From assembly GCA_963664435.2 (NCBI GenBank), contig CAXXKM010000003.1, positions 32,001 to 96,000 of the forward strand: a DNA stretch of 64,000 nt, in the 5' to 3' direction. Shown piece by piece: positions 1 through 64,000 of this stretch (positions within the stretch are counted from its first letter, which is position 1; each line of letters starts with the position of its first letter). This DNA is from Longimicrobiales bacterium (GTDB lineage: Bacteria; Gemmatimonadota; Gemmatimonadetes; Longimicrobiales; Gaopeijiaceae). The notes below the pieces were generated by a model. That model was given only the letters and a program-made list of their open reading frames with translations, did not search any database and had not been told where the DNA came from. A program made the position numbers and the translations under genes.

Positions 1-30
1 TCGTGCACGAGGACGAGAGAGGAGACTGAG

Positions 31-642
31 ATGGAATCCGTCGTCGACCTCGCGCTCCTCGGGCTGCTGGCCGTGACCGCGATCGCCGTCGTGCGCGTGC
101 GCAATCTTGTTGCCGTAGTGATGCTGATGGGGATCTACAGCTTCCTCTCGGCCGCGCTGTTCGTCGTGCTCGACGCGGTGGACGTGGCGTTCACCGAGGT
201 GGCGGTGGGCGCCGGCGTCTCGACCATCCTGGCGCTCGGCACCGTGGCGCTGGTCGGAACGCGGCAGCAACGCCACGCGAAGTCGCCCGTCATCCCCCTG
301 CTGATCGTGCTGGTCACCGGGGGCATGCTGGTGTACGGCACCTACGATCTTCCCCGCTGGGGCCAGGCCGACAACCCCATCCACGGGCATGTCGCCCCAG
401 AGTACCTGGCCGACCACGTTCCCCTGGCCGGGCAGGATGGCGAAGCGCTCGAGGTGCACATCCCGAACATCGTGACCACCGTGCTGGCCAGCTATCGCGG
501 CTACGATACGCTGGGCGAGACCACCGTTGTCTTCGCCGCAATGGTGGGGGTCCTGCTTCTTTTCGTCGGCACCGGAGGGCGGCGGGGAGCGAGCGCACGC
601 GGCGCGGGCGGTGGGGACGACGACCCGGACGGCGCGTCATGA
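31..642 (+). CDS. Mrp/Mnh Na+/H+ antiporter subunit (DUF4040 + MnhB N-terminal part)
   Basis: Hydrophobic ORF with 'DAVDVAFTEVAVGAG' and 'NIVTTVLASYRGYDTLGE' motifs typical of MrpA C-term/MrpB; start of an overlapping mrp gene run. Confidence 0.85.
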   Translation: MESVVDLALLGLLAVTAIAVVRVRNLVAVVMLMGIYSFLSAALFVVLDAVDVAFTEVAVGAGVSTILALGTVALVGTRQQRHAKSPVIPLLIVLVTGGMLVYGTYDLPRWGQADNPIHGHVAPEYLADHVPLAGQDGEALEVHIPNIVTTVLASYRGYDTLGETTVVFAAMVGVLLLFVGTGGRRGASARGAGGGDDDPDGAS

Positions 643-1061
643 GAGACCAGATCATCCTGCGCATCGCCGCCAAGATCCTTGTCGGGCCTATCCTGCTCTT
701 CGCTCTGTACGTCCAGTTCCACGGCGACTACGGGCCGGGGGGCGGCTTCCAGGCGGGCGTCATCTTCGCGGCCGGGATCATCCTCTACGCCCTGGTCTTC
801 GGGCTTGACCAGGCCAGGGCGGTAATCCCGATGGGGGTCGTGATGTGGTGCGGAACGCTGGGGGTGCTGATCTTCGGCGGCGTCGGCGTGGTGGCCATGC
901 TGATGGGCGGGAACTACCTCGACTACGGCGTCCTCCTGCACGACGCCAGCCATGCCCAGCACATCGGCATTCTCCTGGTCGAAGCGGGGGTCCTGGTGAC
1001 GGTCTTCGGGGTCATGGTCACCCTCTTCTACAGCTTCGCCGGACGACGGAGGGCCGGGTAG
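639..1061 (+). CDS. mrpB: Na+/H+ antiporter subunit B
   Basis: 'HGDYGPGGGFQAG' MnhB signature; ATGA overlap with upstream gene. Confidence 0.9.
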   Translation: MRDQIILRIAAKILVGPILLFALYVQFHGDYGPGGGFQAGVIFAAGIILYALVFGLDQARAVIPMGVVMWCGTLGVLIFGGVGVVAMLMGGNYLDYGVLLHDASHAQHIGILLVEAGVLVTVFGVMVTLFYSFAGRRRAG

Positions 1062-1466
1062 ATGGAAGTTCTCGGCCTGTTCAACTACTGGGTGGTCATC
1101 TTCCTGATGATGGTGGGCTTCTACGCCCTCATCTCCCGCGGAAACCTGGTCAAGAAGGTCATCGGGCTGAACATCTTCCAGACCTCGGTGATCATCTTCT
1201 ACGTCAGCACCGGAAAGATCGCCGGCGGGACCGCGCCGATCCTGATCGGGGATGACCACGGAGTCGCGGAGGCGGGCGCGGAGGTGCTCTACTCCAATCC
1301 CCTCCCGCATGTGCTCATGCTCACCGCGATCGTTGTGGGCGTGGCCACCATGGCGATGGCGCTCGCGCTGGTGGTGCGCATCCGGGAGACCTACGGCACC
1401 GTCGAGGACGACGAGATCCAGGAACAGGTGCTCGCCGACGAAGCGGTCGAGGGAGCGCGGGCATGA
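1062..1466 (+). CDS. mrpC: Na+/H+ antiporter subunit C
   Basis: 'NLVKKVIGL' and 'NPLPHVLMLTAIVVG' MnhC motifs. Confidence 0.92.
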   Translation: MEVLGLFNYWVVIFLMMVGFYALISRGNLVKKVIGLNIFQTSVIIFYVSTGKIAGGTAPILIGDDHGVAEAGAEVLYSNPLPHVLMLTAIVVGVATMAMALALVVRIRETYGTVEDDEIQEQVLADEAVEGARA

Positions 1467-2941
1467 GCGCGCACCTCCCCGCCATTCAGATCGTCGTGCC
1501 CCTGCTGGCGGCCGCCCTTTGCGTGCTGGTCCCCTGGAAGCGGGTTTCGTGGGGGATCGCGTTCGCGGGATCGGTGACGGCCTTTTTCGCCGCCATCGGG
1601 CTGCTGTCCCGCGTTCTGGACGGCGAGGAAATCCGTTACGCGCTCGGGGGATGGGCGGCGCCCTGGGGGATCGAGTACCGGATCGACGCCGTCAACGCCC
1701 TGGTGCTGCTCATCGTTGCCGGCATCGGCGTAGTCGTGACGCCGTTCGCGCTCAAGAGCGTGGAGCGCGAACTGGACGGGCGCCGCATCCCCCTCTTCTA
1801 CGGGGCCTGGATGCTGTGTCTGTGCGGGCTCCTGGGCATCGCCATCACGGGCGACGCCTTCAACATCTTCGTCTTCCTGGAGATTTCCTCGCTCTCGGCC
1901 TACGCCCTGATCGCGATGGGTTCGGACCGGCGCGCGCTGGTTTCGGCCTTCCGCTACCTGATCATGGGCAGCGTGGGAGCGAGCTTTATCGTGATCGGGA
2001 TCGGGCTGCTCTACGTGGAGACCGGCACCCTGAACCTGGCCGACCTGGCCGAGCGCCTGCCGGCGCTGCACGGCGAGCGGACGGTCCTGGTGGCGTTCGC
2101 CTTCCTGACGGTCGGCACGAGCCTCAAGCTGGCGCTCTTCCCGCTCCACCTCTGGCTTCCCAACGCCTACACCTTCGCGCCCTCGGCGGTCACGGCCTTC
2201 CTCGCCGCCACCGCCACCAAGGTCGCCGTATACGTGCTGCTGCGCTTCTTCTTCACTGTCTTCGGCACGGCGTATTCGTTCGAGCAGCTCAGGCTCGGGG
2301 TGTGGCTGCTGCCTCTTGCGCTGGTCGCGATCTTCACCATGTCGCTGGTTGCGATCTTCCAGGGCAATGTGAAACGCATGCTGGCCTACTCGAGCGTCGC
2401 CCAGATCGGCTACATCATCCTGGGCGTCAGCTTCGCCTCCGTGACCGGGCTGACGGCAGCCACCCTCCACCTCTTCAACCACGCGCTCATGAAGGGGGCG
2501 CTCTTCCTCGCGCTCGGTTGCGTGATGTATCGCGTGGGCTCCGTCCACATCGACGCCCTGCGCGGCCTCGGACGGCGCATGCCCTGGACCATGGCCGCCT
2601 TCACCGCCGGCGGCCTCAGCCTCATCGGGGTGCCGCTCACGGTGGGTTTCGTGAGCAAGTGGTTCCTGGTGCTGGGGGCGCTCGAACAGGGGATGTGGCC
2701 GGTCGCGGCGCTGGTGCTGGTCACCTCAACCATGGCCGTGGTCTACATCTGGCGGGTGGTGGAGGCCATTTACTTCGGTGAGCCGTCCCCGCGGGCCGAG
2801 TCAGCCACCGAGGCGCCGCTCTCGCTGCTGGTGCCCACCTGGGCGCTCATCGTCGCCAACCTCTACTTCGGCATCGACGCCACCCTGACCACTTCGGTCG
2901 CCGGGCAGGCGGCGCGCACCCTGCTGGGAGGCGCTCCATGA
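1463..2941 (+). CDS. mrpD: Na+/H+ antiporter subunit D (proton-conducting membrane transporter)
   Basis: 'TGDAFNIFVFLEI', 'KLALFPLHLWLPNAY', 'KRMLAYSS' motifs. Confidence 0.9.
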   Translation: MSAHLPAIQIVVPLLAAALCVLVPWKRVSWGIAFAGSVTAFFAAIGLLSRVLDGEEIRYALGGWAAPWGIEYRIDAVNALVLLIVAGIGVVVTPFALKSVERELDGRRIPLFYGAWMLCLCGLLGIAITGDAFNIFVFLEISSLSAYALIAMGSDRRALVSAFRYLIMGSVGASFIVIGIGLLYVETGTLNLADLAERLPALHGERTVLVAFAFLTVGTSLKLALFPLHLWLPNAYTFAPSAVTAFLAATATKVAVYVLLRFFFTVFGTAYSFEQLRLGVWLLPLALVAIFTMSLVAIFQGNVKRMLAYSSVAQIGYIILGVSFASVTGLTAATLHLFNHALMKGALFLALGCVMYRVGSVHIDALRGLGRRMPWTMAAFTAGGLSLIGVPLTVGFVSKWFLVLGALEQGMWPVAALVLVTSTMAVVYIWRVVEAIYFGEPSPRAESATEAPLSLLVPTWALIVANLYFGIDATLTTSVAGQAARTLLGGAP

Positions 2942-4413
2942 ACGCCGGCGAGCTTGCGCTCCTCGCCCTCATCATCCCCGCGGTCGGCGCGGGGCTGGTG
3001 GGCCTGCTGCGTGCGCAGCCCAACCTGCGCGAGGCCGCTTCGCTGATTACCGGCGGCGTGCTGCTGGGCGTGGTGATGCGGATCCACCGGGCGGTGGCCG
3101 CGGGCGAGATCCCGCGCCTCGTGCTGGCGGAGCCCCTCCCCGGCATCCCGCTGGTACTCGAGGTGGAACCGCTGGGGATGATCTTCGCCCTGGTGGCGGG
3201 AAGCCTCTGGATCGTGACCACGCTCTACGCCATCGGCTACATGCGCGGGCATCACGAGAAGAACCAGACCCGCTTCTACATCTTCTTCGCCCTGGCCATC
3301 TCCTGCACCATGGGCGTCGCCTTCGCCGGCAACCTGTTCACCCTCTTCGTCTTCTACGAGGCGCTCACGCTCTCCACCTTTCCGCTGGTCACGCACGCGG
3401 GAACCGACGCGGCGAAGAGAGCCGGACGCGTCTACCTGGGCATCCTGCTCAGCACCTCGATCGCCTTCCAGTTGTTCGCCATCATCTGGACTTACCTGCT
3501 GACCGGGACCATCGATTTCGAGATGGGCGGGATCCTAGAAGGCAGGGCTGGGGAGGGCGTGGTGGCGGTGCTGCTGGCGCTCTACGTCTTCGGCATCGGC
3601 AAGGCGGCGGTGATGCCCTTCCACCGCTGGCTGCCCGCGGCCATGGTCGCTCCGACGCCGGTAAGCGCGCTCCTGCACGCGGTGGCGGTGGTGAAGGCGG
3701 GGGTGTTCAGCATCCTCAAGATCACCATCTACGTCTTCGGCATCGACTTTCTCACGCAGCTCGGCGCGAGCGTCTGGCTGATGTGGGTGGCCGCCGCGAC
3801 CATCATCCTGGCATCGCTGGTCGCCTTCCGGAAGGACAATCTGAAAGCGCGGCTGGCCTACTCGACCATCAGCCAGCTCTCCTACGTGGTGCTGGGCGCG
3901 ATGCTGGCCAACACCATGGGGATCATCGGCGGAGGCATGCACATCGTCATGCACGCCTTCGGCAAGATCACCCTGTTCTTCTGCGCGGGCGCGATCATGG
4001 TCGCTGCGCACAAGACCGAGATCAGCGACATGAGGGGCCTGGGGCGCAGCATGCCCGTCACCTTCGCCGCCTTCTTCGTCGGGACGCTGTCGATCATCGG
4101 ATTGCCGCCCGCGGGGGGCACCTGGAGCAAGTGGTTCCTGGGTCTCGGGGCGCTGGACGCGGGCCAGGTCGGACTGGTCGCCGTGCTGATGGTAAGCTCG
4201 CTGCTATCCATCGGGTATCTGATGATCGTCCCGGTGCGGGCGTTCTTCAGCCCGGCCTCCAACCCGCACGGCCACGGGCACGCGAACGGAGGGATACACG
4301 AGGCGCCGCTGCCTTCGCTGATCGCGATCGTGATCACCAGCCTGTGCTGCTTCGCGCTCTTCGTGTACCCGGATCCCTTCTTCCAGCTGATCTCGATGGT
4401 GGCGGGGCCATGA
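2938..4413 (+). CDS. Na+/H+ antiporter subunit D/A-family paralogue
   Basis: 'PFHRWLPAAMVAPTPVSALLHA' and 'LKARLAYSTISQL' motifs of the NuoL/MrpA/D family. Confidence 0.88.
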   Translation: MNAGELALLALIIPAVGAGLVGLLRAQPNLREAASLITGGVLLGVVMRIHRAVAAGEIPRLVLAEPLPGIPLVLEVEPLGMIFALVAGSLWIVTTLYAIGYMRGHHEKNQTRFYIFFALAISCTMGVAFAGNLFTLFVFYEALTLSTFPLVTHAGTDAAKRAGRVYLGILLSTSIAFQLFAIIWTYLLTGTIDFEMGGILEGRAGEGVVAVLLALYVFGIGKAAVMPFHRWLPAAMVAPTPVSALLHAVAVVKAGVFSILKITIYVFGIDFLTQLGASVWLMWVAAATIILASLVAFRKDNLKARLAYSTISQLSYVVLGAMLANTMGIIGGGMHIVMHAFGKITLFFCAGAIMVAAHKTEISDMRGLGRSMPVTFAAFFVGTLSIIGLPPAGGTWSKWFLGLGALDAGQVGLVAVLMVSSLLSIGYLMIVPVRAFFSPASNPHGHGHANGGIHEAPLPSLIAIVITSLCCFALFVYPDPFFQLISMVAGP

Positions 4414-4448
4414 GCGCGGGAGGGACGCGATGAAACGGGGGCCACGCC

Positions 4449-4856
4449 ATGAATAGGCGAGATTCGGGACGCGAGGGCGCCCACGGATCGGGACACGGGA
4501 ATGCCCACGGCTCCGGCCACGATGCCTCACACGGCGGCGGCCATGACTCCCGGCGCCGTGGCGCTCAAGACTCCGGACATGGCGCTCACGAGCCCGGACA
4601 TGGCGCTCACTCCGGACATCCTCCATCCAGCGTGGGCCCGAAGGCCACCCGGGTGATCCTTGTCGCCTTCTTCGTGATTTGCGCCGGGCTGGTGATCGCC
4701 GACTTCGTCTATCACCGGCACATGGAACACCCGCTGGAGGAGATCCCGGCGTTCTACACGATCTACGGACTGGTTGGAGTGGGCGCGCTGATCATGGCCG
4801 CCAAGGGGCTGCGGCGCATCGTCATGCGGTCGGAGGACTACTACGATGCCGACTGA
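4449..4856 (+). CDS. Small membrane protein of the mrp cluster with His/Gly-rich N-terminal repeats
   Basis: Two TM segments, C-term 'MRSEDYY', overlaps next gene start; exact start uncertain. Confidence 0.7.
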   Translation: MNRRDSGREGAHGSGHGNAHGSGHDASHGGGHDSRRRGAQDSGHGAHEPGHGAHSGHPPSSVGPKATRVILVAFFVICAGLVIADFVYHRHMEHPLEEIPAFYTIYGLVGVGALIMAAKGLRRIVMRSEDYYDAD

Positions 4857-6552
4857 CCTGCCTCCCTTTGCGATCTTCCTGGCCGGCGCCCTGCTGGTGC
4901 CGTTCGTTCGAGGATGGCCGCGCCGCGTCCTGCTGCTTGCGATCCCGGTCCTGGGCGCGCTCAACGTCGCCGGCATCCAGGAGGGGTTCGAGCTCTCCGT
5001 GGGTATGCTCGGCTACGAACTCTCGCTTGTTCGAGCCGACCGCCTGAGCCTCCTCTTCGGCTATCTGTTCCATCTCGGAGCGTTCATCGCCATCCTCTAT
5101 TCGCTGCACCTGCGGAAGGAGGAATCGGCCACGCTCCAGCACACCGCCGCGCTGGTGTACGCGGGGAGCGGGCTTGGCGCCGTGTTCGCCGGTGACCTGG
5201 TGACGCTCTTCCTCTTCTGGGAGCTGCTTGCGGTCAGCTCGGTTTTCCTCGTCTTCGCGCGCGGCACCGAGCGGGCGCGCAGGGCGGGGATGCGCTACCT
5301 GGTGATCCAGGTCGTGTCGGGGGTGGCGCTCCTGGCGGGGGCCATGGCGCGGGCCGCGCAGACCGGGGACATCTCCTTCGGCTTCATCGGGCTGGAGGGC
5401 CTGTCGGGATGGCTCATCTTCCTGGCCATCGCGGTCAAGGGGGCGTTCCCGCTGGTGCACAACTGGCTGACCGACGCCTACCCGGAGAGCACCCCCACGG
5501 GCACGGTATTCCTCAGCGCCTTCACCACGAAGGTTGCGGTGTACGCGCTTGCACGCGGCTTTCCGGGCACGGACCTGCTCATCTACGTGGGCGCGGTGAT
5601 GGCCTGCTATCCGATCTTCTTCGCCGTCATCGAGAACGACCTCCGGCGCGTCCTCTCCTACAGCATGATCAACCAGATCGGCTTCATGGTGTGCGGCGTG
5701 GGCGTGGGTACGGCGATGGCCGTCAACGGAGCCGTTGCGCACGCCTTCAACGACGTGCTCTTCAAGGGCCTGCTCTTCATGTCGATGGGCGCGGTGCTGT
5801 ACCGGACGGGAACGACCAAGGCATCCGAACTGGGCGGGCTCTGGAAGACGATGCCGTTCACAACCATCCTGTGCATCGTGGGAGCCGCCTCCATCTCGGC
5901 GCTCCCGCTCTTCAACGGCTTCGTCAGCAAAGCGCTCATCATGACCGCCCTGCTGGAGGAACATCACTACTGGATCTGGCCGGTGATGCTGTTCGCCTCC
6001 GCGGGCGTGGTCGAGCACGCGGGCATCAAGATTCCGTTCTTCGCCTTCTTCGCGCACGACTCGGGCATCCGCACCCGCGAGCCGCCGTGGAACATGCTCG
6101 CCGCGATGACCGTGGGCGCCGCCGCGTGCATCGCGATCGGTTCAATGCCGTGGCTGCTCTACGAGCATCTTCCGTTCTCGATGGACGGCTACTCGCCTTA
6201 TGACGTGACCCACGTCCTGACACAGCTCCAGCTGCTCGCCTTCGCGATCGGCGCCGTGGTGCTGTTCCGCCTGATGCGCATCTATCCCGATGAGATTCGG
6301 GCGGTCAACCTGGATGTGGAGTGGGTCTACCGGAAGGCGGCACCCGCGATGGTGCGCCGGGTGGGATCGGCGATTCGCGGGGCGGACTCGGCCGTGAGGG
6401 GCGCGGCGCTCGGCGGGGTGAACTGGGCGCTCGGCGGCGCCTTCCGCCATACCGGCCCGCACGGCGCCCTCGCGCGCTCCTGGCCAACCGGCAGCATGGT
6501 GTTGTGGGTCGCCGTGCTGCTGGCCGCGTTCCTCATCCTGCGGGCGTTCTGA
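4846..6552 (+). CDS. Na+/H+ antiporter subunit D-family paralogue (third copy)
   Basis: 'FPLVHNWLTDAYPE', 'ENDLRRVLSYS' motifs. Confidence 0.88.
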   Translation: MPTDLPPFAIFLAGALLVPFVRGWPRRVLLLAIPVLGALNVAGIQEGFELSVGMLGYELSLVRADRLSLLFGYLFHLGAFIAILYSLHLRKEESATLQHTAALVYAGSGLGAVFAGDLVTLFLFWELLAVSSVFLVFARGTERARRAGMRYLVIQVVSGVALLAGAMARAAQTGDISFGFIGLEGLSGWLIFLAIAVKGAFPLVHNWLTDAYPESTPTGTVFLSAFTTKVAVYALARGFPGTDLLIYVGAVMACYPIFFAVIENDLRRVLSYSMINQIGFMVCGVGVGTAMAVNGAVAHAFNDVLFKGLLFMSMGAVLYRTGTTKASELGGLWKTMPFTTILCIVGAASISALPLFNGFVSKALIMTALLEEHHYWIWPVMLFASAGVVEHAGIKIPFFAFFAHDSGIRTREPPWNMLAAMTVGAAACIAIGSMPWLLYEHLPFSMDGYSPYDVTHVLTQLQLLAFAIGAVVLFRLMRIYPDEIRAVNLDVEWVYRKAAPAMVRRVGSAIRGADSAVRGAALGGVNWALGGAFRHTGPHGALARSWPTGSMVLWVAVLLAAFLILRAF

Positions 6553-6565
6553 CGCCGGTCTTCGA

Positions 6566-7543
6566 GTGTCCGCAGGTTCTCCGCAGGTCAGACTGCAAGC
6601 TCCCCGTCTGCGGCTGGGGACCCGGGGATCCACGCTCGCCCTGATCCAGAGCCGGCAGGTGGCGTCCGCGCTGGAGGCGGCGGCCGGAGCGAGCGTCTCG
6701 CTGCACACGATCCGAACCCGCGGCGACGAGCAGGCCGATGCGTCGCTCGCCCGCATCGGCGGCGAAGGCGTCTTCACCAGCGCACTGGACGGCGCCCTGC
6801 TCGACGGTGCCGTCGACGTGGCCGTGCACTCCCTGAAGGACCTGCCGACCCGCATGACCCCCGGCCTTTGTGTCGCAGCCACGCCGCCGCGCGCAGACCC
6901 GCGGGACGCGCTGGTGCTGCCCCCGGGCGACCAACGCACCCTGGCCACCCTGCCCGCCGGCTCGCGGATCGGTACCGGCTCCCAGCGCCGCGCCGCGCTC
7001 GCCCGCGCCTTCCGCCCGGACTGCATGGTGGTGCCCATGCGCGGAAACGTCGACACCCGGCTGGCCAAGCTCGACCGGGGCGACTGCGAAGCGCTCGTGC
7101 TGGCGGCCGCCGGGCTGGGGCGCATGGGGCTCTCCGACCGCGCGAGCGAGCTTCTGGAGCGCACGGCGTGGCTGCCGGCTGCGGGGCAGGGCGCGCTGGC
7201 CGTGGTGGTCCGCTGCGACGATCCGCGGGCGCGCCGGCTGGCGGGGTCGCTGGACGACGGCCCAACCCGGCAGGCGGTGCGGGCTGAGCGGGAGCTGTTG
7301 CGTCTGCTGGGCGCCGGATGCCACCTGCCCGTCGGTGTGCTGGGACTGCCCTACCCGGGCGGCCTCAGACTCTGGACGATGGTGCTCAGCCCCGATGGCC
7401 ACCGGATCATTCGCTCCGACCGCACCGGCCGCCAAGCCGAACCGGAACGCCTCGCGGCCGACGTGGCGGCGGTCCTTCTGGGCCGGGGCGCGGGCGAGAT
7501 CCTGGCGGACCTCTCCCGCGCTCCCGCCCAGCCGCCACCGTGA
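6566..7543 (+). CDS. hemC: Hydroxymethylbilane synthase (porphobilinogen deaminase)
   Basis: 'GTRGSTLAL', 'AVHSLKDLP', 'RGNVDTRL', 'GCHLPVG' motifs. Confidence 0.95.
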   Translation: MSAGSPQVRLQAPRLRLGTRGSTLALIQSRQVASALEAAAGASVSLHTIRTRGDEQADASLARIGGEGVFTSALDGALLDGAVDVAVHSLKDLPTRMTPGLCVAATPPRADPRDALVLPPGDQRTLATLPAGSRIGTGSQRRAALARAFRPDCMVVPMRGNVDTRLAKLDRGDCEALVLAAAGLGRMGLSDRASELLERTAWLPAAGQGALAVVVRCDDPRARRLAGSLDDGPTRQAVRAERELLRLLGAGCHLPVGVLGLPYPGGLRLWTMVLSPDGHRIIRSDRTGRQAEPERLAADVAAVLLGRGAGEILADLSRAPAQPPP

Positions 7544-7619
7544 TGGACACCCCCGGCTCCTTCGCCCGCCGGCTGCGCCCGGAATACCCGCGCGCCGCGG
7601 CCGCACCGCCGCCACGCCG

Positions 7620-8123
7620 ATGATCCCGCCCGTCTCCCTCGACCGCAGGCTCCTCTCCATCGATGAGCTTGTCGCCCGCCACGGCCGCCCGCGCAGCGGC
7701 CGTCTCGTGTTCACCAACGGATGCTTCGACATCCTGCACCGCGGCCACGTGGAGTACCTGGCCGCCGCCCGCGCCCTGGGCGACATGCTCGTGGTCGGGC
7801 TCAACGGTGACGCCTCCGTCGCCCGCCTCAAGGGGCCGCACCGCCCCTACGTCCCCCTGCGCGACCGCGCCGCCGTCCTCGCGGCGCTCGCCAGCGTCGA
7901 CGTGATCACCCCCTTCGACTCGGACACCCCCGGCGCGCTCATCGCGGCCCTGCTGCCGGACGTGCTGGTCAAGGGCGGCGACTACGCCCCGGAGGAGATG
8001 ATCGGCCGCGACGAAGTCGAGGCCGCGGGCGGGGAAGTGGTGGTGGTGCCTTATCTGCCGGGACGATCCACCACCGGGCTGGTGCGCCGCATCCGCCGAG
8101 CGGAACCTCCATCATTCGAGTGA
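7620..8123 (+). CDS. rfaE2: D-glycero-beta-D-manno-heptose 1-phosphate adenylyltransferase
   Basis: 'VFTNGCFDILHRGH', 'LVKGGDY', 'GRSTT'; real start taken as ATG 7620 inside the longer 6870..8123 ORF. Confidence 0.9.
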   Translation: MIPPVSLDRRLLSIDELVARHGRPRSGRLVFTNGCFDILHRGHVEYLAAARALGDMLVVGLNGDASVARLKGPHRPYVPLRDRAAVLAALASVDVITPFDSDTPGALIAALLPDVLVKGGDYAPEEMIGRDEVEAAGGEVVVVPYLPGRSTTGLVRRIRRAEPPSFE

Positions 8124-8265
8124 GTCGTCCTCACCCATGCGGCGTCCCTTGCGTCAGCCCCGGTTCCCATAGAGAGTTTCCTTCGCGACACGCCATCGTC
8201 CCCTTCCAGCCGGGAGCGGACGCAATCCATCCCGAACAAGGACACCCACAGACAGGAGCGCGCGA

Positions 8266-8910
8266 ATGAGCCCGTCGCACGCACTCACGCTGGTTGCCGC
8301 CACGCGGAGCCCGCACAAACTGGACGAGATCCGGCGGATCCTGGGAAAGGATCCCGGACTGCGGGTCCTGAGTCTCGACGAAGCCGGCATCCCCTTCTCC
8401 CCCGAGGAAGACAAGATCGAGGTCTTCGACACGTTCGAAGAGAACGCCAAGGCCAAGGCCGCGTACTTCAACAGCCTTTGCGGAGCCGCGACCATCGCCG
8501 ACGATTCCGGTCTCGAAGTCGATGTGCTCGATGGGGCTCCCGGGGTGCGCTCCAAGCGTTTCGCGCCCGCGCCCGACCTCGTCGGCGAGGAACGCGACCA
8601 CGCCAACAACGAGCACCTGGTCAAGCTGCTCGCGAGTCACAAGCCCCATCGCCGCACCGGACGCTTCGTGTGCGTCGCCGTGCTGCACTTCGGCATGGGC
8701 GAACCGCTGGTGTTCCGGGGCGAGGCGCCGGGCACCATCGTCCTGGAGCCAAAGGGGGAAGGTGGCTTCGGATATGATCCACACTTCCTGGATCCCGAAG
8801 CAGGCCGGACCTTCGCCGAACTCGATCCCCGGGAAAAGGATGTTCGGAGCCATCGGGGCCAGGCCTTCCGGGCGCTCGGCTCGCACCTGCGCGAAACCCT
8901 CCACTACTAG
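8266..8910 (+). CDS. rdgB: Non-canonical purine NTP pyrophosphatase (RdgB/HAM1)
   Basis: 'ADDSGLEVD', 'GFGYDP', 'SHRG' motifs. Confidence 0.95.
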   Translation: MSPSHALTLVAATRSPHKLDEIRRILGKDPGLRVLSLDEAGIPFSPEEDKIEVFDTFEENAKAKAAYFNSLCGAATIADDSGLEVDVLDGAPGVRSKRFAPAPDLVGEERDHANNEHLVKLLASHKPHRRTGRFVCVAVLHFGMGEPLVFRGEAPGTIVLEPKGEGGFGYDPHFLDPEAGRTFAELDPREKDVRSHRGQAFRALGSHLRETLHY

Positions 8911-9071
8911 CGGCTCGTGGATGAATCCGCTGGCGCACCGGGAGCGGTGAGGCGCCGGGCCGCCAGGACGCTTTGAGGGCCGAATGGCAGGCTCCGGGGT
9001 GGAGCCCGCGGTCGCGTGGGGATTGAAGCGACCGCCGAAAACACTGATTCTTCCGTGTTGAAGTGATGAGA

Positions 9072-9145
9072 CGGGGCGTGGCGCAGCCCGGTAGCGCGCC
9101 TGCTTTGGGAGCAGGAGGTCGCCGGTTCGAATCCGGCCGCCCCGA
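9072..9145 (+). tRNA. tRNA-Pro(TGG), CCA not encoded; integration site of the island
   Basis: Cloverleaf with anticodon arm CCTGC-TTTGGGA-GCAGG and T-arm GGTTCGAATCC. Confidence 0.97.
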
Positions 9146-9147
9146 TT
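9102..9147 (+). repeat. attL: 46-bp direct repeat (tRNA-Pro 3' half)
   Basis: GCTTTGGGAGCAGGAGGTCGCCGGTTCGAATCCGGCCGCCCCGATT is identical to 48510-48555. Confidence 0.97.
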
Positions 9148-9192
9148 GGAGTTACGTGATTTGGGGGGTTTGATGTTCGCTAATTATGTCCG

Positions 9193-10365
9193 CTATTTGG
9201 ACGTGGAGCCACCCCCCCGGTACTCCTCGATGGCTTTTCTGAGCCGGTCCTCGTCGGGGCGCTGATAGCACTGGAGGACCGTCTCGGCGGTCTTCCAGCC
9301 GCCGAGGTCGCAGAGCACCTTCAGCGGCAGGTCCATCAGGTCGGAGGCGAATTTCCGCCTCAGCGAGTGCCAGCCGCGGCCACGCTTGGGTTCCAGCTCC
9401 GCAAGCGTCTCGGCCTTCTTCCACCAGTCCCGCGCCAGCGAGCGGCTCACGCACGCGAAGGGATCCTTCGGTGCGGTCAGCAGGGGCGCGTCCCCAATCC
9501 CGGGGTTGTGCCTCCGCGCTGCCTCCAAGGCGGCGAGCGCCTTGGAGGTGACCGGCGTCCGGTGCTCGTAACCGGTCTTCTCGTGCTCTCCCCGCCACCG
9601 GATGGTCCGGCCATCGAGGTCGATGTCGGCCCATCGAAGCTGCCGAATGGCACCGATTCGGTGCCCGGTCTCGTGGGCGAGCACCAAGGCCACTTGGAAC
9701 CGCCAGTCCACCTGGGCGGACACTGCGAGCAACGCTTCGTACTCTGTCTGGGTGAGCACCACCCGTCTCGGATTCTTCTCCTTTGGCAGCTTGAGGCCCC
9801 GGAGCGGGTTGGATTCGAGGAGGAGCCGTCCTTCCGCGTCCCTTGACTTCGCGGCCCAGTTAAGGATCGCGAGTAGCAGCCTCAGATCGTATTCGATCGT
9901 CCGTTCGGACACGGGTCTGCGGCTACCGCCGGCCTTTCCCACGCGCCGCGCCCGGATGAAGCGGTCCCAATCGCGTTGCGAAAGGGTCTCGGCCTTCCGG
10001 TGCCTCCCGAAGAACCGAAGGAACCTCCTCATCATGGCCCGGTCGTGGTTCTGCGACCGCCCGCTCTTCGTGGGGGTGACCTCTTCACCGTAGATTTCAA
10101 ACAGCGTTTCCAAGGTGAGCGGCTCGGACTCGGCTTCCGCCGTGTCCGTGGTCACGGGCTCGGCGAGTCCGGCGGCGATCTTGTCCGCCTGCCGCTTGGC
10201 CCGGTTCCAGTTACGGTGCTTCAGCGACCGGGTGAGCCTGCGCCCGTTCTCGCGCCACTCGACCTGGATGATACCGGTTCTGGGATCGGTAAAGACCCGG
10301 ACCCGGTTCCGGCCCCATTCGCCGGCGCTGTACGAGCGCCGACTTCGTTTCGTGCGTGCCATCAT
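9193..10365 (-). CDS. Tyrosine recombinase/integrase 1
   Basis: Catalytic motifs 'ETGHRIG', 'HSLRR', 'GGW', 'QCY'; start at MMARTK after a GAGAGG RBS, shared with paralogue at 39228. Confidence 0.93.
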   Translation of the reverse strand: MMARTKRSRRSYSAGEWGRNRVRVFTDPRTGIIQVEWRENGRRLTRSLKHRNWNRAKRQADKIAAGLAEPVTTDTAEAESEPLTLETLFEIYGEEVTPTKSGRSQNHDRAMMRRFLRFFGRHRKAETLSQRDWDRFIRARRVGKAGGSRRPVSERTIEYDLRLLLAILNWAAKSRDAEGRLLLESNPLRGLKLPKEKNPRRVVLTQTEYEALLAVSAQVDWRFQVALVLAHETGHRIGAIRQLRWADIDLDGRTIRWRGEHEKTGYEHRTPVTSKALAALEAARRHNPGIGDAPLLTAPKDPFACVSRSLARDWWKKAETLAELEPKRGRGWHSLRRKFASDLMDLPLKVLCDLGGWKTAETVLQCYQRPDEDRLRKAIEEYRGGGSTSK

Positions 10366-10457
10366 TCGATTCCTCTCGTGATGGACCGCACGATCTGCGC
10401 GTCCGAAACTTCGCTGAGCGGTGTTGCTCGCGCGAGATCCAGCCCTGGCCGCAGCCA

Positions 10458-12026
10458 TCAGCGGCTCGGACCCTGATCGCGGTCCGGTCCCGGGCGGCGC
10501 ATCAGATACGGAGGCCGCGCGGTCTCGCGACGGTGGATGTCCCGGAATATTCGGCCAAGCGTGTCGCCAGCGCGTCGAGCCGCTCGATTTGCATCAGCAA
10601 GGCTTCGTACTCCGCGCTCTGCCGCTCGACGTGCTGCCGCAAGGCTTCGATCTCTCCGCCTTGCCGCTCGACGTGCCCTTGCAAGGCTTCGACCTGCTCG
10701 GAGTGCCGCCGCTGTTCCGTTTCGTACTGCGCGGACAGCCTCCGCAAGGCCCTCGTCAACTGCTCCTCTAACGCGGTCATAAACCTCCTTTACTCGTTCG
10801 ACAGCTTCAACGCCGGAAGGTGCCCGTCCACCCACCAGGGCGGATCGGCCAGCACCCCGTCCGGCACCACCACGAACCGCTCGCCCTCGATCTCGTGGAA
10901 CACGAGCCCCCAGGTGTCCTCCTCCAGCTGGGCCAGCGTCCGCCGGGCGTCCTCGATGTCCCGGTTCAGTTCGGCGCGGGTCACGATCCGGTCCTGAATG
11001 CTCCCCGCCAACCAGCGCATCGTCGCCCAGCTTCCGCCGAAGAAACCGATCCAAAGGCTCAGGCCGACGATCAGCGGCCGTTGCCACGCCTTGACCAGCA
11101 ACTCGCGCATCTTGCCGGTCGCCTCCTCCGTATCGCGCTCGATGGTACGCAGCGCGCTCCTCGCGACGCGCCGCGAGTGCTCGGCGAGCCTTTCGAGCTC
11201 GTTCGCGGTCAACTCCTCGATCTCCCTGCGCTCGCTCTCCAGCCGCATTCGCAGCCGTTCGGTCAAATCGTTCGCGTTGGAAATCAACTCCGTACAGTTC
11301 TCCTTTCAGTCGCCACCGGTCTCCGGTTTCGGGGTCCAGCGCGGTGATGTAGTCCATGCCCTGGCGCGGCACTTCAAGGCCCGCCTCCCGCAGCGCGGCG
11401 ACAACATCGCGGCGGTCTTTGACCGCACCGTGCTCGACACGCTGGAGCAGGTAGTCCCGGATCAGGTCGCGGGGGGACGATTCGAGCCGTAGTCCGGCCC
11501 GCAGCCGGGTCGCCTCGATGTAGGCGCGGTGGCCGGGGTGTTGCACTCTGGCCCGCTCCGGGTCGTCGGGTCGGCTCCAGCCGTGCTCGTGGTTGAAGGC
11601 GTCTCGGAGCGGATCGAACGTCCGCTGCCAACCCGGAGGCGCGATGTTGAGGCTTCGGCCGGTCTCCAGGTCGCACCGAGCGGCGAGGACATGGACGTGA
11701 GCGCCTCCGCCCTCCTCACGGTGCAGGACGGCTGCCCAGGCATAGCGGTCGGGCTCCAGCCCCGCCCAAGCCGTCTTCTCGAACTCGTCGAGCACAGCCT
11801 CGATCTGCTCGTCGGTGGGGTGGTCGTCCGGTGCCCAGGCGATTACGCCGGAGGTGTACCTGTGCTCGAAGTCGAGCGAGTCGGCCACCGAAGCCACCAT
11901 GTCCGGGTTCCCGCGCAGCACCTCGACGCCTTCGCGAGGCTTCCCGGTGGCGTCCCGCTCCCCGAGGAGGTAGCCTGCCGCATTGCCGGCCGAGCCGGTC
12001 CCGTGCGCGAGAAACTTAATGTGCAT
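10458..12026 (-). CDS. mobA: Relaxase, ColE1 MbeA/MobA-like (MOB_P family)
   Basis: Starts MHIKFLAHGTG..AGYLL (catalytic Tyr), 'EVLRGNP', 'YTSGVIAW', 'LHREEGGGAHVH'; long low-complexity C-terminal tail overlapping two other ORFs. Confidence 0.88.
   Translation of the reverse strand: MHIKFLAHGTGSAGNAAGYLLGERDATGKPREGVEVLRGNPDMVASVADSLDFEHRYTSGVIAWAPDDHPTDEQIEAVLDEFEKTAWAGLEPDRYAWAAVLHREEGGGAHVHVLAARCDLETGRSLNIAPPGWQRTFDPLRDAFNHEHGWSRPDDPERARVQHPGHRAYIEATRLRAGLRLESSPRDLIRDYLLQRVEHGAVKDRRDVVAALREAGLEVPRQGMDYITALDPETGDRWRLKGELYGVDFQRERFDRTAANAAGERAQGDRGVDRERARKARRALAARREERAAYHRARYGGGDRQDARVAGQGVATAADRRPEPLDRFLRRKLGDDALVGGEHSGPDRDPRRTEPGHRGRPADAGPAGGGHLGARVPRDRGRAVRGGAGRGAGRSALVGGRAPSGVEAVERVKEVYDRVRGAVDEGLAEAVRAVRNGTAAALRAGRSLARARRAARRRDRSLAAARRAAERGVRSLADANRAARRAGDTLGRIFRDIHRRETARPPYLMRRPGPDRDQGPSR
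10502..10780 (-). CDS. MbeD/MobD-like coiled-coil protein nested in the relaxase gene
   Basis: 'MTALEEQLTRAL' resembles the MbeD N-terminus; strong RBS (AAGGAGG) upstream; same position as in ColE1. Confidence 0.65.
   Translation of the reverse strand: MTALEEQLTRALRRLSAQYETEQRRHSEQVEALQGHVERQGGEIEALRQHVERQSAEYEALLMQIERLDALATRLAEYSGTSTVARPRGLRI
10790..11287 (-). CDS. MbeB/MobB-like membrane-anchored protein nested in the relaxase gene
   Basis: Coiled coil plus one TM segment and 'TWGL..E..GERFVVVP' C-term; alternate frame inside the relaxase as in ColE1. Confidence 0.65.
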   Translation of the reverse strand: MISNANDLTERLRMRLESERREIEELTANELERLAEHSRRVARSALRTIERDTEEATGKMRELLVKAWQRPLIVGLSLWIGFFGGSWATMRWLAGSIQDRIVTRAELNRDIEDARRTLAQLEEDTWGLVFHEIEGERFVVVPDGVLADPPWWVDGHLPALKLSNE

Positions 12027-12354
12027 CGCGCTCCGGATTCTCGAATCGAGCCAGCGCGCCGAGCGCGCGCTCGATGGCAACCAGACGGGCGAGGACCTCG
12101 ACGGCCTCGGCCGCCCCCTTGTGGGTGTTCGCCCATTTGGCGATCTGGTTGAGGTTGTTCCCGATCCGCGACACCTGCCGGGTGCGCTCGCGCTCGACCT
12201 CGGCCGCGCGTGCGGTCCAAGTCCGTGTACGGGCCACGGCCCGCCGGATCAGCGCCGAGAGCGGTACGCCGGCGGCCTTCGCCTTGGCCCGCCAGTCGGC
12301 GGACTCGCCCGGCGTCAGGCGGACGGCAACCAGAACCGGTCGGCGTCTAGCCAT
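12016..12354 (-). CDS. mobC: Relaxosome accessory protein MobC
   Basis: RHH N-terminus and 'RIGNNLNQIAKWAN' MobC signature; directly upstream of relaxase. Confidence 0.92.
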   Translation of the reverse strand: MARRRPVLVAVRLTPGESADWRAKAKAAGVPLSALIRRAVARTRTWTARAAEVERERTRQVSRIGNNLNQIAKWANTHKGAAEAVEVLARLVAIERALGALARFENPERDAH

Positions 12355-12426
12355 CGGGATGCGCCGTCACGGGGGGAACGGGGGCGACGCCCCCGCCCGC
12401 GCAATCCATCGGAGCGCGGGTCTGTT

Positions 12427-12488
12427 GGGGATCGAAGGGGCAACGTCCCTCGCCAGCCCCGCGGTTATACCGGGGGTAGGCTGGCTTA
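12427..12488 (+). promoter_or_regulatory. Putative oriT 1
   Basis: Upstream of mobC; hairpin GCCAGCC...GGCTGGC ending in CTGGCTTA (12481-12488), matching the ColE1-type nic sequence CTGG/CTTA. Confidence 0.75.
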
Positions 12489-13241
12489 CCGGCATTAGCC
12501 GCGTCCGACATCCCCGTCGGCGACGGATCCGAGACCCGGCGGCGGCCACCGCCAATGCGGTGGCAGAGCACCTCCGCGAACGCTTCGGAGAAGCCGTTCA
12601 ACGGGCGTCGCGGAGCCCAGCCGCCGCTGGGATGGAGACCCGCGATGCCGGGCCGTCCATGTACCCGGGAAGCCGGAGCGGAGACTGATCCCCGCCAGCG
12701 CCCCTGTCGGGGGACGCGGGCATCGGTTCCGCCGTGGGATAGATCAAACTGAACTGCGCGTCTCCTCCCGCGTTTCGCCTCGTATGGTTGCACTACCCTT
12801 CCACCCTTCGGTGACCCGAAGGGCGACATCCTACGGATTGCATCCGCAAAAGGTTTCATTCCGGCCGGGGGGTACCTGAGCGACCGTCGCGATAGCGTCT
12901 CCTCTCCGCCCGGTGTCGATCTGCCATCAACACTGTCATGCGGTTGCGACACACACGCTGTCCGGCACCGGACCGACACCGCAGAATCGGTCCGACATGG
13001 TCCCCTCTCTCTGGATGTTGCCGCACCGCCTTGCAGCCCCGGCTAGGACCGGATAGACTCACCCGCGATGCGGACATTCGCTACCCTGCGGCGCGGCTCG
13101 AACCCATTCGGCGGGCAGAGAAATGCATCTACTAAGGAATCCCCTCGTTCCGTCGCGGACGCCAGGCAGGTCGGGATTGTTTCCGCATCCGCGCCGTGAC
13201 AGGCGACGACACGCCGGAAGCAGCCGAAAGGAAGTAGGCCA

Positions 13242-15062
13242 GTGAATGTCAACCTGCGAAGCCTGACCGACCTCTTTGTGCAGCCGGTCCAGTACGAGAT
13301 CCCCAGGTTTCAACGGCCGTACGTCTGGAACAGGGATAGGCAGTGGGTGCCTCTCTGGGTTGATGTCCAGCACACGGCCGAACGCATCCTCGTGGCAGAG
13401 CGCGGGGGCTCGCCGCAACCCCAGCCTCATTTCATGGGCGCGGTCGTCTTCCAGCAGATTCCCAACGTGACCGGCTCGCTCACGCGACGGATCGTGGTGG
13501 ATGGGCAGCAGCGGTTGACCACGCTTCAGCTTCTCCTTGACGCGGCCCAGGAGGTATTCGAAGGAAGCGGAATCGCCGAACCGGCCGCGCGGCTTACGGC
13601 GCTGGTACTGAATCAGGCTGCGTTTTGCGGGGACAGGTCCGACAACGCGTTCAAGGTATGGCCCACCGACGCAGACCAGGCCCCTTTCCGACAAGCGATG
13701 ACCAACGACTCGCCGAGTGCCGAGTGGGCCAATTCGCGGGTCGTCGAGGCTCACCAGTTCTTTCGGGACCAAATCGAGCAGTGGCTCCGAGAAGGCGAGG
13801 AGGGGCTGGACGAGGGTTCGACTTCGACAGCAAGGGCGGAGGCGCTTGAGCAGGCTCTCTCGCGTCTGCTAGAGCTGGTCGTCATCGACCTCCGTTCATC
13901 GGACGATCCCCACATCATCTTTGAGACGCTGAACGCCCGAGGGACGCCCCTTCGCCAGTCCGACCTGATGAAGAACATGATTCTCCATGAAGCGGGGAAG
14001 GCTGGTGTCGGCGACGAAGTGGGTTGGCCACTCGAAGATGTTTGGTGGGACGAGGACATTCGCCAGGGCCGCCTGAACCGGCCTCGCGCCGACGTGTTCC
14101 TGAACTACTGGCTCGTGATGCGCGCCCTTCAAGAGGTCCGCGCGGCCGACATCTTTTCGACGTTCCGACGCCGGTACAAGCAGGGGAGCCATGGTGCGAT
14201 TGAGGAAATCGCAGCCGATGTCAAGATCGTCGCTGCGGCCTATCGGCGGCTGGAAGCCGACGAACTGGATGGTGTGTGGACGGTGTTTTCCTATCGCTGG
14301 AAGACCATGCAGGCGGCGGTCGTTACCCCGATCCTGCTGTGGTTGCTGGCGTCCGACGTGGAGCCAACGCATGTCTCCAGGGCTCTCAAGGCGATGGAGA
14401 GTTATCTGGTCCGCAGGATGGTGTGTCGTATGACCACCAGAGGCTACAACAGGATGTTCGTCGATCTCCTGCGTCGGCTCGATCAGGCGGGTCCGGAGAG
14501 AGCGGGCGATACGGTCATCCAGTTCTTGGGCGAGCGGGAGGCGTACGGGACACTCTGGCCCGTCGACAACCTGGTGCTAGACGCGATATCGAATAAGCCT
14601 CTCTACCGCCTGCTGACTCGCGGGCGGCTGAGGATGGTCCTGGAGGGGATTGAGCAGGAATTGCGGACCACCAAGGCCGAAGACCAGACGGTCCCGAAGG
14701 GGTTGACGATCGAGCACGTAATGCCTCGGAGTTGGCGGGCCAAATGGCCGCAACCGAAGCCCGGCACGGGGCCGGAAGGGCCGGAAGATAGGCGGTGGCG
14801 GTTGCTCGACTCGCTCGGTAATCTGACCCTACTGACTCAGCCTTTGAATTCGGAACTCTCCAACGGACCTTGGGCGGACAAGCGAAAGGGGATATCCTGT
14901 CACAGTACGCTCTTCCTCAACAAGGACTTGCTGCGACATTCCTCGCGAGACGACCAGTGGGACGAGGAGGGGATCCACGTTAGGGCGACTCGGCTCCATA
15001 GGGCCTTCGTGAAGGCATGGCCTCACTTCGCCGAGATTGGCGCGGCCGGGGCGGCGAGGTAA
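13242..15062 (+). CDS. GmrSD-type (DUF262 + DUF1524/HNH) modification-dependent restriction endonuclease
   Basis: 'IPRFQRPYVW', 'VVDGQQRLTT', 'FETLNARG', C-term 'TIEHVMP' and 'LGNLTLL..N'. Confidence 0.9.
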   Translation: MNVNLRSLTDLFVQPVQYEIPRFQRPYVWNRDRQWVPLWVDVQHTAERILVAERGGSPQPQPHFMGAVVFQQIPNVTGSLTRRIVVDGQQRLTTLQLLLDAAQEVFEGSGIAEPAARLTALVLNQAAFCGDRSDNAFKVWPTDADQAPFRQAMTNDSPSAEWANSRVVEAHQFFRDQIEQWLREGEEGLDEGSTSTARAEALEQALSRLLELVVIDLRSSDDPHIIFETLNARGTPLRQSDLMKNMILHEAGKAGVGDEVGWPLEDVWWDEDIRQGRLNRPRADVFLNYWLVMRALQEVRAADIFSTFRRRYKQGSHGAIEEIAADVKIVAAAYRRLEADELDGVWTVFSYRWKTMQAAVVTPILLWLLASDVEPTHVSRALKAMESYLVRRMVCRMTTRGYNRMFVDLLRRLDQAGPERAGDTVIQFLGEREAYGTLWPVDNLVLDAISNKPLYRLLTRGRLRMVLEGIEQELRTTKAEDQTVPKGLTIEHVMPRSWRAKWPQPKPGTGPEGPEDRRWRLLDSLGNLTLLTQPLNSELSNGPWADKRKGISCHSTLFLNKDLLRHSSRDDQWDEEGIHVRATRLHRAFVKAWPHFAEIGAAGAAR

Positions 15063-15167
15063 AGCGAGGCTAATCGGTCAGGTCAGCCCGGCCTCCGATA
15101 CACTCGCGAAGAGCGGTCTCGGCGGCTTGGGTTGCCCGTATCGACCCTACTAAACGTCCGGCCCCCG

Positions 15168-15425
15168 TCAGGCAACGTCGTGCTTCTTGATCCAGTCGCG
15201 CAGGGCGTGGTCGATCCGTGTCTGCCAACCCCGCCCTCCGGCACGGAAATGGTCGATGACCTCCCGGGACAACCGGATGGTAGTCGATACCTTCGGTCGC
15301 GCTTTGGGGGGACGCCCCCGGCGTACGGGCGCCTTGGCGAACTTCTCCGGCCAGCCGTCCTTCGAGAGATCGGGGGCTGTGTCGGGTTCAAAACCTCGGG
15401 CCGTAGAGCTGTCGTTCTCTTTCAT
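15168..15425 (-). CDS. brnA: BrnA-family antitoxin
   Basis: 'RGRPPKARPKVSTTIRL...FRAGGRGWQTRIDHALR' signature. Confidence 0.9.
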   Translation of the reverse strand: MKENDSSTARGFEPDTAPDLSKDGWPEKFAKAPVRRGRPPKARPKVSTTIRLSREVIDHFRAGGRGWQTRIDHALRDWIKKHDVA

Positions 15426-15657
15426 TGGCCCTCCTCATGCTGATGATCCTGTGTGCGTCGTCGCGGCGCGTCCAGATGAGTACCACCATCGCCTCGTCCA
15501 GAAAGCCGATGGTGATGTAGCGAACCTCGCCGTAGTCCTGCCGATCGTCCTCAACGGTCAGCGTCGGGCCGGCGAACACGTCCGCTGCACGGGCCATGTC
15601 CAGCCCTCGGGCCTTGATCGTCTCCGCGCGCTTTGCCCCGTCGAACTCGATCCGCAT
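15388..15657 (-). CDS. brnT: BrnT-family ribonuclease toxin
   Basis: 'EFDGAK', 'DYGEVRYITIG', 'RIISMRRANERE'. Confidence 0.9.
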   Translation of the reverse strand: MRIEFDGAKRAETIKARGLDMARAADVFAGPTLTVEDDRQDYGEVRYITIGFLDEAMVVLIWTRRDDAHRIISMRRANERERQLYGPRF

Positions 15658-15660
15658 GAT

Positions 15661-15689
15661 TAATGTTACTACAGAAATTGCGCTGTCAA
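15661..15689 (-). promoter_or_regulatory. Putative brnTA promoter/operator (possibly leaderless transcript)
   Basis: Minus strand TTGACA (15689-15684) ... TGTAGTAACA ... only 5 nt before the ATG; -35/-10 spacing is short (15 bp). Confidence 0.4.
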
Positions 15690-15827
15690 GCCCAGTCCCC
15701 GGTCGCTGAGGAGCTCATGACAGAGGACCGAGGCGTCCAAGTGGACGGCGAGCATGGACATATCCCCGGTCGGGCAGTGAAGTTGAGTAATATGATCGGC
15801 AACGGCCTCTCGAACACACGGCGAACG

Positions 15828-16286
15828 GTGACCCCCAACGAGTTCATTGCGAAGTGGCACGCCTCGGAGCTGAAGGAACGCTCCGCGGCGCAGGAGCACT
15901 TCATCGACCTGTGCCGCCTGCTCGGCGAACCCACCCCGGCGGAGGCCGACCCGAAGGGCGACCACTACTGCTTCGAGCGCGGAGCCCTCAAGGACTCCGG
16001 CGGGGGAGGCTGGGCGGACGTGTGGAAGCGCCACTGCTTCGCCTGGGAGTACAAGGGGAAGCACGCGGACCTCGACGCCGCGTTCGACCAGTTGCGGCAG
16101 TACGCGCTTGCGCTGGAGAACCCACCACTCCTCATCGTCTCCGACATGCGCCGGTTCCGGATCCGGACGAACTCCGTGAGCAAGACACACGAGTTTGGGT
16201 GCGGCAAGCTCCATCGTTTGACGGCGGCTATCGACCAAACGAGGGGACGGCTGAAGTGGCCTTCGTTGAGACACCGCAGACAATAG
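15828..16286 (+). pseudogene. N-terminal remnant of an MmeI-like type IIG/IIL restriction-modification enzyme
   Basis: 'TPNEFIAKW..ELKERSAAQEHFIDLC', 'WADVWKRHCFAWEYKG', 'NPPLLIVSD'; similarity ends ~16197 with no methylase motifs following. Confidence 0.8.
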
Positions 16287-16295
16287 GGAGACACG

Positions 16296-17147
16296 ATGTA
16301 TGTCATGAAGAGAACCATCGCCACGACTCACCGTGACCGGCACGGCGATGTGATCACGCGTGAAGCGCTTGAGGATATGGCCGAGCAAGCGTCTCGGCGC
16401 TGCATCCCCCTGATGTACGAGCATGACCCACGCTTTCCTCCGGTGGGCCGCACGCTGTCGGCTGAGGTGGTTCGGTTGCCAGACGGCCACCATGCTCTCG
16501 TTGCGACATCGGAGATGTTCGAGCCGGGCGACGTAGCGCCTCCCTTTGAGGGAGGTCCATCGATTGAGCTGGGCAAGCTGGCAGATGGGATCAATCTCGT
16601 AGTGGACCGCAGCCATCTCGACGAATCCAACCGAGAGGTTCTTGCCGAACTCGCGGCGCAGGGCGTGACGATTGAACGCTACGCCAAGAAGTCGCTTGAA
16701 CCAATCAGCGTGCTCGTGCTGGCGTTCGCAATCATGGCGCACGGCTTCTTCGGAAAGATGGGGGCCGACCTTTGGGACGCGGTTCGTGATGCTGATTGGT
16801 CTGCCGTCTGGACTCGCGTCCGCAAGCTCTTGAGCCATCGGCGCCGAACAGGAAGCGAGTTCCTGTTCGTGCTTGAACTGCGCCTCCGCGACGATCCGCA
16901 CCCACTGGCGTTGAGCGTCATTCTTGACAGCCCTACCGATGAGGAGCTGGATGACTTCATGGTCAGCGGCGAGCCATTGATTCGTGAAATGATCCCGCAT
17001 CTTCTGGCACTCGGCGACGAGGTTACCAAGGCGGTGGTGCGATACGAACGTGGAGAGCTGCGACCCGGATACGTGATCCGTAGCGACGGGTACCCAGGCC
17101 AACTCGAAAGGATCAATCCGGAAGAGTTAGCCAGCGGGCTATCATAA
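16296..17147 (+). CDS. Hypothetical protein; N-terminus resembles a phage prohead-protease fold, central hydrophobic helix
   Basis: Clear RBS (AGGGAG) before ATG; 'DRHGDVITREAL...PLMYEHD..PPVGR'; the domain call is by eye only. Confidence 0.7.
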   Translation: MYVMKRTIATTHRDRHGDVITREALEDMAEQASRRCIPLMYEHDPRFPPVGRTLSAEVVRLPDGHHALVATSEMFEPGDVAPPFEGGPSIELGKLADGINLVVDRSHLDESNREVLAELAAQGVTIERYAKKSLEPISVLVLAFAIMAHGFFGKMGADLWDAVRDADWSAVWTRVRKLLSHRRRTGSEFLFVLELRLRDDPHPLALSVILDSPTDEELDDFMVSGEPLIREMIPHLLALGDEVTKAVVRYERGELRPGYVIRSDGYPGQLERINPEELASGLS

Positions 17148-17448
17148 GGCGGCGGGACTCTCGCTCCCGGCGCGTCTTCGCACCTACAGGTTTCCGAGTT
17201 CCCAGCCGAGCAGTTCGCGCGTCTCATGGTCCAAGTCTCTGAGGACGTCGGGACCCAGCCCTACCACGACGCGCCGCAGCCTCCGATTCAACTCCTCGGC
17301 CTCGGCCTCGACCTTGGGCGGCTCGTCAAGCTCCCGGCCGAGCCTTTCCAAAGCGATGATCGGTGAATGCTCGCACGCCCAACGGGTCGCGGGCGATCCA
17401 AGAGGCTAGCCCAACCTCACCTGTTTCCAAGGGGTGAGACTACTCATT

Positions 17449-17667
17449 TTACAGCCTGCTGTATTGGTATGCTCCCTTGATGTTCTCGTTGAGATATTCT
17501 CCCTTCGACTCGGCCTGTCGGAACTCATCAAATCGCCACTCCTCCACGTCGTAGTAAACGTATGTGGCTCCAGACTTCAAGAAGCGCACATGAACCTGCT
17601 GAGTATCGACATCGTATCCAATGGCTTCAATGTTGGATGAATCCACATAGTGCATATCGATCATCAT
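17449..17667 (-). CDS. KTSC domain protein
   Basis: 'VDSSNIEAIGYD...VRF...YVYYDV....F..AESKGEYLNENIKG.Y.Y' KTSC pattern; ATGA overlap with herA stop. Confidence 0.92.
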   Translation of the reverse strand: MMIDMHYVDSSNIEAIGYDVDTQQVHVRFLKSGATYVYYDVEEWRFDEFRQAESKGEYLNENIKGAYQYSRL

Positions 17668-19529
17668 TCCTGCTCCTGTTTCTGTTTAGCGGGGTCGTGA
17701 TTTCCATTCGGCACGCTCTGCGCCCTCCATCCTGCGACCGCATCCGAATATAGCGAGGACTCAGGCCGTACGCCCTTTTGCCACACGTCGGGAAGTGCCG
17801 GATCATCTCCGATCGGCTTGTGTCGCGCGCGGCGAATCCGCACTCGTGACGGGATTGCCATCACCGCACCAACAAAGATGCCTTCACCAGTTCTCAACGA
17901 CGGAAGCTGTTCTGCAAGACCACCCAACTCATCGGGCAGCGCACCGGCCACGATGCCCTTGTCAGCACGATTGGTCGTACGCAGTGCTACCATTGACCCG
18001 CACTGACTCAGCGCAGAACGTGCTATTTCGGACGGCCGCTGCGTGACCAACAAGAGACCGGTGCCGTATTTCCTCCCCTCCTTAGCGATCATCGATACGG
18101 TCCGATGGGCTGGCGAGTCTTTCCCTCGTGGTACAAACAAGTGAGCTTCGTCTAGGACGATTAGCAACGGCTGCTCCCGACCACCGATCGGGAGACTCTG
18201 CGCCCAGAACAGCACGTCGTACACGATTCGAAGAACGGTACCGACAACTGTCGGTAACACTTCTGAAGGCAATCCGGATACGTCGAGTACCGTGATCGGC
18301 CGATCATGGCCGACCCAGCCTGCAACCAACGCATCGATATCGGAGTCCACTTTTCCATCGAGATGGGGCGAGAATCCATCCCCTGGCGCAAAGAGAAAAG
18401 AATACCGACCATCCCGTAACCGGCTTCGCATTAGATCGAGGTGGCGGTCGATGTTGCGCTTTTTTTGATTCATGTACGGCGGTTTGTTGTACGGGGTAAC
18501 CGCTGGGTATACATCGGGTGTCAGCGTCTCCGCGTCGCCAGTCGTCTCTGGTGGGTATGCGTTCTCATCGGATTGGTTGCTCGACTTGGGGAAAGTCATC
18601 CGCTCGAATCTATCAAGCTCATACCATAGCCTCTTGATGCTGAAGGGTATCGGCGAGTCGGCAGTCAGAGCCTCCACGGGAGGTGGTTCATGCAAGTAGC
18701 GTGACGCTTGGGTTTTCAGAGCAAGCACCGCGTCTCTGACAGAAACCTCGTGGTTCGGCTGGAGATCTCCGAGGGTCAACATCTGAAGTTCGCGAAAAGG
18801 CAGGGCCCAAAACGGGACCCAAAGCGGCTGTTCATCCGTGCCTGCCTCAGCCCCCACGCGAAACACTTTCGCGTGGTTCTCCAGTGCAGCGCCGTATTCT
18901 CCGTGAGGATCAATAACGAGGGCTCGCGCTCTCGGCAGCCTGCTGTCCGCTAGAGCTTCGAGCAGGACAGAAACGAGATTAGACTTGCCAGCACCTGTGG
19001 AACCCACTACAGCGCAGTGGCGACTCACAAGGCCGGCGATGTCGATACCCGCCGAGATGTTAGCCGTACCAGCGATGGTACCGACCGAGATTCCACCGTG
19101 TTCCATACCGGTAGAGCCATAGATGAGTCTGGCATCGCTGTTGGTTACAACGTGAACTTCATCACCGACAGTGGGGTATTGACTCACACCTCTTTCGAAA
19201 TCACCACCGATGGCTTCGCCGAACAACATTACCGTCATCCATCGGTAGCCCATGAGTATTGGGTCAATCGCCTCGTCAGCGATGCGTTCGTTGGAAAAAG
19301 CATTGGCAATGCTGGCTGGCATCGCGTCGGCACCCGTTTGTGTGCACACAGCATAGATGTCGGTGTACCCGATCGGTAAGCGAACGAACCCGCCGACTTG
19401 ACCCACGCGATACGACTCTCCACCGATGAGCAAAAGGGTGGATGGCATGTCGTCACGCAAACGGACACGAACGGTCGCGCCCGTGACAGACGCGACACGC
19501 CCGATGTATGTAGGCTCAGTGCGTGACAT
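17664..19529 (-). CDS. herA: HerA/FtsK-family ATPase (HAS barrel + DUF87)
   Basis: Walker A 'GSTGAGKS', Walker B 'IVLDEAH', 'EGRKYG', 'TQRPSE'. Confidence 0.92.
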   Translation of the reverse strand: MSRTEPTYIGRVASVTGATVRVRLRDDMPSTLLLIGGESYRVGQVGGFVRLPIGYTDIYAVCTQTGADAMPASIANAFSNERIADEAIDPILMGYRWMTVMLFGEAIGGDFERGVSQYPTVGDEVHVVTNSDARLIYGSTGMEHGGISVGTIAGTANISAGIDIAGLVSRHCAVVGSTGAGKSNLVSVLLEALADSRLPRARALVIDPHGEYGAALENHAKVFRVGAEAGTDEQPLWVPFWALPFRELQMLTLGDLQPNHEVSVRDAVLALKTQASRYLHEPPPVEALTADSPIPFSIKRLWYELDRFERMTFPKSSNQSDENAYPPETTGDAETLTPDVYPAVTPYNKPPYMNQKKRNIDRHLDLMRSRLRDGRYSFLFAPGDGFSPHLDGKVDSDIDALVAGWVGHDRPITVLDVSGLPSEVLPTVVGTVLRIVYDVLFWAQSLPIGGREQPLLIVLDEAHLFVPRGKDSPAHRTVSMIAKEGRKYGTGLLLVTQRPSEIARSALSQCGSMVALRTTNRADKGIVAGALPDELGGLAEQLPSLRTGEGIFVGAVMAIPSRVRIRRARHKPIGDDPALPDVWQKGVRPESSLYSDAVAGWRAQSVPNGNHDPAKQKQEQE

Positions 19530-19530
19530 C

Positions 19531-20709
19531 TCAATCTCTCTCGGTCATGGATTCAATGAACTGACAGAAAACGGCAAAATCGCCGATGCTTACCTCGACG
19601 TCGTCTTGCTCATCGCCATTTCCACGGGACCGGATGACATTGCCGAGTACCGCGGGGACGTTGCTTGCGTACCAAGGGAGGCGGCGTCCACTGATCACGG
19701 CGGTCTTCGGTCCGATAACGAGAATGTTGCGATGCTGTTTTGCTCGCTTGGTCAGATCGCTATCCGGCGGTTCTTCCCTAAACTGGAGTGCGTAGATGTG
19801 AGTTCGCGGGTGGTTCTCCAATGCCCGGAACAGCAGGTCATTGATATGTTCATCGCCGAAACTGAAACCGGAGATGATCAACACTGCATCCTGCTGTCCC
19901 AAGAACCAAGCCAGTCGGTCGCGGAATGCGACATATGGTTGTTGTCGCGACTGTTCGTATTTCTGAAGAGAGGGGTAAATCATCTCCCCGTCCGACTCAG
20001 GGTTGCCGCGCACGATGTCGGACCGACCACCGCGATCTTCCCGCCGCCACGTTACCGATCCATGCATTTTCCACAATCTGGACCAAGTCGCACCTGGCTG
20101 CGACTCCGGGAGTTGAAGGCTCTCAGGATAGAAAAAGGGCCGGTAACTGCCTACGAATCCATCATGCAATGGAACACGCTCAACCTCCATGCCGTGCTCG
20201 ATCAGCACATCATAGTTGACGGTAAACACTTCTACCGGCCTGTGGTGCGATGAACGAGAGATCCATCTCGCAAACTGGCGATGCGGAAAGTGCTCAGGGA
20301 CGGAAGCCATCTCTGGGTTTACAGTCGTGGCAATAGTTGCCCGCGTCGTGGCATCTAGCTCCTTCAGTTGTGCTCGGTCTAGTCCCGAGAGCTCATCGGA
20401 ATCACGCATTGCAGCAATCATCGTGCGAAGACGCGACAGAATGTCCTCGACATTGGCCTTTCGCGTCTCCGTATCACAGCTGCTGGCGATGGAGTCCCAC
20501 GCCGCAAGGAACTCGTCACCCAAAGCCTGGGCCGCGTCTCTGCACTGGCCAGTCAGCTCTTCGACGGCTGGAATGAGCGGATCGTTATCGATGCGGATGC
20601 TGCATGATGTGCCCGCGCCAAAGAAGAAGGCGATGGGCTTGTCGTGGAGTGCCAAGTGGTTGCGGAGTTCGTCTAGCGTCTTGACGGGATCGTGTGTTCG
20701 ATTGGACAT
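19531..20709 (-). CDS. SIR2-like NADase of a SIR2-HerA defence system
   Basis: 'FFFGAGTS', 'FTVNYD', 'WKMHGS', 'GFSFGDEHIN'; 1 bp from herA start. Confidence 0.92.
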   Translation of the reverse strand: MSNRTHDPVKTLDELRNHLALHDKPIAFFFGAGTSCSIRIDNDPLIPAVEELTGQCRDAAQALGDEFLAAWDSIASSCDTETRKANVEDILSRLRTMIAAMRDSDELSGLDRAQLKELDATTRATIATTVNPEMASVPEHFPHRQFARWISRSSHHRPVEVFTVNYDVLIEHGMEVERVPLHDGFVGSYRPFFYPESLQLPESQPGATWSRLWKMHGSVTWRREDRGGRSDIVRGNPESDGEMIYPSLQKYEQSRQQPYVAFRDRLAWFLGQQDAVLIISGFSFGDEHINDLLFRALENHPRTHIYALQFREEPPDSDLTKRAKQHRNILVIGPKTAVISGRRLPWYASNVPAVLGNVIRSRGNGDEQDDVEVSIGDFAVFCQFIESMTERD

Positions 20710-20796
20710 AGTGATTGACAGGTTGGGTCGGTTGGAGTGTCTGTTATCAGACTTGCCGGTAGGGTAGCCTGGTTGTAGTGCGTGTGGGCATTGCGA

Positions 20797-23595
20797 TCAG
20801 CCATTGGCATCGAGTGCGGATGTGGAGCGCGAAAAGCCGGAGCGTCGCGTTACGATGCGAACCCGACCCCCTAGATCCAGATCCCGGAGGGCTTGAGTCA
20901 GTTCAGCCTCAAGGCTCCGAACCCTCTCGGGGCTGACGGTCGCCGACAGTTCAATGCCGACCCTGAGGTTGTCCAAGGGCCGAAGCTTCGGGAGAATCCT
21001 AATCCCGAGCCGGTTCCAGACTTCCGCGGGTATCGTTCCGAGAACCTGAAGGACCGCCCTCGACTCCTCAGTGGGGGTTGGCGTTGGATCCGACTCGGGC
21101 TCTGCTCCGGTGTCGCCGGGCTGTGGCTCGCGAGGCGGCGGGTCCGGCTCGGGCGGGGTTGTCAGGGCCTCGGACTGCCTCTTGGTGAGGAGAAACACAT
21201 CCGGATCGAACGTGATCTCCTCCTGCCTGATCGGCTCCGCATACCAGAATCGGCCGTAGCCTCCATCGGGCCGGGCACCGGACGCCAAACCGAACTCGCC
21301 CGCGGCCACGAGCGCGGCGATCTGCCGCCGAAGGACCTTCTCTGGATCGCTCAGCCGCGTCAGCGAACCATCGAGGAAGCTCTGGCGCAGGCTTCTGAGC
21401 GGCCACGCCCCGGAATCCGTGAACGCGGGCGGCCAATGGCGGTCGATGTAACCAGCTCCGACCGACTCGTTGAGAAGTGCCTCGGCCTTCATGGCGCTCG
21501 TAATGCGACCGCAAAGGGTCTGGCTTCCGCTGGAATGGCCCGCGCCCAAGTCGATGACCCTGAGGCCCGTCTCCTCGCTGTTGTCGGACAGCACGGCGAA
21601 ACGGTAGCTCGCCCAAACCTCGTCCCTGGCGGCCTCTTCCGAGTCTCTGACCATGGTGGCCACGCCCGCGCGATCCGCGCGGTCGAAGTCCGCGCCCAGC
21701 ACACCCTGCGCCACCTCGGTGGCGACTCGCTGCCACGCTAGCCAAAGCTCCACCTTGTCGGTCAGTTCCCGCCCAGGCTTTCTGACGCACCAAACGAGCG
21801 ATGCGGGATAAAGCCGATCCGAGGTGCCGCGCCTTCTGGTCCACTCGGCGATTCGTCCGGTCGCCGCCCCGGCGTCCGTCCAATCCGTCTCCGGGTCGCA
21901 CAGCACGAGCGAAAGGTTCGGCGTGTCCGGAATGTCCATCGCGGTGCCGGGGAAGGGGACGAGGGGCAACATGGCTCCTCGCGCGAATTCCGCCTCGACG
22001 AGCTTACGGACGGCCGGTCTGATCTCCGTCTCCTCGTCCAGCGAAGCGCGGCGGTCGCTGACCACCTTCCTCAGGGTTGCTTGGTGATGGATGCGGTATC
22101 CGTCCGTCCCCACGCTGCGGACGAAGAACCCGGCCGCCTCCAAGGCGGCTGCCGCGTTGTCCACGGTCGTGGTGTCGATCTCTGGTTCTCCGAGCGCGAA
22201 CCGCAATTCGGGAAGGTGGGCAACTTTGTCCACCTGACCGCCGGACGACTCGAAGAGGATGGCCGTGCCTGTGCGTCGATGGATGTCGCGCAGCGCACCC
22301 CTGGCGTCCGCGTCCAGTGCTCGCGCGTGTGCCTGTTGTCCAGCCAAGTCGGCCTCGATTGCCGCGTCGAGGCGCGACTCCCCCAACTGGCCCAGCACTA
22401 CCGCGCGGAACTCGGGCACATGCATCGGAGCGGACCCCAGCGTGATCAGCGGCTCGGTGCGCGCCTTTCGAAAGTGTTCGCGCGCGGCCCACGATACCCA
22501 CTGGGCGAGCATCGCTAGCGCACCCCGGGTCTGCTGAAACTGCGGCAGCGCCCGCCATTTCCGCTGAAACACAGAGAGTGTCGCCGGGTGGAACGGGTAG
22601 CAGGCCTCGAACCGGGTGCGGAGGAACTCCCGGGCCTTCGCCTCGGTCGTCGCGGTGTCCACGGCCAGCCATTCGCGCGGGAGACGCGCGGTGCGCTCGA
22701 AACACCAGTTGGCGTAAGTGTTGGCCACCCTCCTGCGGATCCGAACCCCGCCGAGATCCTCGAAGAGCCGCCGCCGCACGACCTCGCTGATCTCCGCCTC
22801 GTCGTTCGCGATCAGGTCGCGCGCAACCCGGCCGACGACCTTGTCGATCTTGGCCTGCCATTGCTGATCCCAGTCCGTCATTTCGACTTGGCTGCGAGGC
22901 AGGCTGATGATCGCGGCCGCGCGGGTGGTCCCAGTGACGGCCACCGTGAGGTTCTGGATGAATGCGTGAAAGCTGTCGGCCATGGCGCGGTGGCGGTTGA
23001 CGAAGTTGAGAACCTCGTCGAACAAAAGCAGAACAGGTGCCCCTGCGGCGGCGAACACGTTGCCCAGAGTCGCAGTCCCGGGGGGCGTGGTCCGCGCAGC
23101 CGCGCCGAGCGCCGCGACGCCGGGCTCGCCCGCCACTTGGCGAGCCAAGTCGATCCATGGCGTCTCCCGGCCTTCAGCCGGATCCCACGCGTTGCCGACG
23201 AACACGCCGACCCGGGCCGAAGGCACGGCCCGGAGCCCCTCCATTTCGAGCAGGCTCTCCACGCCCGGGAACCCGGAGGCCGCCTCGCCGCTGCTGGCCA
23301 AGTGATAGAGTGAAGTCAGGGTGTGGGTCTTCCCGCCGCCGAACTGGGTGATGAGCGTGAGGACCGGCGCGGTGTTCTCCGTCTTGCCCGAGAGCCGGCG
23401 TAGCGCTATGCCGACGTGCTCTGTAAGCGCCCGCGTGAAGCAGGTGCGCGCGAAGAACTGCGCCGGGTCGCTGTAGTCGGGCGGCGCGGTTCCGGCGACC
23501 ACCTGTTCGAGCGCGATGGCGAACTCGTCCGGACTGAAGGAGCGGCCTTCGCGCACTTCTCGGCGCAATGTTGCGACTCTGTACCAAGGATCCAT
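20797..23595 (-). CDS. DUF499 AAA+ ATPase
   Basis: 'FFARTCFT', Walker A 'TQFGGGKTH', Walker B 'LLLFDE', 'CYPFHP', 'FQQTRGAL'. Confidence 0.9.
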   Translation of the reverse strand: MDPWYRVATLRREVREGRSFSPDEFAIALEQVVAGTAPPDYSDPAQFFARTCFTRALTEHVGIALRRLSGKTENTAPVLTLITQFGGGKTHTLTSLYHLASSGEAASGFPGVESLLEMEGLRAVPSARVGVFVGNAWDPAEGRETPWIDLARQVAGEPGVAALGAAARTTPPGTATLGNVFAAAGAPVLLLFDEVLNFVNRHRAMADSFHAFIQNLTVAVTGTTRAAAIISLPRSQVEMTDWDQQWQAKIDKVVGRVARDLIANDEAEISEVVRRRLFEDLGGVRIRRRVANTYANWCFERTARLPREWLAVDTATTEAKAREFLRTRFEACYPFHPATLSVFQRKWRALPQFQQTRGALAMLAQWVSWAAREHFRKARTEPLITLGSAPMHVPEFRAVVLGQLGESRLDAAIEADLAGQQAHARALDADARGALRDIHRRTGTAILFESSGGQVDKVAHLPELRFALGEPEIDTTTVDNAAAALEAAGFFVRSVGTDGYRIHHQATLRKVVSDRRASLDEETEIRPAVRKLVEAEFARGAMLPLVPFPGTAMDIPDTPNLSLVLCDPETDWTDAGAATGRIAEWTRRRGTSDRLYPASLVWCVRKPGRELTDKVELWLAWQRVATEVAQGVLGADFDRADRAGVATMVRDSEEAARDEVWASYRFAVLSDNSEETGLRVIDLGAGHSSGSQTLCGRITSAMKAEALLNESVGAGYIDRHWPPAFTDSGAWPLRSLRQSFLDGSLTRLSDPEKVLRRQIAALVAAGEFGLASGARPDGGYGRFWYAEPIRQEEITFDPDVFLLTKRQSEALTTPPEPDPPPREPQPGDTGAEPESDPTPTPTEESRAVLQVLGTIPAEVWNRLGIRILPKLRPLDNLRVGIELSATVSPERVRSLEAELTQALRDLDLGGRVRIVTRRSGFSRSTSALDANG

Positions 23596-23739
23596 TCTCG
23601 ACTGCCCTCAAGGCTCGCGCATGTCTGTGCTACCAATCACGGGCGGATGGTTTCAGCACTGCGGTTCGCTGGGGATGGGGTTCGGGCGGCGGGGCCTCCG
23701 GCGACCTGCAAGTAAGCTCGACGACTCGTCTCCGGGATG

Positions 23740-26505
23740 TCAACGCGGGACGGCCAGGATCATCGCGTCCAGAAGGCGCTTCTCGCGGCTCCAGCGGGGA
23801 TAGAGGGCGGAGAGCGCGTTGGCCAGCCGCAAGAAGGCGGGTCCCCGATCCTGTTCGGCCGCGATCAACTTCCTGAGCGCGTTCGCGTGACCGGTTGCCT
23901 GAAGGAGCATGCCCGCATGGACACGATCGAGCGTGGTCGCGCCGGACCGCTCCAACGCGTCGTCAGAATCAAGGATCGATCTGGCCCCGCGACGACGGCG
24001 TGGACTCGGTGTCGCCGTGGTTTCCCAATCGGGGAAGAGAGCCGGTTGCAGGTCCGCCTGCGGATCCCTTTCGATCCAGTCGGCCGCCGCGTCCGCGCCG
24101 TCCCGGCCGAACAGCTCATCGGCTCGCTCCGACACGGGTAGGAGGCGCACGACACCCTTTTCTTGGCCAATCACCCGACCGGTCCATCGGTCGAGTCCGA
24201 TGCCCATAGGCTGCGAGAACCGTCGCACCACGTCGTAAGGAAGTTTGAGCCCTTGCGCGGCCGCCTTGGCCGCGGCCCGCTGGGCTTTGGCGTCCTTGGC
24301 CGAATCTTCCTGATCGCCTTCAGTGCTCTGGTACGTCCAGAGAAACAGGGCGGTGAGGCGGGCATCCTCTTCGAGCGTGCCCGCGTCGGCCGTGCCGAGC
24401 ACCTGTTCGAGCGCCGCCCGTCCCACGACCTGCCAGACCTTCTCCAGAAAATGGGGCAGGCCGACCTCATTCCCCTCAGCGGTCTCGACGGCGCGATAGC
24501 GGCTGAACACCTCAAGCGCTGGCCCGACGCAAGCGAAGACCAGGTCGGCACCGCGTATGCCCTCGTCCTGGAGCCGCTTCATCCATGCGGCCACGCGGAC
24601 CGGCAATTCTCGGACGACATCGTACCAGTCACCAACCGGGGCGTCATCTGGGCGTGGGCGGCAAATCAAATGCACGCTGGTTGCCAGTGAAGCTGACTCT
24701 CGCGCTCTGAGGCGCGCTTTCCTTTCGGTCGCGATCGGCCAAGATCCGGTGATTGTCCACCCGCCACGAATCATGCCGGAAAGCAGCGCCTCCCATCCTT
24801 CTGTTGTCTTGTGTGCGAAGACCACGGAGCCGACGCCGTCTTCTCGCAGGACGCGGCGGCCTTCTGCGAAGGCCTTCGCCATGGTCTCCTCGAACCAGTT
24901 ACCATCCTTCCGACATCCGTCGGCATCTCGCCTGGTTTCGTCCTGTACTGCTTCGCCGACCTTCGGGGAGAGAGGGTTTTCGGGATCGAACGGATCCAGG
25001 AGGAGGGGGTGACCTGGCTGCGTCCGCTTGAGCCAGACCAGGAAGAAATCCGACAGATCCGAATAGGGGATTGCATCGTAGTACGGTGGATCCGTAAACC
25101 AAAGAGCGCACGTCTCATCCGGGAGGGAATGGCTCGCCGCGTCAACGTTCTCGGCTTGCCCTTGCCCCCTGACGGCTGCCAATGAGAGTGACGCTTCCGC
25201 AGCTTTGTCGGTCACGTCTGCAAGGCCGCCGGCATAGGGTACCAAAGGGTACATCTCGGGGTAGTCCCAAGACATGGGTAGGGTCTGCATTCCGAATGCC
25301 CCCGCCACGGTTTCGCTCCCCCGGTGCCATTTTGCGAGGACGTTGCTATGGCGCAGTAGCTTGCCCATCGCCAGGGCCAGCAGTCTGGCGACGACTTCGT
25401 GTTCCGACTCCACCGCAGACATCAAGAGAGTGACCAGCACCGCCTTCTGACGCGCCGTAAACAGGTCGCCCCATTGGAGCATGCCGTAGCGCTGGACGCT
25501 GAACGCTCGCCCAGCGCCTGACCCGCCTCCGGCGGGGGTAGGCTCGTCCGGCAGCGGACGGAGTCCCTTTCGGCCGCCGACCTCCCACTCGTCCAGTATC
25601 CGGGCGACCGCCGTCTGTGCCCTGCGCACGGGCGCATAGTCCGCGTCCGTGGGCAGTCGGTAGTGCCGCCATCCCCGCTGGCCCGGACGAAACGTGACGA
25701 CCGCCATCATGCGTGCTCCGCCGATCCGGTTGCCTTCCTCGTCGAAGACTGTGTCGGCGCCGCCCCGCTGGGCTGCCAACTGCGACCGCAGCCGCTCCTT
25801 CGGCATCACCGCGCGACAGCACGGGCACGTTGCCTTCGCGTAGGACACCGTGCCGGGATGAACGTCACCTTTCGTCTCCGGCTCAAAGATCTCGAAGGCG
25901 ATCCGCGGCGAAGTGCCAGCGGCCCGTTCGACCGCGAGCCGTAGCGCACGCTTGCGCTTCGGCTTGCTGCACAGCCAGAAGGATTGCGCCAGCGGAATCT
26001 CGGCACCGCAGTTCGGCGACTCACAGCGCACCGTACGCGCCCACAGGTAGGCTAGCGGCGTCGCGCCGTTGGGCTCGGGCGGGTAAAGGTCGACGAGTCC
26101 CTGCCGAGCCTTCTGCTCGACCGATTTCGCGGCCCGTCGCAAGTCCTCGGCCAGCCCGGGGCCGTAGCGCGGAATATCCTCCAGCATGGCCTTGAGGATC
26201 AAGCACGCCACCGGGTTGAGATCGCTGGCGAAAGCCCCGCATCCGAGCCGAAGGGCCTCGAGCGGAATCGATCCACCACCCGCGAACGGGTCCACCACCA
26301 GCGGTGCTTCGTCTCCGTGTGCAGCCTTTACGAGCGCCTTGGCCGTCTCGATCCACGATTGCTTCGCCGAGTGATCCCAGCTTGCAAAATCGGCGATGAA
26401 CTTGAGGAGGATCCGGCGAAGCCCCTCGTCCGTCCCGAGCTCTGCGGTCCACCCAGAGGGGCGCCCGCCCATGCCGAGCAGAATCCGCCGTGCCTCCTTC
26501 CCGAA
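23740..26505 (-). pseudogene. DUF1156 adenine DNA methylase, 3' portion (interrupted by IS1595 element)
   Basis: 'DPFAGGGSIPLEA' and 'TDPPYYD' motifs; joins in frame with 42620-42834 when the IS and one TSD copy are removed (...CPPAFGK|EARRIL...). Confidence 0.93.
26498..26505 (+). repeat. Target-site duplication, left copy (TTCCCGAA)
   Basis: Identical 8-mer at 42620-42627 immediately outside the right TIR. Confidence 0.95.
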
Positions 26506-26528
26506 GGGAATTATACGCCTGCCTTGAC
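26506..26528 (+). repeat. Left terminal inverted repeat GGGAATTATACGCCTGCCTTGAC
   Basis: Exact reverse complement at 42597-42619. Confidence 0.97.
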
Positions 26529-26552
26529 AGCAACCCCGGATCATGTTATTAT
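26524..26552 (+). promoter_or_regulatory. Putative sigma70 promoter of the transposase overlapping the left TIR
   Basis: TTGACA (26524-26529) -17 bp- TATTAT (26547-26552); RBS GAGGGG before ATG 26589. Confidence 0.65.
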
Positions 26553-26588
26553 CAATGTACGCTAAGAGCAACGCAATGAGGGGGTTAC

Positions 26589-27475
26589 ATGGCGGCGAAG
26601 GGACCGGGCAAGCACCACCGCAAGGGCATCACGATGCCGCAGGTCGCGACAATGTTCGCGACCGAGGAAAAGGCAATCCGCTGGTTCGAGTCGTGGGTCT
26701 GGCCGGACGGCGAGATGGCCTGTCTCCGCTGCGGTTCCGTGAACTGCTATCGGGTAAAGTCGGGCAAGCCGATGCCGTACCGCTGTCGGGACTGTCGGTC
26801 GTATTTCTCGCTCAAGACCGGGACGCTCATGGAACAGTCGAAGCTTCCGCTTCGGCTCTGGGGCTGGGCGATCTATCTGGAACTGACGAGCCTCAAGGGC
26901 GTTTCGTCTATGAAGCTGCACCGCGATCTGGGCGTTCGGCAGGCCACGGCGTGGTTCATGTTGCACCGCATCCGGGGCGCGTTCGCGGACATGGCGTTGA
27001 CGTTCGACGGCCCGGTCGAGGTGGACGAAGCGTATTTCGGCGGCAAGCGGAAGAACATGAGCAACACGCGCCGGAAGGAACTGGAGGGCACGGGCCGCGG
27101 GCCGGTCGGCAAGCAGGCGGTGGTCGGCATCAAGGATCGGGCGACGAAGCGGGTTGCCGCGCGAGTGATCGACCGGACGGACGGCGAGACGCTACGGGGT
27201 TTCGTGGACGCTCACGCGAGCGACGGCGCGAAGCTGTACACGGACGATGCCACGGCCTACCGGGGCACCGACCGGGAGCACGAGACGGTCAAGCACTCGG
27301 CAGCCGAGTACGTCCGGTATCTGGAAGGCGAGACGGTCCACACCAACGGCGTAGAGAGCTTCTGGGCCGTGTTGAAGCGAGCGCACAAGGGTGTCTACCA
27401 CCGCCTGTCGCCGAAGCACCTGCAAGCCTACGTGGACATGTTCGCAGCACGCCAGAACGTGCGCGAGATGGACAC
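26589..27475 (+). pseudogene. IS1595-family (ISXO2-like) DDE transposase, 5' portion
   Basis: Zn ribbon 'CLRCGS...CRDC', 'VEVDEAYFGG', 'YTDD', 'HTNGVESFW'; ends abruptly after 'REMDT'. Confidence 0.93.
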
Positions 27476-27950
27476 ACGGAGCACCTGAGGTCCGGATCAC
27501 GGCAGTAGATCTTCTAACTACATACAGGACTGCACGATCTGCGTTTCCTGTCGTTGTACTGGACCTTGCTGGACCGTGCCGCCAAAGCGGGAAAAACGTA
27601 CTTGAATGGCGGGACTCCCGCGCCCGCCCCGCCTCTGACCAAGGTCCCGGAAGCCGACGTTGCCGACCGTCTCCCTCACCGGCAATCGGATCGACCTCGA
27701 CGGCCAAGACGGCCAGCCCGCGATCGGCGTGGATCGCTATCATTCGGCGGTGGGCGGAGCACCGGACGCGGACACCGATGCGCCGACCCTCCGATGGGAT
27801 GCATCATCGCGACGTCGCCCGGCCCGGCTCCCTGAACGGAGAGGCTTGTGGAAGCGAACCGGGCGGTTTCGCTAGATTCCCGGGCCGCCGAGGTTCGGCG
27901 GCCCGAGTGACGACACGCGGCCCGACGCCTTGCCTGCCCGGAGAAACCCG

Positions 27951-28865
27951 ATGCCCGGCTGGACACTTGAAGACATTCCGCCTCTTCGCGGCCGCACGGC
28001 CGTCGTGACCGGAGGCAACACGGGGCTCGGCTTCAGATCCGTTCGCGAGTTGGCCCGCAGGGGCGCGCGGGTCTTCCTGTCCAGCCGCAGCGCGGCCAAG
28101 GGGCAGGCGGCCGTCGGAGCGGTTCTGTCCGACCTGCCGGGCGCGAGGGTCGAGGGCTTCGCGCTGGACCTCACCGATCCGGTGGGCATCGAGCGCTTTG
28201 CCGGACGCGTCGCCGCCCGAACGGGTCGCCTCGACATCCTGCTGAACAACGCGGGCGTGGTGAATCTCGCCGAACTGCAACGGACGCCGCTCGGCCACGA
28301 GATGCACATGGCCACGAACCACTACGGCCACTTCCTGCTCACGGGACATCTGTTCGGGCTGCTGGTGGCAACGCCGGGCGCGCGCGTGGTCACGGTGACC
28401 AGCGGCGCGTACCGGGCCGGCGTCATCGACTTCGGCGATCTGGACTGGCGCGGGCGTCCGTACAGCCGCGGCAAGGCGTACGGCGACAGCAAGCTGGCCA
28501 ACCTGTTGTTCGCGCGGGAGCTTCAGGGACGGTTAGACGCCGCGGGCGCGGCGGCCCTGTCGCTCGCGGCCCATCCGGGCCTGACCGGGACCGAGCGCCA
28601 GCAGTCGGTCGGAATCGGCGGACGGCTCGCCCGCCTGTTGGCCGCCCCGGTCGATGTCGGCGTGCGTCCACAACTGCGCGCCGCCACCGATCCGTCGGCC
28701 GGGAAGCTGGACTTCTTCGGACCCCGGTTCGGGCTGAGGGGACCGGCCCGCCGCATCCCCGTCCGCGGACCGGCCCGCAGCGACGACTTGGCGCGCCGCC
28801 TCTGGAGGGTCACCGAAGAGGTGACGGGCTTCCGCTACGCGGCCGCACCGGGCAACCCCGCGTGA
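27951..28865 (+). CDS. Short-chain dehydrogenase/reductase (retinol DH/WWOX-like oxidoreductase)
   Basis: 'TGGNTGLG', 'LLNNAG', 'YGDSK', 'AHPG'. Confidence 0.92.
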   Translation: MPGWTLEDIPPLRGRTAVVTGGNTGLGFRSVRELARRGARVFLSSRSAAKGQAAVGAVLSDLPGARVEGFALDLTDPVGIERFAGRVAARTGRLDILLNNAGVVNLAELQRTPLGHEMHMATNHYGHFLLTGHLFGLLVATPGARVVTVTSGAYRAGVIDFGDLDWRGRPYSRGKAYGDSKLANLLFARELQGRLDAAGAAALSLAAHPGLTGTERQQSVGIGGRLARLLAAPVDVGVRPQLRAATDPSAGKLDFFGPRFGLRGPARRIPVRGPARSDDLARRLWRVTEEVTGFRYAAAPGNPA

Positions 28866-29140
28866 GCTACGTGGTCACCGTGCCTTGGAAGTAGCAGAAG
28901 CCGCTGGCCCTCGTCCAGAACGTGATCCGCGTCTTCCTGTCGTCTCGAATCTTCAAGTATCGAACTGTCAGACTGCACTTGTTGGTGTCCGGGTCGTAGG
29001 TCCGACGCTCACAGCCTTCCAAGGACTGCATCAAACCCATCGGGAGTGAGGCCAGCGCTTCGGAACGCGCGAAGGCAGCCTGACCGTTCTCGGAGCCAGA
29101 CTGGCCTGGAGATGGGGGCCGGCGGCGGCCCCGCAACCAC

Positions 29141-29950
29141 TCAGCCGACCGATCCCTTCTGTCTGGCTCCCGGGTCGGGAGCCACGAGCGTGTCAGGAGT
29201 TACCCGCAACGGCAGAAGGGAATCCGGCGCGACGCTCCGGATGCCGCTCTTGTAGGGATCGCGGAGTGTGGGCATACACCCTCGCTCCAAGCGCTTGCGG
29301 CCGATCCGTCCCGAGTAAAGAAAGGCGCCTCCGACTGCGACCGAGATTGCAGCGACGCCCACCTTTTCCCCGGAAGTCCGTTCCGCGTCCCCCACACTCC
29401 CCGCAAGGCCGCCCAACAGCCACACTGACCCACCTAAGACGTCCCCTGCGAGAGGGAGCACATCCCGAAATCTCAAGTCCCTGCACCAGGCCCCATCCGC
29501 CGGAATTGTCGGAGACGGCGCCGCTCCGGGGCTCAGTTCTTTCAGGCGCTGGCTCTGCCACCGCCGGTGCAGCGCGCGGCATTCGTTGATGCGTTCAAGC
29601 CCGGTTTTGGCTTGATTGTAGCCGGCAACCCCTCCGGCAAGTCCCATGCCCGCACCGGTGAGCGCCGCTGTCACCCCCTCCCCTCCCGGTTCCAATCCAC
29701 CCGCCGCAGCAACGGCAAGGCCCGTCACGCCGACGATGCCCAGCAATGTGGCACCCGCAAGATAGGCTCCGGGCAAGATCGAAGTCGTCGTGCATTGGGG
29801 CGCGCTCGCAGCCAAACCGGGCGCGGCGATTCCCGTTCGAGGCGGTTCCTGAATGAAGAGTGTGGAACAACCGCTCAGCGAGGCCGCCAGTGCGAGCAGC
29901 ACCAGAACGCTGGCCGGTCCACGGGCGGCTTTGATCATCGACATCATCAT
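29141..29950 (-). CDS. Hypothetical membrane lipoprotein
   Basis: Lipobox 'LSGC' after a hydrophobic signal; two Cys-flanked pairs of Gly/Ala-rich TM helices. Confidence 0.6.
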   Translation of the reverse strand: MMMSMIKAARGPASVLVLLALAASLSGCSTLFIQEPPRTGIAAPGLAASAPQCTTTSILPGAYLAGATLLGIVGVTGLAVAAAGGLEPGGEGVTAALTGAGMGLAGGVAGYNQAKTGLERINECRALHRRWQSQRLKELSPGAAPSPTIPADGAWCRDLRFRDVLPLAGDVLGGSVWLLGGLAGSVGDAERTSGEKVGVAAISVAVGGAFLYSGRIGRKRLERGCMPTLRDPYKSGIRSVAPDSLLPLRVTPDTLVAPDPGARQKGSVG

Positions 29951-30061
29951 GAAATGCTTCCTTGCGCTGTCGGGCAGTTGGAACACTTCGTCCCGGCGAT
30001 TCGGCCCGCCCGACAACTCAACATGTGCGTTTTGCCCCGTGTCGGGGCCTGCCGCAGCCCA

Positions 30062-30700
30062 CTACCCGATCGGGATGTTGATCCCCGCTTGGATGGCCAA
30101 GTGCCGCGTCATGGCGTCGTCGTCCTCGGCCACCGGCGCAAGGCCGAGCGAGTAGAGCACGTCAACGCCCAAGCGCATCCCGGCCATGGGGAAGTCCGCG
30201 CCCGCGCCCAGGGCGATCCCGTAGTCCAGGGCCTTGGTCTCAAGCTCTGCGTCGGAGCAACTCGAACTGATGTTGACGCCCTCCCCCGGAGCGGAAGCCT
30301 CCAGATTGCAGGAGAGCCGCAACGCGATCCATGGACCGGCCATCACGCCCACGAACAGTCCGCCCTCGGCGTGTGTGCCGATGCGCGCCAACCCCGAGAA
30401 CTGGGCGTAGTCGATGTTGAGCCCGACGCTCAATCCTTCGAGCTCATCGGCACCGAACCCTCCGCCTTTCTGCACGTAGGCGCCGCCGACCCTGATGTCG
30501 AACAGTCCGGGTCCGGGAATGGTCAGGTCCGCGCTCACGACGATGCCGCTGCGGGATCCGGAATCGAGACCCACTTCCTCGACGGAAACGGAGGCGAAGC
30601 CGGCTCCGCCCCGCAGACCGAGGGTCTTCTGGGCCGTCAGGGGAGCGGCGATCAGAATGAGGCCGGCAAGAGCCAGCAGGATGGGGATGCGTTTCTTCAT
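30062..30700 (-). CDS. Outer-membrane beta-barrel (porin family / PorT-like) protein
   Basis: Signal peptide, 'GLRGG', 'YVQKG', 'DYAQF', alternating beta strands. Confidence 0.8.
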   Translation of the reverse strand: MKKRIPILLALAGLILIAAPLTAQKTLGLRGGAGFASVSVEEVGLDSGSRSGIVVSADLTIPGPGLFDIRVGGAYVQKGGGFGADELEGLSVGLNIDYAQFSGLARIGTHAEGGLFVGVMAGPWIALRLSCNLEASAPGEGVNISSSCSDAELETKALDYGIALGAGADFPMAGMRLGVDVLYSLGLAPVAEDDDAMTRHLAIQAGINIPIG

Positions 30701-30730
30701 CGTTTGCCTTTCATTTCAGGGGGTTCTGCT

Positions 30731-33700
30731 CTAGCGAATGCCCGAGGACGAGGAGATTGTCCCGCCTGTCACCGCGCGCCTCACCGGACTGGTTTCATCG
30801 TCTTGCGGCTCGGTGCCCGGCTTGACGCGCAGGACGCCCTCGACCGGAAGGCGGAGCGCGGACGGATCGTCGCCGGGGCGCGGGCGGATGACCGTCCATT
30901 CCGCTCGCGTAGAGTGCAGCAGGCCATCCCATTGCGGTTCGACCGTCAGGCTGCCGCTCGACTGCCTGCTGGCCCGGATGCTGCCCTGGGTGACCCGCCG
31001 GTTCACGATTTCGCACCCCGTGCTGGTCAGACAGCTGTAGCGGATGTTGCCCTCGACGATGTACGAACTGGTGCCGGTGAACTCCACGGTCGCTACGCCG
31101 CTGGAGTACCGGAAGGAAATGCCGCCGCCCGAGGTGTCCGGAGTCCAGAATCCGGTCGGGAGGGTCTCGATCGTCTGCCCCGTCGTGTACGTCGTGTCGC
31201 TGCCGCCACCGTTGGTCCGTATCGTGACCCTTATCGCCGACGAGCAGTTGTTGCTCGTGTCCGATTCGCCGGAAACGGCGTCGACACATTCCCCGACATA
31301 GACGGTGCCCAACGGAGCACCGGCGTCGATCTCGATCAAGGCCTCGCCGCTCACTTCCTCGGACGGGTTCAGGGAAGGCACCGCAGCGGCGCCGACGTCG
31401 GTGTCGTTGGTGGAAATGGTCGCGTCGGCCGAAATCAGGGTCCGTACGAGGGTGGCCGCCGCCGCCTCGTCGCCTTGGTTGCGCACCGTCAGTTCGTACG
31501 AAAAGCTGCTTCCGCGCGACACCGTGACGCTCGATCTGGAGAGACTCACCACCAGATCGGGGCCGCCGGACCCGCCGACGGTCACGCGGACGCCCCGCGA
31601 GCAGTTGTTGGCCGTGTCGGATTCGCCGGACACCGCATCGATGCAGATGCCGAAGTAGAAGGAGCCTGCGGTCAGGTTCGCCACGGTCCCGGTAATCGTC
31701 CGGCTCTGCCCAGCGGCGAGGCCGGCGAAGGCCGTTCGACCGATCTCGTCGTCCGTCGTCGAGATTGTCGAGTTGCCTGACTGGTAGAGGCGGATCGTTG
31801 TGGCCGGCGCCGGCGCGTCGCCGGTGTTCCGGATCGTGAAATCGGCCTGAACCGACCCGCCGACCGACCCCGTCACCGAGGTCGGCGTGACATTGGTGAA
31901 CTCCAGATCCGGCGCGCCGGAACCCGTGACCGTCACCCTGACACCGGTCGAGCAGTTGTTGCCCGTGTCGGATTCGCCGGAAACGGCGTCGGCGCAAATC
32001 CCGAAGTAGAAGGTGCCGGAGGCTTGGCTCGACAGGTTGACCGTTCCGGTGATTGTCCGGCTCTGCCCCGCCGGAAGCCCAGAGGTTCGATCGCTCGCGA
32101 TCTCCGTGTCACTGGTCGATATGGATGGGTCGGACGATTCGTAAAGGCGGATCGTCGTGGCGGGCGCGGTCGCGTCGCCCGCGTTCCGAAGCGTGAATGC
32201 GGCCTGCACCGACCCGCCCGGCGACCCCGTCACCGATGTCGGGGTGACGCCGGTGAACTCCAGATCCGGCGCGCCCGCCGACTCCACGTCGACCCGGATG
32301 TCCTGCGCCGCGCTGAGGCCCTCGGGGTCCTGGGCTGTAACCGTGATCGTCGCGGTCCCGGGACTCGCAGCTGTGATCGTCACGGTCGAGTCCGACACCG
32401 AGACACCGGCCACCGTCCCGTTGGACGACGAGGCCGAGTAGGTCAACGCGTCCCCGTCAGGATCGCTGAAGTACCGCCCGGCGTTCACAGTGGCACGGCG
32501 GCCCGCTTCGATGGACTGGTCCGGGACGGTGCCCTCCGGGCGTGGCGGCCGGTTCGGCTGGGGCACCGTGACGCTCACCTGCTGGGTCGCCGTCGCCGGC
32601 TCGTCGTCACTCGCCGTGATCGTGACCGTGGCCGCTCCCGGTCCTTCCGCAATGATGGTGACCACGCTGCCCGCCACGCTCGTGCGCGCAACCGACGGGA
32701 CCGATGAGGCGGCCGTGTAGCTCAAGTCGTCGCCGTCAGGATCGCTGAACGAAGCGGACACGTCGAGGGTGGCCGACTGGCCCACCTCGATCATTTGCGG
32801 CTGAAGCGTTCCCACTGCCACGGGCGGCCGGTTGGACACCGTCACGCTCACCTGTTGAATCGCGCTTGCCGGCTCGTCGTCGCTCGCCGTGATCGTGACC
32901 GTGGCCGTTCCCTTTCCTTCCGCGGTGATCGTGACCACGCTGCCCGCCACGCTCGTGCGCGCAACCGACGGTGCCGATGAGGCGGCCGTGTAGCTCAGGT
33001 CGTCGCCGTCCGGGTCGCTGAACGAAGCGACCACGTCGAGAGTGACGGACTGGCCCACCTCGATCGTTTGCGGCTGAAGCGTTCCCACCGCAACAGGCGG
33101 CCGGTTGGGAACCGCGAACGGGAAGGACTGCGTGGCCGAGAGGCCCCCGGGATCGCGTGCGGTCACCGTCACGGTGGCACTGCCCTTCGCCAAAGCGGTG
33201 ACCGTGACCACCGAACCCGCAACGCTCACGCCCGCCACCTCGGGATCCGAAGGGCTCGCCGTGTAGGTGAGCGCTTCCCCGTCCGGATCCGTGAAGTACT
33301 CGGCCATGTCGACCGTCGCGATGGCGCCGACCCGCTCGGTAACGCCGGGCGGCGTGCCCCTCGGCTGAGGCGCCCGGTTGGGAACCGTGACCGTGAAGCT
33401 CTGCTGGCCCTGGAGCCCTCCGGGGTCACGGGCCGTCAGCGTGACCGAGGCGCTGCCGGGCGCAACCCCGGTTACGGTGACCGAGGTGCCGGAGACCGAG
33501 GCGGAGGCGACCGAAGGGTTCGACGACGCGGCCGCATAGACCAGCATGTCGCCGTTCGGGTCGTTGAAGCAGGGGGTGACGTGGGACGTCTCGCCGACAT
33601 GCACCGTCACCTCCGGGATCGGGCCGCAGGGATCCGGACCCAAGGGGTTCTCGCACGCCACCACCCAGAGTGCCAGCAGGATTGCCGTCCGAAGCGCGAA

Positions 33701-33774
33701 CCGGGCCGGACGCCTTCTAAGTACAGCCGCTACATATGTTTCGGGGGGGGGGGGGTAGCTGAAGCGAGGGTCAT
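30731..33774 (-). CDS. Surface lipoprotein with five Ig-like repeats and three CARDB-like domains; plausible ATG (33774) is out of frame at a C13 tract
   Basis: Lipobox 'VVAC', repeats 'F.DPDGD.L.Y.A.SS', CARDB 'PDL...GESDT.NNCS'; start uncertain (ORF track extends to GTG 33922). Confidence 0.8.
32561..33106 (-). repeat. Two near-identical tandem 273-bp (91-aa) Ig-domain repeats
   Basis: 'NRPPVAVGTLQPQ.IEVGQS.TLDV.ASFSDPDGDDLSYTAASS' starts at 33106 and 32833. Confidence 0.9.
33743..33755. repeat. G13/C13 homopolymer in the 5' end of the Ig-repeat gene
   Basis: TC-GGGGGGGGGGGGG-TAG seen directly. Confidence 0.95.
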
Positions 33775-33928
33775 GTTGTGGTCCAGTGGTGGCAAACGAC
33801 GCTTGGTGGTCCGGGGGTGGCGCAACGCCCCCAAACCGGTACCCACTACAATCTACAAGCACTCGGTGGGCTTCGCATCTTGTCGCCCGCGAACGACCCC
33901 GGCCCGGATCGGATCGGCGCACCGTCCA

Positions 33929-36022
33929 TCAGGGGCGAATGATCCCCACCACCCGGCCATGCCGGTCGCGGACCTCGATGGGGCCGCGGATCACGTCTTC
34001 GCCGAGAGGGACGGCGCGGCTTCGATGCGCACGCAACGCGGCCGCGCCCGGAAGACGGTAGGCGTCGGCGAGGTCCGTTCGCGCGGCGTACCCCATATCC
34101 GAGAGCGACGCGATCGTTACCGCGCTGAGGGGCATCACGGGCTCGGCGCTCGGATTCATCAGTTCGTTGCCGAATACGTTCTTGCGCCAATGCACGTCGT
34201 CCCTGCCGCGGCGGATCCCCTTGTTCTCCACCGGGACCTTGGAACCGGCGGTGTAGGAGGTCCCGCCCGCTTCGTCGAACGCCCGGATCGCAAGCGCTCC
34301 CGCGAAATGCGTGTCCACCTCCCGCTCCACAGGCAGCGATGGATTGCGCAGGAGCCCGAACCCGTCCCACAACGGGCCGATGCCGAGCACATGGCCCATC
34401 TCGTGGAGAATCACGGATTCCAGAATCCCTTCCGCCTCCATCCAGGCCATGTCCGCCGCGTCAAACTCCATCACGCCGAACCATGGAAGCATCGATCCCG
34501 CGCGAGTCCCGCACGGTCCGGCTCGACCGATCGTCCCGCCGACGCCGTCTATCTCCTCGACTGACGCCACGATCATCAGGTCATCGACGACACTCACGTC
34601 TTGCTCGTGCGTCCTGGCCGGGGATCGGCACGTGACAACGCCTTCCGGCACCGGCATGTCCGGCAACTCCGTGTCTTCCAGTATCTCCATCCACCGCGCC
34701 GCCATTCTCTGGAACGCCTTCTCTTGCGCGGCCGTCAGCACCGTGGCGAAGCGGATTTCGATCTGGAAGGACCTAGGGTCCCCGGGGCCGCCTGCCACCG
34801 TCGCTTGGAAGGACAGCGCGGCCGATAAGTCGCCCGAGTCTGAAGCCAGGACGGTGACCGTGACCCGCCCCTCGCGCACTCCCCAAAGCAGCAGGGTCTC
34901 TCCACGCACCTCCACCGACGCGACCGCAGAGTCCGAAGACGATGCCACATAGGTCAACGTGTCCCCGTCCGGATCCGAGAAGCGGCCCGCAAGATCCAGC
35001 CGGATCGTATCGCCCGCACCCAAATCGACATCCGGCAGGGCACCGGTCGTAATCGGTGCCCGGTTCCGAGCTTCCGCGCCGAACATGTGAGCCGCCGTCA
35101 GGCCGTCGGGGTCGCGCGCGGTCACCGTGATCGCCGCCCGCCCCGCCCCGAAAGCGGTCAGGCGCACGGACTCGCCCAAGACGGTCGCCGCAACCGCGCC
35201 GGGACTCGACGACGACGAAGCGTAGCGCAGCGGCTCTCCGTCTGGATCGGCGAAAAACGGCGCAAGGTCGATCACGCGCGTCTCTCCGCGCCGCATGACT
35301 TGACCCTCGATCACGCCCAGCGCGACCGGTTCCCGGTTGGGTACCTCGAAACCGAACACCTGAACAGCCGCCAGGCCCCCGGGATCCGTCGCCGTGACGG
35401 CGACGGAGGCGGTGCCCCTCGCCCGCGCCGCCAACGTCGCCCGATTGCCCGAGACGGCCACGCCCGCGACTTCGGCGTCCGAGACCGTCACCCGGAAGCG
35501 AAGGTGCTCGCCGTCCGGCTCCTCGAACCAGGACGCAAGATCGACGACTACCTCCGCGCCCGCCTCGACCCTTTGCTCCGGGACCGTGGCCACTGCCCGC
35601 GGCGCCCGGTTCGGCACGACGACCTCGAAACTCTGCTGATCTCCAAGCCCCGCCGGATCGGTGGCCGTCAGCATGACCGTCGCGGTGCCCGGGGCGATGG
35701 CGCGCACCGTCACCTCCGCCCCCGCAACCGAGACCGTGGCCACCGAGGGGTTCGATGACCCGACCGCGTAACTCAACGCATCGCCGTTCACGTCATTGAA
35801 GCAGGCGGTGACGCCGGACGTGTCCCCCACGTGGACCGTCAACTGGGGCAGCGCACCGCAAGCCGCGGGCGCCAGTGGGCTATCGCACGCGGCGACCAGT
35901 ACCCCGAGGGCGAGGACGACCCATGCTTGGGAGCGCATGCTGCCTCGAAATCTCCTCCGGGAAGGCGAGCGAGGGAAGGACAATGGCAAGGGAAGGACAA
36001 TGGCAGGCTCCGTCCGCGCCAT
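33929..36022 (-). CDS. Surface lipoprotein with four Ig-like repeats and a C-terminal leishmanolysin-like (M8-type) Zn metalloprotease
   Basis: Lipobox 'VAAC', Ig repeats, 'ILHEMGHVLGIG', distal 'HW' and 'ELM' Met-turn; start 36022 or 35938. Confidence 0.82.
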   Translation of the reverse strand: MARTEPAIVLPLPLSFPRSPSRRRFRGSMRSQAWVVLALGVLVAACDSPLAPAACGALPQLTVHVGDTSGVTACFNDVNGDALSYAVGSSNPSVATVSVAGAEVTVRAIAPGTATVMLTATDPAGLGDQQSFEVVVPNRAPRAVATVPEQRVEAGAEVVVDLASWFEEPDGEHLRFRVTVSDAEVAGVAVSGNRATLAARARGTASVAVTATDPGGLAAVQVFGFEVPNREPVALGVIEGQVMRRGETRVIDLAPFFADPDGEPLRYASSSSSPGAVAATVLGESVRLTAFGAGRAAITVTARDPDGLTAAHMFGAEARNRAPITTGALPDVDLGAGDTIRLDLAGRFSDPDGDTLTYVASSSDSAVASVEVRGETLLLWGVREGRVTVTVLASDSGDLSAALSFQATVAGGPGDPRSFQIEIRFATVLTAAQEKAFQRMAARWMEILEDTELPDMPVPEGVVTCRSPARTHEQDVSVVDDLMIVASVEEIDGVGGTIGRAGPCGTRAGSMLPWFGVMEFDAADMAWMEAEGILESVILHEMGHVLGIGPLWDGFGLLRNPSLPVEREVDTHFAGALAIRAFDEAGGTSYTAGSKVPVENKGIRRGRDDVHWRKNVFGNELMNPSAEPVMPLSAVTIASLSDMGYAARTDLADAYRLPGAAALRAHRSRAVPLGEDVIRGPIEVRDRHGRVVGIIRP

Positions 36023-36264
36023 GCAAGTCGCTCGCGGAACGTCAGTCGCGCGGCTCACGCCCTCCCCTCTTCTATCGCCAAGCTGATCTGTCCGCAGCGG
36101 TCGCCGAAGACACCGGAGGTCGGCCCTTGAAAGCATGATCCGGGTCGCCGGGGCCAGCCCCGCCAGCGGCTCGGATGGCCGCATACTCCGAAACCCGGGC
36201 GGGGCAGACGGCGTAAGGATACGAGGCGGCTTCGTCCGCAAGGGCCGGATCCCCGGTGGGCCAG

Positions 36265-36296
36265 CGGCGAACGCAACGGTTCGCCGGGGTTTTTTT
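36265..36296 (+). terminator. Intrinsic-terminator-like hairpin
   Basis: CGGCGAAC-gcaacg-GTTCGCCG followed by GGG and T7; no + strand gene directly upstream. Confidence 0.45.
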
Positions 36297-36657
36297 GGCG
36301 CTCCCGCCTCTAGAGCCGTACTGAAACGCGCAAACGACATGGGGGGTCAATGCGCACCTTGGCGATCCGGCGCTACGCACCGGCCTTCCCGCTTATCCGC
36401 TGGCGCGGCAACGCTTTTCGGCCTCGCCGCCCGTGCGCCCGTGGCGCACTGGCCGCTCAAGGCGTGACCGTAGCGACCCGGCAGTCCGAGGGCCTGCTAC
36501 GGGTTCGGGGGCAGGTGTGTTTGCGCACCCCTTCCCCGACCCCTTACGGGTCGCTACCGAACCAGCGATCCCTGCGGGAAGGCAGTACAGCCCCCGTCCC
36601 GGTGCTTGTCTGCACTCGAGCACCGAACCCGTCGCCGCCGGGAACGTCAATCGGGGC

Positions 36658-37113
36658 TCAGAACGAAATGTAACCGCCCATTTGGAAGAGCACGATGTTG
36701 GTATCGTCGGACCCGTCTCCGACGTGGAGGATGAAGCGCGCTCCGTAGCGCCGTCCGAACGTCAGGCTCGCACCGGCGGTCGGCGAAACGCCTCCGCCGT
36801 CGTACTCGATGCCCGCGCGCAACGCCGGGCGAACGACCCAACCGGAACGCCCGAGGAGGACCGACGCGCCGATCCGGTTGGCGGACCCGGCCAAGTCGGC
36901 GCACCGGTAGTGCTCCACCATCCCGTACAGCGACACCGGCCCGGCGACGCGCCCGCTGACGCCGACGTAGTGTCCGGGACACGCGACGCTGTTGCCGCCG
37001 ACGATCCCGGCTTCGAGAACGAAACGGCTCGGCACTTCCCGTGCCTCGTCCGTTTCCTGCGCCTGAACCTGCGAAGGCACCAGAGCCAGACAAGCCAGCA
37101 GCAGCTTTCGCAT
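36658..37113 (-). CDS. Small exported outer-membrane beta-barrel-like protein
   Basis: Signal peptide 'MRKLLLACLALVPSQVQA', RBS AAGGAG, C-terminal 'GYISF'. Confidence 0.7.
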   Translation of the reverse strand: MRKLLLACLALVPSQVQAQETDEAREVPSRFVLEAGIVGGNSVACPGHYVGVSGRVAGPVSLYGMVEHYRCADLAGSANRIGASVLLGRSGWVVRPALRAGIEYDGGGVSPTAGASLTFGRRYGARFILHVGDGSDDTNIVLFQMGGYISF

Positions 37114-37428
37114 CTCGATGCTCCTTCCGCCGGTTCACGTGCTCCGGAGGTGGCCATTCCCTCCGGCCGGGTCCCTGTCGCTACCACCCGCCAGGAATGC
37201 TCGCCGCACTCGGCTTCGTTGACAAGCAGTATCCGCGAGGGAGCGGGTAGCGACCCGTCCCGGCGTTCCATGCGAACTCCGCGAGCCGGTCGGCGAGTCG
37301 CGGCGCTTCCCGATTCTCGACTTCCGGGCCATGATTCGTGGTGCTTGCGGACGGGCAGCTCCGAGAGCTGTTCGCCCTCCTCAGGCCGCCAGGGCCGCGA
37401 AGCTGTTGTCCCTAATCGTGAGAACCGA

Positions 37429-38472
37429 ATGGAATCCACAAAGGGCTTGCTCGGAGGGGCGCGATTGATCTGCGGACTGCTCGTGTCGCTCGTTGCCGGA
37501 TGCGTCACGGGACCCGGCGAGGCGGAACCGGTTGTCGGCCTGATCACCAAGACCGAGGACAATCCGTTCTTCGTGACGATGAGGGAGGGCGCAATCGAGC
37601 GCGCCGGTGTACTCGGCGTCGAACTGCGCGCCTTCGCCGGGAGATTCGACGGGGACACGGACACTCAGGTTCGGGCCATCGAGAATCTCCTGGCCGCGGA
37701 CGCGAGGGGGATTCTGATCACGCCGTCGGATCCCGTGGCGCTGCTGGACGCGGTCGATCGGACGCGGCGGGCCGGCGTGCTCGTCATCGCGCTCGACACG
37801 CCCTTCGATCCGGCGGACGCGGTGGACGGAACGTTCGCCACCGACAACTTCCGGGCCGGGGAGTTGATCGGCATGTGGGCTCGGGGCCGGCTGGGTGCTT
37901 CCGCCGCCGACGCGAGGATCGCTACGCTGGACGGCGCGGGGACGCAGGTCACGGTCGAGGTCCTGCGCAACCAAGGCTTCCTCGACGGCTTCGGCATCGA
38001 CATCAAGGACCCGAACAGGATGTACGACGAAGACGACCCCCGCATCGTGGGGAGCGCCCCCACCATGGGCACCGAGGAAGGCGTGCGAGCCGCCATGGAA
38101 CGCCTGATGCGGGATGATCCGGCGATCAACGTGGTGTACGCGATCAATGAACCGGCCGCCGCCGGAGCCTCCGCGGCGCTCCGGGGGCTGGGCGTGCAGG
38201 ACGATGTTCTCATCCTCACCATCGACGGTGGCTGCGAAGGTGTCCGGAACGTGGCGGCTGGCGAGATCGGGGCCACGTCGATGCAGTATCCACTGAGAAT
38301 GGCCTCCCTAGGAATCGAAGCCGTTGTAGAGTTCCTGACAACGGGCGCAAGGCCTGAGAACACGCCCGGCCTGGATTTCCACGACACGGGCGTAACCCTG
38401 GTCACCGACGAGCCGGTTCCGGGGATCCCGTCCATCGGCGCTGAACAGGCGTTGAACGAATGCTGGGGATGA
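37429..38472 (+). CDS. Sugar ABC transporter substrate-binding lipoprotein (FrcB-like), orphan
   Basis: Lipobox 'VAGC', 'LITKTEDNPFFV', 'ATDNFRAG', 'DGGCEGV', ends 'CWG'. Confidence 0.9.
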   Translation: MESTKGLLGGARLICGLLVSLVAGCVTGPGEAEPVVGLITKTEDNPFFVTMREGAIERAGVLGVELRAFAGRFDGDTDTQVRAIENLLAADARGILITPSDPVALLDAVDRTRRAGVLVIALDTPFDPADAVDGTFATDNFRAGELIGMWARGRLGASAADARIATLDGAGTQVTVEVLRNQGFLDGFGIDIKDPNRMYDEDDPRIVGSAPTMGTEEGVRAAMERLMRDDPAINVVYAINEPAAAGASAALRGLGVQDDVLILTIDGGCEGVRNVAAGEIGATSMQYPLRMASLGIEAVVEFLTTGARPENTPGLDFHDTGVTLVTDEPVPGIPSIGAEQALNECWG

Positions 38473-38797
38473 CCGTCGACGTGGCCGAGTCCTTAAGGCG
38501 TCGCAGTCTGCCTTCCTGCAAGGATTGATGGCCGGGAGTGACCCCGAGGCGGGGGTGGGATGGCGTGCACATCCCAACCATCGCCGTGGCGTGTGAGGCA
38601 TGCCGAACACCGGGGTCACTCCCGCCACGGCCGCACACTCTGGAACGGCACCGCCGTTCGTGCGGCCGTGGTGCAACCGCAACGCGGGCAGCCACATACG
38701 GAGTCCTTGCCCGCGCACATGGACTCGGTGATTCCGTGCACATGCACCCCGATGTCGATGTGCACGCGCGGTACGCCACCGGCCGGCCGATCAGAAG

Positions 38798-38887
38798 TCA
38801 AAGTCTCAAGCGCATGTAGGCATGCTCCTCGCGCACGCCGATCGTGCGGGTCCTGCGCTCGGCCTCGGGTTTCCGGGGACGAACCAT
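38798..38887 (-). pseudogene. Truncated MobC-like N-terminal stub
   Basis: 'MVRPRKPEAERRTRTIGVR' after RBS GGGGAGG, same position relative to the oriT-like hairpin as mobC in element 1; stops after 29 codons. Confidence 0.55.
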
Positions 38888-38929
38888 GTCCGGGCGGCCT
38901 CCCCTTGGTGGCGCGCGGAACGTCGTTGC

Positions 38930-38988
38930 GGGGGTCCGGGGGATACCCCCGGCCAGAGGTTTTCGTGAAACAAAAACACATCTGGCTC
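38930..38988 (+). promoter_or_regulatory. Putative oriT 2 (orphan)
   Basis: CCGGGGG-ata-CCCCCGG hairpin then GCCAGA-GGTTTTcgtgaaacAAAAAC-ACA-TCTGGCT; same architecture as oriT 1. Confidence 0.6.
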
Positions 38989-39227
38989 CACGGAAACCCC
39001 GCAAACGCGGGGCAGAGTCTCGACCCACCGAGCGGCCGCTCACCCCCACGACGGCGACCGCAACCACCCAACCAGTCGTGATCGCGCCCTCGGCGGGGGC
39101 GGGTCGCGCATATACGCACCTCCCCCGGAAAGGTAACGCATCGGTCCGGGCACGACTGGCGGAGGAGCTTTCTCTCCGCGACCTTTCGTTCGCGCAGATC
39201 GTGCGGTCCATCACCGAGAGGAATCGA

Positions 39228-40391
39228 ATGATGGCACGCACGAAACGAAGTCGGCGCTCCTACGGCGCCGGTGAATGGGGCCGGAACCGGGTCAGGGTGT
39301 TCCCCGACCGGAAAACCGGCCTCTACCAGATAGAGTGGCGAGAGAACGGGCGAAGGCTCACCCGGTCGCTTGGACATCGCGATTGGGCTCGCGCGAAGCG
39401 GCAGGCCGACGAGGCCGCCGCCGATTTCGCGACGCCGGAGATGAACGGCAAGAAGGACGCCGAGCCCGAGCCGCTCACTCTGGGTACGCTTTTTGAAATC
39501 TACGGAGAGGAGGTGACGCCCTCCAAAACGGAGCGGGTCCGGTGCCGGGACAGGACCGCGACAACCATGTTCCTCCAGTTCTTCGGCGGGGACCGGGACC
39601 CGGCGACTCTGTCGCGGCGCGATTGGGACCGGTTCATCCAGGAGCGCCGCGCCGGGAGGATCGGCCCCAGCGGCAAGCCCGTGTCCGACCGGATGGTCGA
39701 ACACGACCTGACGTTCCTGGTCGCGGTCCTCAACTGGGCCGCAAGGTCTAGGGACGACCGGGGCCGCCTGCTCCTCGACAGGAATCCGCTGAAGGGCCTC
39801 AGGAAGCCCACGGAGAAGAACCCCAACCGGGTCGTCCTCACCGACGACGAGTACCGGGCGCTGCTCGGGGTCTCTCGGCGGGTCGATTGGCGATTCCACG
39901 TCGCGCTGGTGCTCGCCCACGAGACGGGGCACCGGATCGGGGCGATCCGTCAACTGAGGTGGACGGACATCGACCTTGAGGGCAGGACCATCCGGTGGAG
40001 GGCCGAGCACGAGAAGACCGGTTACGAACACACCACGCCGGTGACCGACGAGGCGGTCGCGGCCTTGGAGGAGGCACGGAGCTTGGGCGCGGGAACGGGC
40101 GACGCTCCAGTGCTGCCCGCGGCGGAGGATGCCTCCCGGTGCATGGGCCGCGCATGGGCCTACCGCCTGTGGTGCAGGGCGCAGACCCTCGCGGGGCTGG
40201 AGCCGAAGCGGGGGCGGAGTTGGCACTCGCTGAGGCGCAAGTTTGCCAGCGACCTCATGGAACTGCCGCTCAAGGTGCTCTGCGAGCTTGGCGGCTGGAA
40301 GAACGCACACACGGTGCTCAGGTGCTACCAGAGGCCCGACGCGGGACGGCTCAGGACGGCTCTGGAAAGCCGCCCGAGGGCTCGCGCCTGA
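39228..40391 (+). CDS. Tyrosine recombinase/integrase 2 (close paralogue of integrase 1)
   Basis: MMARTKRSRRSY start, 'ETGHRIG', 'HSLRR', 'GGW', 'RCY'. Confidence 0.93.
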   Translation: MMARTKRSRRSYGAGEWGRNRVRVFPDRKTGLYQIEWRENGRRLTRSLGHRDWARAKRQADEAAADFATPEMNGKKDAEPEPLTLGTLFEIYGEEVTPSKTERVRCRDRTATTMFLQFFGGDRDPATLSRRDWDRFIQERRAGRIGPSGKPVSDRMVEHDLTFLVAVLNWAARSRDDRGRLLLDRNPLKGLRKPTEKNPNRVVLTDDEYRALLGVSRRVDWRFHVALVLAHETGHRIGAIRQLRWTDIDLEGRTIRWRAEHEKTGYEHTTPVTDEAVAALEEARSLGAGTGDAPVLPAAEDASRCMGRAWAYRLWCRAQTLAGLEPKRGRSWHSLRRKFASDLMELPLKVLCELGGWKNAHTVLRCYQRPDAGRLRTALESRPRARA

Positions 40392-40494
40392 GATTTCGCA
40401 ATCGGCGGGAATCAAACAGCGGTAATTTCGTCCGCCGAATACCTAACACAAACAGGCACAACACGATACAAACTTCATAGTGCTTGCTGGACAC

Positions 40495-40594
40495 GCTCGC
40501 CCAGATTCAGCACGTCGTTGCCGCGATGATCGGTCGGCGGCTCATGTACCGGGATCTGGTGGCCGACACGGGCCGGTCGGCGGCAGCAGTCTAA
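40495..40594 (+). pseudogene. IS1595 transposase, 3' portion
   Basis: Reads (MDT)LAQIQHVVAAMIGRRLMYRDLVADTGRSAAAV* in frame with 26589-27475; 'GRRLMYRDL' is a typical IS1595 C-terminus. Confidence 0.88.
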
Positions 40595-40688
40595 ATCCTG
40601 CCCCAACCCCTTGCGCGGGCGCAAGGGCTGGCGGCACTCTGGGCGCAATAGGTTTGCAACACAGACCAGACCACAGGAGCCCGGAATG

Positions 40689-40717
40689 TTGACCTGCGCC
40701 GCGCGTGTCCGTAGGCT
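40689..40717 (+). promoter_or_regulatory. Putative sigma70 promoter for the passenger methylase
   Basis: TTGACC -17 bp- TAGGCT. Confidence 0.5.
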
Positions 40718-40726
40718 CGCGGAGGG

Positions 40727-40758
40727 ACCGCCCCACCGCCCCACCGCCCCACCGCCCC
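40727..40758 (+). repeat. (ACCGCCCC)x4 tandem repeat in the methylase leader
   Basis: Four exact octamers seen directly. Confidence 0.92.
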
Positions 40759-40785
40759 AGTTAGATCCCGCGCCGGATCGCGGCC

Positions 40786-42393
40786 ATGACTGCGCCCGGA
40801 TTGCAGCCCAACACGCTCTACTACGGGGACTGCCTTGAATGGCTGCCCCGCTTCCCGGCTGAATCGGTGGACCTGATCTACCTCGATCCGCCGTTCAACT
40901 CGAACACGAACTACAACCTGTTGTTCGGCAATGGCAACCTGACGCGGAACGGCGGGAGGAGTGCCCAGGTCCGTGCGTTCGACGATACCTGGCGCTGGGA
41001 CGATGCCGCCGCCCGTCGGGTGGATCGTCTCACGCGAGCTGCCGCGCACCCGGCACATAAGGCGGTTGTCGGACTCCGCACGCTGATCGGGGAAGGCGGG
41101 ATGCTGGCCTACCTGACGTACATGGCGGAACGGCTCGCAGCCATGCGGCACGTCCTGAAGCCGTCCGGGAGCATCTACCTGCACTGCGACCCGACGGCGA
41201 GCCACGGGCTCAAGCTCGTCATGGACACCATCTTCGGCCCGCGCAACTTCCGCAACGAGATCACTTGGCAGCGGTCCACCGGGCACAACACGGCACACCG
41301 TTACGGCAACGTCGCGGACATCCTGCTCTATTATTCCCGGTCCAATTCCCCGACGTGGAATCGGCAATATCAGGGCTATGGCGAATCACAACTGAAGCGA
41401 TTCCGCCACCGGGACAACCGGGGCCGGTACAAGCTGGATGACCTTACGGGCGCGCGCCCCAATTCCGACTCCGGCAAGTTCGAGTGGCGCGGCACGATGC
41501 CGCCCGCGAGCCGGGGCTGGGGCTACACGCTGGAGCAACTTGAGGAATGGTGGGCGGAGGGCCGCATCCACGCGAAGCGCGACGGGACACCGCGCATGGA
41601 CGGCTTGAAGGTGTATCTCCGGGACGCACCCGGAAAGCCGCTCCAGAACATCTGGACGGATATTCCCCGGATCGCCAACACGGCGCGGGAACGGCTAGGA
41701 TACCCTACGCAGAAGCCCCTTGCGCTCCTGTCGCGCATCATTGAAGCGAGCAGCAACGAGGGCGACCTGATCCTCGATCCCTTCTGCGGATGTGGGACGG
41801 CAGTGGCGGCTGCGCACAAGCTCAATCGCCAGTGGGCCGGAATCGATATCAGCCCGTTCGCGATCGATCTGATCGCGAGCAAGCGGTTCCCGGAGTTCAA
41901 GGTGCCGACCGAGGGTTACCCCTACGATCTCGCCGGGGCCGCGAAGCTCGCGAGGGAACAGCCGTTCAAGTTCGAGAAGTGGGCCGTGACCCGCGTTCCG
42001 GGGCTCGCGCCGAATGACAAGCAGGTCGGCGACGGCGGGGTGGACGGTGTGGGCTACCTGCTGGCGAAGCCCGAAAACGGCGCGACCGATCAGGTGCTCG
42101 CGCAGGTCAAGGGCGGCAAGTACCAGTTGGGCCAGCTCCGGGACTTCCTCGGCGTGCTGGAGCGCGAGAAAGCCGCGATGGGCGTCTACGCCACCGTGAA
42201 CCCGATCCGTGCGCCGGGAGCCCATGCGGAAGCCGCGAGACGCGGCAGGATGCGGCTGGGTGCGACCGAATACCCGCGCGCGCAACTGTGGTCGATCCGA
42301 GACTACTTCGATGACCGGATGCCGACGCTTCCCGCGCTGGCTGACCCGTACACCGGCAAGCCCGTGCAGGGCTCGCTACAAATGGCACTCTGA
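40786..42393 (+). CDS. Site-specific DNA methyltransferase (N4/N6, beta class) with C-terminal Mrr-like PD-(D/E)xK domain; IS passenger
   Basis: 'YLDPPFNS', 'YPTQKP', 'LDPFCGCGT'; C-term 'FEKWAV...DGGVDG...AQVKGG'. Confidence 0.9.
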   Translation: MTAPGLQPNTLYYGDCLEWLPRFPAESVDLIYLDPPFNSNTNYNLLFGNGNLTRNGGRSAQVRAFDDTWRWDDAAARRVDRLTRAAAHPAHKAVVGLRTLIGEGGMLAYLTYMAERLAAMRHVLKPSGSIYLHCDPTASHGLKLVMDTIFGPRNFRNEITWQRSTGHNTAHRYGNVADILLYYSRSNSPTWNRQYQGYGESQLKRFRHRDNRGRYKLDDLTGARPNSDSGKFEWRGTMPPASRGWGYTLEQLEEWWAEGRIHAKRDGTPRMDGLKVYLRDAPGKPLQNIWTDIPRIANTARERLGYPTQKPLALLSRIIEASSNEGDLILDPFCGCGTAVAAAHKLNRQWAGIDISPFAIDLIASKRFPEFKVPTEGYPYDLAGAAKLAREQPFKFEKWAVTRVPGLAPNDKQVGDGGVDGVGYLLAKPENGATDQVLAQVKGGKYQLGQLRDFLGVLEREKAAMGVYATVNPIRAPGAHAEAARRGRMRLGATEYPRAQLWSIRDYFDDRMPTLPALADPYTGKPVQGSLQMAL

Positions 42394-42410
42394 CCCGGAA
42401 GGCACCACCA

Positions 42411-42614
42411 ATGAGCGACAAGCGAGAGAAGCCGTTCGATGTGCGGGCGACCAACCCGCGCTACGGCGGCGCGATGATGAGCGACGTAGTCCGGGCATTG
42501 TTCCGCCCGCTCGATCCGAAGGTGCGGGAGCGCATCGCGGCCCGCGAAGCCCGCCGGTCTGTCACGCCGGAGAAGGTGGAGGATGGAGAGTCCGGCGTCA
42601 AGGCAGGCGTATAA
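42411..42614 (+). CDS. Small hypothetical IS passenger protein; stop codon lies in the right TIR
   Basis: 67-aa ORF 17 bp after the methylase stop, filling the space to the TIR. Confidence 0.5.
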   Translation: MSDKREKPFDVRATNPRYGGAMMSDVVRALFRPLDPKVRERIAAREARRSVTPEKVEDGESGVKAGV

Positions 42615-42619
42615 TTCCC
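42597..42619 (-). repeat. Right terminal inverted repeat (followed by TSD 42620-42627)
   Basis: GTCAAGGCAGGCGTATAATTCCC then TTCCCGAA. Confidence 0.97.
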
Positions 42620-42834
42620 TTCCCGAACGCGGGCGGACAGTGCGGATCGCACGGATCCGGCAACAGAAGCGCCATAAGAACCGCACGCGACGAGGCGAGC
42701 GGACGACGCGCCCACCAGAGGTGGAGCGTATGGGGGTGTCCCTTGCGTGATCGGTCCTCCCCGACCGCGTGGCGTGACACCTCGGCAATGGGGAAATCGA
42801 CCTCGGCCAGCCGTTTGCACTCGCGTGGGATCAT
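42620..42834 (-). pseudogene. DUF1156 methylase, 5' portion
   Basis: 'KRLAEVDFPI...GHPHTLHLWWARRPLASSRA' DUF1156 N-terminal signature; ATGA-coupled to upstream gene. Confidence 0.93.
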
Positions 42835-43991
42835 GAGGACAGTTCGCCTTCGGGCGAGGAGGCTCCGCCATCTAGGGGATTGGGTGCCGTACCCTCGACG
42901 AGCATCGTCCGCGTGCGTTCGATCTCCGATGCGAGGAGTTCCTCGTCCGGTAGCGCGGTCCGGTATTCGGACGCCATGACCTTGTTCGGCAGACCCTCCA
43001 GTGCATACCGCGCCACTGCTTCATCCTTCTGAGCGCAAAGGATCAATCCGACCGGAGGGTTCTCCTCCCGGCGGACCCAATTCTCACGGGCGTAGTTCAG
43101 GTAGAGATGCATCTGTCCGGCATCAGCGTGCGTGAACTTCCCGATCTTCAGGTCGATGACCACGAGACACCGAAGGCGGCGGTGAAAGAAGAGAAGATCG
43201 ACGCGGTACCACTCGTCGCCGATGCGCAGCCGCCTTTGCCGGGCGATGAAACAGAAATCCCCTCCCAGTTCCAAGAGGAAGGACTCAAGGTGGCGGATCA
43301 GCGCCTCCTCAAGATCGCTCTCGGAGTACTCGTCCTTCAGGTCGAGGAATTCGAGGACGAACGGGTCCTTGATCTCTTCCTCAGGAAGAATGCTGTCTCC
43401 GGGACGCGCCGTACCGCCCTCGCCGAGCAAGGCGGCCTTGTTCCTCGAAAGGGCGGTTCGCTCGTAGAACTGGGTGTTGATCTGCCGGTCGAGTTGGCGA
43501 ACGGTCCAGCCTCCGCGAAGCGCTTCGGCCTCGTAGAAGGTGCGGGCGCGCTGCTTTCGCACCGAGAGCAGCCGAACGTAGGCGGACCAGGGGAGCGGAA
43601 ACCGTGACCGGATGGTGTCCAGCAGGGATTCTGCAGACACTGTCTGCATAATTCGATCGTCTTCCGATTCTGCAGACGGTGTCTGCACAATCGGCCATGC
43701 AAGGTAGAACGCTCGCATGAGCCAGACGTTACGGACCGAGAAGCCCCGGCCGTACCGCGCCGAGAGGTCGGCCGCGAGCCGCTCGACGGTCTCCTTGCCG
43801 TACTCCGCCCGGCTCCTCCCTTCCTGTTCGAGTTCGGCGATCTGCCGTCCGATCAACCAGTACGCGGCGGTCATCACGGCGTTGACCGAACGGGCCGCCG
43901 ACCGCCGGGCGGCTTCGACGATCTCGGAAACCTCGCCGAAGATCGCATCGTACCGGGCAACCTCGCCGGTGGATGGCACGGGCTTCTTCAT
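42831..43991 (-). CDS. DUF1016/YhcG PDDEXK nuclease family protein
   Basis: 'YWLIGRQI', 'GRGFSVRN', 'IKDPFVLEFL', 'RVDLLFFH..IDLK', 'GQMHLYLNY'; ATG 43991 overlaps helicase stop. Confidence 0.92.
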   Translation of the reverse strand: MKKPVPSTGEVARYDAIFGEVSEIVEAARRSAARSVNAVMTAAYWLIGRQIAELEQEGRSRAEYGKETVERLAADLSARYGRGFSVRNVWLMRAFYLAWPIVQTPSAESEDDRIMQTVSAESLLDTIRSRFPLPWSAYVRLLSVRKQRARTFYEAEALRGGWTVRQLDRQINTQFYERTALSRNKAALLGEGGTARPGDSILPEEEIKDPFVLEFLDLKDEYSESDLEEALIRHLESFLLELGGDFCFIARQRRLRIGDEWYRVDLLFFHRRLRCLVVIDLKIGKFTHADAGQMHLYLNYARENWVRREENPPVGLILCAQKDEAVARYALEGLPNKVMASEYRTALPDEELLASEIERTRTMLVEGTAPNPLDGGASSPEGELSS

Positions 43992-46900
43992 GCCGCTGAG
44001 CCGCCGTCCGGGTCGTCCCGGTCCGCCGAAGGCATCGGTCCGGTCATCGCCTTCACGTCCATCCAGTAGTGCTGAACCTTGGTCACCTCGTGCCACTGGA
44101 AACGGGCGGGATCCCGGATCGGTTCCTGCAATTCGGGAGCGCTCGCGCAGTTCGTCACAACGTACAGCCAAAAGCAGTCGCGTCGGTCCTCGGCCACGCG
44201 CCGCTCGTTCGGTGTCAGCAGGATGCTCCCGCTCGGCGCGGCGAGCCCCTTCACCTCGATCAGCCGCAACTCGCCGGTCTGGAGATCGAGACTCGTCACG
44301 TCGTAGCCCAGATTCTCCTTGTGGACATCGTAAACCCTACGTCCCTGCCCGGCCTCGTACTCCATTGCTACACGCATGGCCGTCATTTCGGTCTCGGGGT
44401 GGGGGCGCAGGCGGCGGAGATCGAGCACATCGCTCTCGGGGTGCGGCAGCACCAGCGCGCTCGCGAGTCTCTCGACACCTTGGAGGGTGACAGCCCCCTG
44501 GCGCTCAAGCTCTTCGCGCCGGCGCTCGCGCCGCGTCAGCACCTCCGCGTGCCGCCTCTCGGCCAATGCCAAGCGCCCCTCGGCCCCGGCAGCCCCACCG
44601 TCCACTTCGTCGGCGGCGCGGCCGATTTCCTCGTCGAGCCGCTGCAGAATCTCGGTCAGCGAAAGCTCGACGTGTTCGGCGACCCGGCCCACCTCGGCCT
44701 GGCGTTCGGAACGGATGTCCTCCACGAAGGGGACCAGCGCGTTCTCGTTGAGCCATGCGGTCTCTTCCGGAAGCTGTGCGGCGGCCGGCAGCCCGTTCGG
44801 CGCGGGTGCTGGAGTCATGTCTGCCAGCACGCCCGGATCACGTGGACACGGGGCGCTCCCATCCCTCAACTCGATCGCGAACAGTCGCTCGTGGATGACT
44901 CGGCCCAGTCCATCCACCGCGCGTGCACGGTAGAAGTCCAGCCGGGCCGGTTCGTCGTGGGCCAGCGAGTGGAAACAGGCTCCCTTCGCGAAGGCCTCCT
45001 GCCCCGAGTCGTAGCCGTGGCGGCGCAGGGCTTCAAAAAGGGGGTGGCCCGGCGTCACCCATTCCAGGTTGTTCGCCTCTGCCGTCTCTCGGTCGGTGGA
45101 CAGCCGTGGATACCGGACGGCGAGTTCGGAGAACCCCCAGTCCTCGTCGCGCTCGTATCGCTTGAGCCCGAGGGGCGTCCTCCCGGGATGGAAGGTGTGG
45201 GGCAGCCTCCGCACCGGCTTGAGCGGAAGGGCGGCATCTTTGGCCGCCTCACCCATGAACCGCGAAATCGTTTCCGGGACGACGCGGCGCTCCTTCGCAC
45301 GCGCGCGCCGCTCGACTAGCAGGTCGAGGTTCAGCTTCTTGGCCGCCAGACCCTCAAGCGCCGTCTGGCATATCGCCCGAAAGTGGCCCTCGTCCACGTC
45401 CCTGAGGATCCGCTCCTCAAGATCGGAGTCACCGAGCCGTCCGGCGTAGTAGTCCCGGAGTACCCGTTCGACCCGCGCGGAAGGCAGAACCTCGCCCACC
45501 ACGTTGAACACGGCGTCATCGTCGAGCGCGTCGCGGATCTCTTGGAGCTTGTCCAAGAGCCGTTGCAGCACACTACCCTCGATCGTGTTCGTCGCCACGA
45601 AGTTGAAGATCAGGCAGTCGCGCTGCTGGCCGTAGCGGTGGATGCGCCCCATCCGCTGCTCCAAGCGATTCGGGTTCCACGGTATGTCATAGTTGAACAG
45701 GATGTGGCAGCACTGGAGGTTGATCCCCTCGCCAGCCGCCTCGGTCGCCACCAGGACCTGAATTCCGCCTTCCCGGAACTGCTGTTCGGCGTGGAGCCGG
45801 GTACCGGGCTCGTCCCTGGAACCGGGCTTCATACCTCCGTGGATGCAGCCGACGCGGAAGCCCCACTCCACCAACCGCTCCATCAGGTAGTCGAGCGTGT
45901 CCTTGAACTCCGTGAACAGGAGCAGCCGCTGGTCCGGTCGGTCGAAGAACCCTTCGGCCTCCATGATCCGCCGTAGCCGCTTGAGCTTCGCTTCGGTGCC
46001 TGAGCGCTCGACGGCCTTGGCCTGCTCGGCGAATTGCCGGAGTTCGGCGATCTCCTCGCGCACGTGTTCGGCGTTGCCCGCCAGCGTCACTGCCTCCAGC
46101 ATGCGTTCCAGACGTTCGCGCTCGGCGTCCTCGAACTCGTCGAGTTCGTCCCAGTCGGGCAGATCGGGCGGGATCGTCCGTATAAGCTCCCGCGCCTGCT
46201 TGAGTCCCTCCTCAAGCCGCCTGGCCCGGTTCTCCAGAGACCGCCTCATGGCATGAGTGCTCGAAGCAAGGCGCCGCTGGTACAGCGACATCAGGAATCC
46301 AACCGCCCTCGCCCTCGGGTTGTCGCTCTCATCGGCGGCGCGTCGGCTCTGCCGCTTCACGAACCGTGTGATCTCCCGGTAGAGCTCGAACTCCGCGCCG
46401 TCGATGGCGAAGTCGGCCGTGCGCGCGATGCGTTTCGTGAAGACCGGCCTTGCGGTCCACGTACCATCTGCTTCCCGCTCGGGGAAGTAGACCATCGCTT
46501 CCTTGGTACGCCTCAGATAGAACGGCGCTCGCTGGCGATCCATCGCCTCTCGTATCGACTTCACGTCGCCGTAAGCGTCCCGGTCGAGCAACTGGAGGAA
46601 CAGCGTGAAGTTCTGCGGATCACCCTTGTGTGGGGTGGCCGTGAGGAGGAGCATGTGATCCGAACTGTCCCGGAGCAGTTCCCCGAGCCGGTAACGCTGG
46701 CTCTTGTGGCTCTCGTCCCGCGCAGACATCCGGTGCGCCTCGTCCACGACGACCAGATCCCAATGCGCCTGCCGCAGCCCGGGCAGGATCTCATCACGTT
46801 TCGCAAGGTCGAGCGACGTGATTACCCGCTTCCGTTCCATCCACTGGTTGACGCCGAACTGGTCGCGGATGTCCCCACCCTTCAGAACCAGAAACTGCTC

Positions 46901-47485
46901 GTCGAACTTCTCCTTCAACTCCCGCTGCCACTGGAACGAGAGGTTCGCGGGACAGACCACGAGAATCCGCTCGACCAATCCCCGCAGCTTCAGTTCGCGG
47001 ATGAGCAGTCCGGCCATGATCGTCTTCCCCGCGCCGGCGTCGTCGGCGAGCAGGAAACGGACGCTCGGAAGCTTCAGTAGGTGGTCGTAGACAGCTTCAA
47101 GCTGGTGGGGCAGTGGATCCACCCGCGAGATCGAAAGTCCGAAGTACGGATCGAACTCGTGCGCAATGCCCAGTGCGTAGGCCTGCAAGGCCAAGCGCAA
47201 GCGCCGACCGTCTCCGGAGTAGGAGAGCACGGCCTCGGCAATCGTCAGCTCTGAGATGTCCTCTTCCGTCAGCGTCACCCGACGGAACCGCTCGGAATGC
47301 TGGCCGACCATGCCGACCATCCAGACGCCGCTCCCGTTCTCCCGCACCGTCTCCACCAGCATCGGCTCACTGAAGTAGGGACCGGTCAGGACTCGCCCTT
47401 CGCGCAGATGCATCTCACCTGCCACCTGTGGTTCTCCCGGTGCTGGGGGGGATGTTTGGGATCGTTCATGATCTGGACGCGTCAC
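43988..47485 (-). CDS. SNF2-family helicase with C-terminal DUF3883 (NOV_C) nuclease domain
   Basis: 'LLADDAGAGKT', 'VVDEAH', 'TATPH', 'EGINLQ', 'EQRMGRIHRYGQ'; C-term 'GYDV.S...IEVKG'. Confidence 0.93.
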   Translation of the reverse strand: MTRPDHERSQTSPPAPGEPQVAGEMHLREGRVLTGPYFSEPMLVETVRENGSGVWMVGMVGQHSERFRRVTLTEEDISELTIAEAVLSYSGDGRRLRLALQAYALGIAHEFDPYFGLSISRVDPLPHQLEAVYDHLLKLPSVRFLLADDAGAGKTIMAGLLIRELKLRGLVERILVVCPANLSFQWQRELKEKFDEQFLVLKGGDIRDQFGVNQWMERKRVITSLDLAKRDEILPGLRQAHWDLVVVDEAHRMSARDESHKSQRYRLGELLRDSSDHMLLLTATPHKGDPQNFTLFLQLLDRDAYGDVKSIREAMDRQRAPFYLRRTKEAMVYFPEREADGTWTARPVFTKRIARTADFAIDGAEFELYREITRFVKRQSRRAADESDNPRARAVGFLMSLYQRRLASSTHAMRRSLENRARRLEEGLKQARELIRTIPPDLPDWDELDEFEDAERERLERMLEAVTLAGNAEHVREEIAELRQFAEQAKAVERSGTEAKLKRLRRIMEAEGFFDRPDQRLLLFTEFKDTLDYLMERLVEWGFRVGCIHGGMKPGSRDEPGTRLHAEQQFREGGIQVLVATEAAGEGINLQCCHILFNYDIPWNPNRLEQRMGRIHRYGQQRDCLIFNFVATNTIEGSVLQRLLDKLQEIRDALDDDAVFNVVGEVLPSARVERVLRDYYAGRLGDSDLEERILRDVDEGHFRAICQTALEGLAAKKLNLDLLVERRARAKERRVVPETISRFMGEAAKDAALPLKPVRRLPHTFHPGRTPLGLKRYERDEDWGFSELAVRYPRLSTDRETAEANNLEWVTPGHPLFEALRRHGYDSGQEAFAKGACFHSLAHDEPARLDFYRARAVDGLGRVIHERLFAIELRDGSAPCPRDPGVLADMTPAPAPNGLPAAAQLPEETAWLNENALVPFVEDIRSERQAEVGRVAEHVELSLTEILQRLDEEIGRAADEVDGGAAGAEGRLALAERRHAEVLTRRERRREELERQGAVTLQGVERLASALVLPHPESDVLDLRRLRPHPETEMTAMRVAMEYEAGQGRRVYDVHKENLGYDVTSLDLQTGELRLIEVKGLAAPSGSILLTPNERRVAEDRRDCFWLYVVTNCASAPELQEPIRDPARFQWHEVTKVQHYWMDVKAMTGPMPSADRDDPDGGSAA

Positions 47486-47568
47486 GGCACGCCGAGGGCG
47501 CCGGACCCAACGTAGTCTAACATCGGGCGCATGACACGAACGGGGGCCGACGATAAGTTGGGCGTGCC

Positions 47569-48360
47569 ATGAATCACCGGGGTACTGAAGCCGGCCGACC
47601 GACGCCGTTGTCTGGGACGGCGTACGGAATCGACGGTTGCAGCGCGGGTTGGCTTTACTTCGCCCTGGCTCATTCTGGAGAGCCCGGATGGGGAGTAGTA
47701 GGAGCTATCGAGGAGCTGGTTTCCAGGGCAGACGATTCGGACCGCATCTTCGTTGACATTCCGATCGGGCTGCCGAACGGTCCCGAGCGGCGCTCCTGCG
47801 ATAGGGAAGCGCGCAGGAGGCTGGGCGCGCTTCACGCGAGCACCGTCTTCCCGGCTCCCGTGCGCGCAGGGCTGGCTGCCGGCACCTACGAGGACGCGAA
47901 CCGGATCAGCCGGGAGGAAACCGGAAGGGGGATGACACAGCAGACCTTCGCGATCCTGCCGAGGATCAGGGAAGTGGACTGCCTGCTACGGAAAAGCGAA
48001 AAGGCTCGCCACATCGTCCGCGAGGTCCACCCGGAGATCTGCTTTTGGGCGCTCGCAGGACGCAGCCCGTTGAGAAACGGCAAGAAGACGGGCGGTGGCT
48101 TTCAAGAGAGGTACGCGTTGCTGGAGGGTTGCCGCCCATCCGTCGGTGAGGACTTCGCCCGGATTCGAACCGGATTCCGATCATGGGACGTGTCCGACGA
48201 CGACATATTGGACGCGATGGCTGCGGCCATCACAGCCTCGACCGATCCGGTGGCGCTCAAGACTCTACCGGAACACCCGACCATGGACTCGTGCGGTCTT
48301 CCGATGGAAATGGTGTACGTGGCGGACCGGCATCCGCACGTGCGCGAATCGGATGAGTGA
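47569..48360 (+). CDS. DUF429 domain protein (predicted RNase H-fold nuclease)
   Basis: 'GIDGCSAGW', 'VDIPIGL', 'CDREAR', 'EVHPE', 'DDILDA'. Confidence 0.85.
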   Translation: MNHRGTEAGRPTPLSGTAYGIDGCSAGWLYFALAHSGEPGWGVVGAIEELVSRADDSDRIFVDIPIGLPNGPERRSCDREARRRLGALHASTVFPAPVRAGLAAGTYEDANRISREETGRGMTQQTFAILPRIREVDCLLRKSEKARHIVREVHPEICFWALAGRSPLRNGKKTGGGFQERYALLEGCRPSVGEDFARIRTGFRSWDVSDDDILDAMAAAITASTDPVALKTLPEHPTMDSCGLPMEMVYVADRHPHVRESDE

Positions 48361-48509
48361 AGCACGTCCAAATGCCCTCCATTTGGCCCGGTTTTCCGGC
48401 CTTTTCGGACCGGCAGACCCCGGCACACCCCAACGGCAAGAAGCGCAGATCGTGCAGTCCCAGTTAGACTTACGTGATCTTATGCCGTGATTCGCGTCCC
48501 GATTTGATC

Positions 48510-48555
48510 GCTTTGGGAGCAGGAGGTCGCCGGTTCGAATCCGGCCGCCCCGATT
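48510..48555 (+). repeat. attR: duplicated 3' half of tRNA-Pro
   Basis: 46 bp identical to 9102-9147; lacks the tRNA 5' half. Confidence 0.97.
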
Positions 48556-48670
48556 ATCGCGATTCGGGAAATCCGAAAATCCGATTCCCTGGCAGTCCCG
48601 GGACGCACTCCCCGGCCATTCGAGCGGCTCCTCGGTGCTCCTGCTCATCCGCCTGCCGGACAGGGCGGCG

Positions 48671-48700
48671 TTGACATCGGCTGGCACGGGCCTGTAACAT
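48671..48700 (+). promoter_or_regulatory. Putative sigma70 promoter of cspA
   Basis: TTGACA -18 bp- TAACAT about 100 bp upstream of the ATG. Confidence 0.55.
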
Positions 48701-48798
48701 TGGGACGATTTTGAGCAGTTGGACGTCGCGGCGCCGGATGTTCCGGGTCTCGGCGGCCACCAAACAGACCGCGGGTGAGCGCGGGCAAGGAGCGCGGG

Positions 48799-49005
48799 AT
48801 GCGTACCACCGGTACGGTGAAGTGGTTCAACGATGCGAAGGGCTTTGGCTTCATTACGCCAGAGGGCAGTGATCGGGACTGCTTCGTACACCACTCGGCC
48901 ATCCAGGTCGATGGGTATCGTTCGTTAGCCGAAGGTGAGCGGGTCGAGTTCGACATCGTCCAGGGGCAGAAGGGCCCCGCGGCGGAGAACGTCGTCAAGC
49001 TCTAG
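48799..49005 (+). CDS. cspA: Cold-shock protein
   Basis: '[15 protein letters not shown]', 'FVHHSAI', 'KGPAAENV'; RBS AAGGAG. Confidence 0.96.
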
Positions 49006-49030
49006 GGCCCCCGGGTCCTTTCCCCAAGAA

Positions 49031-49104
<74 letters not shown>

Positions 49105-49161
49105 CCTCGTCTCGTTTTCCGTCGGCCGATTGGCTGCCGGAGAGCGTCCAGCCTCCGGGTT

Positions 49162-49189
49162 CTCGTCCGCCTCGGGCGAGGCGGACGAG
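49162..49189. terminator. 13-bp perfect hairpin between tRNA-Arg and tRNA-His
   Basis: CTCGTCCGCCTCG-GG-CGAGGCGGACGAG; no U-tract, so function uncertain. Confidence 0.4.

Positions 49190-64000: not shown

Follow-up and report, generated by a model that had tools for sequence, protein, structure and literature searches.

Among the SIR2–HerA systems described so far, the one closest to the locus analysed here is that of Paenibacillus sp. 453MF, whose entries (8W9L, 8WIV, 8WJ3, 8WLD and 8WOF; PMC11472057) were the top PDB matches for all three proteins of our locus. This system protects E. coli against T7, and in vitro its complex is an active NADase, ATPase, helicase and nuclease that preferentially unwinds 3'-overhang and forked DNA and preferentially cleaves ssDNA, its NADase activity being unaffected by ssDNA (PMC11472057). 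The phage cue that activates the complex is not known, according to the authors of the structure (PMC11472057). Nezha of E. coli (8J4U, 8SU9) and the E. coli types I-III (PMC13434337) likewise carry SIR2 upstream of HerA and, like the system type considered here, are described as acting by NAD+ depletion and abortive infection. The type III system, which is unrelated to KTSC, is reported to be triggered by phage SSBs, and four clusters in the same study gave no robust defence (PMC13434337). A coupling of HerA with KTSC has been noted in Iyer et al. 2022, where one sentence, given as ‘unpublished observations’, mentions HerA together with KTSC and an endoDNase (PMC9503650).

The locus lies within a window of 64,000 nucleotides, which is the whole stretch of DNA that was analysed, from a Longimicrobiales bacterium (Table 1). 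A sequence-only reading of this window had described a 1-bp gap between sir2 and herA, an ATGA overlap of herA with the KTSC gene and an AT-rich block, and all of this reads as stated. A single base (19530) separates sir2 from herA, which follows directly on the same strand; the AGGAG motif stands 5 nt 5' of the KTSC ATG, and a second in-frame ATG lies immediately 3'. The GC content is 0.56 in sir2, 0.57 in herA and 0.47 in the KTSC gene against 0.65 in the window, and GC3 is 0.60-0.63 in the cassette genes versus 0.75-0.82 in hmaB, hmaC and the integrase. The herA stop does not stem from misassembly, because contigs from 4/4 runs of three studies (one run possibly being the source) bridge the herA/KTSC junction without a letter difference. 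KTSC has one match in this genome, the herA-coupled gene. A promoter and terminator scan at the locus gave nothing scoring above shuffled sequence.

Table 1. Features of the SIR2–HerA–KTSC locus and of the island around it (positions in the window)
Feature	Position	Strand	Description
Island	9102-48555		~39 kb, at tRNA-Pro; integrase, relaxase, other defence genes
tRNA-Pro	9072-9145		Island integration site
KTSC gene	17449-17667	minus	72 aa, KTSC-domain protein, translationally coupled to herA
herA stop/KTSC start overlap, ATGA	17664-17677	minus	Shine-Dalgarno-like AGGAG within the herA tail, sequence read directly
herA	17664-19529	minus	621 aa, HerA/FtsK-type ATPase
sir2	19531-20709	minus	392 aa, SIR2-family NADase effector (predicted)

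Pfam places the sir2 product in SIR2_2 (E 7e-16) and HerA in DUF87/HerA (E 2e-29), and PADLOC assigns them to PDLC04093 (440 bits) and PDLC04105 (492 bits), respectively. The closest PDB entry is 8W9L for SIR2 (E 3e-54) and 8WIV for HerA (454 bits, residues 6-606), with other solved HerA proteins at 168 bits or less. Nezha is distant from the window proteins: to 8J4U HerA scores 100 bits and SIR2 53 bits, and both stay far below the curated cut-offs of the NCBIfam Nezha equivalogs NF042942/3/4 (SIR2 77.5 versus 500; HerA 207.6 versus 850 and 152 versus 800). The window and Paenibacillus 453MF have in common the gene order, the putative SIR2 triad, the Walker motifs and the KTSC domain. SIR2 residues N165, D167 and H216 align with the putative catalytic N163/D165/H212 of Paenibacillus SIR2 (numbering of PMC11472057), and N, D and H are intact in 54/54 SIR2 proteins of the clade described below. 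HerA carries Walker A K182, Walker B D460-E461 and R486. The SIR2-binding residues F39/Y60/I100/Q110 of Paenibacillus HerA, which are located in its N-terminal barrel (PMC11472057), correspond to L34/Y55/I107/Q117 in the window, three of the four being identical and one changed from F to L. The two systems differ in that KTSC is fused within the 696-aa Paenibacillus HerA, whereas it is a separate, coupled gene in the window, where HerA ends ~15 residues beyond the arm helices without a KTSC domain. The locus is an intact three-gene form of the validated Paenibacillus-453MF-type SIR2–HerA system. NAD+ depletion and phage protection have been shown in relatives (PMC11472057, PMC11514289, Garb preprint), and from the kept catalytic and interface residues and the fused relative we predict NAD+ depletion during infection for the present locus.

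The third protein belongs to Pfam KTSC (PF13619; E 1e-20, 73 bits, cut-off 25). Its counterpart in Paenibacillus HerA comprises residues 631-696 (phmmer to 8WIV, E 2e-9; the best PDB match), a part of the region (aa 576-696) that PMC11472057 names the ‘C-terminal arm domain’. The word ‘KTSC’ has no occurrence in the text and supplement of that article. With Foldseek the predicted structure of the window KTSC (pLDDT 96) superposes on chains of 8WLD, 8WOF, 8WIV and 8WJ3 (TM 0.80-0.89, 72 columns), and since it does so on the coordinates of four entries, a KTSC domain has been built into those cryo-EM maps. The fold is the same as in stand-alone KTSC proteins, including those of phages (TM 0.89-0.93; 4RGI 0.93, 7X8C 0.90), from which the HerA-coupled ones differ in being mostly acidic and tied to a single operon.

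How constant is this third gene? As the sequence-only reading had proposed, we followed the gene neighbourhood along a HerA tree. Loci were sampled by HerA similarity and not by KTSC; they came from GTDB (7), from plasmid regions (5, chosen from 643 matches), from viruses (31), from matches in 301- and 401-genome samples (30 of 60 matches taken for the latter) and from the best 80 of 187 metagenome matches. The 164 loci contained 126 near-full HerA proteins, and after removal of six duplicates 120 were placed on the tree. Among the 38 off-tree loci, six had no scored HerA or similar and the remainder were fragments or weak matches; eight off-tree C-terminal HerA fragments carry KTSC. One clade with a FastTree support of 0.997 contains the window HerA. 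Its assignment agrees with a HerA nearest to 8WIV and an arm followed by KTSC, 8WIV itself being absent from the tree, and the alignment to 8WIV runs end to end for L058 and L085, which are fused members of the clade.

In this clade KTSC lies directly 3' of herA in all 66 assessable loci, as a separate gene in 60 (the window included) and fused in six, and outside the clade it was found in none of 43 assessable loci; contig ends cost a further 11 loci (4 in the clade, 7 outside). The KTSC profile had been built from the clade, and the outside loci were therefore rechecked with Pfam, which gave no KTSC match for any of the 97 downstream frames from 40 of the 43 loci, the other three having no frame of at least 50 aa. 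Under Pfam the divergent clade KTSCs of L111 and L079 score below the cut-off. A SIR2-like gene is found upstream at 19/43 outside loci, and SIR2 is present at 61/61 clade loci having at least 300 bp upstream. The clade extends from Gammaproteobacteria and other bacteria to haloarchaea. KTSC is also present at three additional annotated loci of the clade (E. coli PA45B, Paraburkholderia and Pseudoalteromonas), and the one additional outside locus that was examined lacks it. The short E. coli match H44 proved to be a pseudogene fragment, and the operon is absent there. The phage collection contained three distant HerA matches (25-31% identity) and none that was close. Since related loci are not independent, these counts stand for retention through a deep clade and not for 66 separate events.

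The contrast between clade and outside loci rules out a chance adjacency of KTSC and herA, and the expectation that KTSC is a real third component is borne out, with no close homologue lacking it and with its fusion to HerA in the validated system. KTSC is very probably an obligate, clade-specific accessory of HerA and a genuine component of the system. As to the three-component variant that had been suggested, the third gene is indeed constant, but as a part it is not new in kind, a KTSC domain being already included in the T7-protective, cryo-EM-solved Paenibacillus HerA. KTSC is an overlooked constant component of a known SIR2–HerA core system, and the surprise is limited since that core was already known.

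The separate gene is the commoner state, and in the fused forms the KTSC start methionine is retained after a short linker. For a closer look at this transition 34 of the 66 clade loci, without the long branches L111 and L120, were analysed together with three outgroup rows (37 rows in total) in IQ-TREE with LG+G4 and a short search. In this subset every one of the deepest branches of the clade is split, as is the window lineage, and at least four changes between the split and fused states are needed. The AU test rejects a common origin of the fused proteins, excluding one clade for all six (p 2e-67) and, without L134, one clade for the remaining five (p 2e-6). Under the outgroup root, a history of several fusions takes fewer steps than a single fusion with about nine later fissions, which favours an independent gene that was repeatedly fused. 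With moderate confidence, we conclude from these trees that the separate KTSC gene is probably ancestral and that fusion to HerA arose several times. Sequence errors could account for isolated fusions from metagenomes, of which L134 is one. The fusions were found from the loci; a search for longer KTSC-containing proteins found none among eight candidates, which makes it a weak check.

In 55 of the 60 split loci the KTSC start lies no more than 20 nt from the herA stop, and in 20 the two overlap, start positions being approximate. Pairwise identities across 54 loci are correlated between HerA and KTSC (Spearman 0.69), SIR2 and KTSC (0.50) and HerA and SIR2 (0.74), values reached in 0/500 permutations. 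In partial correlations the SIR2–KTSC value given HerA falls to -0.03, while HerA–KTSC stays at 0.55. This shows that, as judged from identities, KTSC has diverged in step with HerA more than with SIR2, a co-inheritance that would be compatible with contact without proving it. The three genes also travel as a unit, because the stretch in common with a same-family genome is limited to the cassette (window 17501-20697, 72% over 3213 bp) and homology to a congener breaks off at the stop codon of KTSC.

The cassette is one passenger of a larger island, which is bounded by an exact 46-bp direct repeat (9102-9147 and 48510-48555) from the tRNA-Pro 3' end and on which Pfam recognises an integrase, a relaxase, GmrSD and BrnTA. 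It lies downstream of hmaB- and hmaC-like genes. We rejected a conserved association with Hma, as in an HEC-like module within hmaABC: adjacency to hmaC is limited to this locus and one relative at 92% identity, the same-family genome has the cassette without hma, and the other loci have unrelated neighbours.

We regard it as moderately likely that the locus encodes a three-gene abortive-infection system in which KTSC is both an accessory and an input module of HerA. SIR2 rings would bind to a HerA hexamer and form with it a complex that would deplete NAD+ during infection, as has been shown in the fused relative. KTSC would be made about one-to-one with HerA through translational coupling, and it would be located laterally on the hexamer, past the C-terminal arm, as modelled for the fused relative, the free protein presumably docking at the same place. 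There it might capture a phage protein, or phage nucleic acid that is single-stranded or has exposed ends, and hand this cue to the HerA ATPase/helicase, which would in turn license the SIR2 NADase. A physical association of KTSC with HerA is predicted and we consider it likely; a complex prediction with HerA (52-row alignment) and KTSC gave a score of 0.00 and a mark of 0.32 and was counted neither way. KTSC is the obvious candidate for the input because the domain is ordered in the models and is never missing from the clade. Its role as sensor or loader nevertheless remains tentative, if quite possible.

The KTSC domain is described as a binder of single-stranded nucleic acid, and an archaeal KTSC reportedly binds ssDNA. 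It has been labelled in passing as ‘DNA-binding’ (PMC9503650) and as ‘RNA-binding’ (PMC7824862). An input role is supported by the preference of the fused complex for 3'-overhang, forked and ssDNA (PMC11472057) and by the clade KTSCs, which largely retain the core aromatics F29, Y36 and Y38 and the basic K55, K64 and R71. Simple sensing of DNA is opposed by the indifference of the NADase to ssDNA (PMC11472057) and by the acidity of the clade KTSCs. The window protein has a net charge of -6 and a pI of 4.6; in the aligned core the median charge is -3 for the clade (negative in 60/66) versus +2 for free-standing KTSCs (at least 0 in 19/26), and the gap persists among high-GC loci. We take this contrast as a hint only, because roughly half of the proteins compared belong to a single related subfamily, and those three free-standing KTSCs that are nearest to the clade in sequence have charges of 0, -2 and -2. 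Simple electrostatic binding of ssDNA is weakened, since most clade KTSCs are acidic. Also on the opposing side, the SIR2–HerA systems of other clades work without KTSC (Nezha and types I-III, PMC13434337; none at the 43 outside loci). A KTSC-removal experiment was not found in the published work examined.

Given that type III is triggered by phage SSBs (PMC13434337), we also considered that the acidic KTSC might be a receptor, in which a formerly nucleic-acid-binding domain that is common in phages (30 viral matches, E up to 0.001) now serves as bait for a basic phage protein and trips the HerA gate. The ligand may then be a phage ssDNA-binding protein or the partner of a phage KTSC. We judge this unlikely; if it were true, swapping a 70-residue gene would change the phages that are sensed. 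KTSC might instead be a purely structural clamp without any sensing, which extends the arm and stabilises the split-spiral HerA hexamer or its folding. Its order in the cryo-EM models, its strict one-to-one inheritance with HerA and its acidic surface would all suit a clamp, and the authors of the structure credit the arm domain 576-696, KTSC included, with stabilising the hexamer (PMC11472057). However, the contacts named there are made by helices 19-20 and the linker and not by the beta-sheet domain (PMC11472057), and the signature residues that clade KTSCs have kept in common with free-standing and phage KTSCs exceed what a clamp would obviously need, so that we hold a mere clamp to be somewhat improbable.

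It might also be possible that KTSC is an antitoxin-like brake, which would restrain SIR2–HerA for as long as the brake is neither displaced nor degraded by a product of the phage. SIR2–HerA NADases are active in vitro and need restraint in cells, and a small, coupled, acidic protein that is never lost from intact clade operons (66/66) could provide it. Yet the Paenibacillus complex with its tethered KTSC is already active in vitro (PMC11472057), and repeated fusion fits poorly with release by degradation; we consider a brake very unlikely. Least convincing is a hitch-hiking or independently acting gene outside the SIR2–HerA mechanism. Most KTSC genes are in fact unrelated to HerA: among 30 KTSC loci taken from 38 matches in the 301-genome sample, only four follow HerA (one of them in the centre genome) and 26 have no adjacent HerA. 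The abundance of KTSC domains in phages points the same way. But the constant position from Gammaproteobacteria to haloarchaea, the several fusions, the order of the domain in the structure and the inclusion of KTSC in the cassette borders make it a highly improbable explanation.

The variant had been thought not to be described before, which holds in that KTSC goes unnamed in PMC11472057 and does not hold in that the coupling with HerA has been in print once, the sentence in PMC9503650 being the only instance found in searches of the open literature. That report resembles the window in coupling a HerA-like ATPase with a KTSC gene in cellular genomes; it differs in that an endoDNase replaces the sirtuin, whereas the window clade has SIR2 throughout, and the sentence gives no data, distribution or mechanism. 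The available text of PMC13434337 does not mention KTSC, and a term search of the accessible parts of PMC11514289 and of one preprint gave no KTSC. The eight cloning primers of PMC13434337 match 0/201 loci, two E. coli loci of the KTSC type included, a weak comparison as primers are flank-specific. KTSC is a separate 210-bp gene in about nine of ten sampled clade members, and because it is mostly separate, two-gene definitions or clones of these systems would leave out one subunit and might be rated inactive. In RefSeq the third gene is already labelled ‘KTSC domain-containing protein’.

The cassette of sir2, herA and the KTSC gene travels in an island at tRNA-Pro, in which we found genes for an integrase, a relaxase, a GmrSD protein (PADLOC HEC-06-like) and BrnT/BrnA, together with an MmeI fragment. 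Upstream of the cassette lie hmaC-like and hmaB-like genes, and this Hma-like system looks broken, because an IS1595 transposase adjoins the 5' end of the hmaB-like gene and no hmaA-like gene was identified beside it. The ORF that converges with the KTSC gene is a candidate stand-alone defence gene. It had no match in Pfam, PADLOC, NCBIfam or PHROG, its similar entries in the ESM Atlas are unnamed clusters (at 0.94), and its N-terminus may resemble a phage prohead-protease motif. Elsewhere in the island, two large ORFs resemble repeat-domain surface proteins by their internal repeats.

Features of the island and around the cassette (window coordinates)
Feature	Position	Strand	Remark
Island at tRNA-Pro, ~39 kb	9102-48555		46-bp direct repeat
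283-aa ORF	16296-17147	+	convergent with KTSC gene
hmaC-like (DUF499) and hmaB-like (DUF1156) genes	20797-27488	-	same strand as cassette, upstream of it
Two large ORFs	30731-36340	-	internal repeats of 273 bp and ~355 bp

Among the relatives' loci collected by HerA similarity, insertion-sequence-like ORFs split herA in two close relatives (L006:2117-5000; L007:6008 onward), and in L006 the KTSC gene is retained downstream of the 3' part of herA despite the insertion. The locus of the haloarchaeon Natrinema has ADP-ribosylglycohydrolase ORFs downstream of its KTSC gene (L012:5377-6354), which is notable next to an NADase. Two further loci, L002 and L004, carry an ORF of ~500 aa upstream of sir2 (at about 2200-3800), overlapping or adjoining it.

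Follow-up and report, generated by a model that had tools for sequence, protein, structure and literature searches.

A predicted three-layer nest of mobile elements: an integrase element in the transposase gene of an insertion sequence within a tRNA-gene defence island

Introduction

In the window, the 64,000-nt stretch of DNA analysed here, a defence methylase gene lies in two separate parts, and the DNA between them contains a transposase gene that is itself split. How did this arrangement arise, and could it serve as a switch? An earlier note on this DNA had read the locus as an integrase element inside an insertion sequence (IS), inside a defence methylase gene, inside a tRNA island. Every junction of this nesting was confirmed at base level and the identity of each layer was supported. 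As predicted from the sequence, the locus is a 39-kb defence island at a tRNA gene, with an IS in one of its defence genes and a 13-kb integrase element in the transposase gene of that IS. Three recent and separate insertions, made by two mechanisms that are both well known, would account for it: an island at tRNA-Pro, an IS in hmaB and the inner element at a secondary site. We regard this as very probably the best explanation. All coordinates are positions in the window, and G000 denotes the genome that carries it.

The outer island at tRNA-Pro

The outer layer, a candidate integrative mobilizable element, is an island of 39.4 kb that is inserted in tRNA-Pro, encodes an integrase and an MbeA-like relaxase, and carries GmrSD, SIR2-HerA and Hma as cargo. 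Its target, tRNA-Pro(TGG), lies at 9072..9145 on the + strand (ARAGORN; Rfam tRNA, 68.5 bits). Repeat comparison confirmed the 46-bp att pair that had been claimed: attL (9102..9147), the integrase-proximal copy, corresponds to the 3' part of the tRNA-Pro(TGG) gene and is repeated exactly and directly at attR (48510..48555). The integrase-distal conserved arm lies just inside attR, at about 48370-48509, and includes a motif at 48440-48460. The tyrosine integrase of 421 aa (9193..10458, - strand; Pfam Phage_integrase, 7.5e-17) is followed by a relaxase of the MobA/VirD2 type (10458..12080, - strand; Pfam Relaxase, 4.6e-07), whose NCBIfam match to MbeA (4.6e-28) is under the curated cut-off. A Pfam scan of 37 ORFs gave no type IV secretion family; the weak matches to TrwB and FtsK come from HerA. 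The cargo includes a GmrSD-like type IV restriction enzyme (13242..15062, + strand; Pfam GmrSD_N and GmrSD_C; PADLOC Orf5 / mREase_IV / HEC-06) and a defence pair at 17664..20709 on the - strand, made up of HerA (17664-19529; PADLOC, 5.6e-148) and SIR2 (19531-20709; PADLOC, 1.3e-132).

The earlier note had suggested a search for empty alleles in related genomes, and these were found for two of the layers. At the outer one, the distance from the tRNA-Pro flank to the right flank is 0.84-1.53 kb in four congeners (G001, G006, G009 and G017) against 39.5 kb here. The island would have integrated by recombination at the 3' end of tRNA-Pro, the 46-bp att duplication rebuilding the tRNA gene. It resembles known tRNA-targeting islands and integrative mobilizable elements, in which the integrase gene adjoins the 3' end of the tRNA, the att duplication rebuilds it, a relaxase is present (conjugation machinery was not found here) and defence genes are carried as cargo. 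Unlike theirs, the integrase has no sequence relative among the solved structures at E <= 0.001 and only weak, Xer-type NCBIfam matches, and most of its paralogues use cores of 7-11 bp in protein-coding genes rather than in tRNA genes.

The Hma genes and the split hmaB

The genes for the HmaA helicase, the HmaB DUF1156 methylase and the HmaC DUF499 ATPase were all assigned by PADLOC to one strand, with hmaB split by the IS. On this - strand lie hmaC (DUF499 AAA+ ATPase; 20797..23595; PADLOC HmaC, 1.2e-87), hmaA (SNF2 helicase with a NOV_C domain; 43988..47485; PADLOC HmaA, 3e-168) and, between hmaA and hmaB, a YhcG/DUF1016 nuclease of the PD-(D/E)XK type (42831..44171; Pfam; PADLOC PDC-S02). 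The N-terminal part of hmaB, codons 1-72, is at 42620..42834 (Pfam DUF1156, 3.3e-19), and the C-terminal part, which resumes in codon 72 and includes the stop, at 23740..26497 (PADLOC HmaB, 1.5e-79). When 26498-42619 was deleted in silico, the claimed gene of 2,973 nt was obtained with an intact ORF of 990 aa. The rejoined protein aligned with its homologue P0003 residue for residue (1-990 on 1-990) at 89% identity with 0 gaps.

Embedded genes are frequent in Hma systems. One survey reports that 62.7% of 1,485 systems contain them, and that mobility genes make up 3.1% of the embedded genes (bioRxiv 10.1101/2024.01.29.577857). The window agrees with the systems described in having hmaA, hmaB and hmaC on one strand and a YhcG / PDC-S02 candidate between hmaA and hmaB (PMC8565338; bioRxiv 10.1101/2024.01.29.577857; PMC11232893). 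It differs from the systems described in that the mobile DNA interrupts the reading frame of hmaB instead of occupying a gap between genes, and hmaB is consequently split. The earlier note had held that each inner layer disables a key gene of the layer that hosts it. For hmaB, a loss of function is likely from the split, whereas the role of a key gene did not hold up: hmaB is cargo of the island and not a mobility gene, and in Halomonas, hmaA alone is reported to have defended against T4, with no sign that HmaB acts in a restriction-modification-like way (PMC11232893).

A 912-aa HmaB (P0002), 90% identical, starts at the same internal methionine as the broken hmaB of the window and could represent another interrupted allele. 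An insertion hot spot in DUF1156 genes was considered and rejected. Among the 120 examined of 823 short N-terminal DUF1156 fragments in the protein collection, homology ended anywhere in residues 57-142, and at 71-72 in only 5; frameshifts and incomplete genes most likely account for these fragments.

The IS1595-family element

The IS in hmaB (26506..42619, + strand) measures 3,095 bp once the inner element is subtracted and was delimited by comparison of its ends and with related loci. As the earlier note had stated, it has inverted ends of 23 bp (26506-26528 and 42597-42619), which match at 23/23 positions, and an exact 8-bp target-site duplication, TTCCCGAA, at 26498..26505 and 42620-42627. 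An 8-bp target duplication is typical of the IS1595 family, and the size agrees with the other copies of the IS examined here. Both inverted ends were present in 10 of 14 related loci in other genomes, with 1-6 mismatches to the end of the IS in the window, and nine of these ten had perfect 8-bp duplications in different targets. Their lengths range from 1,456 to 5,172 bp, with a conserved core and a variable passenger.

The N-terminal part of the transposase gene (26589..27475, + strand) consists of 295 codons and 2 nt and encodes the zinc ribbon and the complete DDE domain (Pfam Zn_ribbon_IS1595, 4.8e-06; DDE_Tnp_IS1595, 9.1e-37; NCBIfam transpos_IS1595, 183 bits, cut-off 75). The last 32 codons and the stop were located at 40495..40594 (+ strand) from the rejoined ORF and the alignment of homologues. 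Deletion of 27476-40494 restored the 987-nt transposase gene described earlier, a 328-aa ORF without stops, and its product aligned with the 328-aa homologues P0122 and P0123 over 1-328 on 1-328 at about 90% identity and 0 gaps. Both rejoined proteins are thus colinear with their nearest homologues end to end. The 32 residues cut off by the inner element are strongly conserved among homologues, which suggests that this tail is needed. The claim that the transposase is disabled stands in part: the conserved tail is lost and function probably with it, but the zinc ribbon and the DDE domain are wholly kept.

Downstream lies the passenger, a 535-aa fusion of an N6/N4 DNA methylase with an Mrr-type nuclease domain (40786..42393, + strand; Pfam N6_N4_Mtase, 1.3e-42; Mrr_cat, 5.8e-05). 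A related IS in a different genome (L008) carries a homologous passenger. ISfinder describes the IS1595 family as insertion sequences with passenger genes, and the element shares with this family the DDE_Tnp_IS1595 and zinc-ribbon domains, the terminal inverted repeats, the 8-bp duplication and the variable passengers. It is set apart by the methylase-Mrr nuclease fusion and by the 13-kb integrative element that interrupts its transposase gene. The features suggest that an IS of 3.1 kb with this passenger transposed into codon 72 of hmaB and generated the 8-bp duplication. A defence methylase gene would thus have been split by an IS that brought its own methylase-nuclease gene, and the IS was in turn hit by an island. 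The locus offers a clean and fully resolved case of how mobile DNA may let a defence island decay and rebuild it.

Seven sequencing runs from four studies match the segment 26300-27700 of the window, with shares of 0.94-0.98 for the four runs that come from a single study and of 0.75, 0.65 and 0.19 in the remaining runs. The source sample is possibly among these runs, and they were counted as no evidence.

The inner integrase element

The inner element (27476..40494, + strand) comprises 13,019 bp, as delimited by its junctions and a second copy, and begins with the integrase-distal conserved arm at 27476. Its cargo block (27930..36340; Pfam and NCBIfam assignments) encodes an SDR oxidoreductase (27930-28865, + strand) and, on the - strand, an outer-membrane beta-barrel protein (OMP; 30062-30700), a protein with Ig/PKD/CARDB repeats (30731-33922) and an Ig-repeat protein (33929-36340) whose sequence includes a leishmanolysin-like domain. 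A folded repeat of about 300 nt follows as a facing pair within 36314..38802, one copy at 36314-36585 (- strand; nhmmer E 3.3e-13) and the other at 38507-38802 (+ strand; 2.2e-88), supported by covariation. Between the two is the gene for a sugar-binding periplasmic protein (ORF 36433-38472; Pfam Peripla_BP_4, residues 368-635). A conserved leader with a covarying hairpin (38830..38991, + strand) lies upstream of the integrase gene; the interval 38300-39300 had no Rfam match at E <= 1.

The inner tyrosine integrase (39228..40391, + strand; Pfam Phage_integrase, 8e-19) has about 387 aa from its predicted start, and its gene is uninterrupted in the window copy. It is a paralogue of the integrase of the outer island, with 75% identity in DNA. 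The translation contains HRIGAIR, HSLRRKF and LRCY, which we take to be the catalytic residues of an R...HxxR...Y enzyme. The small ORFs upstream of the integrase match no Pfam family, and no excisionase gene was identified for this reason.

The 7-bp core named in the earlier note, TGGACAC, was found at 27469-27475 and 40488-40494. Since this heptamer occurs 544 times in the genome, the repeat by itself would be chance. At the junctions of the inner element, it coincides with the exact end of identity to the second copy and with the point that restores the transposase frame. The second copy lies in a different gene of the same genome (G000 C2:141261..111564), differs by 1 nt, has the same 12 bp at its attachment site and carries TGGACAC at both junctions, as does the window copy. 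The perfect repeats, the two intact rejoined ORFs and the single difference in 13,019 nt bear out the earlier claim that the insertions are recent.

A repeat that is present twice at near identity can mislead assemblers, and the nesting might in principle be a chimera from mis-joining at repeated elements. We consider this hardly credible, as a mis-join would yield neither a perfect 8-bp duplication, 23/23 inverted ends and a core repeat, nor two ORFs that continue in frame across the join and give gap-free alignments with their homologues. In addition, the left and right flanks match for each inner copy, and a 16.7-kb insertion in only one of them tells the copies apart.

The usual attachment site of the inner element

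The new point here is that the transposase gene appears not to be the usual target of the inner element. Its usual attB is ...GCGCTGGACAC|GCTCGGGG... in a gene of the xanthine/uracil-permease family, where related elements with integrases 94-97% identical are found in G005 and G011. With the second copy in G000, the site is occupied in three genomes. It is uninterrupted in 12 of the 16 loci fetched, the other four being the three occupied ones and one uninterrupted paralogue, and the empty alleles of these 12 genomes read ...CTGGACAC|GCTCGG..., with a 1-nt variant of the core in four of them. The site in the transposase gene, ...GAGATGGACAC|GCTCGCCC..., has 12 contiguous bases in common with the permease attB. 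Because the permease site is the usual one, empty in 12 congeners and occupied in three genomes, the site in the transposase gene is secondary. Two further places in G000 contain the 12-mer TGGACACGCTCG and are unoccupied; either twelve bases are insufficient for integration or these sites were simply unused. We suggest that the encoded integrase brought the element into codon 296 of the transposase gene by conservative site-specific recombination, with the crossover within TGGACAC. The distribution of sites points to an off-target landing and not to an evolved control of the IS.

This bears on the proposal that regulated, precise excision of the inner element turns IS mobility on and that the IS likewise gates the defence methylase. 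Tyrosine recombinases excise DNA conservatively, which would recreate the 328-aa ORF without any change, the integrase gene is uninterrupted, and there are precedents: the Bacillus subtilis skin element in sigK, the Anabaena nifD element and the Listeria comK prophage restore the interrupted gene when they excise. As in these cases, an element of a tyrosine or serine recombinase interrupts a gene that precise excision would restore. Each of the known elements, however, keeps to a single site and leaves it in response to a developmental or infection signal, while the inner element sits at a secondary site in a very young arrangement. The proposal is possible in principle but found no support and is, in our judgement, very improbable. 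The permease gene is the usual target in three genomes, and the transposase site shares just a 12-bp stretch with it. Occupancy of the transposase gene is not conserved, related IS copies being uninterrupted at the corresponding site; four intact copies in G006 with a near-identical TTGGACACGCTCG are unoccupied despite 20 integrase matches in that genome. No second copy of the IS was found in G000, so that a switch would have nothing to act on repeatedly. The inner copies are 1 nt apart, which argues for a very young and not a conserved arrangement, and excision of the IS from hmaB would be imprecise.

The order of the insertions

The earlier note had proposed the order island, IS, inner element. 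Its last step is most likely correct: with a resident copy on another contig that is identical save for 1 nt, the inner insertion most likely took place within this lineage, into an IS that was already there. The first step was not borne out: the sequence gives no date for the integration of the island relative to the IS, and the IS may have been in hmaB already when the island came to tRNA-Pro. In a different order, the inner element would have entered the IS first and a 16-kb composite would have transposed into hmaB, or the island would have arrived carrying both inner layers. The truncated transposase might still be active for such a step, since it retains the zinc ribbon and the complete DDE domain. 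Given the near-identical resident copy and the strong conservation of the lost 32-residue tail, we judge a different order very improbable.

An integrase family of the genus

Nesting of mobile DNA is of a common kind. Integrative mobilizable elements inside streptococcal integrative conjugative elements are described as nested, 'Russian-doll' elements (PMC7168690). The likeness extends to a mobile element in a gene of another, clean junctions and layers with different recombinases. Compared with those elements, the window has three layers with an IS in the middle, inner and outer integrases that are paralogues from one genus-specific family, and a host in the Gemmatimonadota (Longimicrobiales-type).

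In this genus, nesting is unusually frequent. Of the 18 other genomes of the genus, 17 carry the integrase family, with 1-39 matches each; outside the genus but in the same order, it was found in one of 12. G000 has 32 tblastn hits, 27 of them including the C-terminus, and 44 copies of the distal arm. Twenty of 25 candidate end pairs were in register, that is, with the core repeat placed some 7-9 bp beyond the distal arm and roughly 95 nt past the integrase stop codon. With one integrase family multiplied to tens of copies per genome and using many different short cores, nesting is to be expected. Members are repeatedly inserted into one another's integrase genes, and junction-spanning matches for an insertion at about residue 56 of the integrase were found in G000 (2), G005 (3) and G010 (1). 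More useful than the nesting itself is that a single integrase family has diversified, within a sponge-associated genus of the Gemmatimonadota, to tens of elements per genome. Its defined primary and secondary attachment sites and empty alleles make it a natural system for the evolution of target specificity in tyrosine integrases and for competition between mobile elements.

Tentatively, and with the balance of our judgement against it, the locus may be the product of conflict within this genus-specific family. Attachment specificity would have spread over many short cores, and a sub-lineage would target sibling integrase genes at about residue 56. Many members have a repeat-bracketed cargo slot beside the integrase. 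Three other elements have only 107-109 bp between the facing folded repeats, where the window has the gene for the sugar-binding protein, and the 107-bp spacers of such empty slots have no similarity to the content of the window's slot. If the folded repeats were recombination sites of the integrase, the slot would represent an integron-like cassette system on self-mobile, mutually attacking islands.

Nested junctions and the rejoined genes

The earlier note had described an inner element inside an IS, inside a defence methylase gene (here identified as hmaB), inside an island at a tRNA gene, and each junction of the three layers was found again in the sequence as it had been stated. The outer island is flanked by an exact 46-bp repeat (9102-9147 and 48510-48555), and the 3' part of tRNA-Pro(TGG) (9072-9145) forms its left copy. 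The inverted ends of the IS (26506-26528 and 42597-42619) match at 23 of 23 positions, and its target duplication is 8 bp long, TTCCCGAA. The inner element (27476-40494, 13,019 bp) has TGGACAC on both flanks.

When the inner element was removed in silico, a 328-aa transposase was obtained that aligned from 1-328 to 1-328, with about 90% identity and no gaps, to its 328-aa homologues P0122 and P0123. The join lies within the conserved stretch REMDTLAQIQ. Removal of 26498-42619 gave a 990-aa DUF1156 protein that aligned over 1-990 with residues 1-990 of its homologue P0003 (89% identity, no gaps), and the hmaB homologues of the congeners G016 and G002 (79% identity) show no break across residue 72. 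The assembly across the nested layers is supported by its strong internal consistency.

The proposal that the inner layers disable genes of the layers hosting them is supported in part. With hmaB broken into portions of 71 and 918 residues, its product is probably inactive. In the interrupted transposase, the loss is confined to the last 32 residues, which are conserved among homologues, whereas the catalytic domain is complete. In one experimental study, hmaA by itself gave protection against T4, and no restriction-modification-like role was seen for HmaB (PMC11232893). Mobile genes within Hma loci are already recorded in a further report (bioRxiv 10.1101/2024.01.29.577857).

The outer island

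The outer island (9147-48555) is a putative integrative mobilizable element. Its tyrosine integrase gene (9193-10458, minus strand, 421 aa) adjoins the tRNA gene and is followed by a gene for a MobA/VirD2-type, MbeA-like relaxase. The cargo consists of defence genes, encoding a GmrSD-like enzyme, SIR2 with HerA, an MmeI-like fragment and the Hma system (hmaA 43988-47485, the split hmaB and hmaC 20797-23595), with a YhcG/PDC-S02 nuclease gene embedded between hmaA and hmaB. The congeners were compared for empty alleles, as the earlier note had advised. From the tRNA-Pro flank to the right-hand flank, the distance was 0.84-1.53 kb in four of them (G001, G006, G009 and G017) versus 39.5 kb in the window, which shows the outer island to be an insertion. 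Near the same tRNA-Pro site, G005 has another island whose backbone is related.

The 207-aa MmeI-like ORF (15663-16286) is probably a remnant, as its match to MmeI-type (type IIG) enzymes is limited to their N-terminal domain. The adjoining segment (15164-15637) shares 90% identity with sequence next to the tRNA-Pro locus in another genome, G014. Just beyond the right end of the island, the window contains a complete rRNA operon (16S, 23S, 5S) with tRNA-Arg and tRNA-His (51885-56999 and 49031-49398).

The IS

The IS measures 3,095 bp once the inner element is subtracted. It encodes an IS1595-family transposase with a zinc ribbon and a DDE domain, and a 535-aa passenger protein in which an N6/N4 methylase is fused to an Mrr-type nuclease domain. 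A second copy was not found in the same genome (G000). Both inverted ends were present in 10 of 14 related IS loci of other genomes, and 9 of these 10 have perfect 8-bp duplications at differing targets. The related copies range from 1,456 to 5,172 bp; the 1,456-bp form is passenger-free and occurs four times in one Longimicrobiales genome, and a 3,021-bp copy (locus L008) has passenger DNA 77-81% identical to that of the window. The shared ends, the duplications and the varying length and passenger argue that the IS is a genuine mobile unit with variable cargo.

The inner element and its attachment sites

At the DNA level, the inner integrase gene (about 39228-40391) shares 75% identity with that of the outer island. 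The element also encodes an SDR oxidoreductase, an outer-membrane barrel, two large Ig-repeat proteins and a sugar-binding periplasmic protein, a cargo that looks like ordinary cell-envelope genes. The two large surface-type proteins (30731-36340) have tandem Ig/PKD/CARDB repeats of 273 nt (91 aa), and one contains a leishmanolysin-like peptidase domain.

The inner element is present once more in G000, on another contig (C2:141261..111564); this copy differs by 1 nt in 13,019 and interrupts another gene, the C-terminal part of which matches the xanthine/uracil permease family. The transposase and permease sites have 12 contiguous bases in common, TGGACAC|GCTCG. In the congeners G005 and G011 the permease site is occupied by elements with integrases 94-97% identical, and in 12 other congeners the gene is unbroken and reads ...GCGCTGGACAC|GCTCGG... 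at the insertion point. By this comparison the element usually attaches in the permease gene, and the transposase gene is a secondary site. Independent sites share one core, which is single where the site is empty; this indicates that the inner element entered by conservative site-specific recombination and not by transposition with duplication. Because an almost identical resident copy exists, insertion of the inner element into the IS most likely took place within the G000 lineage. The sequence is compatible with entry of the IS into hmaB either before or after the arrival of the island at tRNA-Pro.

The earlier note had further proposed that excision of the inner element could switch IS mobility. 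Precise excision would restore the transposase gene. No excisionase was found for the element, there was no sign of excision or of conserved occupancy of the transposase site, and in the congener G006 a near-identical target sequence is unoccupied in four intact IS copies. We consider such a control highly improbable.

Conserved repeats, leader and arm motif

Two facing repeats of about 300 nt (36314-36585, minus, and 38507-38802, plus) bracket the sugar-binding protein gene. Their fold is conserved, with compensatory changes at 17 of 71 predicted pairs, a value equalled by none of 500 shuffles; Rfam gave no match for the repeat. At three other integrase loci in G000 the same pair has a spacer of merely 107-109 bp. 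The integrase gene is preceded by a conserved leader (38830-38991), which also lies ahead of many integrases of the family that the inner element shares with the outer island. One hairpin of the leader covaries strongly, one pair being UA in 8 sequences versus AU in 7. In both elements the motif GGAC(T/C)GCACGATCTGCG is found in the distal arm, the conserved end opposite the integrase, and, in inverted orientation, where the integrase gene has its 5' end (27528-27545, 39190-39210, 10383-10403 and 48440-48460). It may serve as an operator or as an arm-type site.

Mutual insertion within the integrase family

In G000, tblastn gave 32 matches to the integrase, 27 including the C-terminus, and the distal arm occurs 44 times. 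Pairing of the ends gave 25 candidates, from which 5 off-register or alternative pairings were dropped. In the 20 in-register pairs, the core repeat lies 7-9 bp beyond the outer edge of the distal arm, with a greater distance at the tRNA and one other site, and about 95 nt past the integrase stop codon. Most cores are 7-11 bp, with 18-46 bp at tRNA-Pro and tRNA-Val, and the elements measure 4-50 kb. The family was present in 17 of 18 other congeners (1-39 matches each) versus 1 of the 12 genomes compared from other genera of the same order.

The inner element's copy on C2 (covered in part by L109) carries an insertion of its own: a sibling of 16.7 kb (C2:112665-129332), with the 11-bp repeat CGAAGCGGCAG on its flanks, divides the integrase gene of this copy at about residue 56. 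Matches spanning this arrangement, with the proximal arm joined to a sibling integrase from about residue 56, were observed once more in G000 (C1:1571004-1571195), once in G010 (C3:944764-944957) and three times in G005 (C1:9130-9329, 4667761-4667960 and 4806329-4806528). Their recurrence suggests a sub-lineage that targets sibling integrase genes. All three G005 copies share one permease flank and may thus be one segmental triplication. Taken together, the interrupted C2 copy and the like junctions in three genomes show that nesting is a habit of this integrase family, of which the window is one instance.

At another locus in G000 (C3:1131978-1202463), a tRNA-Val gene (C3:1152266-1152340) has a family element on either side, and the two integrases are convergent. 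Of these elements, one makes use of the 3' part of the tRNA gene and the other of the 5' part.

Follow-up and report, generated by a model that had tools for sequence, protein, structure and literature searches.

A tyrosine-integrase element inside an IS1595 transposase gene of a Longimicrobiales bacterium: a probable secondary-site insertion

Related systems and the locus

The integrase of phage mv4 is reported to require identity of the overlap while tolerating variation in the flanks, and any overlap is said to function when attP and attB carry the same one (10.1101/2023.11.06.565760). Strict overlap matching combined with loose flank recognition, which we propose here by analogy, is the known lambda/mv4 mechanism. 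The element described below is similar to these heterobivalent integrases, as presented in the same source, in having an exact 7-bp overlap, predicted loose half-sites, putative arm-type repeats at both ends and the catalytic residues. Unlike mv4 and lambda, described with one main site each, its family is represented in a single genome (G000, the source of the window, that is, of the whole 64-kb stretch analysed) by 20 paired elements that carry 15 different cores, many of these elements lying within protein genes.

SGI1 and NBU1, IMEs with secondary att sites, are described as high-specificity elements that use an alternative site, as ours does, and SGI1 can fill both sites in one cell, which is likewise the case in our genome (PMC5704250, PMC2297512). 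The second site of SGI1 has a mismatch in the overlap, whereas the overlap of our element is exact; in addition, unlike SGI1 and NBU1 as described there, our element has no Pfam-detected relaxase, and its target is disrupted rather than restored. Nesting in a gene of another mobile element has been described for helper-embedded PICIs (PMC10111431), and for IME_oriT and the IMEs in Tn5252 traG (PMC5704250). In these accounts the mobile target is used repeatedly and clade-wide, whereas our element is mainly found in a chromosomal permease gene, an IS accounting for one of eight insertions. Similar to the iOriT (oriT-only integrative elements) as characterized in 10.64898/2026.01.13.699239, our element combines an integrase and cargo with the lack of a relaxase, has relaxase-bearing relatives in the genome and shows apparent interspecies transfer; unlike them, it has only a candidate transfer-origin block, unmatched upstream of ten MobA/VirD2 relaxases. 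The host IS resembles IS1595-family members with passenger genes, such as tISCpe8 and MTnSag1, in its TIRs (~25 bp there, 23 bp here), 8-bp duplication, DDE transposase and passenger gene; unlike in the accounts of these two, its transposase is split by an integrase element (PMC5704250).

Boundaries and contents of the element

The element, of the tyrosine-integrase type, is 13,019 bp long, carries TGGACAC at both ends, and interrupts the transposase gene of an IS1595 copy (Table 1). A previous sequence-only reading of this DNA had pointed to the direct repeat and to an integrase ending about 100 bp from its right copy; both are present, with 96 bp between the integrase stop and the core. As the heptamer occurs 12 times on the forward strand of the window and 544 times on both strands of the genome, the repeat by itself is not beyond chance. 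We take it as real because removal of the interval restores a single reading frame across 26589-27488 / 40490-40591, because the element occurs a second time, with both cores unchanged and the flanks different, and because both cores are found at the fixed end offsets of the family. Together, the two copies in G000 delimit the direct repeat to 7 bp. Genome-wide, an exactly matching left end was identified for 13 of the 20 right ends; with the core shifted by 1-3 bases, only 0-1 matched. Together with the restored frame, this supports the proposed strand exchange over a 7-bp overlap inside the IS1595 gene.

The rebuilt target, GCGAG-a-TGGACAC-g-CTCGC, has exactly the symmetric sequence that had been claimed; a 5-bp inverted repeat at equal spacing is seen at one of the 544 present-day TGGACAC sites (background 0.2%). 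The GTGCT...AGCAC arms, said to surround the core of the rebuilt element junction, do exist, but one lies 3 nt and the other 4 nt from the core, which puts them one base out of register, and the G011 orthologue has lost AGCAC. Owing to this misregistration and loss, a role as binding sites is improbable, and we rejected them as integrase arms. Contigs from four sequencing runs over 26300-40700, in which rare forms are dropped, contained neither the circular junction suggested earlier nor an empty-site joint.

Table 1. Features of the element, its host IS and the surrounding island (positions in the window)
Feature	Position	Strand	Remarks
Outer tRNA-Pro island, same integrase family	9104..48518	-	contains IS and element; cores TTTGGGA at 9104, 48512
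Island integrase	9193-10365		
Island relaxase	10458-12080		
DUF1156 gene, 3' part	23740..26505	-	split by IS; 5' part right of 42620
IS1595 left target duplication and TIR	26498..26528	+	8-bp duplication 26498-26505; 23-bp TIR 26506-26528
IS1595 transposase, 5' part	26589..27488	+	zinc ribbon and full DDE domain; PF12762 E 9e-37, PF12760
Left crossover core TGGACAC (attL)	27469..27475	+	25 nt from family left-end anchor
Conserved left end	27476..27620	+	half-site ACGGA; motif GCACGATCTGC (27532); two GCGGGA repeats (27587, 27609), predicted arm-type sites
Cargo: short-chain dehydrogenase	27930..28865	+	PF00106
Cargo: 291-aa ORF	29141..30016	-	no Pfam or NCBIfam family
Cargo: outer-membrane beta-barrel protein	30062..30700	-	PF13568
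Cargo: Ig-like/CARDB repeat surface protein	30731..33922	-	PF17963, PF02368, PF07705
Cargo: Ig-like repeats and M8-like metallopeptidase domain	33929..36340	-	PF17963, PF01457
Cargo: ORF, 3' half a periplasmic sugar-binding protein	36433..38472	+	PF13407 at aa 368-635
Non-coding block, candidate transfer origin	38830..39010	.	nine occurrences in G000, most of them shortly upstream of a family integrase
Inverted copy of left-end motif GCACGATCTGC	39194..39204	-	just upstream of integrase start
Tyrosine integrase, intact	39228..40391	+	387 aa; PF00589 E 8e-19
Conserved right end	40400..40487	+	two GCGG(G/T)AAT repeats (40405, 40419); TAA anchor; 41 nt to core
Right crossover core TGGACAC (attR)	40488..40494	+	
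Transposase 3' end, detached	40495..40594	+	last 32 codons and stop; matches intact homologue
IS passenger gene: N6/N4 DNA methylase	40786..42393	+	weak Mrr-type nuclease domain; PF01555, PF04471
IS1595 right TIR and target duplication	42597..42627	-	TIR 42597-42619; duplication 42620-42627

Residues R236, K263, H333, R336, W357 and Y367 of the integrase are unchanged across 31 family members. The single sequence retrieved nothing from the PDB, while the integrase profile retrieved the catalytic domains of Xer and lambda integrases. The structural model, with an overall pTM of only 0.43, has full-length lambda integrase as its best fold match (E 1.4e-8, 358 columns) and folds residues 22-66 into three strands and a helix (pLDDT about 73-77); the Pfam arm-binding domain gave no match. 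The GCGGGA-type repeats, paired and conserved at both element ends, are the predicted arm-type sites. For the ORF at 36433..38472, the true start is probably further downstream. Pfam detected no relaxase family among the scanned ORFs of the element, and none of the ten relaxase loci of G000 is located inside it. The block at 38830-39010 had no match in the regions upstream of the ten MobA/VirD2 relaxases of this genome and was rejected as a transfer origin of that type.

The IS1595 copy has a perfect 23-bp TIR pair and the 8-bp duplication TTCCCGAA, with the total length of 16,114 bp including the element. The 5' part of its transposase matches NF033547 with 183 bits (cut-off 75), the ORF comprising 296 own residues followed by three element-encoded residues and a stop. 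The detached 3' end had been proposed to be homologous to IS1595 C-termini, and an intact homologue of 328 aa from G006 indeed has the same C-terminus, identical to the translation of 40490-40591 in 34 of 34 residues. Five positions of the lost C-terminus are invariant among 13 intact homologues, and the model of an intact homologue has a helix at 296-307, within the lost part; the fold search with the transposase yielded distant DDE folds only, with no solved IS1595 transposase among the matches. Since the insertion removes the last 32 residues of the transposase, the IS is likely immobilised until the element excises.

These observations bear on the idea of a dedicated hitchhiker, evolved to target IS1595 genes and spread by a transposase acting in trans, which we regard as very improbable. 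The precision of the insertion, the intact TIRs and target duplication, and the DDE domain retained in the truncated transposase agree with it, but the invariant positions have been lost, and the G000 assembly (96% complete) has no PF12762 match and no TIR pair other than those of this IS, so that no second transposase was found to move the 16 kb in trans. The 16-kb composite itself is present in one copy.

The permease gene and the IS1595 sites

The second copy of the element (G000:C2:141268-111564) differs from the one in the IS at one base in 13,026, when a nested 16,679-bp sibling element, present in the C2 copy only, is set aside. It interrupts an NCS2 permease gene (PF00860; TIGR00801) at GCGCGC-TGGACAC-GCTCGG, and the 12-mer TGGACACGCTCG is common to both insertion sites. 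In the orthologues from G005 and G011, both ends lie within the identical permease codon. Among 19 genus genomes, the element lineage was detected in three; the permease site is intact in 12, absent from the three occupied genomes, and has no match in the other four. Compared with ours, the element in G005 shows 95-99% identity and the flanking permease halves 92-94%; as the identity of the element exceeds that of the permease halves, this fits transfer and repeated insertion.

A metagenome scan for left junctions with the TGGACAC core yielded five loci (L071-L075, known from left junctions only): two in the permease gene, two in another integrase gene at one site, one in a zinc-dehydrogenase domain, and none in an IS. 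Over 150 nt, the end of L073 is closer to other lineages. The same junction had no matches in viral contigs. With L072 and L074 counted once, as their flanks are identical, and G005 counted once, as its right end occurs three times in a 99.5%-identical block with a single left end, there are eight distinct TGGACAC-core insertions, five of them in the permease codon and one in an IS. Within the collections searched, the att sites of this element lineage thus point to a permease gene rather than to further IS genes, and the IS-targeting reading fails because a near-identical copy and the orthologues occupy the permease. The claim does not stand, and a striking headline is removed with it.

Insertions at the same codons in other copies of this IS, which the sequence-only reading had suggested looking for, were not found either. 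At 18 of 25 other genus IS1595 loci the insertion codon is readable; all 18 are empty, nine with the exact 12-mer, five of these in G006. The remaining seven are not readable by the site pattern, one of them (L052) showing an empty core. Four additional non-duplicate loci are also empty, and hence 0 of 22 other readable sites are occupied, only one of which is a fair test: L095, a remnant apparently in G005, is the sole core-matching site in another lineage-bearing genome, and the resident integrase there is itself split. Records titled Bacteroidota, Gammaproteobacteria and Dehalococcoidia also contain related sites, again empty; the scan of viral contigs for the IS C-terminal site gave no matches.

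The availability of such sites is what a dual address would build on: the permease gene would be the main site, and the conserved E-(L/M)-D-T-L-A-Q codons of the IS1595 clade would be a recurrent second one, offering a landing pad that is itself mobile and present in many copies when the element enters new hosts. We consider this unlikely. The exact 12-mers and the related sites from other phyla are in its favour, as is the fact that the IS site corresponds to the right half of the permease site in symmetric form, and among the four copies known from genomes the one in the IS alone keeps an intact integrase. Against this, none of the 22 IS sites is occupied, none of the five metagenome left junctions is in an IS, and the lineage is seen in only three of 19 genomes. 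There is an equally small chance of two standing addresses, the permease and the cross-phylum IS1595 C-terminal codons, with the insertion serving as a reversible off-switch of the transposase and the integrase being kept intact there, while sibling insertions silence the integrases of the permease copies.

Judged by its flanks, the IS site is among the genome's best look-alikes of the permease site. Of its 10 flank positions, 8 agree with the permease site, a score equalled by 4 of 540 other TGGACAC sites; with the permease variant of L071/L075, 9 agree, and none of the 540 scores as high. Read outward, TCTCG and GCTCG match the family half-site consensus RCRGR at only 2/5 and 3/5 positions. 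The five permease paralogues in G000 have no TGGACAC at the homologous codons, and all are empty. Two further exact copies of the 12-mer in G000 are also empty, so the 12-mer is not sufficient.

That a copy of the C2 element is found in the IS might also be due to misassembly or to homologous recombination involving repeats of the family. The two copies are almost identical, the run contigs reach only 23 letters past the left core (the bridging rule being 31), and none of the listed pieces covers the right junction. Yet both junctions are base-exact and the frame is restored, only 12 bp are common to the IS and permease sites, the nested sibling makes the structures of the copies different, and run contigs from X3 and X5 pass from the IS into the element, although these runs may be the source of the assembly. 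We regard both possibilities as very improbable.

We conclude that the element is, with good confidence, one usually housed in a codon string of a nucleobase permease, and that the IS1595 insertion is likely a very recent secondary-site landing at an identical 12-base address. A secondary-site insertion had been one of two options in the sequence-only reading, and it is the better supported one, given the near-identical permease copy, the permease being the commonest site, and the empty IS sites elsewhere.

The integrase family and its addresses

The family is genus-wide, with 34 integrase matches in G000 and 6-60 in 17 of 18 relatives; its end geometry is fixed, and the 7-bp crossover is specific to the lineage. 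Core identity tracks the integrase clade: the core is the same in 25 of 28 integrase pairs at ≥95% identity, compared to 3 of 3290 pairs below 80%, the counted pairs being kin. Cores outside G000 were placed in the tree, a quick IQ-TREE reconstruction, by geometry alone, and three tRNA-linked rows were excluded from the core statistics, as geometry had misplaced at least one core. Across the family, the same core is often paired with different flanks.

Some family members use anticodon loops. The core of the outer island is the anticodon loop TTTGGGA of tRNA-Pro, where the sequence-only reading had noted a stem around 7 nt, and this use is what recommends a tRNA-targeting element inserted secondarily at an anticodon-like palindrome. 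However, the core TGGACAC is not within one mismatch of any of the 55 tRNA loops (the nearest differs at 2/7 positions), and tRNA mimicry was rejected; the site mimicked is the protein-coding codon string of the permease. There is no tRNA at either element end. The nearest relatives of the TGGACAC clade have cores of the protein-gene type, TGGTAAC and TGTCCGC, and the tRNA-linked integrases, 68-69% identical, are found elsewhere in the tree. We give this explanation almost no weight.

For the secondary landing, a mechanism may be proposed after the lambda/mv4-type integrases. The N-terminal domain of the integrase would bind the repeats in both element ends, and the protein would contact short, loosely specified half-sites beside the core. 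Strand exchange would be completed only if the 7-bp overlap of the circle is identical to the chromosomal one, and because of this requirement the element's own heptamer would set most of the address. In the IS1595 transposase gene, as in the permease gene, the codons read TGGACACGCTCG, which would allow landing there. For the whole nest, the outer tRNA-Pro island would be a more plausible vehicle than the IS.

The chemistry is likely ordinary and the family unusually versatile; no prior description of this family was found in the literature searched, which includes few subscription journals. The locus captures a natural case of off-target integration: over 13 kb a single base separates the two copies, which are located in unrelated genes with 12 common bases, and five empty paralogues serve as negative controls. 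With 15 cores in 20 elements of one genome, the share of the address held in the 7-bp overlap as opposed to the protein becomes directly testable, which is relevant to how integrases gain new sites and to retargetable integration tools.

Element copies in two unrelated genes

The insertion of the element into the IS1595 transposase gene is real. Both TGGACAC direct repeats and the adjoining integrase lie where the sequence-only reading had placed them, the integrase stop being 96 bp ahead of the right repeat. The left flank is IS1595 transposase, and the proposal that the peptide on the right is its C-terminus was borne out by 34/34 identity with an intact 328-aa homologue in another genome of the genus (G006). 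Contigs from two sequencing runs (X3 and X5) cross from the IS into the element, extending 23 letters past the core (the 7-bp crossover repeat); this is short of the bridging rule, and the runs may be the source of the assembly. The heptamer repeat alone means little, since both strands of the genome holding the window (G000) together contain 544 copies of TGGACAC.

The same genome carries a second copy; apart from a 16,679-bp sibling (another element of the same family) nested in that copy, the two differ at 1 base in 13,026. The second copy's cores are likewise TGGACAC, and on either side of it lies one half of an NCS2 nucleobase permease gene. Comparison of the copies limits the repeat to exactly 7 bp. 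The two targets are unrelated genes; besides part of the left flank, they have TGGACACGCTCG in common.

The IS1595 composite is 16,114 bp long, has an 8-bp duplication and a methylase passenger, and splits a DUF1156 gene. It is enclosed, with the element, by a tRNA-Pro island of 39 kb that belongs to the same integrase family and encodes a separate integrase and a relaxase. The island also holds a DUF499/DUF1156/SNF2-type defence operon, adjoined by SIR2 and HerA genes; the DUF1156 gene split by the IS is that of this operon. The G006 copies of this IS (L087-L089) are ∼1.46 kb long without a passenger, while DNA akin to the methylase passenger is present in a G017 relative (L091). The truncated transposase retains its DDE domain and has lost 32 residues, among them a predicted helix and five positions invariant among 13 intact homologues; it is probably inactive. 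The sequence-only reading had proposed that a transposase in trans could move the whole 16 kb. In G000 (assembly 96% complete), we found no IS1595 transposase or TIR besides those of the window, and therefore nothing is at hand to do so.

Positions of the features (window coordinates unless a contig or locus is named)
Feature	Position	Remark
Three-level nest	9104-48518	tRNA-Pro island > IS1595 in DUF1156 gene > element in IS
IS1595 TIRs	26506-26528, 42597-42619	23 bp, perfect
TGGACAC direct repeats	27469-27475, 40488-40494	
Conserved non-coding block	38830-39010	inverted repeats; 9 copies in G000, most of them ahead of a family integrase
Integrase ORF	39228-40391	
IS1595 C-terminus	40490-40591	
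Second element copy	G000:C2:141268-111564	
Siblings splitting permease-resident integrases	G000:C2:129343-112664; L080/L081 (G005); L085/L086 (G011)	
Palindrome-using elements	G000:C1:1470914, C1:1358773, C2:843133, C2:315782, C3:409592	
Family right end directly followed by left end	G000:C3:768-839	contig start; circle- or tandem-junction-like, 3 bases short

Insertions in the permease and in IS1595

Left junctions with the TGGACAC core were found in 3/19 genomes of the genus: G000 (twice), G005 and G011. In the latter two, both element ends lie within the same permease codon. The intact permease site is present in 12/19 genomes and was not found in these three. The G005 element is 95–99% identical to the window element and its permease halves 92–94%; the G011 element differs in cargo. 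By sequence comparison, this would fit transfer and repeated insertion. A metagenome scan yielded five further left junctions, none in an IS: two in the permease (L071, L075), two at one site inside another integrase gene (L072, L074), and one in a zinc-dehydrogenase domain (L073). Over 150 nt, the L073 element end is closer to those of other lineages, and its core may be convergent. The gene at L072/L074 encodes an unrelated integrase (PF22022), another mobile-gene target hosting a TGGACAC-core element. With G005 and L072/L074 each counted once, 5/8 insertions are in the permease and 1/8 in the IS.

Among 25 other IS1595 loci of the genus, 18 are readable at the insertion codon and all 18 are empty, nine of them with the exact 12-mer; this control is weaker than it appears, as the sole core-matching site in another lineage-holding genome is a truncated remnant, L095, which seems to belong to G005 and where the resident integrase is split. 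A genome-contig scan gave nine loci (five duplicates of G006 copies and four new), all empty. The claim that the element targets IS1595 thus did not hold, and a dedicated IS hitchhiker is very improbable, repeated use of the IS site having been sought and not found. A dual address, the permease and the IS1595 codon both being standing sites, has a small chance. The element is likely permease-targeting, and the window copy a recent secondary-site insertion, the other alternative of the sequence-only reading. Its likening of the site to a tRNA anticodon was rejected: none of 55 tRNA loops came closer to the core than two mismatches.

Over the 10 nearest flank positions, the IS site agrees with the permease site at 8, a score reached by 4/540 other TGGACAC sites, and with the L071/L075 permease variant at 9, reached by 0/540. 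The 12-mer is not sufficient, because two exact 12-mer sites are still empty. The five permease paralogues in G000 have different heptamers at homologous codons, all empty. The symmetry seen earlier is there: the left flank of the IS site, read outward (TCTCG), resembles the right flank GCTCG common to both targets, and this may help insertion; however, it is not required, because the permease site is less symmetric and is used too.

In all three permease-resident copies (G000, G005, G011), the element's own integrase is split near codons 47–56 by a sibling; only the IS copy has it intact. These siblings belong to two different clades, with cores CGAAGCG (twice) and TTGGACA (once). With the CGAAGCG sibling of G000 in place, the integrase remnant still has an in-frame ATG; its product would be missing the N-terminal domain. 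G005 contains three 99.5%-identical copies (L081, L082, L083) of a block of at least 6 kb, made up of a sibling integrase, an integrase remnant and the 3′ half of the permease gene, but only one matching left end, a duplication or an assembly repeat.

Proposed mechanism

Catalytic residues, exact 7-bp repeats and conserved paired repeats in both ends are present. We suggest that the element behaves as integrase elements of the lambda/mv4 type do when they use a secondary site (10.1101/2023.11.06.565760, available part), the IS copy resembling secondary-site insertions of SGI1 and NBU1 (PMC5704250, PMC2297512, available parts). By analogy, it would excise to a circle, and the integrase would bind core-type sites loosely while strand exchange would need strict overlap matching, as the available part of 10.1101/2023.11.06.565760 demonstrates for mv4 integrase. 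The integrase is predicted, at low model confidence (pTM), to have an N-terminal three-strand-plus-helix domain and a lambda-integrase-like fold; it had no match to a Pfam arm-binding domain (arm-binding tyrosine recombinases as a group are described in PMC8138268, available part). One incoming element may have taken both sites, the sibling striking the C2 copy later; the C2 copy may have been duplicated via excision and reinsertion before the sibling insertion; or the sibling may have excised temporarily, restoring the integrase. Contigs from four runs showed neither a circle nor an empty site, which cannot show absence. We recognised no relaxase in the element, and its candidate transfer origin did not match regions upstream of 10 G000 relaxases. 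Helper-embedded PICIs (PMC10111431, available part) are of the mobile-element-targeting kind; the element is not, as a search for recurrent insertion at the IS site found none.

A family with many addresses

Integrase matches number 34 in G000, 6–60 in 17/18 other genomes of the genus, and at most five, mostly weak, in 12 genomes outside it. Among Atlas clusters, the nearest are mainly from Gemmatimonadota, and the runs include a sponge metagenome. End geometry is fixed, the core lying 41 nt past the right anchor and 25 nt ahead of the left. Strict anchors gave exact pairing for 13/20 right ends (0–1 when the core was slid); looser anchors with seven allowed offsets gave 20 paired elements of 4–50 kb with 15 distinct cores in G000. 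A quick tree covering 90 integrases (60 being best-scoring relatives, not a random draw) groups the four TGGACAC rows in a single clade (SH-aLRT 100). The same core was shared by 25/28 integrase pairs of at least 95% identity and by 3/3290 below 80%, with kin non-independent, cores outside G000 taken from geometry alone and three tRNA rows omitted. A shared core is often flanked differently among members. The palindrome AACCCTSA-CGTWACG-TCAGGGTT, in either orientation, is used by 5/20 paired elements and ∼20/90 tree integrases. In G010 (L004), a family element is inserted into a copy of the conserved non-coding block. We found no description of this integrase family in the literature searched; the family stands out for its many heptamer addresses.
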